A stretch of 32,000 nucleotides of DNA from Geobacter metallireducens GS-15 (GTDB taxonomy: Bacteria > Desulfobacterota > Desulfuromonadia > Geobacterales > Geobacteraceae). Positions within the stretch are counted from its first letter, which is position 1, and each line of letters starts with the position of its first letter. The notes beneath the pieces were generated by a model. The model was given only the letters and a program-made list of their open reading frames with translations, did no database searches and was not told the origin of the DNA. Both the position numbers and the translations under genes were made by a program. Below are positions 1-32,000 of the stretch, piece after piece. Where the stretch lies: the NCBI RefSeq assembly GCF_000012925.1, contig NC_007517.1, forward strand, positions 2,490,001-2,522,000, written 5' to 3'.

Positions 1-733
1 CTACATAGAGACCGGCACGCAGCCGATTAAGCGCTTCGGCAGACGTCAGCGCTTCGTGACAATCGGTAAGTCCCGCCGCAGCGATCACCTGGAGGTGATC
101 CGCCCTCGCGCCGGGATTGTGTCCTTCGCAGCACTTTCCATGACGCCGCGCAATGTCGAGCCGGGCAATCAGGCGCTGGTCACCCGCCAGCAAACGCCTC
201 CAGGGAAGAAATTCGGAGGTACCCAGAACCGTTTCATCGGCAAGAAGGACATCCAGTTCAGCGTCAGTCAATCCCAGCCCTGCAAAGTATCCTGCTTCTT
301 CCAGTTCGGGTGCCCAACCGGATATGGGGACCGTCCAGCCGAAATGCAAAGGCAGGCTTGTCGCTGCGGCACGCAGACAGGCCAGACCTGGAGCACCGAA
401 ACGGGCCACGACTGCCAGGGTGTCGTTGACCACCATAGTCGTTCCAAGCGGCAACAACGCTTCCGCTAAACGACGGGGGGAGAGGATATTGTCGAAATGG
501 GCATGGGGATCCACATAACCAGGAACGAGTATCCCCCCTTCCGCATCCAGAAACTGCGTCTCAGGCCCGATCATCCCCCGTGACGGTCCCACATATGCCA
601 CACGGCCACTGGCGACAGCCACACCAACCCCGGACAGAATCTCGCCCGAATGGACGTTGAGTACCCGGCCGTTCTCGATATAGAGATCGGCGGAGCGCCG
701 ACCGCACGCCACCGCCATCAGGTCTGTACGCAT
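1..733 (-). CDS. adenine deaminase-family amidohydrolase, 5' part only (gene continues past the left window edge)
   Basis: Absent from the ORF track because no stop lies in the window. My own reverse-strand translation from the ATG at 733..731 gives MRTDLMAVACGRRSADLYIENGRVLNVHSGEILSGVGVAVASGRVAYVGPSRGMIGPETQFLDAEGGILVPGYVDPHAHFD...LPLGTTMVVNDT...EGHNPGARADHLQVIAAAGLTDCHEALTSAEALNRLRAGLYV. It is collinear with the 20765..22560 paralog and has the HxH metal motif of amidohydrolases. The listed plus-strand ORFs 56..469 and 153..518 are its antisense shadow. Confidence 0.75.
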   Translation of the reverse strand, partial: MRTDLMAVACGRRSADLYIENGRVLNVHSGEILSGVGVAVASGRVAYVGPSRGMIGPETQFLDAEGGILVPGYVDPHAHFDNILSPRRLAEALLPLGTTMVVNDTLAVVARFGAPGLACLRAAATSLPLHFGWTVPISGWAPELEEAGYFAGLGLTDAELDVLLADETVLGTSEFLPWRRLLAGDQRLIARLDIARRHGKCCEGHNPGARADHLQVIAAAGLTDCHEALTSAEALNRLRAGLYV

Positions 734-778
734 CTGCAGCACGGTATTTCCTTTACGGGGTAACAGGGCTACCCCGCC

Positions 779-2845
779 CTAGATCTCTCGTCCGATCCTG
801 CCGCCGTCATGAATGGCATGGAGGAGGTTGAGCGGCTCGGAGCAATCACCGGCTGCAAAGAGCTCCGGTATCTGCCGGCGCAGCGCCTCTACCGCTTCAC
901 TGTCATTCGTGAAACCGAGCATCGGTACGACGGTAGCGGCAGGGATCGTCATCCTGTTTCCACCGGCATCACGGATGACCAGACCACGCTCCGTCACTTC
1001 CTCAAATCCGGCAATACCCCTGACAATGGTCACACGCTGTTGTGACAGCCTGTTCATCAGCTTGAATCTGAGGGTGGAGACCATATCCGCAGCCAATTCT
1101 TCATCCTGCGTCACGATGGCCACTTCCCGGCCATGTTCAGCCAGCATATCCGCAAGTTGGCAGGCCATCATCCCCCCCCCCATGATGGCAACACTCTTGC
1201 CGAACATGACGGGAATGCCGAGTCCCGCCAGCCGCTTGCGCAGGGAGAGCGACAGGGGTCTGTCGAGAAAACTCCCGCCAAACCGGATGAGTTGGCCGCG
1301 CCAACCGGTCCGGATCGTCCCGGCGCCAGGGCCGGAAATACCGGACATCATGAGGCGAATGGCACCACTGCTGACGACATTCTCCCTGTTTATACCCGGA
1401 ATGTCAGGTTTGATCGGTTTCGCTCCTATGGCGACAACAACGACATCCGTCCCATCGATACCCAAATGCCCAGGCCCGGCCGGCTGCCCGAGCATGAGGC
1501 GAACCCCTTCATTTGAGACCTGGGCGGTTTGACACGCCGTCAGTTTTTCCACTTCCGCCTTTGAGGGAACCATGGCCTGTAACAGCATGGCGCCGCCCAA
1601 CTGTCTGCTCCTTTCCTGCAACGTCACATCATGCCCCCGCATGGCTGCAATCCGGGCAGCTTCCATACCTGCCGGCCCCCCCCCCACCACAAGAACCCGC
1701 CTTTTCCTTTCAGCGGGCCTGATCCTCCTTTCGTCTTCCCGGCCGGCAGCATAGTTGACCGTACACTCCACACCCTCCCCCGCGGTTGCCCGCTCATAAC
1801 ACTCATGGCAGTCAATGCACGGCACGATCTCGGCGATACGTCCTTCGGCTGCTTTCAGCGGCCAGTGGGGATCGGCGAATAGCTGGCGACCGATGGCAAC
1901 CAGGTCAACCTTTCCCTGGGCCAGAATGGATTCGGCAACGTCAGGGGTCTTGATCCTCCCGACCCCGATAACCGGGATGCCGACAGCCCGTTTAACCGCC
2001 TCTGCGAGATGGACATGGGTCGCCACCGGGTCAGCGCCGGTCGGCACATAGCCGCCGCAAATAGGGGGGGTAGCCAGAGACACGTTCAGCACATCGGCAC
2101 CGGCCTTCTCCAACTCAACGGCAAAGGCTACGCCTTCTGCCAGGCTTGCTCCGTCCGGCACCGCATCTACCACACCGTGTCGGACAAAGAGGGGGAAATC
2201 TTCACCTACTGCATTACGCATGGCGCGCACGGTTTCAATCCCGAATGCCATGCGTCTCTGCGGGTCGCCGCCATACTGGTCCGTGCGCTGATTGGTGGTA
2301 GGAGAAAAAAACTGGCAATGGAGCATGCCGTGTCCATTGTGCAGCTCCACGAAATTGAATCCTGCTTCCCTGGCGCCGGCCGCGGCCTTGGCGATCTTGT
2401 CGATGATGGACGAGATTTCCGTCAAGGTAAGTTCGCGTAACTGCTCGCCCGGTTTTACAAAGGCGTGACGGGATGGATTGGGCTCAACCCTGGCGGAAGG
2501 GGCGGCTAGCTCGCCGCTGGTCAAATCCAGACCGAGAGGATAACGGTTACCGTAGATGAACTGGATGCCAATCTTGGCACCAGCATCATTCACCGCAGCC
2601 GTAAGCGACTTCAGGCGCTTGATGAAGGTCTCTACGCCGCCCGGCTTGTCCCATACATCATTATTCATGAACAGGTCCGGAATTCCTGCACCGACGATGA
2701 TAGTGCCAACGCCTCCTTTAGCTCGTTCCACGTAGAAATCGATTACCCGCTTGTTTGAATAACCGAGCCCTACCCCCATGGATGACATGACGATTCTGTT
2801 CTTTACGGTCATGCCGCGTATTGTAAGCGGTTCAAAAAGCTTCAT
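779..2845 (-). CDS. OYE-family FMN oxidoreductase fused to FeS and FAD/NAD(P) domains (2,4-dienoyl-CoA reductase / enoate reductase-like)
   Basis: 688-aa ORF. N-terminal TIM-barrel OYE signature (LTIRGMTVKNRIVMSSM, HNGHGMLHCQFFSP). CxxCxxC-x11-C cluster motif (CIDCHECYERATAGEGVEC). Two dinucleotide folds (VLVVGGGPAGMEAA, VAIMGGGMMACQLA). GGAGGA RBS before the ATG at 2845. Confidence 0.9.
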   Translation of the reverse strand: MKLFEPLTIRGMTVKNRIVMSSMGVGLGYSNKRVIDFYVERAKGGVGTIIVGAGIPDLFMNNDVWDKPGGVETFIKRLKSLTAAVNDAGAKIGIQFIYGNRYPLGLDLTSGELAAPSARVEPNPSRHAFVKPGEQLRELTLTEISSIIDKIAKAAAGAREAGFNFVELHNGHGMLHCQFFSPTTNQRTDQYGGDPQRRMAFGIETVRAMRNAVGEDFPLFVRHGVVDAVPDGASLAEGVAFAVELEKAGADVLNVSLATPPICGGYVPTGADPVATHVHLAEAVKRAVGIPVIGVGRIKTPDVAESILAQGKVDLVAIGRQLFADPHWPLKAAEGRIAEIVPCIDCHECYERATAGEGVECTVNYAAGREDERRIRPAERKRRVLVVGGGPAGMEAARIAAMRGHDVTLQERSRQLGGAMLLQAMVPSKAEVEKLTACQTAQVSNEGVRLMLGQPAGPGHLGIDGTDVVVVAIGAKPIKPDIPGINRENVVSSGAIRLMMSGISGPGAGTIRTGWRGQLIRFGGSFLDRPLSLSLRKRLAGLGIPVMFGKSVAIMGGGMMACQLADMLAEHGREVAIVTQDEELAADMVSTLRFKLMNRLSQQRVTIVRGIAGFEEVTERGLVIRDAGGNRMTIPAATVVPMLGFTNDSEAVEALRRQIPELFAAGDCSEPLNLLHAIHDGGRIGREI

Positions 2846-2898
2846 GTCACCATCCTCCTGCAGACCTTTTTCGAGATTTGTCCTTTATTTACATGATG

Positions 2899-2915
2899 TA
2901 CCGTGCAAGACGGTA
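2899..2915. promoter_or_regulatory. inverted repeat TACCG-N7-CGGTA in the promoter region of the OYE gene (possible operator)
   Basis: The sequence TACCGTGCAAGACGGTA lies about 55 nt upstream of the 2845 start, downstream of the terminator at 2988..3016. Its arms resemble the TACCG/CGGTA arms of the 17591..17610 dyad, but the spacer is 7 nt instead of 6. Confidence 0.25.
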
Positions 2916-2987
2916 GCGCCGTTTTTCACCTGTCCGCCAGATTCAGCCTGTCCATGAAACTCCTTCGCGGGGAGGCAAAGAGCCAGG

Positions 2988-3016
2988 CAATAAGAAAGGC
3001 GGGTGCATGACCCGCC
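2988..3016 (-). terminator. rho-independent terminator after the 3-hydroxyacyl-CoA dehydrogenase gene
   Basis: The minus strand reads GGCGGGT-CATGC-ACCCGCC followed by TTTCTTATT. That is a 7-bp GC-rich stem, a 5-nt loop and a T-tract, about 60 nt after the stop at 3076. Confidence 0.55.
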
Positions 3017-3075
3017 CCCCAGAAAGAGTTCATCTGATAGAGACATTGGGAACGCCTGCCGGCGATCCGCATGCC

Positions 3076-3948
3076 CTATTTTTTGCTGTAATCAAACCAT
3101 CCCTTACCCGTCTTGCGCCCAAAATGACCAGCGTCCACCTTCCGGACCAGGGCTGGCCGCGGCAGGAACCTGTCACCGTAAATCCCGTGGAAAATGCGGG
3201 CGATCTTCAGGTTCAGTTCATTGCTGATCTGGTCCATCAAGGCAAAGGGCCCGACCGGATGACCAAGACCTAGTTGGCAGGCCTTGTCGATGTCTGCCGC
3301 CGAGGCCACATTCTCTTCAAGGAGCCGGATCGCCTCATCGTTGATGGCGCCCAGGATCCTGTTGACGACGAAACCGGCACAGTCGTTCACCTTTATCGGC
3401 TCTTTGCCGATACTGGTACAAAACGCACACGCGGTCTCCACCGTTTCCGCCGAGGTATCCTCGCCATTGACGACCTCGACCAGCTTCATGATGGCGGCTG
3501 GCGAGAAGAAGTGCATCCCCACGAAGCGCGACTTCCTTTCGGCGGAACTGAAACACGCCCCGAGTTTCGTGATGGGGAGGGAAGAGGTATTGGAGGCGAT
3601 GATGCACGAAGGCTTGCACACCTCTTCCAATTGCCTGAAATTCTGGGATTTCACGTCGAGATCCTCGAAGATTGCCTCGATGACGAGATCCACATCGCCG
3701 AATCCGCTGAAATTGTCAACGGGGGTTATCCTGGCTACGGCACTTTTCTGCTGCTCAGCGTCAACCGCAAGGCGCCCCTTCTCCGACCACTTTGCCAGAC
3801 TCCCCCTGATCCGTTCCACGCCAGCTGCGGCAAGATCAAGACTCACTTCTTTCAGGAGCACGTCATACCCCGCCAGGGCACAGCTAAGAGCGATATCGCT
3901 TCCCATCATCCCTGCACCCAGTATTGCCACCTTTTTTATGTCACCCAT
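3076..3948 (-). CDS. 3-hydroxyacyl-CoA dehydrogenase (Hbd/FadB-type, NAD-binding)
   Basis: MGDIKKVAILGAGMMGSDIALSCALAGYDVLLKEVS Rossmann N-terminus and GHPVGPFALMD C-domain motif. I chose the internal ATG at 3948, which is preceded by AAGGAGA at 7-nt spacing, rather than the track start at 3969. Confidence 0.9.
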   Translation of the reverse strand: MGDIKKVAILGAGMMGSDIALSCALAGYDVLLKEVSLDLAAAGVERIRGSLAKWSEKGRLAVDAEQQKSAVARITPVDNFSGFGDVDLVIEAIFEDLDVKSQNFRQLEEVCKPSCIIASNTSSLPITKLGACFSSAERKSRFVGMHFFSPAAIMKLVEVVNGEDTSAETVETACAFCTSIGKEPIKVNDCAGFVVNRILGAINDEAIRLLEENVASAADIDKACQLGLGHPVGPFALMDQISNELNLKIARIFHGIYGDRFLPRPALVRKVDAGHFGRKTGKGWFDYSKK

Positions 3949-4080
3949 CGTACGATCTCCTTTGCACAAACATGATTTTGCATGACGAAATCACAAATTT
4001 ACTTACGGGGTCGAACCCTGTGCCACAGGATCGTAGTCACTCCACATCCCCATCGGGCGATTACTCGCCATATCAGGCAA

Positions 4081-4872
4081 CTATTTGACGTTCTTCGTCT
4101 CGCCACCAAGGAACCGTGCAAAGGCACCCTGCATGTACTGCGTGGCAAAGACCGTCGGCATGAATCGTTCTGCCTCCTGATATCCTTCAACTGCTTTCCG
4201 GTTCAGCAGTGTCTTGATAAAGGTCTTGGCAACATGGCTTTTTTCAGCGATACGCTCGGCAAGCTCTTCGCATCGGGGAAGGAGTTCGTTGTCTTCATAG
4301 ACATCCACCACAATACCGAGACGCTGCGCTTCATCGGCATCCAGTTCTTTTGCCGAGAAACAGAGGTAGGCGGCCACATTCTTACCGTACTTTTCCAGAC
4401 CGCGGGTAATACACCAGGCAGGAATGGCGCCATGATTTATTTCCTTGAGGGCAAACTTGGCGCTCTTGGCGGCAAAGACCATATCGCAGCAACCGGAAAT
4501 TTCGAAGCCAAAACCGAATGCCGCACCATTCACGGCTGCAATGATCGGCGTTTCAGCAAGTTCAATGGCCTTGAATGGCTCAAAACAGAGCTTGATGAAA
4601 TCAAAACCAGCTTCAACCTTGCCAACAGTTGCAAACTGCTCCACATCGGCCCCTGCGGAAAACACCGGATAATCGGTCCCTTTTTTCGGATGCTTGAAGG
4701 TCTGGCCCGTCAGGACGATGCAGCCTACCTTCTTGTCCGCGTCAAGTTCCCGCACTGCAGCAGCCAGTTCCTTGAAAATCTGGGCATTGGCGGCATTGAA
4801 CTTGTCCGGACGGTTGAAGGTAATGATGCCGTAGTTTTTCTTCCTTTCAACCTTGAAAACGGTATACTTCAT
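4081..4872 (-). CDS. enoyl-CoA hydratase/isomerase (crotonase) family protein
   Basis: GIITFNRPDKFNA N-terminus. Both canonical catalytic Glu positions are present (GFGFEIS and ALKEINHGAIP). AAGGAGA RBS. Confidence 0.9.
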   Translation of the reverse strand: MKYTVFKVERKKNYGIITFNRPDKFNAANAQIFKELAAAVRELDADKKVGCIVLTGQTFKHPKKGTDYPVFSAGADVEQFATVGKVEAGFDFIKLCFEPFKAIELAETPIIAAVNGAAFGFGFEISGCCDMVFAAKSAKFALKEINHGAIPAWCITRGLEKYGKNVAAYLCFSAKELDADEAQRLGIVVDVYEDNELLPRCEELAERIAEKSHVAKTFIKTLLNRKAVEGYQEAERFMPTVFATQYMQGAFARFLGGETKNVK

Positions 4873-4945
4873 TGTTAGTCATCTCCTTTCGGCTAACAGC
4901 CATAATCGTATCAATATTCCCCCTTCGAGGGGGCCTGGTTCCCCG

Positions 4946-6745
4946 CTACACTGAATCCCATTCCTCTTGAAGGATATCGGGAAGCTTGACGGCCCGTTCC
5001 TTTCCACTCATGAAATCGAGCCGGCGAATCCCCTTGGGATCGATCTTGCCGATCAATTCCTGTTCCTGCTTGGTCGGAGGCTCCGTGACCGGGCAATCGG
5101 CCGCGATTTCCACGGGAAAGCCGGTGTTTTTGACCACATCTTCCGGTGTAACCCCTTTATGAAGGGAGACGATCTTCCACTTGCCACGTTCCCTCATTTC
5201 CATGACGCACAGGTTGGTCACCACGATCATCGGTCCCGGCTGCAGTCCCTGGGCCAACCGCTCTTCATCGTTCAGGTAGACCCGCGTGCCAGTTATATAA
5301 TTCACCTTGGGGACAAAAATCTGTTTCGAGTGGTTGGGAAAGTAGGCAACCGACTTGCGGTGCAGTCCGAAGACGACCGGCGCACCGGCCCCGCCGGGGA
5401 GCCTGAGTCCCCTGGCATTGAATTCGCCGGTTGGCTTCCCCTCGGCATCCATGACCGGCATCGGCAGCCAGGAGATGTTGATGTCGCCGTTGGCATCCAT
5501 CTGGGCGCTCGACACCGCCTCCACGTCGCCGGTACCCCGGAAATGGAGGGCCTCGATGCATTCGGTCATGGACCAGAGTCCCGCCGAGTTGCCGATACAG
5601 GCCGCTTCCGATGTATGGAACCCCATCTGGAACGGATAGGCATCCACGCCGCTGTAGCCGACCATGAACGAGTTGGGGGCCGTGGTCAGTTTTGCCAGGT
5701 TGTAGGCAGCGTATGCCAGGGGGGTGAATGAGCCGAGCACCGTCGTATCCCCGTCGTCAATGGTACGGGCCAGGCTGGTGACCATCTGGTCGGCGACCTC
5801 ATACTCTTCGGCTTTATCGTTAACCAGCTTCTGGGGCCATTCAACACGGGTTGTCTGCCGTGCGAGGGATTGCAGCTTTTTCTTGGCGGCATCGCCGCCA
5901 GCCTTCGCCCAATACTCGTCCTCATTCTTTCCGACCGTTGCGGCGATATACTCTTTGGCCGTTTTCGGATTGAGCCCCTGCACATCCCGGTTCATCTGAA
6001 GGAGGTGGGCAGAGTAATACGGTATGGAACTACAGGGACTGGCACCGAAGGGGACATGAATGACCATGTCGACATCGGTGCGGAAGAGCTTGGTGGCAGT
6101 TTTGTCAGCCCGGATCTGGTCTCCCGAGACGATCTCCTCTACCGTGACTATCGTCTTCTTTGCGGCCATGGCCATGTCAAGGTCGGAGGCCGATGTGCCG
6201 AAGATCTGGACGTTACCCTGCTCGTCGGCGCGCTGGGCATGGATCACCGCCACATCAGGCACAATAGCCTGGATGGCGGTCAGCTCCTTGCCGGTAAAGG
6301 GACAGGCGACGGTCTTGTATAGCTCCGGCGCCTCCTTGACGATATCCGACCCCTTGGGCCCCATGAAGGGAGCAAAGGGGAGGCCAAGACGCGCGGCTTC
6401 AAGACCCTTAATCATGCTGCACCCTTCGATCTCGGTCAATTTTACCAACTGTCTCTCAGCGACGCGTCGGAAATTGGCCGGAAGCCCGAAAAACTCGAGG
6501 CTGAGGAAACTGAAGACCAGGTGATCGACGCACCCGGCACCCAGCAGCCATTCCATCTCCCAACCGCCGACAATCGACATTACCTTGAGGTTGGTTATAT
6601 TCTGACGGGCTATCTCACGGATAACAGCCATCGGCTTGTTGCAGCTCCAGCCACCGCCAAAAGCGACAAACGCCCCTGGTGTGATGAATCTGCCGATGTC
6701 AGAAAGCTGCCCGATCTTTGATGTAAGTTCTATCTTTTTGCCCAT
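4946..6745 (-). CDS. family-I CoA-transferase with fused alpha and beta subunits (glutaconate/3-oxoacid CoA-transferase-like)
   Basis: 599 aa from the ATG at 6745 (GGAGA RBS). This start avoids overlap with the upstream SDR that ends at 6807. The N-terminal half looks like an A-subunit (FVAFGGGWSCNKPMAVIREIA). The C-terminal half looks like a B-subunit (TTVLGSFTPLAYAAYNLAK...). Confidence 0.85.
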   Translation of the reverse strand: MGKKIELTSKIGQLSDIGRFITPGAFVAFGGGWSCNKPMAVIREIARQNITNLKVMSIVGGWEMEWLLGAGCVDHLVFSFLSLEFFGLPANFRRVAERQLVKLTEIEGCSMIKGLEAARLGLPFAPFMGPKGSDIVKEAPELYKTVACPFTGKELTAIQAIVPDVAVIHAQRADEQGNVQIFGTSASDLDMAMAAKKTIVTVEEIVSGDQIRADKTATKLFRTDVDMVIHVPFGASPCSSIPYYSAHLLQMNRDVQGLNPKTAKEYIAATVGKNEDEYWAKAGGDAAKKKLQSLARQTTRVEWPQKLVNDKAEEYEVADQMVTSLARTIDDGDTTVLGSFTPLAYAAYNLAKLTTAPNSFMVGYSGVDAYPFQMGFHTSEAACIGNSAGLWSMTECIEALHFRGTGDVEAVSSAQMDANGDINISWLPMPVMDAEGKPTGEFNARGLRLPGGAGAPVVFGLHRKSVAYFPNHSKQIFVPKVNYITGTRVYLNDEERLAQGLQPGPMIVVTNLCVMEMRERGKWKIVSLHKGVTPEDVVKNTGFPVEIAADCPVTEPPTKQEQELIGKIDPKGIRRLDFMSGKERAVKLPDILQEEWDSV

Positions 6746-6806
6746 GGGCTTCCTATCTCCTCTCGTTACGTAAGTAGCAGTTTGTAGCCGGGAGAAAACA
6801 CCGTCA

Positions 6807-7571
6807 CTAGCCGGCCGACCACCCTCCATCCAGCGGCAGTACCGCACCGGTCATGAAACTCGATGCATTGGACGAAAGGTAGATAACGAGACCGACCAGT
6901 TCCTCCACATTCCCCCAGCGGTTCACCGGTGTCTTGGACATGATCAGCTTGGTGGTCGCCTCATCCTCCATGGCATCCTTGTTGATGTCAGTGGAAAAGT
7001 AGGATGGTGCGATGGCATTCACCGTAATACCGCGTGTCGCCCATTCCTGCGCCAGACATTTGGTCATGGCGTTGATCCCCCCCTTGGAAGCGGCGTAGGG
7101 AACCATGTAGGGAAGCGGATAACTCCCCATGGCCGAGGAGATATTGATCACTCGCCCGGCTTTTGCCTTGAACATGTGCTGGCCGACGATCTGGGTACAG
7201 AGGAAATAACCCTTGAGGTTAACATCCAGGATCTGGTCCCACTGCTCATCGGTCCATTTCAGGAACGGCACCGTCCACCCCTGTCCCGCGTTGTTGACGA
7301 GGATGTCGATCTTGCCGAACGCCTCCATCGTCTTTGCCGCCAGGTTTTCAATCGATCCCCGGTCGAGCATGTCAGTAGCGACGGCAAGCGATTTGCGCCC
7401 CAGAGCTCTTATCTCCTCGGCCACTGCATCCAGGTCGGCCTGGGTACGACTGGCAACGACCACGTCGGCGCCCGCCTGAGCGAGCCCCAGGGCAATGGCT
7501 TTGCCGAAACCACGGCTCCCTCCGGTTACTATGGCAACCTTCCCCTCCAGATTGAATATGTCCAGACTCAT
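6807..7571 (-). CDS. short-chain dehydrogenase/reductase (SDR)
   Basis: KVAIVTGGSRGFGKAIA (TGxxxGxG), NNAG, and a Ser...YAASK catalytic triad. Confidence 0.9.
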   Translation of the reverse strand: MSLDIFNLEGKVAIVTGGSRGFGKAIALGLAQAGADVVVASRTQADLDAVAEEIRALGRKSLAVATDMLDRGSIENLAAKTMEAFGKIDILVNNAGQGWTVPFLKWTDEQWDQILDVNLKGYFLCTQIVGQHMFKAKAGRVINISSAMGSYPLPYMVPYAASKGGINAMTKCLAQEWATRGITVNAIAPSYFSTDINKDAMEDEATTKLIMSKTPVNRWGNVEELVGLVIYLSSNASSFMTGAVLPLDGGWSAG

Positions 7572-7642
7572 ATGCTCTCCCTTAAATAGAATTGTTGCTT
7601 TTTTCCGAACAGTCCCGACAGCTCTTCATGCACACCGAGACG

Positions 7643-8440
7643 TTATGCTCCCGTGAAATTCGCCTTCCGTTTTTCCAGAAATGCGGCGGTCCCTTCCTTT
7701 GAATCCTGCGTTGCAAAGGTCTTGGCAAACTGGGTCAACTCCTTGTCAATGCCGGATAAAAGATCGTGGTCCAGCACCAGGTTGACACAATCCTTCGCCC
7801 ATTTAACCATCAGGGGGCTTTTCCCCATGATCGCCTTGGCAAGCCGTGCAACCGCAGCATCGAGTCCTTCAGGCTCGACAACCTCATTCACCAACCCCCA
7901 TTTGCAGGCATCGGCCGCATTAATCGGCTTTCCGGTCAGGATCATCTCCATCGCCTTTGCCTTACCGACGATCCTGGGAAGCCGCTGGCTCGCCCCTCCG
8001 CCGGTGATGATCCCAAGGTTGATTTCAGGCTGGGCAAATGACGCCCGCGTCGTACATATCCGGAAATCGCACCCCAGCGCTATCTCGCTCCCCATCCCCC
8101 AAGCCATGCCATCTACTGCCGCAATGACCGGCAGAGGAATTTTTTCCAGCGACGTTGGGCTGAAATGATGGTCAAGGATCTCCTTAACCTTTTCCCAGCC
8201 CTGCTCCGCAGAGATCTTTGACCAGGAATTGAGCATGTTTATGTCCGCGCCGGCGAGGAAGTTTTCACCACTCCCTTTAAGAACGAGAACACGCAGTGAA
8301 GTATCGGATCCGACATCCGCCACGGCAGCCTTCAACTCCTGAGACATCTGCTCGCTGTAGGCGTTGAATACCTTGGGACGGTTAAACGTTATGGTGGCAA
8401 TGCCATCTTTCTTGTCCAGAATGATAGTCTCAAAAGACAT
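7643..8440 (-). CDS. enoyl-CoA hydratase (crotonase family)
   Basis: IATITFNRPKVFNA N-terminus. Both catalytic Glu positions are present (GMGSEIAL, AQPEINLG). I prefer the ATG at 8440 with an AAAGGTGA RBS over the GTG at 8449. Confidence 0.9.
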   Translation of the reverse strand: MSFETIILDKKDGIATITFNRPKVFNAYSEQMSQELKAAVADVGSDTSLRVLVLKGSGENFLAGADINMLNSWSKISAEQGWEKVKEILDHHFSPTSLEKIPLPVIAAVDGMAWGMGSEIALGCDFRICTTRASFAQPEINLGIITGGGASQRLPRIVGKAKAMEMILTGKPINAADACKWGLVNEVVEPEGLDAAVARLAKAIMGKSPLMVKWAKDCVNLVLDHDLLSGIDKELTQFAKTFATQDSKEGTAAFLEKRKANFTGA

Positions 8441-8485
8441 GGGATTCACCTTTCGACCAGTTGTTTTGTTTATGCTGCTACGGCA

Positions 8486-8893
8486 CTAGCGCAAGCTGAC
8501 CTTGCCCACATTTTCCTTGATGTATTCGGCAACGGTTTCTCCCGGCAGGCCGGAAATGAAGCATTTGTGAATGCCGATCTTCTCCAGTTCTTCGAAATCC
8601 ACCTCGGGGATAATGCCACCGATTATCACCAGGACATCAGTCATACCGTTTGCCTTGAGAGCAGGGATCAGCTTCTTGGCAATCAGCATGTGTCCGCTCG
8701 TCATGATGCTGAGCGCAATCACGTTAACATCTTCCTGGATCGCCGCCGTGACGATGTCGTCAACCGTGCCGAAGCGGAAATAGACCACCTCCATGCCCGC
8801 ATCCCGCAGTTCTCGCGCGATCAGCTTGCTAGCGCGACCATGGACGTCGATTTTTTTCTTTGCCAATAGTACTTTTATGTGTTGATTGGACAT
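8486..8893 (-). CDS. cobalamin-binding small subunit of an acyl-CoA mutase
   Basis: KVLLAKKKIDVHGRASKLIARELRDAGMEVVY matches the LAKxGxDGHDRG B12-binding motif. Asp and His are conserved (DVHGRA). IQEDVNVIALS and VIIGGIIP motifs are also present. I chose the ATG at 8893 behind a GAGGTG RBS. Confidence 0.9.
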   Translation of the reverse strand: MSNQHIKVLLAKKKIDVHGRASKLIARELRDAGMEVVYFRFGTVDDIVTAAIQEDVNVIALSIMTSGHMLIAKKLIPALKANGMTDVLVIIGGIIPEVDFEELEKIGIHKCFISGLPGETVAEYIKENVGKVSLR

Positions 8894-8971
8894 ACCATTC
8901 ACCTCGAATTATCAATCTTCATTGAAGTAGTAGACTCTGCGCGCACAATCCCTGTTACCGACAGAACCAGC

Positions 8972-10642
8972 CTATTCCGTCACTACCCAACCGAACACAT
9001 CCCGCATCACCTGGCACATCTCGCCGTTCGTAGCCCCCTTCAGCGCAGCTTCCACCAGAACCGGCATCAATTCACCCTGGCCATCCCGCAGTTCCAGACA
9101 GGCATTCTTCACCGTTGCCAGGGCCTTGTCCACATCCCCCTGGTTCCGTTTGGCCTTGAACGCCTTCAACCTTTCCAGTGCCTTCACTTCCAGAGCGGTG
9201 TCAACCTTGAATGGTTCATAGTTGTCTTTTCTGTCCATGACATACTTGTTAAGGCCCACCACCGGTTGTTTGCCGCTCTTGATCTTGACCTTGGTTGCAT
9301 AGGCGCTGTTGTCGATGGCCCGCTTGATGCTGCCGTCAGCGAGACCTTGCCTATAGCCTCCCTGCTCTTCCAGTTCGTTGTATATCTTCCAGGCAGCCTG
9401 CTCCATCTGATCGGTTAATGCTTCAATGTAATAGGACCCTGCCAGGGGATCTGCCACATCCGGCAACCCGCTCTCCCACATCATGATCTGCTGGGAGCGT
9501 AAGGCTGTCCGGTGCGACAGTTCCGTCGGGATGCCAATCGTTTCGTCGTAGGAGCAGGAATGTATCGACTGTACCCCCCCCATGACTGCCGCCATGAGTT
9601 GCATGGTGATGCGCGCCGTGTTGTTGAGAGGTTGCTGGGCGGTCAGCACATTGCCACTGGTATGGACATGCACCCGGGCATGCATGCACTGGGGCTTGGT
9701 GCAGCCGGCGTCTCTGGTTATTTTCGCCCACATCCGCCGATGGGCCCGCAGCTTGGCGACCTCCTCGAAGAAATTCATCTGGATGCCGATCTGGAAACCC
9801 ATGCGCCCAACAAAACTGTCCGGTTCAAGCCCACGCTCCTTACAGGCATCGATAATCGACTTGCCCCAGGCCAAACCATACGCCAGTTCCTGGACCGGCG
9901 TGGCACCAGCCTCTGACAATCCGTACATGAACAGGTTGGCCGTGTTCCAGGCGGGGATATTGTTGGAACAGTACCTGATAAGGTCGGTCATAAGCAGATA
10001 GCCATTTTTCGGCTCCCATGAAGGGATGTCCTGAACAGCGGTCCGCGGATACCAGTTCATGGAGTTGCCATGAAGAACCCCGGGTTCCTCGCCGCGCCGG
10101 ATTGCGGCTGCCGTTATCAGTGCCAGGGCGGGGAGACAGTTATCGCCGGTTATCAGCGAAAAATTAGTCGTGTTGAGATCCCACCCCTGGATAAGGTCAT
10201 CATAGTCTTCCACGGTACAGAGGGTGACGCCGCATTGCCCGACGTTGCCTTCGGCCTCGGGATGGTCGGAATCGATGCCGTACATGGACGGGATATCCAG
10301 TACCATGTTGAACACCTTGTTGCCGAAATACCCCTCCATCCCTTGGGCAACCAGGGTCTCCATCTTCTTCCTGGTTTCCTCGACTGTCCCGTAACCGAAA
10401 ACCATCTGCTGCATCCAGGGGGTCAGGGCGTAACCGTCGGGGTAGAGGCCGCGGGTATAGGGGTAAACCCCGGGCATGGTTGCCAGGTCAAGCCCCTGGA
10501 TGTCTTCCTGGGTATAGACCGTTTTCAGGGGGATGCCCGACAGGTTTTCCCGTTGCTTCAGCTTGGCAACGTATTTTGCCCGGGCTTTCTCCCAATCCTC
10601 TTTCACCTTGGAAAAATTTTCATTAGCAACAGGACTACTCAT
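8972..10642 (-). CDS. acyl-CoA mutase large (substrate-binding TIM-barrel) subunit, methylmalonyl-CoA mutase family, divergent
   Basis: Family motifs YPYTRG, GIDSDHP, SEAGATPVQELAY, NFFEEVAKLRAHRRMWAKI, TAQQPLNNTARIT and DPLAGSYYIEALT. There is no C-terminal B12 domain, which is supplied by the separate 8486..8893 gene. GGAGGAG RBS. Confidence 0.9.
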   Translation of the reverse strand: MSSPVANENFSKVKEDWEKARAKYVAKLKQRENLSGIPLKTVYTQEDIQGLDLATMPGVYPYTRGLYPDGYALTPWMQQMVFGYGTVEETRKKMETLVAQGMEGYFGNKVFNMVLDIPSMYGIDSDHPEAEGNVGQCGVTLCTVEDYDDLIQGWDLNTTNFSLITGDNCLPALALITAAAIRRGEEPGVLHGNSMNWYPRTAVQDIPSWEPKNGYLLMTDLIRYCSNNIPAWNTANLFMYGLSEAGATPVQELAYGLAWGKSIIDACKERGLEPDSFVGRMGFQIGIQMNFFEEVAKLRAHRRMWAKITRDAGCTKPQCMHARVHVHTSGNVLTAQQPLNNTARITMQLMAAVMGGVQSIHSCSYDETIGIPTELSHRTALRSQQIMMWESGLPDVADPLAGSYYIEALTDQMEQAAWKIYNELEEQGGYRQGLADGSIKRAIDNSAYATKVKIKSGKQPVVGLNKYVMDRKDNYEPFKVDTALEVKALERLKAFKAKRNQGDVDKALATVKNACLELRDGQGELMPVLVEAALKGATNGEMCQVMRDVFGWVVTE

Positions 10643-10722
10643 ATTTACTCCTCCGTTTCTATTCGTATGGGGCGGGAACCCGTGGCGTCGGCATGAAGCT
10701 TAATTCCAGGATATTTTGTCGA

Positions 10723-11715
10723 CTATCTGTTGTTCCGTGGCGTCGTGCCATTGTCTGCAAGGATTCTCGCTTTTTCAACGAGATCAACAACCTGTTCAGA
10801 TGCACTGTATGGATCAAGTTTCAGATTCTCTATTTTGTTGATCCACTTCTGCAGATCCCTATCTGTTTTCAATGTTTCCAAGAATCTGTCCCTCACCTGC
10901 TGTGTAAGAATGTCCAGAAATTGCCTGCTTCTTCGTTTTTGACATATGCCGGTAAAAATATTCCGTTCCGTTATAAACATCAGGTGCTCAAAAATCACCG
11001 TTACAAGGTCTTCTACTCCATCTCCCTTCAACGCAGACACTTTGGCAATCGGTACTCCCCATTGATCGGCCTTGATGTTTGCACACTGAAACTCTTTCCC
11101 CCCATAGGTGACCGGCATCTCGAAACTTAAATCGTTTACCGCTCCATCCGCACCCGGCTGATCAGACTTATTCACCACCAGGATATCGCCGATCTCCAGG
11201 ATTCCGGCCTTCATCGCCTGGAGGGAATCCCCGTATCCCGGAACCAGGGTCAGAACCACCGTATGGGCAATCTTGGCAATATCCATCTCCACCTGACCGA
11301 CCCCCACGGTTTCAACAATGATGACCTCCTTGCCAAAGGCATCGAGCACATCGACCGCATCGTTGATCACTGGTGCCAACCCACCGCTGGCGCCTCGAGC
11401 TGAGAAAGAACGAATAAATACCCCGTTGTCGCCTGAGAACTCTGTCATCCTGGCACGGTCGCCAAGGATTGCTCCGTCGCTAAACGGGCTGGATGGATCG
11501 ACTGCCAGAACACCTACTGTTTTTCCGCGCCTTCTTATCTCCCTGACGAGTGCTGCAACCAGGCAACTTTTCCCTGCCCCCGGTGGTCCGGTTATCCCGA
11601 TGACATGAGCTCTGCCGCATTTGCAGTAGAGACCTTTCAACTCCTCGATCCCTTCCGGATTCCGCCGTTCGAGCAGGGAGATCAGCCGGGAAATGGATCT
11701 GTCCAGGGTTTTCAA
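10723..11715 (-). CDS. meaB: MeaB/ArgK-type G-protein metallochaperone for B12 mutases
   Basis: P-loop GITGPPGAGKS, VLAVDPSSPFSDGAILGDRARM and VVNKSD (NKxD). The start codon is TTG, as the sequence reads TTGAAAACC. It overlaps the upstream stop in a TTGA junction. Confidence 0.85.
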   Translation of the reverse strand: MKTLDRSISRLISLLERRNPEGIEELKGLYCKCGRAHVIGITGPPGAGKSCLVAALVREIRRRGKTVGVLAVDPSSPFSDGAILGDRARMTEFSGDNGVFIRSFSARGASGGLAPVINDAVDVLDAFGKEVIIVETVGVGQVEMDIAKIAHTVVLTLVPGYGDSLQAMKAGILEIGDILVVNKSDQPGADGAVNDLSFEMPVTYGGKEFQCANIKADQWGVPIAKVSALKGDGVEDLVTVIFEHLMFITERNIFTGICQKRRSRQFLDILTQQVRDRFLETLKTDRDLQKWINKIENLKLDPYSASEQVVDLVEKARILADNGTTPRNNR

Positions 11716-13559
11716 AACGATTTGTCCACCGCCTCCCAGGCCGAGACGTCGCCCCAGGCAAGAGCGGCTATTTTGCCGTCGGTGACCGGCAGGATATTGC
11801 CGATAAAGAACTGGGCGCTCCTGATTTTTCCGTCCAGAAAGGCAGCGTCCGTGTTCTTCTGAATGAATGACTTCCTGCTCTCCGCATCTTCAAGCTTCTT
11901 CTTGAGAAACAGTTCCTCGAGTTGCCCGTGCGCAACCACTGCGCCCCAAAGGAGAAACCACGCCACAACCACATCCCCGAAGGCCTCCAGGAAAGGGGTC
12001 GCCTTGAGATAGGAATAGTGCACTCCGTTTGCTTCGGCCCCTTCGGCAAGGTGGGCCGGTATACCCGCCAGAGCTGATTTCGTGCGCTCGAACTGCTCGA
12101 TATGCTTCTTCAAGCCGGGCAGTTCTGCTGCACGGTTTACCATCCCATCCATATCCTTCAGGAATTCCGCAAAGACCTGCCCCTTTTTCATCCTGATCTT
12201 ACGCAAAGCCAGGTCCATTGCCTGTATTCCCGTTGTCCCCTCGAAAATGCAGGCAACTTTGGAATCCCGCATGAACTGTTCGACCGGATACTCCTGGGTA
12301 TAACCGTATCCCCCATATACCTGGATGGCGTGGGAAGCGAATTCCACCCCCTTCTCCGTGGGGTAAGCCTTGCAGAGCGGTATCAGCAAATCGACAATCC
12401 CCTGCAGCTTCTTTTTCTCTTCCTCGTTGTCGACGACTGCCATCCGGTCCATGGCGTAGCCGCAGTAATAGAGCATCGCCCGCATCCCCTGAATGTACGA
12501 TTTCATCATGAGGAGCGTACGACGAATATCAGGATGGTGAATAATCGGAACCTGTCCGGAATCCGGATCAGCGATACTCTGACCCTGCCGTCTCTCCAGG
12601 GCGTACCTCAGTGCATGCATGTAGGAAACCGAGCAGGTCCCCTGGCCCCACATCCCCACCTCGAGCCGCGAGGCATTCATCATGTGGAACATGATCTTGA
12701 TGCCATCCTGCTCCTTGCCAAGGAGGTAGCCAGTGCAGCACCCCTTTTCGCCAAACGACATGGTAGTGGTCGGCGATGCCTTGATCCCCATCTTGTGTTC
12801 GATGCCAATACACTTGACGTCGTTCGCCTCCCCTAGAGATCCGTCAGAATTGATCTTGAATTTGGGAACAATAAAGATCGACAACCCCTTGGTCCCCGCC
12901 GGATCCCCTTCAATCCTGGCTAGAACCATATGTACCGTGTTCTCACACACGTCGCTGTCGCCGTTGGTAATGAATATCTTCTGACCAACCAGCGAATAGG
13001 TACCATCCGTGTTTCTCGTCGCCTTGAACTCGATGTTCCCCACGTCCGAACCCGCCGCAGGTTCCGTCAGGGCCATCGTGCCGAGCCACTCACCCCCGTA
13101 CATCTTGTGCAGATACTGACTCTTCTGCTGTTCCGAGCCGAAAAGTTCAATGAGTTTGGCGGCATCGTGAGTAAGGTTGACGTAGCACATGAACGGGAAG
13201 TTGGCGGCAAAGAACATCTCATGGGCCGCATTCTTGATGACATGGGGGAGTCCCTGGCCGCCAAGGGTCTCCTCTTCGCAAGCAGTGAGCCAGCCGTTCT
13301 CAACGAAGCTCTGGTAAGCCTCTGCCGTACCGGGAACCGAATAAACTTCTCCCCCCTCAAAGCGGGCACCGACCTTGTCCCCTTCGATATTCAGCGGGAA
13401 CAACACCTTTTCGGCAAACTTGCTCGCCTCTGAAAGCAGCAATCCCAGGACTTTCTCGTTCCATCCGGAAAAACGGTCGGACGCACACAGGTCCTGGACT
13501 TTTAACTGCTCAAAAAGGGCGAATTTCACATCACGTTCATCGACTAACAGATTTGCCAT
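11712..13559 (-). CDS. long-form acyl-CoA dehydrogenase (about 615 aa, with N- and C-terminal extensions, FadE/DmdC-like)
   Basis: LTEPAAGSDVG, QKIFITNGD and VYGGYGYTQEYPVEQFMRDSKVACIFEGTTGIQ. I chose the ATG at 13559 (MANLLVDERD). The track start at 13664 would overlap the upstream crotonase gene. Confidence 0.9.
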   Translation of the reverse strand: MANLLVDERDVKFALFEQLKVQDLCASDRFSGWNEKVLGLLLSEASKFAEKVLFPLNIEGDKVGARFEGGEVYSVPGTAEAYQSFVENGWLTACEEETLGGQGLPHVIKNAAHEMFFAANFPFMCYVNLTHDAAKLIELFGSEQQKSQYLHKMYGGEWLGTMALTEPAAGSDVGNIEFKATRNTDGTYSLVGQKIFITNGDSDVCENTVHMVLARIEGDPAGTKGLSIFIVPKFKINSDGSLGEANDVKCIGIEHKMGIKASPTTTMSFGEKGCCTGYLLGKEQDGIKIMFHMMNASRLEVGMWGQGTCSVSYMHALRYALERRQGQSIADPDSGQVPIIHHPDIRRTLLMMKSYIQGMRAMLYYCGYAMDRMAVVDNEEEKKKLQGIVDLLIPLCKAYPTEKGVEFASHAIQVYGGYGYTQEYPVEQFMRDSKVACIFEGTTGIQAMDLALRKIRMKKGQVFAEFLKDMDGMVNRAAELPGLKKHIEQFERTKSALAGIPAHLAEGAEANGVHYSYLKATPFLEAFGDVVVAWFLLWGAVVAHGQLEELFLKKKLEDAESRKSFIQKNTDAAFLDGKIRSAQFFIGNILPVTDGKIAALAWGDVSAWEAVDKSF

Positions 13560-13602
13560 GGCATCCGTCTTTCTTTTGTGGAGGATTGAACACCTGTGTC
13601 TA

Positions 13603-14391
13603 CTAACCCTTGTTGAAGACCGGCTTGCGCTTTTCCAGGAAGGCCAGAGTCCCTTCCTGTGCATCTGCTGTCAGGAGGATTTTGCAGAACTGGTCCTGCT
13701 CGTAATCGATCCCCCCACGGAGAGGTAGATCACCCCCTTCGTAGACCAGCTTCTTGCAGATATCCAGCACTACCGCTCCCTTGTCGATCAGCCTGCCGGC
13801 AAACGCGTTGACCGCCTCCATCAACTCATCGCGGGGGACCACCTGGTTGACAAGGCCAATCCTGTAGGCCTCCTGGGCATCAATGGGGTCGCCGGTGGAA
13901 ATCATCTCCAGCGCCCTGGTCGGCCCGACAAGTTCCCGCAGACGCTGGCTCCCCCCTGCACCGGGAATGATGCCGAGCTTTACCTCGGGCTGGCCGAATT
14001 GGGCTTTTTCTGCTGCAATCCGAAAATCACAGGCCATGGCAAGCTCGCATCCCATGCCAAAGGCAAGACCGTTTACTGCAGCAATGGTCGGCTTGGGACA
14101 ATCCTCTATCATATTCGGATTGACCAGTTGCCTGAGATCCTCCTTGATCTTTGCGGCATTCCCCAACTTGGTCCAGCCATTGACCATATTGATGTCCGCA
14201 CCGGCCATGAACGCCTTGCCGGCACCGGTCAATACGATTGCCCTCACCGATTTGTCCGCTACAAGCTCGTTGAATCCCGTTATAATATCTGCGGCAAGGG
14301 TCCGGTTGTATGCATTCAATACCTCTGGCCGATTAAAAGTCAGAACTCCAACTGCTCCGTTACGCTCCAGCATGATTGCTTCATAACTCAT
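13603..14391 (-). CDS. enoyl-CoA hydratase (crotonase family)
   Basis: VGVLTFNRPEVLNA N-terminus. Both catalytic Glu positions are present (GMGCELAM, GQPEVKLG). Confidence 0.9.
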   Translation of the reverse strand: MSYEAIMLERNGAVGVLTFNRPEVLNAYNRTLAADIITGFNELVADKSVRAIVLTGAGKAFMAGADINMVNGWTKLGNAAKIKEDLRQLVNPNMIEDCPKPTIAAVNGLAFGMGCELAMACDFRIAAEKAQFGQPEVKLGIIPGAGGSQRLRELVGPTRALEMISTGDPIDAQEAYRIGLVNQVVPRDELMEAVNAFAGRLIDKGAVVLDICKKLVYEGGDLPLRGGIDYEQDQFCKILLTADAQEGTLAFLEKRKPVFNKG

Positions 14392-14423
14392 TATCCGACC
14401 CTCTCTTCCTATCAGTTATCCGA

Positions 14424-14452
14424 ATAGTACGACCGTTCGGTTTACATGTCAA
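14424..14452 (-). promoter_or_regulatory. sigma-70-type internal promoter (TTGACA-17-TACTAT) with an embedded operator-like dyad half
   Basis: The minus strand reads TTGACA tgtaaaccgaacggtcg TACTAT. The -35 is at 14447..14452 and the -10 at 14424..14429. The spacer contains TAAACCGAACGGTCGTAC, which is related to the 17591..17610 dyad. The element lies in the 100-bp thiolase-crotonase gap. Confidence 0.55.
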
Positions 14453-14491
14453 GTACAAAAATTCCTGTTCTTAAATTTTTTCGAGAAGGTT

Positions 14492-15670
14492 TCAGATCAT
14501 CTCTATGACCGTTGCCATTGCCGGTCCACCACCGACACAGAGGGAAGCAACCCCGTATCTACCTTGCCGCCGTTTCATCTCTTCCAGCATGGTCACGATG
14601 ATCCGTATCCCCGTGCACCCAACGGGGTGCCCCAGGGCAATCCCCGACCCGTTCGCATTCACACGGGAGAGGTCGATGTTCAGCTCACGATTCACGGCCA
14701 GAAATTGGGCCGCAAAGGCTTCGTTGATTTCAAAGTAGTCGATGTCTTTCATCTGCAGGTCGGCATATTTCAAAGCCTTGGGAATGGCATAGGCCGGCCC
14801 GATTCCCATGATCTCCGGTGCAACACCGAAGGAAGCCGTAGCCCGTATCCGGGCAATGGGGCTCACCCCAAGCTCCCTGGCCCGCCTTGCTGTCATGAGC
14901 ACAAGCGCGGCAGCACCATCGTTGATGCTCGAAGCGTTGCCCGCCGTGACCGTGCCATCTTTTTTGAATGCCGGTCTCAGGGCGGCCAGCTTCTCCCGGC
15001 TCATGTCCGCCCGGGGATGCTCATCGGTGTCGATGACGATGGTCCCCTTGCGACTCTTCACTTCCACCGGCACGATTTCAGCCCTGAATTTCCCTGACTC
15101 CGCGGCCGCAACGGCCCGCTGATGGCTCAACAAAGCCAGATCATCCTGTTCCTCGCGGGAAATGCCGTATTTCTCCGCCAGGTTCTCAGCGGTTATCCCC
15201 ATGTGCGTACCGCTGAAAGCATCGATCAACGCATCGTGCAGAAGATGATCCTCGATAGAATCTGAACCGAGGCGCAGGCCCTGACGGGCATTGAGGAGCA
15301 GATAGGGAGCCTGGGACATGCTCTCCATCCCTACAGCAACACCTACAGACGTCTTCCCAAGGAGTATCTGCTGCGAGGCGATTTCCAGTGCCCGCATGGC
15401 TGACCCGCACAACTGCTCCACCGTAGTGGCTGCCCCCTCGAGAGGTATTCCCGTCTTGAGCTGGACCTGGCGCGCCGGGTTCCCCTTGGCTCCTGCCTTG
15501 TAGATCATCCCCCCGACAACCTCTTCCACCAGTTCCGGACCAATCCCGGCCTTTTTCAAGGCCCCCTGAACGGCAGCAATGCCCAGATCCACCGCGGACA
15601 CATCCTTGAGTGCCCCCATGAAATCTCCAATCGCCGTACGGGCTGCTCCGACTATGACTGCTTCTTCCAT
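14492..15670 (-). CDS. acetyl-CoA C-acetyltransferase (thiolase II)
   Basis: [24 protein letters not shown] (nucleophilic Cys), [15 protein letters not shown] and [10 protein letters not shown] chose the ATG at 15670, which has a GGAGG RBS. Confidence 0.9.
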
Positions 15671-15727
15671 GAAATCGGCCTCCAGTTTGCGTAGTTTCAC
15701 TGCTGCATAAAATCAAGAACTATTTCA

Positions 15728-16042
15728 TCACGCCTTTTTTCTGACAGTGCCGAGAGAGCCCCGAATCTCCGCAAGTATCGCGGCTGCAAGATCCGCCTCC
15801 GGTAATTTCCTGCCATTTAAGGTTGTACAGACCAGGGTCACCGTCGGCCCGGTAAAAAGCGGGCTGGCGGCGCACGCTACGGAACAGCCGCTGGCAACCA
15901 GCACCAGGTCGACAGACGGGCAATCTCCCCACACCCATTCGATATCAGGGGCAAGCGCCTGTACCTTCCTGACAATCCCGGGCGTATCCACCTCAGGGTT
16001 GCAGTTGCCGCAATACTTGACACAGACCCTGAAATGCCCCAT
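15728..16042 (-). CDS. small Cys-rich hypothetical protein (104 aa), possible metal/FeS-binding protein
   Basis: The ORF starts 7 nt after the abfD-like stop. The N-terminus MGHFRVCVKYCGNCNPE carries Cx3Cx2C, and there are four further Cys residues. I recognise no family. Coding status rests on the tight spacing and codon look only. Confidence 0.5.
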   Translation of the reverse strand: MGHFRVCVKYCGNCNPEVDTPGIVRKVQALAPDIEWVWGDCPSVDLVLVASGCSVACAASPLFTGPTVTLVCTTLNGRKLPEADLAAAILAEIRGSLGTVRKKA

Positions 16043-16049
16043 GGCCCCG

Positions 16050-17501
16050 CTATTTTTCTTCCTTTATGCCGGCCAGTTTCTTGGCAAGCTTTACCTTATG
16101 GCCGAGATTTGCCTGGCGGAGGATCATGACTCTCTGCGCCTGGGGAGAGCCGGCACCATGCATGCTTTCCACCAAAGCCGTGCCGCCCGTCATATTTTCA
16201 ACGAGCCGGGCCATCCGCATGCGCTCTTCAGTGGGAGCTTCGTCCACCCCCCGGAAATACTTCTCTACATATTTGCCGATCTCATCGTGGTGCAGATCCT
16301 TCTCCGAAGGCATGGTTGCCATGCAGCCACCGGAAATATCGTGGGAAAGGCGTGCAATCTCATAGATGAAACGGGTCACGTTCTGCTTAACCGTATTGGC
16401 CAGCAGGGGATTGACGAAATAGGCCCCTGACGGCGTGGGAGCACCCTCACAGGAGCAGGCGATGGAACCGCAATAAAGGGTCTCGGTGAGGTGGACCATC
16501 TCCACGATCTTGTCACGCACGTGGGAAGCCTTGGCTGCTCCGTTGTACTCTGCCATAGCGGTAGTTGCGCCGATGATCACATCGCTCACGCCTGCCTTGC
16601 ATCCACCATAGTTCTGTCGATGATAGCTCGCGAAACGCTCAACCAGCAGCCCCGCATACTTGTACTCTCCGCACATGAAGACGCGTTCCCACGGGACGAA
16701 GACATCTTCAAGTATGGTCAAAGCCTCGCCTCCGACAGTTCCATACTCAGCATTACCCTGATCAAGGTCTCCCTTTTCCAGACGGCGTGTATCGTTGGTT
16801 TGACGACCAAAGATATGGATGACACCGGGGGAATCCGTGGGGAGAGCACAGGCAACCGCATAGTCGCCGTCCTCCTCCCCCATGGCCATGGTTGGCATAA
16901 TCAGCATTTCATGGGAATTGACAATTCCGGTCTGGTGAACCTTTGCCCCACGAATGACTATCCCCTTGTCATTCTTTGCCACCACGTGCACGAACATGTC
17001 CGGGTCTTTCTGTTTTGCCGGAGGCAGCCCCCTGTCCCCCTTGGGATCGGTCATTGCTCCCGCCACCATCAGGTCATTGTCCTGTATATATTCGAGGTAA
17101 CGCCTAAAACGCTGGTGATAGTCGGTACCAAGCTCCTGGTCCATCTCATAGGTTACCGTATAGTTAGCGTTCAGGGCATCCCACCCCACACAGCGCTGGT
17201 AGCAACTTCCCGTCTTCCCTGCAATAAGCCGCAACATCTTCACCTTTTTTATGAGATCGTCGGTGCTCTGGTGGATATGGGTGAAGCGGCTGATTTTACT
17301 CCCCGTCAGGTGTGAGGTGGCTGTGACGAGCGCTTCCGTGGTCGGATCATGGGCCAAGTCGAACGTCAATGCAGCCGCATTGATATGGGGCTGGAACAAT
17401 GGGTGATCTACTATGCTGTCAATCTTCTCTCCAAAGGCATAGACTTTGATATTGAGCGCCCGAAGGCTTTCCCGGTAGGAATTCCCATCTCTTAGTGCCA
17501 T
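16050..17501 (-). CDS. abfD: 4-hydroxybutyryl-CoA dehydratase / vinylacetyl-CoA delta-isomerase family enzyme
   Basis: Collinear with my recollection of Clostridium aminobutyricum AbfD over the whole length (YRESLRALNIKVYAFGEKI, HQSTDDLIKKVKMLRL, MTDPKGDRGLPPAKQKDPD, ESMHGAGSPQAQR). The FeS ligand positions are conserved (GSCYQRCVG, YHRQNYGGCKAG). GGAGGT RBS. Confidence 0.9.
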   Translation of the reverse strand: MALRDGNSYRESLRALNIKVYAFGEKIDSIVDHPLFQPHINAAALTFDLAHDPTTEALVTATSHLTGSKISRFTHIHQSTDDLIKKVKMLRLIAGKTGSCYQRCVGWDALNANYTVTYEMDQELGTDYHQRFRRYLEYIQDNDLMVAGAMTDPKGDRGLPPAKQKDPDMFVHVVAKNDKGIVIRGAKVHQTGIVNSHEMLIMPTMAMGEEDGDYAVACALPTDSPGVIHIFGRQTNDTRRLEKGDLDQGNAEYGTVGGEALTILEDVFVPWERVFMCGEYKYAGLLVERFASYHRQNYGGCKAGVSDVIIGATTAMAEYNGAAKASHVRDKIVEMVHLTETLYCGSIACSCEGAPTPSGAYFVNPLLANTVKQNVTRFIYEIARLSHDISGGCMATMPSEKDLHHDEIGKYVEKYFRGVDEAPTEERMRMARLVENMTGGTALVESMHGAGSPQAQRVMILRQANLGHKVKLAKKLAGIKEEK

Positions 17502-17590
17502 CTTTACCTCCCCCCAAATGTTCCCGAGTATTTGAAAAATAAGATTTTCTGTCTACCGCTGCTACGAGTCCACACATCGACTGGCCATCA

Positions 17591-17638
17591 TATACCGAAC
17601 GTTTGGTATAGTATGATAAAACAGCGTCACATTGTCAA
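17591..17638 (-). promoter_or_regulatory. main operon promoter (TTGACA-17-CATACT) with a 20-bp near-perfect palindromic operator overlapping the -10/+1 region
   Basis: The minus strand reads TTGACA atgtgacgctgttttat CATAC-TATACCAAACGTTCGGTATA. The -35 is at 17633..17638, the -10 at 17610..17615 and the dyad at 17591..17610. The dyad matches its own reverse complement at 18 of 20 positions. It lies about 90 nt upstream of the abfD-like start. Confidence 0.6.
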
Positions 17639-17799
17639 GGGAAAAAATAATTCAATAACTACTGACGGGCCGGGGAAAACACGAAAGTAGTGTTCTCGAT
17701 TTTGAAAAATTTACACTAGATGGAACTGAAGCAGAATACCGCGGAAGGTGTTAGGTAACGTGAGGGGAAGGACTCTTAAGGATTTGAAGAACGGTGAAA

Positions 17800-17842
17800 C
17801 GAGTGAAAAGACAGCGGGACCGGATTGGAGTCCGGTCCGCCC
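17800..17842 (-). terminator. rho-independent terminator after the TetR gene
   Basis: The minus strand reads GGACCGGA-CTCCAA-TCCGGTCC with flanking GC pairs, followed by CGCTGTCTTTTCAC. It starts immediately after the stop at 17844. Confidence 0.5.
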
Positions 17843-17843
17843 G

Positions 17844-18413
17844 CTACTTACCTCTGGTCAAAATGGCAAAGAAGTGCTCTGCAAGGTCTTCTATGCTTAA
17901 CCGGTCGTCCTCCTTGTACCAGATGGTGGCATAGTTACACATGCCCAGGATCGCCTTCGCGGTAATGGAAGGCTTTAACCCTCTGAACAAACCATGCCCC
18001 TCCTTCTGGATTTGTTCGATAATCTTCACTACCTGCTCTTCATAGAGCCGTTGTTGATTCTGGTAAATAACTTTGTTTTTACCTGTCAGGTATTTGGTAT
18101 CCCTTAGATTGATCGTTAACACATCCCTCCTTTCAACCACCAGTTTCATATGGAAGTGAAGGAATTTGTGCAGTTTTTCAACCCCATCCATATCGGGATC
18201 TTTAAGTACCGGTTTGAAAGCATCAATATATCCGGGGAGGAAATTTTCCAGTATGGCAAGAAGAATCCCTTCTTTGCTTTTGAAATAATGGATCACCGTA
18301 CTTTTGGAAATACCGACTTTGGAGGCAAGCATGCCGATGGATGCACCGGGATACCCCTCAATATTCATCAATTCGATCGCAGCCGTAATCAGTTTGTCGT
18401 AGGTATTTTCCAT
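17844..18413 (-). CDS. TetR/AcrR-family transcriptional regulator
   Basis: 189 aa. N-terminal HTH (GYPGASIGMLASKVGISKSTVIHYFKSKEGIL) and a helical C-terminal ligand domain. The gene is visibly AT-richer than its neighbours. Confidence 0.9.
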   Translation of the reverse strand: MENTYDKLITAAIELMNIEGYPGASIGMLASKVGISKSTVIHYFKSKEGILLAILENFLPGYIDAFKPVLKDPDMDGVEKLHKFLHFHMKLVVERRDVLTINLRDTKYLTGKNKVIYQNQQRLYEEQVVKIIEQIQKEGHGLFRGLKPSITAKAILGMCNYATIWYKEDDRLSIEDLAEHFFAILTRGK

Positions 18414-18447
18414 AGGCTAGCCCTTTCATTCGACGGATTGTCATTGC

Positions 18448-18476
18448 AGTATTCTGGCACTGTTGTCCCCAGGCAA
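18448..18476 (-). promoter_or_regulatory. candidate sigma-70 promoter for the TetR gene (TTGCCT-17-AATACT)
   Basis: The minus strand reads TTGCCT ggggacaacagtgccag AATACT, about 35 nt upstream of the 18413 start. This is sequence resemblance only. Confidence 0.3.
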
Positions 18477-18675
18477 TCTGCTGTAACTTTCAGCTACAAG
18501 AAAACAGACCGAAAGTCAATAGACTTGTGTGCTCCACTTCTACTTCACAGCACCTTGCGATTACTGCCACACCAAATTCCACCAAAGGTTCCCGGTGACG
18601 CACCATGGGAGCGAGTTTCCAGGAAACAACCCGAATATATTTCCGGATCAAGCAATAAGGCACGGACCGAGCCGC

Positions 18676-19452
18676 CTACGTCGGCACTACTCCCTCGGTA
18701 ATTGTTGCCGTGTTATCAATGATGAACTCGGAGCCGCTCACAAACTTAGACTCGTCCGACGCCAGGTACAAGACCATGTAGGCAACATCATCAGGCTCAC
18801 CCAACTTGGAAAACAGGTCCCGTGCTTTGTCCATACTTGCATCCGCAGTACCAACCGCCGACTTGATAAATCCTTCAACCAAGGGGGTGAGGATCCCCCC
18901 CGGATGAATGGAGTTGCACCGGATATTGTATTTATTCTGGGCACAATGGACAGCAACGGATTTGGTCATGGCACGAATCGCCCCCTTGGAAGCGGAATAG
19001 GCAAACACAAGGGGATAGCCGCCGATGCCGGCAAGGGATGACAGATTGACGATAGATCCTCCCCCCGATCTTCGCATTGCTGGTATGGCATGCTTGCAAC
19101 CGAAGAATGTACCGTCCGTGCCGACGGCATTGACAAAACGCCAATCTTCCACTGTCGTGTGTTCAACATCAGCCACAACCACCACACCCGCGTTATTAAC
19201 CAAGATGTCCAGGCGTCCGAAGCGTGACAACGTCTGCTCGATAATGGCAACCCACTGCGCCTCGTCACTGACATCATGCCGCAGAAAGATCGCTCCTTCA
19301 CCTAGTGAATTAGCCAACGCCTGACCATCTTTTACATTGATATCCGTAATTACGACCCTTGCTCCCTCGCGCGCAAGAAGCCGTGCACTGGCAGCCCCTA
19401 AGCCAGATGCTGCACCAGTGACAATTGCTACCTTTCCCTCGACTCTTCCCAT
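18676..19452 (-). CDS. short-chain dehydrogenase/reductase (3-alpha/20-beta-hydroxysteroid dehydrogenase-like classical SDR)
   Basis: KVAIVTGAASGLGAASARLLAREGARVVITD, NNAG, Ser...YSASK. AAGGAG RBS. Confidence 0.9.
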   Translation of the reverse strand: MGRVEGKVAIVTGAASGLGAASARLLAREGARVVITDINVKDGQALANSLGEGAIFLRHDVSDEAQWVAIIEQTLSRFGRLDILVNNAGVVVVADVEHTTVEDWRFVNAVGTDGTFFGCKHAIPAMRRSGGGSIVNLSSLAGIGGYPLVFAYSASKGAIRAMTKSVAVHCAQNKYNIRCNSIHPGGILTPLVEGFIKSAVGTADASMDKARDLFSKLGEPDDVAYMVLYLASDESKFVSGSEFIIDNTATITEGVVPT

Positions 19453-19467
19453 ATCCTTACTCCTTTT

Positions 19468-19498
19468 TAGACCATCAGTCTATGGCACTAAACGTGCC
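19468..19498 (-). promoter_or_regulatory. two adjacent palindromes just upstream of the SDR RBS; one also fits a sigma-54 -24/-12 pattern
   Basis: TAGAC-CATCA-GTCTA at 19468..19482 and GGCAC-TAAAC-GTGCC at 19484..19498. The minus strand reads GGGGCACGTTTAGTGCC. Its GG and GC are spaced as in TGGCAC-N5-TTGC, about 35-45 nt upstream of the ATG at 19452. Confidence 0.3.
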
Positions 19499-19656
19499 CC
19501 TATTGTACACACCATACACCATTACTTGAATAGTACCTGCTAGGCCAACATGGTGCCGAAAAAAACGGACAGCCGCATGGTCTTTCCCACAAATTTTGCG
19601 AACTAACTGGATGTTCTTATCTCTGGTCATGACAGTTACTTTCCAATAGATATCCT

Positions 19657-20571
19657 TCAAGCTGATTTCGCTATGTTGGCGGGAGACAGTGGCAACTTCA
19701 TACCATCTCGTGAAAGGCCCAGGATTTCTACCAGCCGCCACGCCGTCTCCCCCCCGATGCGCCGAAGCGCTTGTTCACTCATTGCAAGCTCCTCAAACAG
19801 CCGTACCTCTTCCAGGATCGATGCAGGGTTGAGCCCCGCATCAGACCCGAACATGATCCGCTCGGCGTGCTCCTCCCAGGAAGGGAGCCACCTTCCCACA
19901 TCTCCCCCTTTCTCTAGGGTAGAGATCAACCCTGTCGTATCCAGATAGAGATTGGGAAAGGTGTTCAACAAGCGGAAGGCAAGATCAAGGCGGGGATAGA
20001 ACATGTGGGCTGCCACCACCGTTAGTCCCGGGAAAGCAGAAAGAAGCGTGGCAAGGTCTCTGGCCATCTCTTCTTCGTGGTATCGATTGCGGTAAGTGGC
20101 AGAGAAACCGGTATGGAGATAGAGGATACGCCGGTTCTTTGCCAGAAAGGCACAGACATCGTGCATCCATTCTGCATCCAGACGGATGTCCTGAATGAAA
20201 GAGTGGATCTTGACACCAGCAAAATGACGGTTGAGGATAAACTCATTCAGCATCTCACTGCGCTCACCAGAGGTATCATGGGGGTGGAGAGTGAGAAAGG
20301 GAAGTACCCCGGCGTTCCCTGAGCAGAACCTGTCGTTCCATTCATTCACTACCCGGGATGTGCGGGGAAAGATAGCAAAGAAAAAATTGAAGCACCCTTG
20401 GATGCCAGACCCAGCAAGGTCGGCCATGAGGCTCTTCGGGGTCGGGGGCTTGCCGGTGGTCCGCACATCGTCATGACATTGCTGCTGCAGCCATCGCCAC
20501 CCGCTCTCGAGACGGCTGCGGCTCATCACGTGCACATGGGCATCAAAGGTTACATAGCGTGATATGTGCAT
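19657..20571 (-). CDS. amidohydrolase_2-type metal-dependent hydrolase (LigI/ACMSD-like TIM barrel)
   Basis: 304 aa from the ATG at 20571 (AGAGGTGG RBS). N-terminus MHISRYVTFDAHVHV carries the HxH motif, and later HTGF, AAHMF and FGSDAG strands follow. The first 104 codons of the track ORF (to 20883) are unlikely to be coding and overlap the divergent gene. Confidence 0.8.
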   Translation of the reverse strand: MHISRYVTFDAHVHVMSRSRLESGWRWLQQQCHDDVRTTGKPPTPKSLMADLAGSGIQGCFNFFFAIFPRTSRVVNEWNDRFCSGNAGVLPFLTLHPHDTSGERSEMLNEFILNRHFAGVKIHSFIQDIRLDAEWMHDVCAFLAKNRRILYLHTGFSATYRNRYHEEEMARDLATLLSAFPGLTVVAAHMFYPRLDLAFRLLNTFPNLYLDTTGLISTLEKGGDVGRWLPSWEEHAERIMFGSDAGLNPASILEEVRLFEELAMSEQALRRIGGETAWRLVEILGLSRDGMKLPLSPANIAKSA

Positions 20572-20670
20572 GCCGTGACCACCTCTTTGCCATCTAAAGG
20601 ACTGCGATTCCTGCCGCAGGCCGCCAATATCTCGCCACCCAATCAACAAAAACAATGTTCGTATATTATA

Positions 20671-20690
20671 TATACCGAACGGTTGGTTTA
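20671..20690. promoter_or_regulatory. third copy of the operator-like dyad, in the divergent intergenic region
   Basis: TATACCGAACGGTTGGTTTA. The first 11 nt are identical to the 17591 copy. It lies between the amidohydrolase_2 start (20571, minus) and the adenine-deaminase-like start (20765, plus), flanked by TATA-rich sequence. Confidence 0.5.
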
Positions 20691-20764
20691 TTTTTCTACA
20701 GACAAATAACACAATATCGGAGAGAATGCAAGTCAAACACATGCAACAAACAATGGTTTGAAAT

Positions 20765-22560
20765 ATGAATATTTTTCTGTCAGATCCCAATAACAAGGCG
20801 GCGCCAAGTTCAACGCACCTGATGGCAGTGGCTGGCGGACACAGGGAAGCGGATCTGTATATCCACAACTGTCGCGTCCTCAATATCTATTCCGGAGAGA
20901 TCCTTGCCGATGTGGGGGTGGCTATCGCCGGAGGGCGGATTGCCTATGTGGGCACCTCCCGGGGCATGGTCGGCGCCGGCACGGAAATGATTGATGCGGA
21001 GGACGGCCTACTCGTGCCAGGGTATGTGGAACCCCACTCCCACTTCGACCTGATCGTCTCCCTCGGACGCATGGCCGAAGCGGTCCTCCCCCTCGGGACA
21101 ACAACCGTTGTCAACGACACCCTCGCCATGGTGGGGCGCTTCGGAAAAACAGGACTCGACTATCTCCAGTCGGCAGCCTCATCTCTCCCCCTGCACGTCT
21201 TCTTCATGGTTTCCCGCACCAGCCTTGCACCGGAACTTGAAGAACTGGGGTATCCCACCGGCGCCAGTCTCAGCGCTGAGGAACTTGCAGACGCCCTCGG
21301 CGATGACCAGGTCCTGGGGACCGTAGAATCTCTTCCCTGGCGCAAGCTTCTGGCCGGCGACCCGAACCTCATGGCAAGCATGGAACTGTTACTCAGGAGC
21401 GGCCCAGGCACCAGGGGCATTTCCCCGGAGCCCGGGCCGACCAGATCCAGGCACTTGCAGCTGCTGGTTTCACTGACTGCCACGAAGCCCTGTCCGCGGA
21501 GGAAGCGCTGGACCGCCTGCGGGCAGGTCTCTATGTAATCCTGCGCCACGGCCCCGCACGTCCTGACCTCCCTGCTTTGGCCCGACTCGTCCATCGTGAA
21601 GAGGTGGACCGCTCACGGCTGATGTTCACCACGGACTGGGTGCCGCAGGCCGCTCTCGTGCAAACCGGACACCTGAACCATGTCATCGCCACTGCCCTGG
21701 AACTGGGGATATCACCCATTGATGCCTATCGCATGGCAACCCTTAACCCGGCCCGCTACCTGGGGATCGAGGATGATGTGGGGGCCATCGCTCCAAGAAG
21801 ATATGCGGACATCCTCTGCCTCGCCACCCTCCAGGAACCGCTACCACGCTGGGTGATGGCCTCAGGCCGCGTAGTGGCAAGGAATGGCCTGACCGTGGAT
21901 GGATGGGACGGGGAGCGAGCGGAACCGAAACTCCCCCCCTATCAGCCGCCGGTTCAGGAGACACACGTCACCGACTTTCGCATGGCCACCAATCGAAGAG
22001 GAAATGTGATCGTGCCTACCGTCGAACTGGTCGACAAAACCGTGACCAGGCGCCGGGACCTGCATATGGCAGTGAGAGATGGGGTGGTTACGCCCGAAAC
22101 CAGACGAGAAGTGATCCTTAAGATGGCCATGCCCAAACCGGAAGGGGGTTTCGCTGTCGGTTTTCTAGTGGGGATGGGCGCTCATCTCGGAGGCTTCAGC
22201 ACCTCGGTGGCCTCAGACCCCTACCACACCCTGGTTATCGGCAGCAACGACCACGACATGGCCACGGCATACAACCGCATGGTTGGCAACGGTGGGGGGA
22301 TTGTGGCCGTGCAGCAAGGCCAGATTGCGGCTGAACTCCCACTCCCTATGGGGGGATTCATATCCACGGCCCCTGTCCCCGATATCGCCGCGGACATCGA
22401 GCTCCTGAACCGCTGGGCCCAGGAGCTCGGGTGCCCATGGGACGACATCTTCCTCATTCAGCGCTACTTCACCTACATTGGCGTCCCTTTTTTCCGCATG
22501 CCCCCCTGGGGGATCTACGACGTGAAGGAACGGGCCTTTCTGCCACCGGTGCTTGACTGA
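20765..22560 (+). pseudogene. adenine deaminase-family amidohydrolase (N-terminal TIM barrel plus Adenine_deam_C domain), interrupted by one frameshift near 21401-21412
   Basis: Two track ORFs (20765..21538 and 21577..22560) lie in different frames. The second frame is open from 21307 and reads QGHFPGARADQIQALAAAGFTDCHEALSAEEALDRLRAGLYVILRHG. That is collinear with the intact paralog at 1..733 (EGHNPGARADHLQVIAAAGLTDCHEA). The N-terminal part has EPHSHFD. The C-terminal part has SDPYHTLVIGSNDHDM and GGGIVAV. The true start (20765 versus 20822) is uncertain. Confidence 0.75.
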
Positions 22561-22593
22561 ACCGGGCAGCACATCAACCCGATGAGGCATACG

Positions 22594-22760
22594 ATGAAGA
22601 TATTTCAACTTGTCCAGTGACAGCCCCCGTAACTGCGCGACGCTACGGTCCCTGAGTCAGGGCACGGCAAGGCGCTCATCAAGATTGGGGGTGCCGGAAC
22701 CTGCCACTCTGACCTGCACGTCATGGAATGGATATCAGGAGCCCTCCCCTTCAAAAGTAG
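22594..22760 (+). pseudogene. remnant of a zinc-type alcohol dehydrogenase N-terminus with two in-frame stop codons
   Basis: ATG at 22594 behind a GAGG RBS. Translation gives MKIFQLVQ*QPP*LRDATVPESGHGKALIKIGGAGTCHSDLHVMEW, with TGA at 22618 and TAA at 22630. GxCHSDLH is the MDR/ADH zinc-ligand motif. The ADH sequence breaks off after about 50 residues. The 3' boundary is approximate. Confidence 0.55.
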
Positions 22761-22907
22761 CCACACAGCCTTCAAAGCCAGCACCGTCCTCGGCCGGATC
22801 GGGGAGCCGTCCGATATTGCCGGCATCGTCGCCAACCTTGTCGCCCCGACGCGGGCTGGATAATCACCGGTCAGGTCATCTGCGCTACCGGCGGCATGCA
22901 GCTCTGA
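22761..22907 (+). pseudogene. remnant of an SDR C-terminus (frameshifted), fused behind the ADH stub
   Basis: ...ASTVLGRIGEPSDIAGIVANLVAP, then in the next frame AGWIITGQVICATGGMQL* with the stop at 22905..22907. This is the typical SDR tail (RxGxPxDIA...ITGQ...DGG). No SDR N-terminus is present. The 5' boundary is approximate. Confidence 0.5.
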
Positions 22908-22921
22908 AAGGCAGGAACATC

Positions 22922-23777
22922 ATGTATCTTGAGTTAATAACCTATACAGCCGAGGACGGTCTCGAACTTGATGCCGCCTTGTACCGGCAGAGAGGGAAAG
23001 GACATGCCCCTGATCCCCTCATCATCTTGACCCACGGGGCCTCCTGGATGAATTTCTACACCGGCCCGCAACGTTTTTTGCCCCGCTACCTGGTCCTGGC
23101 AGGGTATGACTGCCTTGCCATCAACAGCCGCGACCGGGATATTGGCTATCTCCATCCCCCCACCGGCACCTGCTAGGGATGTTCCGGTGCCGCTTCGAGG
23201 ATGTCCTGCTCGATCTCCCCGGAGCCCTGGCCTGGGGGCGTGCCCAGGGCTGCCGGCGCTTCATCCTCGTCTGTCATAGCTTCTCCAGCCAACGGGGGGG
23301 GATATTTTCTCTCCCAGACTCCGGGGAGCGGCATCGAGGCCCTGGCAATGATGAGCCCCCCGGCCGGCATGCGTGCAAACCACCGCTTCTGGGTGGATGA
23401 CTGGGAGGGGTTCGTTGCCCGGGCCCGCACCCTGGTGGAGGAGGGAAGGCCGGACGAGATCGTGCTCGAGCGTCCCACCGGCCGGTTCCCGGTTATTGCC
23501 AGGGCCGCAACCGTTCTCAACCTCTGGGTCGATCACAACGCCATCGAGCAGTGCGAATTCCTGTCCGGTCTCTCGGTCCCCCTTCTCCACACCCTAGGGG
23601 GAAAAGGAAGCAGCTCTCGTCCCGATCCGAGAGAAAGGGGACTGGATTGCCGGAGTATGGGGAGGGCCGGTGACGCGGGCCGTCATCCCCGACTGCGGAC
23701 ACTTCTACCGTGAACCCCCCGAGGGGCTGGCGGAAATAGTTCTGACATGGCTCGAGAAGATTGTTCCCCGATCGTGA
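22922..23777 (+). pseudogene. alpha/beta-hydrolase fold gene broken by three frame changes
   Basis: Four segments read across three different frames:
- MYLELITYTAEDGLELDAALY...PLIILTHGASW...LAINSRDRDIGYLHPP
- ...FEDVLLDLPGALAWGRAQGCRRFILVCHSFSS
- GGYFLSQTPGSGIEALAMMSPPAG...LSVPLLHTLGG
- EKEAALVPIREKGDWIAG...RAVIPDCGHFYREPPEGLAEIVLTWLEKIVPRS*
The shifts coincide with the runs C6 (23156..23161), G8 (23294..23301) and G5 (23597..23601). Confidence 0.65.
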
Positions 23778-23937
23778 CCGGACCATGAAGAACGAAAACA
23801 ACTCATGATATGGGAGGGGGAAAACAGCCAAAAGCGGAGGGACCGGCAAAGGACGTTACCGGAAAATTGACTGCGATATTGCGAAAAAAGCTCTGCCAAC
23901 GCCTGTAATCAACGCCTCGTTACACCTGCATTGCAGC

Positions 23938-25608
23938 TCAATCGGCGTCTGAAATCCTTCGGATGTGAATGCCGAGCTTGCGCATCCTGGCACGAAGAGT
24001 CGAGTGGTTGATACCGAGTATCAATGCGGCCCCCTTGGGTCCCTCTATACGGCCGTTCGTATCCGCAAGCACCTGCAGGATATGGCTCCGTTCGGCTTCT
24101 TCCAGGGTCAGCCGTGGTGCTGCGGTCTTTTCCGTTACCAAGGAACTCTTCAGGTTATCGAGCAGTTGGAGGGATGGGCCGACGGTATTGATCGCCGCAC
24201 GCTCGATGACGTTTTCCAGTTCCCGCACGTTCCCCGGCCAATCGTAGGCCTGTAAGGACTTCATCACACCTGCGGGAATGCGCCGAATACTCTTCCCCAG
24301 TTTCCGGCCGAATTTGTTCACGAAGAGATTGATGAGCAGGGGGATATCTTCCGTACGCTCACGCAGCGGCGGAACCGTGATGGGAAAGATGTTGAGGCGA
24401 TACCACAGATCCTGACGAAAACGCCCCTTGCGGACCTCTTCCTCCAGGTCCCTGTTGGTGGCGGCAACGATACGGACATCGACCTTTAACGTGCGCGAAC
24501 TGCCCAACCTCTCGAACTCTCCTTCCTGGAGCACCCGGAGGAGTTTCGCCTGGGATTCCAGAGGAAGTTCACCGATCTCGTCGAGAAAGAGGGTATTGCG
24601 GTCGGCAAACTCGAAACGCCCGATCTGCCTCACCTGGGCACTGGTAAACGCACCCTTCTCGTGGCCGAACAACTCGCTCTCTATAAGATTTGCAGGAAGC
24701 GAGGCACAGTTCACCTTAACCATCGGCCGATCTCGACGCTGGCTCGCCGCATGAATCGCCCGGGCAACCAGTTCCTTGCCAGTGCCGGTTTCCCCCAGTA
24801 TGAGGACGGTCGTGTCCGTAAGGGCAATCTGCTGGATCTTGGCCAACACCCGTTTGAGGGGAAGACTCTGGCCGATGATATGATGCACATCGTAGTTCAG
24901 ATCGATCTCCTCCCGCAAATACGTGCAGTCAGCCGCAAGTTCCTCGTTCAGTTCCTTGATCTGCTGAAACGCTTTGCGAATCTGCAGTTCTTTCTGCTTC
25001 CTTACCAGGGCGTTGGCAAAGATTTCCCCCACAAGACGCAACCGTGGCACCAGTTCATCCGGCCAGGAACGGTAGCTCCGGACCGTCGCAAGGGAAAGAG
25101 TCCCGAAGACATGCCCCCCTACCGAGATCGGAACCGACACCTGCGACTTTATGCGCAATGCCAGCAGTGCCGTTATATCAGTCGCCGCCTCCGCCGGCAG
25201 GTCATCCAGATGGGAAAACTGTACGACCTTCCCAAGATGAAACATCTTCGCAAACCAGGGGAAAAGATTATGATCGGGGGCGATAAACCCGGGGTCAGGC
25301 TTTGCGTCATCGTGTATCCACGAATGAAAAACAAGGACGCGGGAACCGTCTTCGGAGAATTGCACCAGGTTGCATCGGTCGGCCCCCAAAAATTCACCAA
25401 GCCTCTGGAGACCAGACTCAATCGTCTTATCCACCTCTTCCACAGGGAGATTGGAATAGACTGAAGATATCTCCGAAAGAAGCATCTCGAATCTCAGACG
25501 TTCTTCCAACGTGCTGCTGTTTGGACCACAAGAAGAACAGTCTACCGGAGGATTGCTCTCTCCCTGCGTCGCACCCCCCCTGTTTCCGCTTCCTCCAGGT
25601 TTCTCCAT
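23938..25608 (-). CDS. sigma-54-dependent transcriptional activator (GAF sensor, AAA+ domain, Fis-type HTH)
   Basis: 556 aa. GAF-like N-terminal region, Walker [24 protein letters not shown] loop, [18 protein letters not shown]-type motif ([11 protein letters not shown]) and C-terminal HTH ([21 protein letters not shown]). GAGGAGG RBS. Confidence 0.9.
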
Positions 25609-25689
25609 TCATCGCCTCCTCGGCTAACGACATCGCTGCCACCCACGACAGCGCTTTCCAGCGAAACTTTTCTTTCAATTGTTACACTA

Positions 25690-25755
25690 CTGTTAAATAC
25701 AACAGGAAACAAGCATTATCTTTCTGCGTACCATTAAATGTTGTGACTATAACAT
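25690..25755. promoter_or_regulatory. candidate upstream activator sites (two inverted repeats) for the sigma-54 activator
   Basis: CTGTT-AAATAC-AACAG at 25690..25705 and ATGTT-GTGACTAT-AACAT at 25738..25755. They lie 50-110 bp upstream of the -24/-12 element, in the divergent intergenic region. Confidence 0.35.
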
Positions 25756-25801
25756 AGCAGATTAACGGCTAGTTACAGTTTCTGCTCGCACGATCGGTAT
25801 A

Positions 25802-25816
25802 TGGCACGAAAGCTGC
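25802..25816 (+). promoter_or_regulatory. sigma-54 (-24/-12) promoter
   Basis: TGGCAC-GAAAG-CTGC fits TGGCAC-N5-TTGC with correct GG/GC spacing. It lies about 54 nt upstream of the ATG at 25870 and next to a divergently encoded sigma-54 activator. Confidence 0.7.
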
Positions 25817-25869
25817 GATAATAAATAGAGTGCAGCAGCATCAAAATACAAAAAATGAAAGGATTCATC

Positions 25870-26652
25870 ATGGGATTTCAGGAATTGCTTTACGAGAAAA
25901 CAGAGGGAGTCGGGGTAATCACCCTGAACAGACCAGATCGGCTGAACGCTCTCAACCGCACCATCCTGTTGGAGTTGATCCAGGTGTTGCAGGAAGCGAC
26001 TACCGATAACGAGGTACGGGTTGTACTTATCACCGGCGCGGGAAAAGGGTTCTGTGCCGGGGGTGACCTCAAGGGCCATCCGAGTTTTGAAACATCGGAC
26101 CCGCTGGTTCGCGAGGGATACGTCAAGGAATCCCATCAGGCGATACTCCTTCTGCACCACATGCCTAAGCCAGTTGTCGCAGCGGTCAACGGGGTAGCCG
26201 CCGGGGCGGGGATGAATATCGCTCTATCCTGCGACATCCGGCTTGCTTCCGATACCGCTGTCTTTACCGAATCGTTTATCAAGGCCGGAATCATGACAGA
26301 TATGGGTGGCAGCTACTTCCTTCCCAGAATCGTCGGTGTGGGACGTGCCATTGAAATGATCCTCACTGCCGAGAAGATAGATGCCGCAGAGGCTTGCCGT
26401 ATAGGTCTGGTCAACAAGGTCTTCCCCGACGCAGAATTCAGAACCGCAGCCCTCAGTTATGCGAAGGAACTGGCCAAGGGGCCGAGACAGGCCTACAAAA
26501 TGGCAAAATGGGCCATTTATACAGGATTGCAACTCGACCTGGAGGATGCCTTGAAACACGAAGAACTGGGGCAGGCGCTGCTGATTGGAACTGAGGATTC
26601 GAGCAATGCAATCAAGGCCTTTATTGAAAAACGAACTCCGGTTTTCAAATAG
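25870..26652 (+). CDS. crotonase-superfamily protein lacking both canonical hydratase glutamates (isomerase/other subclass)
   Basis: VGVITLNRPDRLNA N-terminus. It has GAGMNIAL where hydratases have GxGxE(L/I)A, and FTESFIKAG where they have xxPExxxG. I chose the ATG at 25870, which has an AAAGGA RBS at 6-nt spacing. Confidence 0.85.
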   Translation: MGFQELLYEKTEGVGVITLNRPDRLNALNRTILLELIQVLQEATTDNEVRVVLITGAGKGFCAGGDLKGHPSFETSDPLVREGYVKESHQAILLLHHMPKPVVAAVNGVAAGAGMNIALSCDIRLASDTAVFTESFIKAGIMTDMGGSYFLPRIVGVGRAIEMILTAEKIDAAEACRIGLVNKVFPDAEFRTAALSYAKELAKGPRQAYKMAKWAIYTGLQLDLEDALKHEELGQALLIGTEDSSNAIKAFIEKRTPVFK

Positions 26653-26691
26653 GAATAAATTCTAAAGATCTCAAAACAACAGGAGAAAATC

Positions 26692-28302
26692 ATGATAATC
26701 AAGAACTTACCAAAGAAATGCGATATTTTAATCATTGGTTCGGGTGCGGCCGGACTTACGTTTGCGCTCGCCGTAAAAAAGTTTAAACCGAATTTGCACG
26801 TTCACGTGGTGGAAAAGACCGAGAGTGTCGGCGGGTGTACGGCATACAGCGGCGGAGGAGTCTGGCTCCCCGGCCACCGGTTCATGGCAGACCCTTCCCA
26901 GGACACCGAAGCGGCCCGCCGGTATGTCAAAAATGTTTACCCGGAGATTGACGAAAAATGCCTCGAAGGATTCCTTGCTGATGCACCAAACCTGTTGGAT
27001 TTTTGGATCGCCAATGGTGTCGAGATGGAGAAATCCATCGGCTACCCCGATTACTACATGGAGAAGGAAGGCTCCGCCAGGGAGAGATCGGTTTTCCCCG
27101 GAGTCTACAAGGGGCCAAAGAAATACCGCTCCCTGGTCCGCAAAACCCCCGCCTATTATGTCCCCTTTACCCTTAATGAGGCTATGACCTGGGGTGTGCA
27201 CCGTTTCGGGCACTGGAACAAGACTCTGTTGACCAAACGAGCCGTTGCCGGACATATGACCATGGGAAAGGCATTCATTGCTTTCCTGCTGGAGGCGTGC
27301 ATCGAGGCCGGTGTTGATCTCTCCCTCAACAGCACTACCGAAAGGCTGGAAATAGAGAATGGCACCGTGACCGGGGCGATAATAAACGGTCAGCGGATAA
27401 CGGCGCCGGTAGTCATGATGGCAAACGGCGGTTTCTCCCACAACCCTGAACTGATGAAGCGGATCGACGCCGAGAGACCCATTCTCTCCGTAGCCCCCGA
27501 GGAGTGCGATACCGGCAACGGAGGGCTGGGCCTTGCACTGGAAGCCGGGCTCAAGATCGGCAATCCGTACTGCTGGTGGTCACCTGTCTTCAAAACCTAC
27601 GATGACCGGATCGAGGAAAAACCGGGACCGGATCTCTGGGCCTATCACAGTGCTCTCTATGACCGTTGCTGGCCTGGAGGCATCATGGTCGATGGCAACG
27701 GCAAACGGTTTACCAATGAATCAGCCTGTTACAATACTGTCGGCGGAGTGCTTGCCCAGGGAAAGGATCCGGCACTTAACAACGTATGGCTCATCTGGGG
27801 CGACTACTACGTCAAAAACTACGTCAGGGGAATCGTCTCTTACCTGCAACCTGCCAAGAGCTACATGAACAAATCAAAGACACTCGAAGATCTGGCGGAC
27901 AAAATCGGAATCCCTGCGGCAAACCTCAGGGAAACGGTGGAGCATTGGAACTCCATGGCAGGAAAGCAAAAAGACGACGATTTCCACCGGGGAGAGAGTC
28001 CGTACGACAATTATATGGGAGACAAGTTCAGAAACGGCCACCCCAATATCGAGAAGGTCGAAGGGCCATACCAGGCGGTGCGGATGCATGCTGGTACGCT
28101 CGGAACGAAGATGGGGCCGATCACCGATGAGTACGGTCGCACTCAGCTGGAAAACGGCCAATTCGTGACCGGACTCTACGCCTCGGGAAACGCTGCCGCT
28201 TCCTTCTTCGGGAACTTCTACCCCGGCGCCGGCGCAACCCTGGGACAGGGGTGCGTCTTAGCGTATCGTGCCGCGCGTCATGCCTGCGGCCAAGGGGATT
28301 GA
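26692..28302 (+). CDS. FAD-dependent dehydrogenase (FAD_binding_2; 3-ketosteroid delta1-dehydrogenase / fumarate reductase flavoprotein-like)
   Basis: CDILIIGSGAAGLTFALAV (GxGxxG), VEKTESVGGCTAYSGGGVW, and C-terminal GLYASGNAAASFFGNFYPGAGATLGQG. AGGAG RBS. Confidence 0.85.
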   Translation: MIIKNLPKKCDILIIGSGAAGLTFALAVKKFKPNLHVHVVEKTESVGGCTAYSGGGVWLPGHRFMADPSQDTEAARRYVKNVYPEIDEKCLEGFLADAPNLLDFWIANGVEMEKSIGYPDYYMEKEGSARERSVFPGVYKGPKKYRSLVRKTPAYYVPFTLNEAMTWGVHRFGHWNKTLLTKRAVAGHMTMGKAFIAFLLEACIEAGVDLSLNSTTERLEIENGTVTGAIINGQRITAPVVMMANGGFSHNPELMKRIDAERPILSVAPEECDTGNGGLGLALEAGLKIGNPYCWWSPVFKTYDDRIEEKPGPDLWAYHSALYDRCWPGGIMVDGNGKRFTNESACYNTVGGVLAQGKDPALNNVWLIWGDYYVKNYVRGIVSYLQPAKSYMNKSKTLEDLADKIGIPAANLRETVEHWNSMAGKQKDDDFHRGESPYDNYMGDKFRNGHPNIEKVEGPYQAVRMHAGTLGTKMGPITDEYGRTQLENGQFVTGLYASGNAAASFFGNFYPGAGATLGQGCVLAYRAARHACGQGD

Positions 28303-28350
28303 AACCACTGGGCCGCAAATTTTATAAACCGATGATAACAGGAGGAACAG

Positions 28351-29136
28351 ATGGGAAAACTCGCCGGAAAGGTGGCAATTATTACCGGTGGATCGCGCGG
28401 CATGGGTCGGGCTACTGTCGAGGTTTTCACTAAAGAAGGCGCCAGGGTAATCATCGCAGATGTTCTTGATGCCGAAGGAACGGCACTGGCACAAGAGATG
28501 GGAGACGGCGCAATTTACCGCCATCTTGACGTATCAGACGAAAGGGGATGGGGAGATGTGGCAAGAAGTGCGATAGATTCATTCGGCCGCATCGACATAC
28601 TTGTCAATAACGCCGCCATCTTTTTATACGCATTAATTGACGAAACCAGGAGCGAAGCCTTCAGGCGGTTACTCGACATCAACGTTATCGGCCCTTACCT
28701 TGGAATGAAAACGGTAATCCCGATCATGAAAAAACAGCGGTCAGGGTCCATCGTCAATGTCTCATCCACGGACGGTCTGCGCGGGTCCTGCGGCATGGGG
28801 GCCTACAATGCCAGCAAGTGGGGGGTCCGTGGCCTTACCAAGTGTGTAGCCATGGAAGTGGGCCCCTTCGGTATCAGGGTCAATTCACTCCATCCCGGCA
28901 CAGTCGATACACCGATGTTCAATCCGCACGGGCTGGACAGGGATGCCCTCAATGCAAGTTTCGGCAAACAGTTCCCCGGAGTCTCCCTGAGCCGGGTTGG
29001 CGATCCTTCGGAAATAGCCCGCGCCAGCCTCTTTCTGGCCAGCGACGACGCTTCTTACGTTTCCGGGGCGGAGCTGGCTGTGGACGGTGCCTGGACCTGC
29101 GGCGTCTACCTCCAAGAGAAACCGGAACCTAATTAA
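28351..29136 (+). CDS. short-chain dehydrogenase/reductase (3-alpha/20-beta-hydroxysteroid dehydrogenase-like)
   Basis: KVAIITGGSRGMGRATVEVFTKEGARVIIADV, NNAA, Ser...YNASK, PGTVDTPM. GGAGGA RBS. Confidence 0.9.
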   Translation: MGKLAGKVAIITGGSRGMGRATVEVFTKEGARVIIADVLDAEGTALAQEMGDGAIYRHLDVSDERGWGDVARSAIDSFGRIDILVNNAAIFLYALIDETRSEAFRRLLDINVIGPYLGMKTVIPIMKKQRSGSIVNVSSTDGLRGSCGMGAYNASKWGVRGLTKCVAMEVGPFGIRVNSLHPGTVDTPMFNPHGLDRDALNASFGKQFPGVSLSRVGDPSEIARASLFLASDDASYVSGAELAVDGAWTCGVYLQEKPEPN

Positions 29137-29142
29137 AAACAA

Positions 29143-29184
29143 TTGGCAACTGGATGGGGAGCATGCCACTCCCCCAGTTGCCAA
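29143..29184. terminator. bidirectional stem-loop terminator between convergent genes
   Basis: TTGGCAACTGGATGGGGAG-CATGCCA-CTCCCCCAGTTGCCAA forms a stem of about 17 bp with one bulge. It lies in the 60-bp gap between the stops at 29136 (plus) and 29197 (minus). The minus-strand side has a T-rich flank (TTGTTTTTAATT). Confidence 0.6.
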
Positions 29185-29196
29185 TCCCGCCTTTGT

Positions 29197-31872
29197 TCAC
29201 CGCATGCCAGTAAGCAGCTGACGAATTTTTTCACTCTGATTTGCTTCGTGACGCATATGGCTCCAAAGCAGCGATTCCACAGTTCCCTCCCCCAGATCCG
29301 GATGCCGGCAGCACTGAGCCAACGACTCCTGCGAAAGCCCTGCAACAAGCTGAAGCATTTCCTGACACAATGCCCGTTTATCATCTATCAGCTTATCCAG
29401 CAATTGAACCGCCAAGGTTTCCTCCGGCCTGAACGTAGCGACGTTTCCGTCAGCTACCATAACGCCCGACACGTTCCGTAGCCACTCCCGACTCTGAGCA
29501 CCAGTCCGGGATATCTCTACAAGGCTGCTCCATAAAGCGAAACGACTGTCGCTGCCGAGACGTTCTAAAAATCCGGAATCGAGATGCCCCACTAACCGCT
29601 CCAGATCGTCAGCCAGGGCCTGAAGTCCGGCCAGGATGTCGGCCCTGCCCAGGGCGGGATGGCCTGCAGGAGCGATCCGGCAGCGTCCACCACGCAGTGG
29701 CTGGTCTCCGGCAAAACTGCACAAGCCGATGTCGGTAGGAGTAATTGCATTTGCATTGGCCTCCCAGAGACCTGACAACCCGGGCTCTCCCGGCTCCCGC
29801 TCCGGGTACCACCAATACCCCTCAGGTTGAACCGTATCAGGTCGGATTTTGTCGGTCAGGAGAGCCTTCTGACGGATGCGCCCTTCAGGACGTTCGATGA
29901 TCACCCACTCTCCATCATTGATACCATGACGGGCTGCTGTCTCAGGATGAATCCAGACGGGTGGATCGGGACAATGCTTGCGCAGGGCCTCGATCTGATG
30001 GAGGTTGGACCCCATGAAATAGCGGGTACGATTCCCTGCTATCATGTGATAGGGGTAAAGGGCCGGGTCGTCCACTTCCGGCGTGCTGTAGGGTGGCCCC
30101 TCGTAGACAGGGAGAGCTTCAATACCTGCCCTTTCAAACATGGTCGGTAACAGCTCTACCTTTCCCGACGGGGTGGCAAACCCCTGTTGTTCGTGTTTTT
30201 TGTGCATGAGACGGGGAGCCTGGTAATTCCGCTCCTCTTTGGTCCACTGGGCAAAGGAACGCCCCGACGGAGCGAGGAACAGGTTGAGCATCCCTTCCAG
30301 GTCTGCCGGCCATCGGTCTTCCTGTCCCAGCCTCTTGCCAAGTCCTTTCCAGAGTTCATAATCGTTGCGCCGCTCAAAGAGAGGCTCCACCGCCTGCTCC
30401 CCGCACACGAAGAGGTGGGTCAACCCCCAGTGCATGCTGATGTCAGGCCGTTCCAGATAGTGGGCCGCGGGGAGAACATAATCAGACAGCTGGGCTGTAG
30501 GGGTCATGAACAGATCCATAGTCACCAGCAGATCAAGATTGGGGCTCGTGAACGCATCATGGGCAGCCCGTGCTCCCCCCATGGAGAGGAGCGGCTCTCC
30601 GTTCTGGACGATGACGGCCTTTACCGGATAGGGCTCTTCTGCAAGTACAGCGCGATAGATGGCGTTCTGGTTGGCAAACAGCATGTAGGCGGCCGCGTTG
30701 TGCCCCTTGGGGTGGAGACGGGCCTGGGTTTCGCGGAAGCGTTTGTATGCCTCGACGCCGATAATGGGGAACTCGGCGGAGCCAAGGGTATCCCGTGTGC
30801 GCAGGGGGTGATGCACCAGGGCATCCCAATGAATGTTGTCCAGCCAGGCGAACTGTCCCTCATCGTATTTCATGGCCAGGGGGTCGCCTCCCAGCACATC
30901 GAGATTGCCGGAGATTGCAACAAGAATCGCCCGCACAAGGGTGGCTGTACGACTGGCACCTTGACCAGCCTGCACCAATGCTACTCCGGGCACAAGACGG
31001 GCAGGACGCACTGTGCCGTACAAACGGGCCACCTCCTCGATCATCTCAACCGGAATTCCGCAGATTGCAGCGACCCGCTCCGGCGGATACTGCTCAATCA
31101 CTTCCCGGGCCTCATCAAACCCTTGGCAATATGCAGCAACAAACTCCCGATCATAGAGCCCTTCACGAAGCATGACATGGGCGATACCCAGAGCCAGGGC
31201 CCCGTCAGTGCGTGGCCGGACCGGTACCCATATATCGGCAATTTCCGCCACACGGGTCTTGCGCGGATCAACGACCACTATTTTCATTCCTTGCTTCTTT
31301 CCCTGGATAAGCCGTTCCATCACCGTAGTACCTGATTCCGCGGGATTAGACCCCCAGATCAAGGCAAGCATGGTCTTACCCGGATGGACAGCCGCATACA
31401 TCGTGTCATAACCATAAACCGAACTCTCGGCGAGAATATGCCCTACCCCGCAGTTACGCCCCTGGTTAACGAAATTGGGAGTACCGAACAGGTTGCAGAA
31501 CCGCCAGGAGGACCAATCGCCCGGCCCCTTGTGGGTACCACCGAGGGTGGCCAGCATTTCGGGTCCGAACTGGTCGCGCAGAGATGACAACTTTGCCGCG
31601 ATCTCGTCCAGAGCCTGCTCCCAACTGATCTGTTCCCATTTCATCTCGCCACGCGCCCCGATCCGCTTAAGTGGATAATTGAGGCGGCCCGGATGTTCAT
31701 GAAGATCGAGGACACGTGGCCCCTTGACACACAAGCTCCCACTGCCGATGGGGCTCGTGGGATCACCCTTTACAGCAACGGGTCGTCCGTCCTTCACGGT
31801 AACGAGAACACCGCAATGTTGCGGGCAAATTGTACAGAAAGTGCGCTTTGTACAACTGTTACTTTCAGTCAT
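29197..31872 (-). CDS. molybdopterin/tungstopterin (bis-PGD, DMSO-reductase family) catalytic subunit with a C-terminal DinB/YfiT-like domain of about 155 aa
   Basis: 891 aa from the ATG at 31872 (AAGAGG RBS). N-terminal FeS motif FCTICPQHCG...SLCVKG. ISWEQALDEIA, VVVDPRKTRVAEIADIWVPVRPRTDGAL, FMTPTAQLSDYVLPAAHYLERPD, ATPSGKVEL and a barrel domain (VWIHPETAARHGINDGEWV). It resembles the acetylene hydratase/polysulfide reductase branch. There is no twin-arginine signal. The last 155 aa (29200..29664) contain RHPDLGEGTVESLLWSHMRHE. Confidence 0.85.
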   Translation of the reverse strand: MTESNSCTKRTFCTICPQHCGVLVTVKDGRPVAVKGDPTSPIGSGSLCVKGPRVLDLHEHPGRLNYPLKRIGARGEMKWEQISWEQALDEIAAKLSSLRDQFGPEMLATLGGTHKGPGDWSSWRFCNLFGTPNFVNQGRNCGVGHILAESSVYGYDTMYAAVHPGKTMLALIWGSNPAESGTTVMERLIQGKKQGMKIVVVDPRKTRVAEIADIWVPVRPRTDGALALGIAHVMLREGLYDREFVAAYCQGFDEAREVIEQYPPERVAAICGIPVEMIEEVARLYGTVRPARLVPGVALVQAGQGASRTATLVRAILVAISGNLDVLGGDPLAMKYDEGQFAWLDNIHWDALVHHPLRTRDTLGSAEFPIIGVEAYKRFRETQARLHPKGHNAAAYMLFANQNAIYRAVLAEEPYPVKAVIVQNGEPLLSMGGARAAHDAFTSPNLDLLVTMDLFMTPTAQLSDYVLPAAHYLERPDISMHWGLTHLFVCGEQAVEPLFERRNDYELWKGLGKRLGQEDRWPADLEGMLNLFLAPSGRSFAQWTKEERNYQAPRLMHKKHEQQGFATPSGKVELLPTMFERAGIEALPVYEGPPYSTPEVDDPALYPYHMIAGNRTRYFMGSNLHQIEALRKHCPDPPVWIHPETAARHGINDGEWVIIERPEGRIRQKALLTDKIRPDTVQPEGYWWYPEREPGEPGLSGLWEANANAITPTDIGLCSFAGDQPLRGGRCRIAPAGHPALGRADILAGLQALADDLERLVGHLDSGFLERLGSDSRFALWSSLVEISRTGAQSREWLRNVSGVMVADGNVATFRPEETLAVQLLDKLIDDKRALCQEMLQLVAGLSQESLAQCCRHPDLGEGTVESLLWSHMRHEANQSEKIRQLLTGMR

Positions 31873-31946
31873 TATTAGGCCTCTTTCTTTGGGGTAGTTA
31901 CTTCTCGTACCACAGGCCGGCATCATTCAGTAGAAGGAATTGCGCG

Positions 31947-31976
31947 ATTATATATTTTGGGCAAGGCAACGGTGAA
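31947..31976 (-). promoter_or_regulatory. candidate sigma-70 promoter (TTCACC-18-TATAAT) for the Mo/W enzyme gene
   Basis: The minus strand reads TTCACC gttgccttgcccaaaata TATAAT, about 75 nt upstream of the ATG at 31872. This is sequence resemblance only. Confidence 0.25.
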
Positions 31977-32000
31977 CGCCTCCGGTACAGGGGAAATCTG

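Follow-up and report, generated by a model that had tools for sequence, protein, structure and literature searches.

A B12-dependent mutase of an apparently orphan subfamily, recurrently located near 4-hydroxyacyl-CoA systems, as a candidate hydroxyacyl-CoA mutase

The stretch of Geobacter metallireducens GS-15 DNA analyzed here (the window, 32,000 nucleotides) carries a B12-dependent mutase among genes for an AbfD-type dehydratase and for beta-oxidation, which raises the question of what this mutase rearranges and whether it works in one pathway with AbfD. An earlier note had described thirteen co-directional minus-strand ORFs at 3076-17501, and all were found at the claimed coordinates, with families matched by Pfam except for the Cys-rich ORF (Table 1). 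The 4-nt overlap was also borne out, being formed by the TTG start of meaB and the TGA stop of the ACAD gene (TTGA, 11712-11715). The starts of ACAD, CoAT, and hbd, however, had been longest-ORF artefacts; homologue lengths and ribosome-binding sites indicated the likely starts listed in Table 1 (proteins of 615, 599, and 290 aa, respectively), with which the intergenic gaps ranged from -4 to 132 nt. L040 and L042 likewise have TetR genes upstream of their core operons. The cluster is probably a unit under TetR control for the catabolism of short branched or hydroxylated acids. The internal promoter-like site matched the consensus at 10 of 12 positions, while the number of promoter-like sites in the region (5) was not above that of shuffled controls (3.6 ± 1.9). 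Two transcripts may exist, one for the abfD-Cys-thl module and another for the ech3...hbd module.

Table 1. Features of the mutase cluster and its flanks (positions within the window)
Feature	Position	Strand	Evidence or remark
FadH/BaiCD-type OYE Fe-S flavoenzyme	779..2845	-	230 nt downstream of hbd
hbd, (S)-3-hydroxybutyryl-CoA dehydrogenase type	3076..3948, likely start 3948 (longest ORF 3076-3969)	-	Pfam
ech1, crotonase	4081..4872	-	Pfam
Fused alpha-beta protein, glutaconate-CoA-transferase family (CoAT)	4946..6745, likely start 6745 (longest ORF 4946-6847)	-	Pfam CoA_trans
SDR oxidoreductase	6807..7571	-	Pfam
ech2, canonical crotonase directly after mutS	7643..8449	-	Pfam
Mutase small subunit, B12-binding	8486..8902	-	Pfam
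Mutase large (substrate-binding) subunit, putative orphan subfamily	8972..10642	-	MM_CoA_mutase
MeaB G-protein chaperone	10723..11715	-	TIGR00750, 306 bits, above cut-off
FadE5/DmdC-type long acyl-CoA dehydrogenase (ACAD)	11712..13559, likely start 13559 (longest ORF 11712-13664)	-	Pfam
ech3, canonical crotonase, both catalytic Glu kept	13603..14391	-	Pfam
Promoter-like site in 100-nt thl/ech3 gap	14424..14452	-	Overlaps ACCGAACG half-site of palindrome TACCAAACGTTCGGTA
Acetoacetyl-CoA-type thiolase (thl)	14492..15700	-	Thiolase_N + Thiolase_C
Small Cys-rich protein (CGxCNP...GCxxAC)	15728..16042	-	No Pfam match
abfD, 4-hydroxybutyryl-CoA dehydratase / vinylacetyl-CoA isomerase	16050..17501	-	HpaB_N/HpaB
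Promoter-like hexamers (17638-17610), then palindrome TACCAAACGTTCGGTA (17593-17608), candidate operator	17593..17638	-	
Terminator-like hairpin	17817-17838		Between TetR gene and abfD
TetR-family regulator, upstream of abfD	17844..18413	-	Pfam TetR_N + TetR_C_24

The B12 mutase system was complete, as the large subunit (PF01642, 534 bits) is accompanied by a B12-binding subunit, whose DxHxxG motif has the variant form DVHGRA, and by MeaB above the NCBIfam cut-off. The large subunit was equidistant from HCM and MCM (316 vs 314 bits) and reached just 143 bits with IcmF; its best PDB match was HcmA, and every plasmid-borne mutase was <38% identical to it. Across 1.84 billion library representatives, the entire subfamily formed a single 50%-identity cluster, with the next match at 41% identity and 454 bits, and its members were distributed over Desulfobacterota, Actinobacteria, and one Gammaproteobacteria MAG. 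Judged by sequence, the mutase fits no characterised type and is a member of a tight, isolated, orphan subfamily.

Nearly all first-shell residues common to MCM and HCM were exchanged in this subfamily. Among pocket residues identical in MCM and HcmA, the replacements were R87Q, Q88M, Y89V, T166I, N168G, Q197M, D199W, R207Q, H244G, F287Q, Q330H, and N366C, and these were 95-100% invariant across 121 members belonging to several phyla. The signature residues of the large subunit were Q79, M80, V81, V114, I164, G166, M195, W197, Q204, Y240, G241, Q284, H327, and C363. The pocket is remodelled and invariant across the subfamily. The claim that the mutase lacks the carboxylate-binding Arg was confirmed by a Gln where MCM has Arg207, and HCM Asp117 and the ICM Phe were also missing. 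Since the substitutions were mostly hydrophobic (V81, V114, I164, M195, W197), an alkyl substrate would fit as well as a hydroxymethyl one, which argues against a hydroxyacyl mutase.

The search for co-occurrence that had been proposed gave a positive result. Of the 29 non-actinobacterial loci whose upstream flank reached at least 5 kb, 12 had abfD within 10 kb of the mutase (14 of 69 loci overall, many on short contigs). The arrangements comprised at least six gene orders, and the abfD genes of the other loci were just 52-61% identical to that of the window. Thus, the joining of abfD to the mutase cluster held as a recurrent co-location but not as membership of the conserved core, because 17 of the 29 loci had no abfD within 10 kb. 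Among them is L039, one of the close relatives that have the core operon without abfD, though its mutase is 80% identical to that of the window. None of the actinobacterial mutase loci (n = 21) contained abfD. An APH-type kinase was found in 16 of these 21, accompanied by an Asp-type ACAD in ten. The two genes were located in a divergent operon in Streptosporangiales, in a Streptomyces, and on matching metagenome contigs; there, the APH scored 185 bits against the kinase domain of ACAD11, and the ACAD, with the catalytic Asp motif RIYDGASEVH, scored 212 bits against ACAD11. This ACAD11-like pair was strong in part of the actinobacterial loci, while the more widespread APH_a2 was weakly ACAD11-like (59 bits). 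The pair represents the LvaA/LvaC-ACAD10/11 system, which converts 4-hydroxyacyl-CoA to 2-enoyl-CoA (PMC11342911, PMC12440821); its kinase and Asp-ACAD are non-homologous to AbfD and oxygen-tolerant but achieve the same net conversion. The mutase is thus repeatedly co-located with two unrelated systems leading from 4-hydroxyacyl-CoA to enoyl-CoA, which supports a 4-hydroxyacyl-CoA adjoining the mutase step.

In the case of AbfD itself, the window protein scored 620 bits with the C. aminobutyricum enzyme (1U8V) and 553 bits with 6VJR. As the earlier note had stated, it is intact, with the [4Fe-4S] cluster ligands Cys99, Cys103, His292, and Cys299 and the catalytic Tyr296, Glu257, and Glu455 kept. 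The Cys-rich protein was homologous (E 3e-10) to an abfD neighbour in L040 tagged PF27236 (AF_0334) by precomputed annotation and also adjoins abfD in L029, L061, L063, L065, and L067; accordingly, it is a recurrent abfD partner. Relatives have a thiolase between ech1 and hbd, whereas the window has none at that position, and the sole thiolase of its cluster lies within the abfD module. Thus, in the window, the abfD module and the mutase module depend on each other. In L065 and L067, a first operon (mutLS-ECH-ACAD-ACAD-CoAT, followed by an OYE-type gene) is opposed by a divergent one (hbd-thl-ECH-Cys protein-abfD). This separation of mutase, ECH, ACADs, and CoAT from abfD, Cys protein, ECH, thiolase, and Hbd agrees with the partition of genes in the six-step scheme proposed earlier. 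AbfT-type transferase, Fe-ADH 4-hydroxybutyrate dehydrogenase, and semialdehyde dehydrogenase genes were absent from the abfD-bearing loci inspected, and there is therefore no sign of free 4-hydroxybutyrate entering the pathway.

The reading that we favor, at slightly less than even odds, is a TetR-controlled unit in which a B12 mutase of a new subfamily would interconvert 3-hydroxy-2-methylacyl-CoA and linear 4-hydroxyacyl-CoA. The mutase is best read as a putative 3-hydroxyisobutyryl-CoA/4-hydroxybutyryl-CoA mutase (3-hydroxy-2-methylacyl/4-hydroxyacyl); this is unproven, and we infer substrate, chain length, and direction from sequence. Such a conversion is the CH2OH analogue of that of methylmalonyl-CoA to succinyl-CoA. 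The acid would be activated by the Gct-type transferase and converted by the long ACAD and the mutase-adjacent crotonase to 3-hydroxy-2-methylacyl-CoA, the thioester group of which would be shifted by the mutase, with MeaB serving it. AbfD would then dehydrate 4-hydroxybutyryl-CoA to crotonyl-CoA, from which crotonase, Hbd, and thiolase would give two acetyl-CoA. The sole ground for favoring a C4 chain length is the canonical appearance of AbfD. The interpretation in the earlier note is thus supported in part, being correct in its gene inventory, its intact AbfD, and its missing Arg. The SDR, the third crotonase, and the OYE enzyme have no explained role in the scheme, although the SDR adjoins the mutase genes in most loci. 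If true, the cluster may encode an undescribed natural route by which branched C4 acids are straightened and converted to acetyl-CoA.

Against this reading, AbfD or LvaAC and the mutase could be parallel entries to a common crotonyl-CoA pathway, and an ICM reaction would be a simpler way to the same end products. The mutase would then convert isobutyryl-CoA to butyryl-CoA (or 2-methylbutyryl-CoA to valeryl-CoA), ACAD, crotonase, Hbd, and thiolase would oxidise the linear product, and AbfD (LvaAC in Actinobacteria) would admit 4-hydroxy acids independently. Every gene except abfD thereby receives a role, the abfD module is self-contained and missing from many loci, and the ICM-like Gln in place of Arg207 and the largely hydrophobic pocket are compatible with it. 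The route from isobutyrate to two acetyl-CoA via isobutyryl-CoA mutase is established in the anaerobe Syntrophothermus lipocalidus, and a group of related mutases is linked to sulfate reducers (PMC5017805). Nevertheless, we consider this reading unlikely: the ICM hallmark Phe is Val in the window mutase, the IcmF score was low, and His244, Gln197, Gln330, Asn366, and Phe287, common to MCM and HcmA, are all exchanged. His244 is also kept by ICM-type mutases. Moreover, no Syntrophothermus locus was found by the signature-peptide scan, the nearest non-family representative being 41% identical, and the linkage of two unrelated 4-hydroxyacyl-CoA systems to one mutase subfamily across phyla and gene orders would be left unexplained. 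This linkage also weighs against an HCM/RCM-like enzyme, which would convert 2-hydroxyisobutyryl-CoA (or a higher 2-hydroxy-2-methylacyl-CoA) to 3-hydroxybutyryl-CoA for oxidation by SDR or Hbd and cleavage by thiolase, and which we regard as improbable. It is suggested by HcmA as the top PDB match, by a Val that replaces HcmA Asp117 and is shared with the (R)-specific RcmA (V122), by conservative matches to RcmA I95 and V172 (PMC11599936, supplementary Fig. 6), and by the SDR, Hbd, crotonases, and thiolase of the cluster and a MaoC (R)-hydratase in L041. In addition, an RcmAB-like mutase works in acetone degradation in Desulfococcus (PMC7176365). However, HCM and MCM scored alike, neither Ile90 nor Asp117 is conserved, and Gly and Gln occupy the apparent counterparts of RcmA H174 and F296 (mapping by numbering offset only). 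The 2-HIBA-CoA ligase and TPP lyase that accompany known HCM/RCM genes were not found in the operons, and the signature peptides matched no locus in Kyrpidia, Bacillus, Aquincola, or Desulfococcus.

The actinobacterial islands bear on chain length, because their AMP ligases and SDRs resemble the levulinate (C5) pathway and argue against a strict C4 reading. The mutase might instead interconvert levulinyl-CoA (a 4-oxoacyl-CoA) and 2-methylacetoacetyl-CoA, or 4-hydroxyvaleryl-CoA and 3-hydroxy-2-methylbutyryl-CoA, in levulinate/4-hydroxyvalerate catabolism. The SDR would perform the keto/hydroxy step, the thiolase would yield acetyl-CoA and propionyl-CoA, and AbfD or LvaAC would serve the other enantiomer or chain length. 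A full lva-like set (APH kinases, Asp-type ACAD, SDRs, AMP ligases) surrounds the mutase in these islands, the SDR lies directly after mutS in Actinobacteria and after ech2 in most other loci, and a VOC protein resembling methylmalonyl-CoA epimerase is encoded nearby (50 bits, below cut-off). Acetyl is isosteric with the carboxyl of methylmalonyl-CoA, and Gln in place of Arg207 would suit it. Still, this variant appears quite unlikely: a C5 mutase would give the same products as the known Lva route with nothing obvious gained, the window AbfD is close to the C4-specific C. aminobutyricum enzyme, and the SDR is replaced by DUF362 or ACADs in L041, L042, and L067. In the literature searched, levulinyl-CoA and a mutase were mentioned together solely in a P. 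putida propionate-production study. Equally as improbable as the HCM/RCM-like enzyme is the degradation of a larger, methyl-branched or alicyclic CoA ester, in which the mutase would resolve a branch blocking beta-oxidation. The OYE enzyme would then serve to reduce a double bond in a dienoyl chain or a ring, while the Gct-family protein would be an IpdAB- or AibAB-like hydrolase or decarboxylase instead of a transferase. The fused CoAT-like protein was matched by 1POI_A (GctA), AibA, and IpdA (97, 84, and 81 bits) and has no SENG motif. It is a member of the glutaconate-CoA-transferase family, and acid activation is open to doubt, since the family also has decarboxylases and ring hydrolases; its beta half, however, retains a conserved Glu that appears compatible with transferase function. 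The recurrence of the FadH/BaiCD-type OYE in the clusters, the three crotonases, the broad-range FadE5-type ACAD, the SCP-x type thiolases of L040 and L041 with their zf-ChsH2 partners, the SnoaL-like genes of actinobacterial islands, and the small residues at mutase positions 89 and 244, which enlarge the pocket, also favor a larger substrate. AbfD and Hbd, however, are short-chain types, ring-specific enzymes were not identified, and no particular substrate suggests itself.

The OYE enzyme is a recurrent neighbour of the cluster, at the same position in L036 and with OYE-type genes in L042, L065, and L067. The fused CoAT-like protein was homologous to the split CoATA/CoATB of Actinobacteria, and the long ACAD has a normal catalytic Glu (motif IFEGTTGI). 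The ech2 product was 69-86% identical across non-actinobacterial core loci, with a 51-54% identical crotonase there in a few. The ech1 product has a 10-residue insertion and carries KE instead of the usual PE motif, and ech1 is co-operonic with abfD in L061-L067.

All thirteen co-directional minus-strand genes that the earlier note had placed within 3076-17501 were borne out by an ORF listing and Pfam scans. The reported 4-nt overlap was real, as TTGA joins the ACAD (acyl-CoA dehydrogenase) gene's stop and the start of meaB. The starts given for the ACAD, the fused CoA-transferase-like protein (CoAT) and hbd were longest-ORF artefacts, as judged from homologue lengths and ribosome-binding sites.

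Features of the gene set and its flanks; revised starts follow homologue lengths and ribosome-binding sites
Feature	Position	Strand	Remark
FadH/BaiCD-type OYE flavoenzyme	779-2845		downstream of the thirteen-gene set
hbd	3076-3969 (longest ORF)	-	revised start 3948
crotonase ech1	4081-4872	-	
CoAT, fused CoA_trans protein	4946-6847 (longest ORF)	-	revised start 6745
SDR	6807-7571	-	
crotonase ech2	7643-8449	-	
mutS, mutase small subunit	8486-8902	-	
mutL, mutase large subunit	8972-10642	-	
meaB	10723-11715	-	directly upstream of mutL
long ACAD	11712-13664 (longest ORF)	-	revised start 13559
crotonase ech3	13603-14391	-	
promoter-like hexamers	14452-14424		in the 100-nt thl/ech3 gap
palindrome half-site ACCGAACG	14427-14441		overlaps the ech3 promoter
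thiolase (thl)	14492-15700	-	
Cys-rich ORF, 104 aa	15728-16042	-	second in transcription order
abfD	16050-17501	-	first in transcription order
palindrome TACCAAACGTTCGGTA (= TACCGAACGTTCGGTA, TACCRAACGKTYGGTA)	17593-17608		downstream of the abfD promoter; candidate operator
promoter-like hexamers	17638-17610		ahead of abfD
TetR gene	17844-18413		upstream of the thirteen-gene set
third palindrome copy	20673-20688		between amidohydrolase and adenine-deaminase-like genes

The AbfD motifs were intact, as had been claimed: the protein scored 620 bits against C. aminobutyricum AbfD (1U8V), and the cluster ligands and catalytic residues were all kept. It showed the HpaB-like fold, the [4Fe-4S] ligands Cys99, Cys103, His292 and Cys299, and the catalytic Tyr296, Glu257 and Glu455; in the alignment to 1U8V, SCYQRCVG, YHRQNYGGCKAG, GGEAL and ESMHGAGSP lined up with the key residues. 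Both catalytic glutamates were retained in all three crotonases. Family I (glutaconate-type) CoA-transferases have alpha and beta domains, and the catalytic Glu of the beta subunit lies in a SENG/ESG-type motif. The halves of CoAT matched GctA (97 bits) and GctB (40 bits), and the catalytic residue may be a conserved Glu, which lies within TSEAA in the window and within GAEAA in Actinobacteria. Since the SENG/ESG motif was missing and two non-transferases, AibAB (decarboxylase) and IpdAB (ring hydrolase), scored about as well, transferase activity should not be assumed. A counterpart of this glutaconate-CoA-transferase-family fusion (4946-6745, minus strand) was found at 6143-7911 of L037, an actinobacterial locus. 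In NCBIfam, the window genes gave only generic sub-threshold matches, except MeaB (TIGR00750, 306 bits, over the 241-bit cut-off) and, for the mutase, generic models of its N- and C-terminal domains, whose cut-offs were exceeded but which carry no substrate specificity; none of these matches gave a specific name.

The product of the Cys-rich ORF, with the motifs CGxCNP and GCxxAC, may be an AbfD accessory protein, perhaps a metal or Fe-S protein. Its homologues adjoin abfD in other loci around relatives of the mutase (L040, at 1235-1504, L029, L061, L063, L065 and L067), and the L040 copy bears a precomputed PF27236 (AF_0334) tag. The protein was missing from the L071-L087 group.

The large subunit is a MM_CoA_mutase TIM-barrel protein (PF01642, 534 bits over the full profile; TIGR00641, 444 bits, cut-off 304). 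The small subunit has a B12-binding domain (PF02310, 64 bits) with ALSIM and IIGG for the SxL and GG motifs, and its His-on motif DxHxxG reads DVHGRA, with Ala in place of the last Gly. Among structures, mutL matched HcmA best in the PDB (316 bits), then human MCM (314), P. shermanii MCM (297) and IcmF (143), so that it is equidistant from HcmA and MCM and far from IcmF. The best 120 matches among 5.8 billion proteins were 64-94% identical, came from Desulfobacterota MAGs and Actinobacteria, and carried generic names only. The whole subfamily (hereafter, the family) formed one cluster among 1.84 billion representatives at 50% identity; the next representative was 41% identical (454 vs 873 bits), and no other mutase representative exceeded that value. 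In a plasmid collection, tblastn returned 423 mutase-bearing records, each below 38% identity, and no close characterised relative.

The representative library held 15,639 mutase-like large-subunit representatives at 50% identity. Only about one third of the best 150 kept the Y/R/H triad of MCM, and the His244 position was often Asn, Asp, Gly or Gln. The uncharacterised diversity of acyl-CoA mutases appears large, and as many of these diverse subunits are without His244, the family is one orphan clade among many, although it is unusually conserved and widespread for such a clade. Its nearest sister clade (41% identity; protein P0121, loci L107/L108, 7400-12350) has Q79, N193, M195, G241, Q284 and H327 in common with it. 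The order there is NMO-meaB-mutL-mutS-ECH, with an aldehyde:ferredoxin oxidoreductase, Fe-ADH, AMP ligases and a sigma-54 regulator nearby; this looks like a further orphan pathway built on a mutase, and its substrate may be an alcohol.

Characterised acyl-CoA mutases form a short list, namely, MCM, ICM, ECM, HCM/RCM and PCM. In MCM, the substrate carboxylate is bound by Arg207 and Tyr89, and the thioester carbonyl is served by His244. The 121 family members have Gln204, Val81 and Gly241 at these positions, and the MCM model NF006944 gave 402 bits (cut-off 876). The earlier note was therefore right that the carboxylate-binding Arg is absent, Gln204 being invariant. The hallmark of ICM (IcmAB/IcmF) is Phe at the Tyr89 position with Gln at the Arg207 position; the Gln was present and the Phe was replaced by Val, while the IcmF model gave 175 bits against a 1500-bit cut-off. 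In HcmAB, Ile90 and Asp117 reportedly touch the substrate and its hydroxyl group, and Val81 and Val114 align with them. Signature residues were 99-100% invariant across the 121 members. Where MCM and HcmA agree, the family is fixed otherwise (literature numbering) as R87Q, Q88M, T166I, N168G, T195N, Q197M, D199W, F287Q, Q330H and N366C. Judged from the alignments, the exchange of first-shell residues relative to MCM and HCM is nearly complete.

Like the window mutase, HcmAB (Aquincola tertiaricarbonis, 4R3U) and RcmAB are two-subunit AdoCbl acyl-CoA mutases with a MeaB-type chaperone and with Gln at the Arg207 position. A neutral, non-carboxylate substrate and a product entering 3-hydroxybutyryl-CoA/acetoacetyl-CoA metabolism are predicted here as further likenesses. 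Unlike HcmA, to which mutL is about 36-38% identical, it has Val for Ile90, and His244, Gln197, Gln330, Asn366 and Phe287 are replaced. Moreover, the window is without a 2-HIBA-CoA ligase, and the family is tied to AbfD or LvaAC-type genes, which no HCM cluster is reported to carry. RcmA itself has Val at the Asp117 position, and the RcmAB pocket consists of I95, V122, V172, H174, Y252 and F296 (B. massiliosenegalensis numbering; PMC11599936, supplementary Fig. 6). The corresponding residues of the window mutase, mapped by numbering offset only, were V, V, I, G, Y and Q. The family signature peptides matched no Kyrpidia or Bacillus locus.

Signature peptides retrieved 35 genome and 64 metagenome loci. 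The conserved core, seen in Desulfobacterota and a single gammaproteobacterial MAG, was (ech3-ACAD-meaB)-mutL-mutS-ech2-SDR-CoAT-ech1-(thl)-hbd, with 70-86% identity; an alternative layout was mutLS-ECH-ACAD-ACAD-CoAT(-OYE). In some variants, the SDR position was held by DUF362 or extra ACADs. The DUF362 protein (~440-480 aa) lies between the mutase-side crotonase and CoAT in L041 (9797-11152), L042 (13180-14496) and L067 (14886-16337). In four loci (L005, at 858-4000, L047, L052 and L060), a second mutase pair with its own meaB stands immediately upstream of the family mutase. This pair is 32-35% identical to mutL and 37-41% to mutS, so the genes of two different acyl-CoA mutases adjoin in these organisms.

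The abfD gene lies outside the conserved core, and a Desulfuromonadales relative (L039, mutase 80% identical) has an IclR gene and a hydrolase gene upstream of ech3 and no abfD. When co-occurrence was checked, as the earlier note had proposed, 12 of the 29 non-actinobacterial loci whose upstream flank reached 5 kb or more had abfD no further than 10 kb from the mutase. Assuming one to a few copies per genome, abfD would by chance fall this close to any one gene about 1% of the time (estimated, not computed). The gene is upstream on the same strand in the window, divergent and ~9 kb off in L040, downstream of hbd in L011, and just ahead of tetR on the same strand in L078. Elsewhere, an hbd-thl-ech1-Cys protein-abfD operon is divergent from mutLS (L029, L061, L063, L065 and L067), or abfD-thl is divergent from (tetR)-meaB-mutLS (L071, L080, L083, L085 and L087). 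Because the arrangements differ and these abfD genes are 52-61% identical to that of the window, the association is not one inherited block.

No abfD was present in any actinobacterial locus examined. In Sphaerisporangium, Microbispora, Sphaerimonospora, Thermobifida and one Streptomyces, meaB-mutL-mutS-SDR is divergent from ECH-CoAT(A,B)-SDR-ACAD-Hbd-ECH-APH. For the L037 ACAD, the closest structures were 4HR3 and ACAD11 (212 bits), and its motif reads RIYDGASEVH, with the catalytic Asp characteristic of ACAD10/11 and LvaC (PMC12440821). The L037 APH scored 185 bits against the ACAD11 kinase domain. Of the 21 actinobacterial loci with sufficient flank, 16 had an APH gene no more than 10 kb from the mutase; a second, commoner APH has a weak likeness to ACAD11. 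Thus, the features of LvaA/LvaC and ACAD10/11, an APH-type kinase and an ACAD with Asp for Glu, were found in the actinobacterial relatives, where they hold the genomic place of AbfD. LvaA/LvaC and ACAD10/11, and likewise bacterial split orthologues, phosphorylate a 4-hydroxyacyl-CoA and eliminate the phosphate to give a 2-enoyl-CoA (PMC11342911). The Pseudomonas putida levulinate operon enzymes LvaA/LvaC and mammalian ACAD10/ACAD11 therefore perform the same net step as AbfD, and such genes occur in the actinobacterial relatives, not in the window. With both linkages, one mutase subfamily carries two unrelated solutions for the same step. The AbfD solution, present in anaerobes, is oxygen-sensitive; the kinase solution, present in aerobes, is ATP-driven.

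On the simplest reading, the mutase either forms or consumes a 4-hydroxyacyl-CoA. Such a compound and a 3-hydroxy-2-methylacyl-CoA would be linked by a thioester 1,2-shift, and the C4 case would be the interconversion of 3-hydroxyisobutyryl-CoA and 4-hydroxybutyryl-CoA that the earlier note had put forward. We rate the general class, a 3-hydroxy-2-methylacyl-CoA/4-hydroxyacyl-CoA mutase, at a little short of an even chance. The C4 form, favoured only because AbfD looks canonical, is possible and somewhat more doubtful; it would be a natural 3-hydroxyisobutyryl-CoA/4-hydroxybutyryl-CoA mutase with an undescribed, widespread catabolic route. Branched C4 units (valine, isobutyrate, methacrylate, 3-hydroxyisobutyrate) would be straightened to crotonyl-CoA and then give two acetyl-CoA. 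The step after the mutase would be catalyzed by AbfD in anaerobes and by the LvaAC/ACAD10-11-type kinase-eliminase in aerobic Actinobacteria. The gene split in L065/L067 favours this scheme, as one set, {CoAT, ACADs, ECH, mutase}, would supply the 4-hydroxybutyryl-CoA used by the other, {AbfD, Cys protein, ECH, thiolase, Hbd}. Also counted for it were the lack of an AbfT-type transferase, 4-hydroxybutyrate dehydrogenase and semialdehyde dehydrogenase in the abfD-bearing loci inspected, and the position of the sole thiolase of the window within the abfD module; relatives have one between ech1 and hbd. Given the lva-like genes in the actinobacterial islands, C5 or longer chains and the reverse direction were kept open; in the latter, a 4-hydroxyacyl-CoA would be converted to 3-hydroxy-2-methylacyl-CoA, followed by SDR oxidation and thiolase cleavage.

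Other functions were weighed against the same gene content and pocket. An ICM-like mutase in a C4 hub would explain every gene but abfD, and in Syntrophothermus lipocalidus isobutyrate is degraded anaerobically via isobutyryl-CoA mutase (Slip_0757-0760; PMC5017805). The route proposed here resembles that precedent in turning a branched C4 acid into two acetyl-CoA by B12 skeleton rearrangement and then beta-oxidation, with a MeaB-like gene adjoining. However, the skeleton would be rearranged at the 3-hydroxy instead of the alkyl stage, the family does not keep the ICM Phe, and an ICM-like function misfits the pocket and the double linkage to AbfD and LvaAC types. Val114 and the presence of the SDR, Hbd and thiolase agree with an HCM/RCM-like function, which would call for several pocket residues and a neighbouring ligase or lyase that are missing here. 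If the mutase interconverted levulinyl-CoA and 2-methylacetoacetyl-CoA, the SDR would have a role, but the reaction is apparently redundant with the Lva route. A larger or alicyclic substrate is suggested by the several crotonases, the recurrent OYE enzyme and the Gct-family protein, which likewise resembles IpdAB and AibAB, yet no substrate can be named. Two further candidates were rejected by inference: a methacrylyl-CoA/vinylacetyl-CoA rearrangement on chemistry, since a vinyl radical intermediate is required, and 3-methyl-branched (isoprenoid) beta-oxidation, since a thioester 1,2-shift makes a quaternary carbon and does not remove the block.

The 3-hydroxy-2-methylacyl-CoA/4-hydroxyacyl-CoA reaction can also be set beside known pathways. 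Its C4 form would be the CH2OH analogue of methylmalonyl-CoA to succinyl-CoA, and MCM has the same fold and cofactor system. The archaeal 3-hydroxypropionate/4-hydroxybutyrate cycle uses both an acyl-CoA mutase and AbfD ahead of crotonyl-CoA and two acetyl-CoA; its MCM yields succinyl-CoA, and 4-hydroxybutyryl-CoA needs three more steps. Unlike that MCM, the window mutase is without the Arg207/Tyr89 carboxylate site and is proposed to form the AbfD substrate directly. The window shares AbfD followed by crotonase, Hbd and thiolase chemistry with the C. aminobutyricum 4-aminobutyrate/4-hydroxybutyrate module, but has neither AbfT nor AbfH, and its abfD stands beside the AF_0334-like Cys-rich protein and the mutase operon. 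We know of no B12 mutase in the known lva operons.

Neither '4-hydroxybutyryl-CoA mutase' nor '3-hydroxyisobutyryl-CoA mutase' was found as a name in a searched literature of 8 million papers, and nothing relevant was found on levulinyl-CoA with mutase or on isobutyrate with AbfD and mutase. To our knowledge, an enzyme linking 4-hydroxybutyryl-CoA and 3-hydroxyisobutyryl-CoA has so far merely been postulated in metabolic-engineering patents, towards methacrylate, and the family could provide it. If the assignment is true, a further substrate specificity would join the short list of characterised acyl-CoA mutases, and valine-derived carbon would reach acetyl-CoA without propionyl-CoA in sediment Desulfobacterota and soil/compost Actinobacteria. 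The substrate hypothesis is concrete and testable: the family is tight and easily recognised by its signature peptides PWMQQMVF and HGNSMNWY, candidate substrates are few, and cultured aerobic carriers include Thermobifida, Microbispora, Sphaerisporangium and Streptomyces. Whether or not the substrate guess is wrong, this is a well-defined orphan mutase in which hardly any first-shell position of the active site is as in MCM and HCM.

With respect to regulation, the earlier note's concern about a promoter at 14424..14452 was legitimate and does not weaken the comparative evidence. The promoter/terminator scan found no terminator-like hairpin between thl and ech3, and it cannot settle the operon structure because its site counts were not above shuffled controls. 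The palindrome pattern, built from two of its own sites, gave five strand matches in the window against 0.16 expected. When TACCGAACGTTCGGTA was sought in all 108 loci, it occurred in the window only and is thus no family-wide regulon marker. For both reasons, co-regulation by the TetR protein is only suggested. An Rfam scan of the window gave no cobalamin riboswitch or other RNA family.

Beyond the TetR gene, an adenine-deaminase-like amidohydrolase is broken into two plus-strand ORFs (20765-21538, 257 aa; 21577-22560, 327 aa), which may reflect a frameshift, a pseudogene or a sequencing error. In L036, whose mutase is 94% identical, it is one intact 595-aa gene right after the OYE gene; its position relative to the cluster has shifted. 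A separate second gene set occupies 23938-31926, with a sigma-54 activator bearing a GAF domain and a 909-aa molybdopterin oxidoreductase on the minus strand, and a crotonase, a FAD_binding_2 flavoprotein (536 aa) and an SDR on the plus strand.

Follow-up and report, generated by a model that had tools for sequence, protein, structure and literature searches.

A predicted B12-dependent acyl-CoA mutase of a discrete clade with a remodelled active-site signature in a beta-oxidation-like gene row of Geobacter metallireducens GS-15

The window, i.e., the whole stretch of DNA analysed, comprises 32,000 nt of Geobacter metallireducens GS-15 (NC_007517.1, positions 2,490,001-2,522,000), and all coordinates are relative to it (Table 1). 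The genes of the mutase operon are co-directional with short gaps, in an arrangement conserved across related loci. The three open reading frames which an earlier note on this DNA had described as large subunit, small subunit and MeaB are indeed present at the given coordinates, on the minus strand. For the small subunit, an ATG at 8893 yields 135 aa (the length of the homologues) and a GTG at 8902 yields 138 aa. The TTG start of the MeaB gene overlaps the stop of the upstream acyl-CoA dehydrogenase (ACAD) gene, whose own probable start is an internal ATG (around 615 aa; homologues 616 aa).

Table 1. Features of the gene row (window-relative positions).
Feature	Position	Strand	Basis
OYE + pyridine-nucleotide-disulfide oxidoreductase; FadH/BaiCD-like enoyl- or dienoyl-CoA reductase candidate	779..2845	(-)	
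3-Hydroxyacyl/3-hydroxybutyryl-CoA dehydrogenase (Hbd-like)	3076..3948	(-)	
ECH_a, divergent crotonase-family protein	4081..4872	(-)	
Fused glutaconate-CoA-transferase-like alpha/beta protein (Gct-like), 599 aa from internal ATG	4946..6745	(-)	
SDR oxidoreductase (SDR_a), conserved partner	6807..7571	(-)	
ECH_b, short-chain crotonase-type enoyl-CoA hydratase, both catalytic Glu present	7643..8440	(-)	
B12-binding small subunit, 135 aa	8486..8893	(-)	Pfam/NCBIfam
Acyl-CoA mutase large subunit (substrate-binding TIM-barrel), 556 aa	8972..10642	(-)	Pfam/NCBIfam, alignments
MeaB-type G-protein chaperone, 330 aa	10723..11715	(-)	NCBIfam
Long ACAD with Acyl-CoA_dh_C domain	11712..13559	(-)	
ECH_c, crotonase-type enoyl-CoA hydratase	13603..14391	(-)	
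Acetyl-CoA C-acyltransferase (thiolase)	14492..15700	(-)	
4-Hydroxybutyryl-CoA dehydratase/vinylacetyl-CoA isomerase (AbfD)	16050..17501	(-)	
TetR-family regulator, head of gene row	17844..18413	(-)	

The assignment to the MCM family with a separate B12 subunit and MeaB, as given in the earlier note, is borne out by the profile scores: the large subunit reaches 534 bits with MM_CoA_mutase and 444 bits with TIGR00641 (cut-off 304), the small subunit is B12-binding (TIGR00640, 105 bits, cut-off 57), and MeaB, with its P-loop GPPGAGKS and NKSD motifs intact, scores 306 bits with TIGR00750 (cut-off 241). The large subunit, however, stays below every NCBIfam equivalog cut-off (MCM, 402 vs 876 bits; IcmF, 175 vs 1500 bits). 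Among solved structures, HCM (316 bits) and MCM (297-315 bits) are about equally close to it, whereas IcmF is more distant (143 bits, match limited to residues 227-528). Its predicted model is of moderate confidence (pLDDT 67.5), poor around the active-site loops, and has the mutase fold (TMq 0.75 to 4REQ, 1REQ and 4R3U). The small subunit carries the motifs DVHGRA (DxHxxG-type, His-on), SIMTSGH and GGIIP, and its best PDB match is 2YXB, an archaeal-type split MCM. The variant DVHGRA, pointed out in the earlier note, is found in the window and in one of 38 related loci but is no trait of the clade, the consensus of which is DVHGRG, i.e., the canonical DxHxxG.

Concerning the active site, the large subunit was aligned pairwise to solved structures with HMMER and, with MAFFT L-INS-i, together with HcmA, human MCM, Propionibacterium shermanii MutB (PsMutB) and 153 relatives; residue counts in the printed alignment correspond to literature numbering (chain index + 1). 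All three reference motifs that the earlier note had used for P. shermanii are identical to 1REQ/1E1C chain A, and both alignments pair Val81 with PsMutB Tyr89, Gln204 with Arg207 and Gly241 with His244, as it had proposed; the last column is also fixed by the H244A mutant 1E1C, with Ala at this position. Tyr, Arg and His are thus not conserved in a rigorous alignment, and a placement inside a characterised clade was likewise not found. An insertion of 6 residues (around 107-112, inside GYFGNKVFNM), also noticed earlier, is seen against all three references in the pairwise alignments. Beyond these, Met195 stands at PsMutB Gln197, His327 at PsMutB Gln330 and Val114 at HcmA Asp117. His244 is a proposed general acid in MCM, and its loss could mean changed chemistry, beyond changed specificity alone.

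Among 121 sequences of 64-94% identity (120 homologues and the query), V81, M195 and Q204 are each found in 121 and G241 in 120, and the motifs TPWMQQMVFGY, GNSMNWYPRxAVQD[IV]PSW and N[IL]FMYG[LI]SEAGATP are near-invariant. Such conservation goes well beyond chance and indicates that purifying selection maintains a functional active site. The joint loss of Tyr89, Gln197, Arg207 and His244 might otherwise befit a paralogue without catalytic activity or with a regulatory role, comparable to MutA, the beta chain of P. shermanii MCM; this is highly improbable in view of the invariance of the replaced motifs, the possession of an own B12 subunit with DxHxxG and an own MeaB, the lack of a second large subunit nearby among the window ORFs examined, and the scores to catalytic chains (297-316 bits) versus MutA chains (72-96 bits).

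The whole clade forms one 50%-identity cluster (873 bits), whereas the next relative has 41% identity and 454 bits, in agreement with the deep branching proposed before. Nearest outside the clade are MAG proteins with other odd signatures. In the nearest-relative alignment of 151 sequences (147 represent clusters, the other 4 being clade members or the query), His is absent from position 244 in 81 sequences (24 Asn, 10 Asp, 9 Gly, 9 Gln, others), such that a non-canonical signature seems to be common in this unexplored part of the family; the earlier statement that His244 is normally kept thus applies to the characterised enzymes but not to these relatives. Four of the nearest cluster representatives show the ICM-type signature F/Q/Q/H. 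The closest sister lineages (P0121 'LMSG' of the Deltaproteobacteria and the CP070667 mutase of the Dehalococcoidia, both from MAGs, 41-42% identity) share with the clade Met at 197 (GN[ST]MNW), Gly at 244, and either the order MeaB, large subunit, small subunit, crotonase or a Gct-like neighbour, whereas their residues at 89 and 207 differ; they are equally uncharacterised. When 185,579 species genomes were scanned for the clade-invariant motifs, carriers were detected in 36 GTDB species, none of them an organism with a characterised HCM, RCM, ICM, PCM or ECM (no Kyrpidia, Desulfococcus biacutus, Desulfosarcina cetonica, Aquincola or Bacillus/Robertmurraya massiliosenegalensis, their presence in the collection being assumed). 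Like the equivalog scores, this sets the clade apart from the characterised mutases. Judged by its sequences, the clade is a discrete, deep-branching and so far unstudied branch of B12 acyl-CoA mutases, and it would be the founding uncharacterised member type with a substrate pocket rebuilt by Tyr89->Val, Gln197->Met, Arg207->Gln, His244->Gly and Gln330->His.

MCM (P. shermanii MutB, 1REQ/4REQ; human MMUT, 2XIJ) has the CoA-ester mutase domain, the type of B12 domain and the MeaB/MMAA-type chaperone in common with the clade, whereas all five of these positions are replaced in the latter and its B12 domain is a separate polypeptide. ICM/IcmF and the related pivalyl-CoA mutases (4XC6, 5CJT-5CJW) act on neutral substrates, as is presumed for the clade, and likewise combine Gln where MCM has Arg207 with a hydrophobic residue in place of Tyr89; in the clade, however, the latter is Val instead of Phe, His244 and Gln197 are lost, and a G-protein fusion as in IcmF is absent. 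From Arg207->Gln and Tyr89->Val a non-carboxylated substrate is inferred, supported by HcmA, which has the same Gln in the same alignment. Since the active site lacks residues used by all studied members, the substrate is very probably a different fatty-acid-like CoA ester; a neutral branched acyl-CoA preferred by none of the characterised mutases is a reasonable expectation. The neighbours of P0121, the closest sister lineage (alcohol dehydrogenase, aldehyde:ferredoxin oxidoreductase, acyl-CoA ligases), may together convert a simple alcohol into an acid and are counted in favour of a neutral substrate. The genes around the sister-lineage mutases are not those of the clade and comprise an NMO-type reductase, an alcohol dehydrogenase, an aldehyde oxidoreductase and a TPP enzyme.

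The operon content (ACAD, hydratases, SDR, 3-hydroxyacyl-CoA dehydrogenase, thiolase, Gct-like protein) is beta-oxidation-like. ECH_b is a short-chain crotonase of the ordinary kind, with 195 bits to 3-hydroxypropionyl-CoA dehydratase, and its gene lies immediately downstream of that for the small subunit at almost every proteobacterial and Thermodesulfobacteriota locus. SDR_a exhibits 66-84% identity in Thermodesulfobacteriota and Proteobacteria and around 40% in Actinomycetota, and ECH_a 69-83% in the non-actinobacterial loci. Overall, an active heteromeric AdoCbl acyl-CoA mutase of a discrete clade, with a neutral branched substrate and embedded in a beta-oxidation-like catabolic operon, is predicted with a probability of roughly 0.6. 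By analogy with its family, the TIM-barrel of the large subunit would bind the acyl-CoA, the small subunit would hold B12 base-off/His-on and MeaB would load and protect the cofactor; Co-C homolysis would produce a 5'-deoxyadenosyl radical that abstracts a hydrogen, whereupon the CoA-thioester group would shift to the adjacent carbon, followed by return of the hydrogen.

The Gct-like protein accompanies the mutase across phyla, is its best-conserved non-mutase partner between them (40-45% identity) and lies even beside the sister-lineage mutase in the Dehalococcoidia genome CP070667. Like its non-transferase relatives, it possesses Tyr (window) or Tyr/Phe (clade loci) at the position of the catalytic Glu54 of GctB. 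Such a partner would suit a carboxylated C5-type substrate, with the carboxylate one carbon further out than in methylmalonyl-CoA: the mutase might convert 2-methylsuccinyl-CoA to glutaryl-CoA or citramalyl-C1-CoA to 3-hydroxyglutaryl-CoA, and the Gct-like protein might act as an AibAB-like decarboxylase from glutaconyl-CoA to crotonyl- or vinylacetyl-CoA, with roles for the isomerase activity of AbfD, crotonase, Hbd, thiolase and ACAD. An invariant new Arg200, four residues upstream of Gln204, could in principle bind the displaced carboxylate, and actinobacterial loci contain a methylmalonyl-CoA-epimerase-like gene (50 bits, below cut-off). However, both MCM carboxylate ligands are lost, a mutase reaction of this kind is not known, SDR_a is left without explanation, and an invariant Glu 15 residues downstream of the lost one (FHTSEAA/FTGAEAA) leaves the Gct-like protein possibly a real transferase, such that a C5 substrate is quite improbable.

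Among known systems, HcmAB with MeaH (Aquincola tertiaricarbonis, 4R3U) provides the top PDB match of the large subunit and matches the small subunit with 88 bits. The HCM-like layout described in the earlier note is correct as to the split into large subunit, small subunit and MeaB, but it is not specific to HCM, being found in ICM and archaeal-type split MCMs (e.g., 2YXB) as well. A conversion of a 2-hydroxy-2-methylacyl-CoA (tertiary alcohol) to a 3-hydroxyacyl-CoA, oxidised in turn by the adjacent SDR as in HCM/RCM-type systems, would be consistent with this match, with Gln at HcmA Gln208, with an aliphatic residue at the Tyr89 position (Ile90 in HcmA, Val in the clade) and with Val114, since RcmA presumably also has Val at HcmA Asp117. 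TPP-dependent enzymes lie close to a clade mutase (L045) and to a sister-lineage mutase (L046). On the other hand, identity to HcmA is only around 33-38%, the clade has the 6-aa insertion, Asp117 is replaced by Val, His by Gly, Gln197 by Met and Gln330 by His, and the operons contain beta-oxidation genes, whereas an HCM-type ligase and a TPP enzyme are absent from the window and from most loci. The model for such a route is the acetone pathway of D. biacutus and D. cetonica (PMC7176365, PMC7888143), where RcmAB (also in Kyrpidia tusciae) resembles the clade in its split mutase, MeaB-like gene, adjacent product-oxidising SDR and occurrence in Desulfobacterales; in D. cetonica, the acetone-induced SDR beside the mutase serves as 3-hydroxybutyryl-CoA dehydrogenase (PMC7888143). 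The cluster order there differs, however (SDR, MeaB, mutS, mutL; PMC7888143), and organisms known for HCM or RcmAB did not appear among the carriers detected by the motif scan. An HCM/RCM-type reaction is therefore considered unlikely.

Judged by its 620 bits to 1U8V and the preserved CxxxC and H...C cluster-ligand motifs, the gene at 16050-17501 is a bona fide AbfD. AbfD homologues within 10 kb of the mutase are found in the window and on four further distinct contigs, in three arrangements (window, L004/L005, L015, L035, L043). In Streptosporangiales, Thermobifida and Streptomyces, the operons contain a kinase and an ACAD instead, which find their best named PDB matches in the two ACAD11 domains (212 and 185 bits), whereas other actinobacterial loci possess only a weaker kinase paralogue (59 bits to ACAD11). 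ACAD10/11 phosphorylate 4-hydroxyacyl-CoAs and then eliminate phosphate to give enoyl-CoA (PMC12440821, PMC11342911). The ACAD11-like kinase/eliminase thus looks like a non-orthologous replacement of AbfD for the same step, and AbfD in anaerobes and the split pair in Streptosporangiales-type carriers together point to a 4-hydroxyacyl-CoA intermediate. This reading is weakened by the fact that, of about 18 anaerobic loci, only about 5 have AbfD adjacent; in the gammaproteobacterial loci neither AbfD nor the kinase is situated within 10 kb of the mutase. Kinase and ACAD pairs are also frequent in actinobacterial lipid clusters generally, which counts against it.

As a tentative lead guess, the mutase may convert a 3-hydroxy-2-methylacyl-CoA to a 4-hydroxyacyl-CoA. 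In the simplest case, ACAD and crotonase would make 3-hydroxyisobutyryl-CoA from isobutyryl- or methacrylyl-CoA, the mutase would turn it into 4-hydroxybutyryl-CoA, AbfD or the ACAD11-like pair would form the enoyl-CoA, and hydratase, Hbd and thiolase would lead to acetyl-CoA. It counts against this scheme that the partners with the tightest conservation (SDR_a, the Gct-like protein, ECH_a) are left without a role in it.

Smaller residues at 89 and 244 and the lack of polar ones at 197 and 244 suggest an acyl group bulkier and more hydrophobic than a C4 hydroxy acid. An ICM/PCM-like mutase might hence act, with Gln at 207 as in HcmA, on a bulky branched or alicyclic acyl-CoA (alpha-quaternary or alpha-methyl, derived from terpenoids, steroids or naphthenic acids), the thioester shift allowing a Bad/Ipd-like series of hydratase, SDR and ring- or C-C-cleaving enzyme, and then beta-oxidation, to proceed. 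This is a somewhat doubtful possibility, as no particular compound is indicated, the Gct-like protein shows no special closeness to IpdA (81 bits, compared with 97 bits for GctA and 84 bits for AibA), ECH_b is of the ordinary short-chain type, and AbfD and Hbd-like genes indicate C4 chemistry; furthermore, the buried acyl pocket of the family may not admit polycyclic groups. In its favour, the partners crotonase, SDR and crotonase resemble alicyclic CoA-ester modules, and the canonical Glu of the Gct family is lacking as in IpdAB and AibAB. The OYE reductase is BaiCD/FadH-like (378 bits, with distant homologues in 6 related loci), actinobacterial loci contain an SDR-type dienoyl-CoA-reductase-like gene after mutS (277 bits), and SnoaL-like proteins, a KstD-like FAD_binding_2 protein and an epimerase-like glyoxalase are found in several loci. 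The carriers include actinomycetes from soil and plant litter as well as a MAG of the Steroidobacteraceae, which equally fits such a substrate.

By its matches to PF01642 (Pfam; 534 bits, cut-off 22) and TIGR00641 (NCBIfam; 444 bits, cut-off 304), the large subunit is a member of the acyl-CoA mutase superfamily. It passes none of the NCBIfam equivalog models, reaching 402 bits for the MCM model NF006944 (cut-off 876) and 175 bits for that of IcmF (cut-off 1500). In a phmmer comparison with all PDB chains, HcmA (the large subunit of HCM; 4R3U) ranks first among the references with 316 bits, followed by human MCM (314 bits), MutB of Propionibacterium shermanii (PsMutB; 296-297 bits), M. tuberculosis MCM (296 bits), and IcmF (143 bits). 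Concerning the predicted fold, a Foldseek search finds it similar to 4REQ (MCM) and 4R3U (HCM) with a TMq of 0.75; the underlying AlphaFold2 model, built from a 21-sequence alignment, is of moderate quality (pLDDT 67.5) with low-confidence active-site loops and was used for the fold only.

The small subunit matches TIGR00640 with 105 bits (cut-off 57), keeps the Asp and the His of DxHxxG, and possesses the SIM and GG motifs (base-off/His-on type). Its ORF call (8486-8902) amounts to 138 aa; the homologues are all 135 aa long, matching the ATG at 8893. The motif DVHGRA, singled out in the earlier note, is present in the window but constitutes a rare variant, the clade consensus being DVHGRG (by clade we mean the discrete lineage of B12 acyl-CoA mutases that contains the large subunit). 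MeaB matches TIGR00750 with 306 bits (cut-off 241), and its GTPase motifs (P-loop and NKSD) are intact. A meaB-type gene adjoins the mutase in most loci with sufficient flank and was undetected in about nine of them. Taken as predicted, the three genes encode an intact, selected acyl-CoA mutase with its cofactor subunit and chaperone. Judging from family membership, catalysis would begin with the homolysis of AdoCbl and the abstraction of a hydrogen; the thioester group would then undergo a 1,2-migration, after which the hydrogen is returned.

In MCM, Tyr89, Arg207, and His244 (P. shermanii numbering) bind the carboxylate and the thioester carbonyl, and His244 polarises the migrating thioester carbonyl together with Gln197. 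ICM and IcmF exhibit Phe at the position of Tyr89 and Gln at that of Arg207, with His244 kept. The roles presumed here for Tyr89, Arg207, and His244, and for Asp117 of HcmA, rest in part on the PDB titles 5REQ (Y89F) and 1E1C (H244A). Pairwise HMMER alignments place Val81 at Tyr89 (Ile90 of HcmA), Met195 at Gln197, Gln204 at Arg207 (Gln208 of HcmA), Gly241 at His244, His327 at Gln330, and Val114 at Asp117 of HcmA. In these pairwise alignments, the His244 column is marked independently by the Ala of the H244A mutant 1E1C. Aligning the query with three references and 153 relatives by MAFFT L-INS-i reproduces the four assignments at 89/197/207/244; the literature numbering (MCM, and HcmA via 4R3U) was recovered by residue counts in the printed alignments. 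The combination of Val, Gln, and Gly at Tyr89, Arg207, and His244, which the earlier note had read by eye, is thus upheld by both alignments and by homologue conservation; the P. shermanii motifs that it had quoted are identical to those in 1REQ/1E1C, and the insertion of about six residues that it had described ahead of the GIDSDHP-type motif recurs in the alignments as 6 residues upstream of [GY][IY]DSD[HN]P.

V81, M195, and Q204 are shared by all 121 sequences (the query and 120 homologues of 64-94% identity), and G241 by 120 of them; the neighbourhoods of these residues (TPWMQQMVFGY, GNSMNWYPRxAVQD[IV]PSW, N[IL]FMYG[LI]SEAGATP) are near-invariant in the 120 homologues. This near-invariance argues for strong purifying selection on the substrate pocket, and it is very improbable that the large subunit is a dead paralogue. 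The pocket has kept neither of the two carboxylate ligands, nor either of the two polar residues that align with the MCM carbonyl ligands. From the replacement of Arg207 by Gln, common to HcmA, and of Tyr89 by Val, we infer a neutral substrate.

The clade differs from each of the characterised enzymes: from MCM (EC 5.4.99.2) by Val81, Gln204, and Gly241 instead of Tyr89, Arg207, and His244; from ICM/IcmF (EC 5.4.99.13), with which it shares Gln at 207, by Val instead of Phe at 89 and Gly instead of His; and from HCM (EC 5.4.99.64), with Ile90/Asp117/Gln208 and His, by Val81/Val114/Gln204 and Gly241. The HCM operon includes hcl, which encodes a 2-HIBA-CoA ligase (PMC7176365); among the annotated ORFs of the window there is none for an AMP-binding ligase; ligases (type not assigned) exist in some related loci. 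A tertiary-alcohol substrate of the HCM/RCM kind is considered unlikely. The clade is probably distinct from the RcmAB-like mutase with which Desulfosarcina and Desulfococcus degrade acetone, as the gene order is different and the motif scan did not return the species in question. At the level of hosts, the 36 species with clade motifs include none known to possess RCM. As it lacks the residue combinations that define MCM, ICM, and HCM and stays below the curated equivalog cut-offs, the clade enzyme is best described as not assignable to any characterised mutase, and would represent a new specificity class within a known superfamily.

In an exhaustive HMMER search of 1.84 billion representatives, the whole clade forms a single 50%-identity cluster representative (873 bits, 67% identity), and the next relative outside it falls to 454 bits and 41% identity. 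In accordance with the separate position that the earlier note had claimed, a neighbour-joining tree, calculated from the references and the 150 top-scoring representatives of 50%-identity clusters (P0085, P0121-P0269), places the clade outside the groups with the signatures Y/Q/R/H (MCM/ECM-type; 45 representatives), F/Q/Q/H (ICM-type), and I/Q/Q/H (HCM-type), the letters being the residues aligned with PsMutB 89/197/207/244. It joins instead other unnamed lineages (L/M/S/G, L/Q/T/H, G/R/E/N, A/L/-/D, and others), which according to cluster look-ups stem from MAGs only and bear generic names. That His244 is normally kept, as the earlier note assumed, is true of the studied enzymes but not of the family: in an alignment of 151 nearest relatives (147 cluster representatives and 4 clade members or query), only 70 possess His, whereas 81 exhibit Asn, Asp, Gly, Gln, or other residues, and of the different four-residue signatures, dozens are represented by a single sequence. 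Most of the acyl-CoA mutase pockets that exist in nature appear to be uncharacterised, and the clade would be less singular than the earlier note held, namely one of many unexplored lineages with non-canonical pockets. Since roughly one in two of the closest 50%-identity clusters is non-canonical at this 'invariant' His, current knowledge covers a small part of the diversity of the family.

When 185,579 species genomes were scanned for the clade motifs, these were detected in 36 species: in MAGs of Thermodesulfobacteriota (Desulfobacterales, Desulfomonilaceae, Desulfarculaceae, Syntrophales, and others), in gammaproteobacterial MAGs (Steroidobacteraceae among them), and in Actinomycetota (Microbispora, Sphaerimonospora, Sphaerisporangium, one Streptomyces, and the cultured Thermobifida cellulosilytica TB100 and Acrocarpospora macrocephala NBRC 16266). 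No organism with a characterised HCM, RCM, ICM, PCM, or ECM is among these carriers. No plasmid-borne copies were found (best plasmid match 37.8% identity), the exact protein has no entry in the contig index, and a full-text literature search yielded no description of the clade or of a mutase with this signature.

The genes of the row (see table) are co-directional with gaps of 45-130 nt; the mutase is embedded in a beta-oxidation-like operon. The window yielded no match to a cobalamin riboswitch or to other Rfam families, and promoter and terminator scans gave no excess over shuffled controls. Several ORF calls are too long at the 5' end, homologue lengths pointing to internal ATG starts in five genes. 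In Thermodesulfobacteriota and Proteobacteria there is a recurrent block, which consists of MeaB, the large and the small subunit, a crotonase, the SDR, the Gct-like protein, and another crotonase, with partner proteins 66-86% identical and with thiolase and 3-hydroxyacyl-CoA dehydrogenase as an optional tail. Actinobacterial loci retain MeaB, both mutase subunits, and a Gct-like protein, together with two SDRs, crotonases, ACADs, Hbd, two acyl-CoA ligases, SnoaL-like proteins, an epimerase-like glyoxalase, and one or two kinases of aminoglycoside-phosphotransferase fold.

Features of the window and of related loci (flanks of clade or sister-lineage mutases, L numbers); order refers to the direction of transcription
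Order	Feature	Position	Strand	Remarks
1	TetR		minus
2	AbfD, predicted 4-hydroxybutyryl-CoA dehydratase/vinylacetyl-CoA isomerase	16050-17501	minus	620 bits to 1U8V
3	Thiolase		minus
4	Crotonase		minus
5	Long ACAD	11712-13664 (ORF call)	minus	homologue-based length ~615 aa
6	MeaB-type G-protein chaperone	10723-11715	minus	330 aa; TIGR00750
7	Acyl-CoA mutase large subunit	8972-10642	minus	556 aa; PF01642, TIGR00641
8	B12-binding small subunit	8486-8893	minus	135 aa from ATG at 8893; TIGR00640
9	Crotonase	7643-8449 (ORF call)	minus	homologue-based length 265 aa
10	SDR	6807-7571	minus
11	Fused Gct-like protein	4946-6847 (ORF call)	minus	4946-6745 with homologue-based length of 599 aa; orthologues in L001-L046
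12	Divergent crotonase	4081-4872	minus
13	Hbd-like dehydrogenase	3076-3969 (ORF call)	minus	homologue-based length 290 aa
14	FadH/BaiCD-like OYE reductase	779-2845	minus	past a 230-nt gap
	Split adenine-deaminase-like ORF 1	20765-21538	plus	N-terminal amidohydrolase part
	Split adenine-deaminase-like ORF 2	21577-22560	plus	C-terminal amidohydrolase part and Adenine_deam_C
	GAF-domain sigma-54 activator	23938-25608	minus	divergent from the following trio
	Crotonase, FAD_binding_2 (KstD/fumarate-reductase-like), SDR trio	25855-29136	plus
	Molybdopterin oxidoreductase	29197-31926	minus	909 aa; adjoining the trio
	Separate kinase and ACAD, ACAD11-like	L001 (Sphaerisporangium) 1398-2456, 4168-5370		also in L018, L019, L022, L027, L034
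	Thiamine-diphosphate-dependent enzymes	L045 1-1529; L046 16478-18370; L042 20641-21704

Glu54 of GctB (motif ESG) is the catalytic Glu of the beta subunit of class I (glutaconate-type) CoA-transferases. At this position, 15 loci encode a Gct-like protein with Tyr (GYSG); in 16 actinobacterial loci the residue is Phe (GFDA). In actinobacteria the protein consists of two subunits with 40-45% identity to the fused form. In lacking this Glu it is reminiscent of the non-transferase relatives AibAB and IpdAB, and it may constitute a new functional type beside these (decarboxylase and hydrolase, respectively). Because an invariant Glu is situated 15 residues downstream, the non-transferase reading is to be taken as a lead only. 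A displaced-carboxylate C5 substrate, with the Gct-like protein acting as an AibAB-like decarboxylase, is accorded a low probability, below that of a tertiary alcohol. The Gct-like family is tight (72-92% identity), is situated on the same contigs as the mutase, and accompanies it in different phyla. One Dehalococcoidia genome contains a copy with 72% identity immediately upstream of a mutase from a sister lineage, which possesses GNTMNW and, like the clade, Gly at 244.

Concerning the pathway, AbfD, encoded near the start of the row after TetR and ahead of the thiolase, keeps the CxxxC and H...C motifs, which we take to be cluster ligands, and its sequence marks it as a bona fide 4-hydroxybutyryl-CoA dehydratase/vinylacetyl-CoA isomerase. 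Four other, distinct contigs encode AbfD homologues (56-60% identity) no more than 10 kb from the mutase, in differing arrangements. The operons of Streptosporangiales, Thermobifida, and Streptomyces contain an ACAD and a kinase whose best named PDB matches are the two domains of ACAD11 (212 and 185 bits); a second, commoner actinobacterial kinase matches the same proteins more weakly. ACAD10/11 phosphorylate 4-hydroxyacyl-CoA and eliminate the phosphate to give 2-enoyl-CoA (PMC12440821, PMC11342911), and the actinobacterial pair can be seen as a bacterial split form of the ACAD11 system, standing where anaerobes have AbfD. Two unrelated solutions for one conversion, AbfD in anaerobes and the ACAD11-like pair in aerobes, argue for a 4-hydroxyacyl-CoA as pathway intermediate, and because both accompany the mutase, we infer that its product or substrate is tied to such a compound. 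A dienoyl-/enoyl-CoA reductase candidate likewise recurs in two unrelated forms: the OYE and pyridine-nucleotide-disulfide oxidoreductase of the window (378 bits, below cut-off; nearest to BaiCD, bilirubin reductase, and FadH types), with distant homologues near the mutase in six other loci, and, in actinobacterial loci instead, an SDR-type dienoyl-CoA-reductase-like gene (277 bits) directly after the small-subunit gene. The neighbours of the closest sister lineage (P0121, Deltaproteobacteria), i.e., an alcohol dehydrogenase, an aldehyde:ferredoxin oxidoreductase, and ligases, form a route from a neutral alcohol to acyl-CoA.

The sole mutase-type reaction giving a 4-hydroxyacyl-CoA would be that of 3-hydroxy-2-methylacyl-CoA, in the C4 case the conversion of 3-hydroxyisobutyryl-CoA to 4-hydroxybutyryl-CoA. 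We therefore propose, with a probability of roughly 0.2 to 0.25, that the clade is a natural 3-hydroxyisobutyryl-CoA/4-hydroxybutyryl-CoA mutase or, generally, a 3-hydroxy-2-methylacyl-CoA/4-hydroxyacyl-CoA mutase; the full-text literature search yielded no description of the former reaction. ACAD, one crotonase, AbfD, the second crotonase, Hbd, and thiolase would all have roles in a scheme leading from isobutyryl-CoA to two acetyl-CoA, via AbfD in anaerobes and via the ACAD11-like kinase/eliminase in aerobes. The proposal is not rated higher because the SDR (6807-7571), the Gct-like protein, and the divergent crotonase receive no roles, because AbfD is not universal, and because the smaller, more hydrophobic pocket residues suit a bulkier substrate at least as well; a bulky branched or alicyclic acyl-CoA is accorded about the same probability as a substrate. 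Also considered, and either dropped or accorded a low probability, were a leucine/isovalerate route through reversed AibAB (thermodynamically implausible), the conversion of levulinyl-CoA to 2-methylacetoacetyl-CoA (AbfD would be unneeded), and the aldehyde analogue of MCM, from 2-methyl-3-oxopropanoyl-CoA to 4-oxobutanoyl-CoA (longer than the direct scheme).

Acyl-CoA mutases carry out chemically difficult carbon-skeleton rearrangements. To our knowledge, the characterised specificities are few (MCM, ICM/IcmF, ECM, HCM, RCM, and PCM), and every newly found one has opened a pathway or biotechnological route. With its sharp boundary, strictly conserved rebuilt pocket, and conserved operon with informative neighbours, the clade is a well-defined target, for which cultured carriers are at hand (the Thermobifida and Acrocarpospora strains, and strains of Microbispora and Sphaerisporangium). 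If the proposed 3-hydroxyisobutyryl-CoA reaction is true, valine, isobutyrate, or methacrylate would be converted to two acetyl-CoA by a route not known before; such a mutase, as a hypothetical enzyme, is called for in patent routes to bio-based methacrylate. The clade also bears on mechanism, as it retains neither the His244 nor the Gln197 of MCM: under the proposed reaction, the family would be able to work without this pair, His327 perhaps standing in.

Thiamine-diphosphate-dependent enzymes are encoded within 10 kb of one clade member and of two sister-lineage mutases, and none is found in the window; these genes are reminiscent of the acetone pathway, whose thiamine-diphosphate enzyme makes 2-hydroxyisobutyryl-CoA. 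Elsewhere in the window, an adenine-deaminase-like gene is apparently split into two ORFs in different frames; the gene may have suffered a frameshift or be a pseudogene, or the sequence may contain an error. Near the related locus L046, an adenine deaminase (567 aa) is encoded intact. The gene group at 23938-31926 looks like a second, putative catabolic module.

Follow-up and report, generated by a model that had tools for sequence, protein, structure and literature searches.

Gmet_2227 of Geobacter metallireducens GS-15 encodes a complete cytoplasmic bis-PGD Mo/W enzyme (residues 1 to 736) that continues directly into a genuine DinB_2 four-helix bundle (residues 737 to 891). A DinB-type C-terminal fusion on a molybdoenzyme is very rare; the preliminary description of this DNA knew of no fusion between a DMSO-reductase-family enzyme and DinB, and none was found in the literature searched. 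By its sequence, the protein belongs to the DMSO-reductase (bis-PGD Mo/W) superfamily, with the cofactor predicted, and our comparisons support its placement in the acetylene-hydratase/catechol-dehydroxylase branch. We lean toward a soluble enzyme with a Mo/W bis-PGD cofactor and one iron-sulfur cluster that would alter an oxygen function of its substrate, the DinB tail serving as an accessory module.

The gene is located in the 300-kb aromatics island of the genome and occupies positions 29197..31872 on the minus strand of the window, the 32,000-nucleotide stretch that was analysed (891 codons plus stop, from the list of open reading frames). Its product is 100% identical to ABB32454.1/Q39TH0, and locus tag and genome coordinates (2519197..2521872) are given in the Butler 2007 supplement. 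A Shine-Dalgarno region (aaaGAAAGAGG, core GAAAGAGG; 31880..31890, minus strand) lies 7 nt before the ATG at 31872. This start is preferred over the ATG at 31926, which would give a 909-aa product, because the orthologues P0002 to P0004 all start at the equivalent MTE/MSD position. No Tat signal was found at the N terminus of either version, in which both an RR motif and a hydrophobic region are absent, in agreement with the first reading of the sequence. Indeed, only 8 residues precede the FeS domain, which starts at residue 9, too few to accommodate a signal peptide.

The gene had initially been taken to stand alone with its own upstream region, but this was an artefact of the window edge. 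Upstream lies the 3′ end of Gmet_2228, a 4HBT_2 thioesterase gene (PF13279; 31923..32000, minus strand) that is cut by the edge; its translation stop at 31923 is 50 bp upstream of the Gmet_2227 start codon, and its full coordinates are 2521923..2522378 in the genome (Butler 2007 supplement) and 9495..9950 in locus L001. Gmet_2227 is thus embedded in an operon, as the final gene of 13 that run in the same direction (Gmet_2239-2227) and whose theme is CoA-ester catabolism: an acyl-CoA ligase, thioesterases, SDRs, a Zn-ADH, SnoaL/NTF2, VOC, and metallo-beta-lactamase-fold proteins are encoded, and the first gene, Gmet_2239, encodes a 371-aa multi-[4Fe-4S] protein (poly-ferredoxin). Gmet_2227 is not in the benzoate-induced gene list of the Butler 2007 supplement. 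On its downstream side, the convergent terminator noticed earlier is a real hairpin in a 60-bp intergenic gap (29142..29185), followed on the minus strand by TTGTTTTT; RNA folding gave a 17-bp stem of −26.7 kcal/mol (z −3.72, equal stability in 0 of 200 shuffles), and it is likely a bidirectional terminator. The convergent operon Gmet_2224-2226 (25855..29136, plus strand) encodes, according to Pfam, an enoyl-CoA hydratase, a KstD/fumarate-reductase-type flavoprotein, and an SDR, and is syntenic in the P0002 locus (L003). Divergent from Gmet_2224 is the gene of a GAF-domain sigma54 enhancer-binding protein (Pfam; 23938..25608, minus strand), which is kept beside the fusion gene in three of four loci, L003 and L006 included.

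The N-terminal cluster motif and the bis-PGD domains recognized by eye are borne out by Pfam, with Molybdop_Fe4S4, Molybdopterin, and Molydop_binding all exceeding their gathering thresholds. The [4Fe-4S] FS0 domain (PF04879, E 5e-11; residues 9 to 56; 31705..31848, minus strand) contains C13, C16, C20, and C48 (codons verified), which do not vary among 111 relatives and correspond to C9, C12, C16, and C46 of acetylene hydratase (AH). It is followed by molybdopterin oxidoreductase domains II/III (PF00384, E 1e-37, 130 bits versus a GA of 24; residues 63 to 513; 30334..31686, minus strand), where the AF2 pLDDT is mostly above 90, and by the beta-barrel of domain IV (PF01568, E 2e-17, 63.5 bits versus a GA of 26.8; residues 614 to 714; 29731..30033, minus strand). 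Foldseek matched the protein to many bis-PGD family members with a probability of 1.0. The view that the enzyme is cytoplasmic and nonrespiratory is supported at the sequence level, because a Tat signal and a neighboring FeS or membrane subunit are both missing; neither the window nor the adjoining 10 kb past position 32000 contains a gene for a beta or gamma subunit, in line with the absence of adjacent partners noted before. The tail-less relatives likewise have neither a Tat signal nor a neighboring FeS or membrane subunit. A respiratory enzyme of the Psr/Phs/Dms/Nar type was considered and rejected, given that a Tat signal, a four-cluster beta subunit, and a membrane anchor are absent within the window plus 10 kb upstream; the NCBIfam PhsA score was 286, far under the cutoff of 694.

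The affiliation with the acetylene hydratase branch, first proposed in the preliminary description, was borne out in two ways. The top PDB match is AH of Pelobacter acetylenicus (2e7z; E 1.4e-107 over residues 9 to 729, 33% identity), and Foldseek retrieved the same structure with a TM score of 0.90 and an E value of 3.7e-52, the next matches being at about 1e-36 to 1e-37. Both enzymes are cytoplasmic, have no Tat signal, and carry one [4Fe-4S] cluster on Cx2Cx3C...C, a Lys between cluster and pterin (Lys50, equivalent to AH Lys48), and a Cys metal ligand at the same alignment position. The latter, the predicted Mo/W ligand Cys141 (31450..31452, minus strand; codon verified), aligns with Cys141 of AH and is invariant in 111 of 111 clade members; the residue after it is an invariant Gly142 versus Ile142 in AH. 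AH is monomeric; no partner subunit gene adjoins Gmet_2227, but the poly-ferredoxin Gmet_2239 heads its operon. The two enzymes differ in their active sites. As had been noticed, the Asp after the second cluster Cys is replaced by Pro: catalytic Asp13 of AH aligns with Pro17 (31822..31824, minus strand), and the five commonest entries at this position in the clade are Pro (55), Gly (20), gaps (12), Asn (6), and Trp (4), with no Asp among them. Ile14, Ile113, Ile142, Trp179, Trp293, and Trp472, which we take to form the hydrophobic ring of the acetylene pocket (Seiffert 2007, tenBrink 2011), are represented by Gln, His, Gly, Thr, Pro, and Trp482, respectively, so that only the last of the six survives. 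Furthermore, the 155-residue DinB domain is lacking in AH, and the genomic context is a CoA-ester catabolic operon rather than an acetylene pathway. An assignment as acetylene hydratase (EC 4.2.1.112) was therefore rejected, with Asp13 and five of the six pocket residues missing.

The DinB_2/YfiT-type tail comprises residues 737 to 891 (29200..29664, minus strand), exactly the roughly 155 extra residues that had been seen after the beta-barrel and suspected to be DinB/YfiT-like. Searched alone, the Geobacter tail scores 18.6 to 18.7 bits with DinB_2 (PF12867; E 0.0026 to 0.0027), under the Pfam GA of 24.8. It was assigned instead by means of its orthologues, an exhaustive profile search, and the predicted fold. 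All four orthologous tails match DinB_2 (best E 3.8e-17), those of P0002 and P0003 above the Pfam threshold, and the fusion tails align over their full length. A profile search with the tail gave 475 matches; the best 150 of these are mostly proteins of about 156 aa, the sampled ones being DinB_2, and the tail aligns over its full length with such stand-alone proteins. Modeled alone by AF2, it forms four long helices (pLDDT 79, pTM 0.71), for which Foldseek found YfiT (1rxq), 2rd9, MST (8f5v), and DR0053 as top PDB matches (probability about 1, TM 0.6 to 0.67); 22 of the 23 top matches have the DinB/YfiT fold or are closely similar four-helix bundles (probability 0.97 to 1.0). MDMPI, the mycothiol-dependent maleylpyruvate isomerase that works in aromatic catabolism, and EgtB were also among the matches. 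Of the three objections that the preliminary description foresaw, that of a tail lacking a DinB-like fold thus falls, as do those of a frameshift and of partner subunits just past position 32000. With BstA/YfiT, the Mtb mycothiol S-transferase, and DR0053, the tail has the four-helix bundle and the order of its elements in common, and with the DinB/YfiT superfamily a conserved HP..G loop and an HExxH-type C-terminal helix. However, YfiT, MST, and DR0053 stand alone, whereas the tail sits at the C terminus of a 736-aa molybdoenzyme. In the full-length AF2 model (pTM 0.92), the pLDDT of the tail rises to about 85 to 94, with 93 to 94 for residues 731 to 750, and the final beta-strand of domain IV continues straight into DinB helix 1. 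The model thus predicts a tail fixed rigidly against domain IV, without a flexible linker between them. DinB modules joined to a second, specificity-giving domain are described for EgtB, LmbV, and MDMPI (PMC5815605), but there the DinB module is N-terminal, retains its metal site, and is the catalytic center; in Gmet_2227 it is C-terminal, and its partner is a complete, self-sufficient metalloenzyme.

A search for the same architecture, covering about 15 billion proteins, found the Mo-DinB fusion in five sequences: that of Geobacter, those of a Chloroflexota MAG (P0003) and a Desulfobacterales MAG (P0004), and two metagenomic ones. The five form one clade with 14 private catalytic-domain substitutions in common, and about 100 closest relatives have no tail; judged from these sequences, the tail was gained once, by the ancestor of this small clade. 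Since then, the two parts have evolved at different rates. The tails are 36 to 43% identical in every pair, versus 74 to 91% for the catalytic part; between Geobacter and P0002, dN is 0.62 for the tail and 0.054 for the catalytic part, almost a tenfold difference. The dN/dS ratio is 0.24 to 0.46 in the tail versus 0.06 to 0.10 in the catalytic part. Every lineage found, and these represent at least two phyla, has preserved the reading frame and a length of 149 to 167 aa; 23 tail columns are invariant, including the DinB motifs HP..G..E.LLW and E..IR. All four fusion loci repeat the genomic theme of CoA ligase, SDR, SnoaL, VOC, ECH, and OYE. In L003 and L007, the gene that directly follows the Mo gene encodes an SDR; SDR, SnoaL_4, and VOC also adjoin a tail-less relative.

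Characterized DinB/STL transferases depend on a metal for their activity, and no residues other than three His are conserved in all of them (PMC5815605); the Geobacter tail has kept only one of these metal-binding His. According to alignments with stand-alone DinB_2 proteins and orthologues, the first is Glu786 (29515..29517, minus strand; codon verified), and the HxxxH motif has been reduced to H875-E-A-N-Q879 (29236..29250, minus strand), in which H875 is the retained second His and Gln879 stands in place of the third; one helical turn before H875 lies an additional His872 (29257..29259, minus strand). The preliminary description was thus right that the first His is missing, but this is not the whole loss. 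The triad reads H/H/H in P0002 and P0003, E/H/Q in Geobacter, R/E/E in P0004, and Q/N/H in P0122. With Glu786/His875/Gln879 all that remains of the site, and with the site destroyed in two further fusion proteins, the Geobacter tail is probably not a canonical metal-dependent thiol S-transferase. Glu786, His875, and His872 or Gln879 could form a metal site of the 2-His-1-carboxylate type, and therefore the tail may not be catalytically dead.

What reaction may be catalyzed at the Mo/W site? In our model, the Cys141-ligated metal center would add an oxygen function (from water) to, or remove it from, a carbon of a cyclic, CoA-linked substrate, bound in a pocket that would differ from the acetylene pocket; the resulting alcohol would be handled next by the co-conserved SDRs, and the DinB tail would probably be a fixed accessory wall or a module that binds the substrate or a partner protein. 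The reading as hydration or hydroxylation has the gene neighborhood as its only basis. Of the nonrespiratory hydratase or hydroxylase proposed at the outset, the cytoplasmic, nonrespiratory part is supported, whereas the reaction type is not established, the catalytic residues of AH being absent; with its Asp missing, no acid/base residue can be named for a nonredox hydratase mechanism. The enzyme might just as well have a redox role, because the characterized sister group of AH are the reductive catechol dehydroxylases (PMC7028382). It is therefore imaginable, though we consider it rather improbable, that the catalytic domain is a soluble reductive catechol or phenol dehydroxylase of the Gordonibacter type, which would take a hydroxyl group off the ring of an aromatic acid or its CoA ester, such as dihydroxybenzoyl-CoA, with electrons passing from ferredoxin to the [4Fe-4S] cluster and the tail as an accessory. 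The Gordonibacter-subtype enzymes are small, have no Tat signal, and are paired with a small 4Fe-4S protein, and homologues are reported in anaerobic aromatic degraders, Geobacter being among the hosts listed (PMC7028382). Gmet_2227, in the aromatics-degradation island, resembles them in its missing Tat signal and in a catalytic subunit of about 700 to 750 aa; the absence of the AH Asp and the poly-ferredoxin at the head of its operon would fit as well, and the Chloroflexota fusion gene is directly followed by the genes of a 55-aa 2x[4Fe-4S] ferredoxin, typical of these dehydroxylases, and an FAD oxidoreductase. However, no small 4Fe-4S protein is encoded beside the fusion gene in Geobacter, P0002, or the Desulfobacterales MAG P0004, Gmet_2227 has no adjacent MFS transporter and shows neither the Tat signal nor the neighboring membrane anchor that mark the membrane-type dehydroxylases, its context is CoA-ester metabolism, and no dehydroxylase has been described with a DinB domain. 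The SDRs conserved right beside the Mo gene are a better fit to alcohol formation than to the loss of a hydroxyl. Cldh, Dodh, and Gp Hcdh (PMC7028382) fall in the same bis-MGD branch beside AH; the likeness to these enzymes and to Dadh is judged from their published descriptions.

The tail itself allows further readings. That two separate genes, one for a Mo enzyme and one for a DinB protein, were joined by a sequencing frameshift or misassembly was rejected and has next to no probability. Nothing was found in its favor: the finished genome and two independent Logan assemblies all give the identical 891-aa product, no linker separates the last beta-strand of domain IV from DinB helix 1, and the fusion is not a frameshift because five independent sequences, four of them from other organisms, carry it. 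The tail could instead be the functionless remnant of an old fusion, drifting near-neutrally and tolerated as harmless. Its fast evolution (dN 0.62 versus 0.054) would also fit such decay, as would a tail identity that stays low whatever the catalytic identity, the loss of the triad in three of five tails, and the many relatives that function tail-less. Nevertheless, this is unlikely to us, since at least two phyla have preserved its frame and length, 23 of its columns do not vary, dN/dS is below 1 wherever measurable, and the fold is predicted confidently, with no disordered linker. We regard as quite doubtful, too, a two-center enzyme in which the DinB bundle provides a second mononuclear metal/thiol site (three His in P0002 and the Chloroflexota P0003; Glu786/His875 plus His872 or Gln879 in Geobacter) at the interface with the molybdoenzyme, as in EgtB, LmbV, and MDMPI, and Mo/W oxygen-atom chemistry is coupled to a thiol-dependent reaction, such as conjugate addition, isomerization, or thioether cleavage, of the Mo-site substrate or product, for instance a reactive enone- or quinone-type intermediate. 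Two of the five tails have a complete triad, Glu, His, and Gln are possible metal ligands, rigid packing is predicted, and DinB modules paired with a specificity-setting domain are a precedent (PMC5815605), of which MDMPI and EgtB appear in the Foldseek matches. But the triad is lost in three of the five, R/E/E of P0004 cannot form a canonical site, no part of the tail varies more than the region of the first ligand (15 to 37% identity per 30-aa bin), and dN/dS is higher in the tail than in the catalytic part.

Beyond gut Actinobacteria, the large acetylene-hydratase/catechol-dehydroxylase branch is nearly all uncharacterized. Gmet_2227 represents this branch in a model anaerobe that is open to genetic work; its operon in the aromatics island is defined, and its pocket is unlike that of any characterized enzyme. 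An inert tail would be a minor curiosity. If it aids substrate binding or a second reaction, it would add to the domains known in bis-PGD enzymes and to the functions known for the DinB/STL fold, and the intact, partly lost, and fully lost triads of the orthologues would be a natural experiment in the conversion of a catalytic module into a structural one. A two-center enzyme, if true, would be the first case of an STL/DinB module recruited by a molybdoenzyme and would add a new step to anaerobic ring catabolism.

In the Geobacter metallireducens protein Gmet_2227 (891 aa, encoded from 31872 to 29197 on the minus strand in the ORF list), a molybdenum/tungsten enzyme module is followed by a tail of DinB fold. 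Gmet_2227 and ABB32454.1/Q39TH0 of G. metallireducens GS-15 are 100% identical. One RefSeq record (WP_337998864.1) uses an alternative 909-aa reading from the ATG at 31926, which overlaps the Gmet_2228 stop codon (ATGA; 31923..31926, minus strand). The start of all orthologues corresponds to that of the 891-aa reading, and a Shine-Dalgarno sequence (GAAAGAGG) lies 7 nt 5' of the ATG at 31872 on the same strand; both support ATG 31872 as the start. The window, genome positions 2,490,001-2,522,000, and with it the gene are located within the 300-kb aromatics island. In the literature searched, the only mention of a Gmet_222x gene was in the supplement of Butler et al. 2007, where Gmet_2227 is a "Molybdopterin oxidoreductase" (genome 2519197..2521872); none was found in the main text of papers, and neither a discussion of Gmet_2227 nor a description of a DinB-molybdopterin fusion was found. 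In the papers on benzene degradation by G. metallireducens, acetylene hydratase (AH) is raised merely as an idea, and other genes are concerned.

The catalytic part represents the AH branch of bis-PGD/[4Fe-4S] enzymes; it is cytoplasmic, and its pocket is unlike that of AH. Molybdop_Fe4S4 (residues 9-56), Molybdopterin (63-513), and Molydop_binding (614-714) all scored well over the Pfam threshold, and none of the NCBIfam equivalogs reached its cutoff (best was PhsA, with 286 bits versus the 694 required). The closest solved structure by sequence is AH (PDB 2e7z; E = 1.4e-107, residues 9 to 729 aligned). The AF2 model of the full-length protein (pLDDT 92.4, pTM 0.92) superimposed on 2e7z with a TM score of 0.90 (E = 3.7e-52), with Fdh, Psr, and Nap far behind (about 1e-36 to 1e-37). 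In an alignment with 111 relatives, the cluster cysteines C13, C16, C20, and C48 and the metal ligand Cys141 are invariant. The same alignment bore out the replacement of the catalytic Asp of AH by Pro noted in the preliminary description (Asp13 to Pro17), and in the clade, the residues common at this position do not include Asp. Furthermore, five of the six residues of the hydrophobic AH pocket are replaced (Ile14 by Gln, Ile113 by His, Ile142 by Gly, Trp179 by Thr, and Trp293 by Pro), with Trp472 as the sole pocket residue kept. Hence, Gmet_2227 belongs to the AH branch by fold and descent, yet it lacks the active-site residues that define AH, and these rule out a true acetylene hydratase. 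A respiratory enzyme of the Psr/Phs type is ruled out by the lack of a Tat signal and of β or γ genes. Indeed, the FeS domain begins at residue 9 and therefore leaves no space for a Tat signal, whose absence had been proposed, and no classical β/γ gene was found at the Gmet_2227, orthologous, or tail-less loci examined, in line with the earlier view that FeS and anchor subunits are missing nearby.

The tail (residues 737-891; 29200..29664, minus strand) had been described as DinB/YfiT-like. On its own, the Geobacter tail matched Pfam DinB_2 only below threshold (E = 0.0026-0.0027; 18.6-18.7 bits versus 24.8), had no match in NCBIfam, and gave only noise against the PDB by phmmer (Mediator Med29, E = 0.7). 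Word-indexed protein searches were uninformative whether the query was the tail sequence alone or a tail alignment: they missed even the Geobacter protein (P0001) and its orthologues P0002 to P0004 in the database that contains them, and since identical sequences were not recovered, negatives from such searches cannot be trusted for short, divergent domains. Four other lines of evidence identify the tail as a DinB-fold domain despite the subthreshold score. The same tail is present in three full-length orthologues (P0002, 903 aa, 81% identity; P0003, 896 aa, 70%; P0004, 885 aa, 67%) and in a fifth, truncated sequence (P0122). All four full-length tails matched DinB_2 (best E = 3.8e-17), some also MST, MDMPI_N, and DinB, and they align over their entire length with 23 invariant columns. 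An exhaustive search of 1.84 billion representatives with a profile built from the four tails yielded 475 proteins; of the best 150, most are proteins of ~156 aa or two-copy forms of ~320 aa, and those checked against Pfam are DinB_2 proteins. The AF2 model of the tail alone (pLDDT 79, pTM 0.71) consists of four long helices and a small hairpin, and 22 of its top 23 Foldseek matches in the PDB are either proteins with the DinB/YfiT fold or four-helix bundles that closely resemble it, including YfiT (1rxq), BH0186 (2rd9), the mycothiol S-transferase of M. tuberculosis (8f5v), DR0053, MDMPI, BstA, and ClbS (probability about 1 and TM 0.6-0.67, yet E-values of just about 1e-2). Finally, the tail is collinear from end to end with stand-alone DinB_2 proteins in a joint alignment. 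In the full-length model, the pLDDT of the tail rises to about 85-94, residues 731-750 (pLDDT 93-94) form no flexible linker, and the last strand of domain IV (727-735) is directly followed by helix 1 of the bundle, from residue 743 on. The model suggests that the tail packs rigidly on the catalytic part.

The DinB_2 tail is genuine and of a single origin, and the fusion is real and rare. The 891-aa product recurs unchanged in two independent Logan assemblies, and the orthologous fusions come from a Chloroflexota MAG (FW602_bin.16; P0003, named merely "DUF664 domain-containing protein" by NCBI), a Desulfobacterales MAG (P0004), and one metagenome contig (P0002), whose synteny is almost identical to that of Geobacter. 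A frameshift, considered earlier as a possible cause of an artificial fusion, or a misassembly is thus excluded. Among the closest relatives, about 100 (≤60% identity) have a length of ~740 aa and end a few residues past the conserved RCR motif. In a distance-based bootstrap analysis, catalytic-domain distances were ≤0.27 among the four fusion proteins versus ≥0.39 to any tail-less protein (200/200 bootstraps). The four also have 14 private substitutions in common, including Thr182 and Pro295, which are equivalent to AH pocket residues, and His145, which adjoins the metal ligand. A Rosetta-stone search for a separate DinB gene beside tail-less relatives found none in the three loci examined, a small sample. 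Another relative of the same clade, an 800-aa protein of a Georgfuchsia MAG (P0097; 55% identity over 60% of the query), combines CoA_transf_3 (PF02515) with the Mo domains; this could be a further fusion, which would tie the enzyme clade to CoA-ester metabolism, or an artifact of gene calling.

Gmet_2227 is embedded in a CoA-ester catabolic operon. It had been taken for an isolated gene with its own upstream region; this was an artifact of the window edge, as the 3' end of Gmet_2228 (4HBT_2 thioesterase; 31923..32000, minus strand) stops 50 bp ahead of its start codon. Gmet_2227 is the last of 13 codirectional genes, which begin with a 371-aa multi-[4Fe-4S] protein (Gmet_2239) and continue with an acyl-CoA thioesterase (Gmet_2238), a VOC/glyoxalase protein (Gmet_2237), an SDR (Gmet_2236), a Zn-ADH (Gmet_2235), a thioesterase (Gmet_2234), a metallo-β-lactamase-fold protein (Gmet_2233), a SnoaL-like protein (Gmet_2232), a second SDR (Gmet_2231), a DapB-like oxidoreductase (Gmet_2230), an AMP-forming ligase (Gmet_2229), and the thioesterase Gmet_2228. 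Across the four fusion loci, an acyl-CoA ligase and an ECH are found at all four, and an SDR, a SnoaL/NTF2 protein, a ~150-aa VOC protein, a sigma54 activator, and an OYE-type reductase (counting 779..2845 of the window) at three each; SDR, SnoaL_4, and VOC also accompany one tail-less actinobacterial relative. The Chloroflexota locus is an exception regarding partner subunits: a 55-aa 2×[4Fe-4S] ferredoxin and a 434-aa FAD-dependent oxidoreductase are encoded directly 3' of the fusion gene (L004 12843..14321). They look like a dedicated electron-supply chain, which is lacking at the Geobacter locus.

The operon is bordered upstream by the IS4 transposase gene Gmet_2240, which lies beyond the window (genome 2532959..2534035). 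According to Butler et al., this transposase and Gmet_2091 are 100% identical; the two could thus delimit a composite transposon that covers a large part of the aromatics island, which would agree with the cluster having been acquired horizontally. Farther away in the window, genes for the large subunit of a B12-dependent acyl-CoA mutase, MeaB, a 650-aa long acyl-CoA dehydrogenase (Acyl-CoA_dh_C), and an ECH are located at 8972..14391 (minus strand). The Desulfobacterales MAG likewise has the trio of MeaB, long acyl-CoA dehydrogenase, and ECH 5' of its fusion gene (L006 1..2689), and the presence of this trio at both loci suggests a larger conserved catabolic neighborhood with carbon-skeleton rearrangement. 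An adenine-deaminase-like amidohydrolase is apparently split into two consecutive plus-strand ORFs, the first (20765..21538) weakly matching the N-terminal portion of Amidohydro_1 and the second (21577..22560) containing its C-terminal portion plus Adenine_deam_C; this could reflect a frameshift in a pseudogene or a gene that is truly split.

On its 3' side, Gmet_2227 is set apart by a strong hairpin from the convergent operon Gmet_2224-2226 (enoyl-CoA hydratase, KstD-like flavoprotein, and SDR by Pfam), matching the terminator described before. This operon adjoins a gene for a GAF-sigma54 activator (23938..25608, minus strand; probably Gmet_2223, judging from its position), which is divergent from Gmet_2224. 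A strict search for sigma54 patterns (≤1 mismatch) found nothing in the window or in the region that includes the upstream operon (L001). It missed a -24/-12-type element with two mismatches (tGGCACgaaagcTGCg, GG-N10-GC; 25802..25817, plus strand), which was found by eye about 35 bp 5' of Gmet_2224 (start at 25855) and was seen upstream of this gene only. Gmet_2224-2226 is, by this motif, probably sigma54 dependent. Inside the 3' end of Gmet_2228, a sigma70-like match (TTCACC-18-TATAAT, 10/12; 31947..31976, minus strand) lies about 75 bp 5' of the Gmet_2227 start. A promoter within the operon could be located here, but this is just a match to the consensus, of which 3 were found in the region versus 1.5 expected.

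What does the tail do? In characterized DinB/STL transferases, full conservation is limited to three His, and activity depends on metal (PMC5815605). Reading these positions from the tail alignment, with codons verified, we found His at all three in the metagenome and Chloroflexota orthologues (P0002 and P0003), Arg, Glu, and Glu in the Desulfobacterales protein (P0004), Gln, Asn, and His in P0122, and Glu786, His875, and Gln879 in Geobacter. The canonical metal site is therefore degenerate in Geobacter; the first His had rightly been reported missing, and the third is gone as well. The extra His872, one helical turn ahead of His875, might complete a Glu/His/His-type site. We favor a noncatalytic accessory role of the Geobacter tail, which would form a wall or serve in binding or docking. 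The alternatives are a second metal site that is still active, which is more plausible for the orthologues with an intact triad, and a drifting remnant, for which the rates of change are relevant. Identity per pair is 74-91% in the catalytic part and always 36-43% in the tail, with a sharp drop at about residue 750. Between Geobacter and P0002, dN is 0.054 in the catalytic part (dS 0.74) and 0.62 in the tail. Where dS is unsaturated, dN/dS is 0.24-0.46 in the tail versus 0.06-0.10 in the catalytic part, and the tail is thus under weak but nonzero purifying selection. At codons for identical residues in the same pair, synonymous change is also more frequent in the tail (35/56, 0.62) than in the catalytic part (231/667, 0.35; Fisher p = 7e-5). 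Strong relaxation could explain this excess, as could a mosaic history in which the tail was swapped by recombination; however, GC and GC3 of the tail are not distinct from those of the catalytic part, in a small codon sample.

As for the reaction, the Mo/W center may carry out oxygen chemistry, with water as the oxygen source, on a substrate that is cyclic and CoA linked. The neighboring SDRs suggest an alcohol as the product and, hence, hydration or hydroxylation. Reductive dehydroxylation is a serious rival, as the catechol dehydroxylases are the characterized sister group (PMC7028382) and ferredoxin genes are present. Within known families, the Mo-DinB protein is a variant with a new domain architecture rather than a new kind of system.
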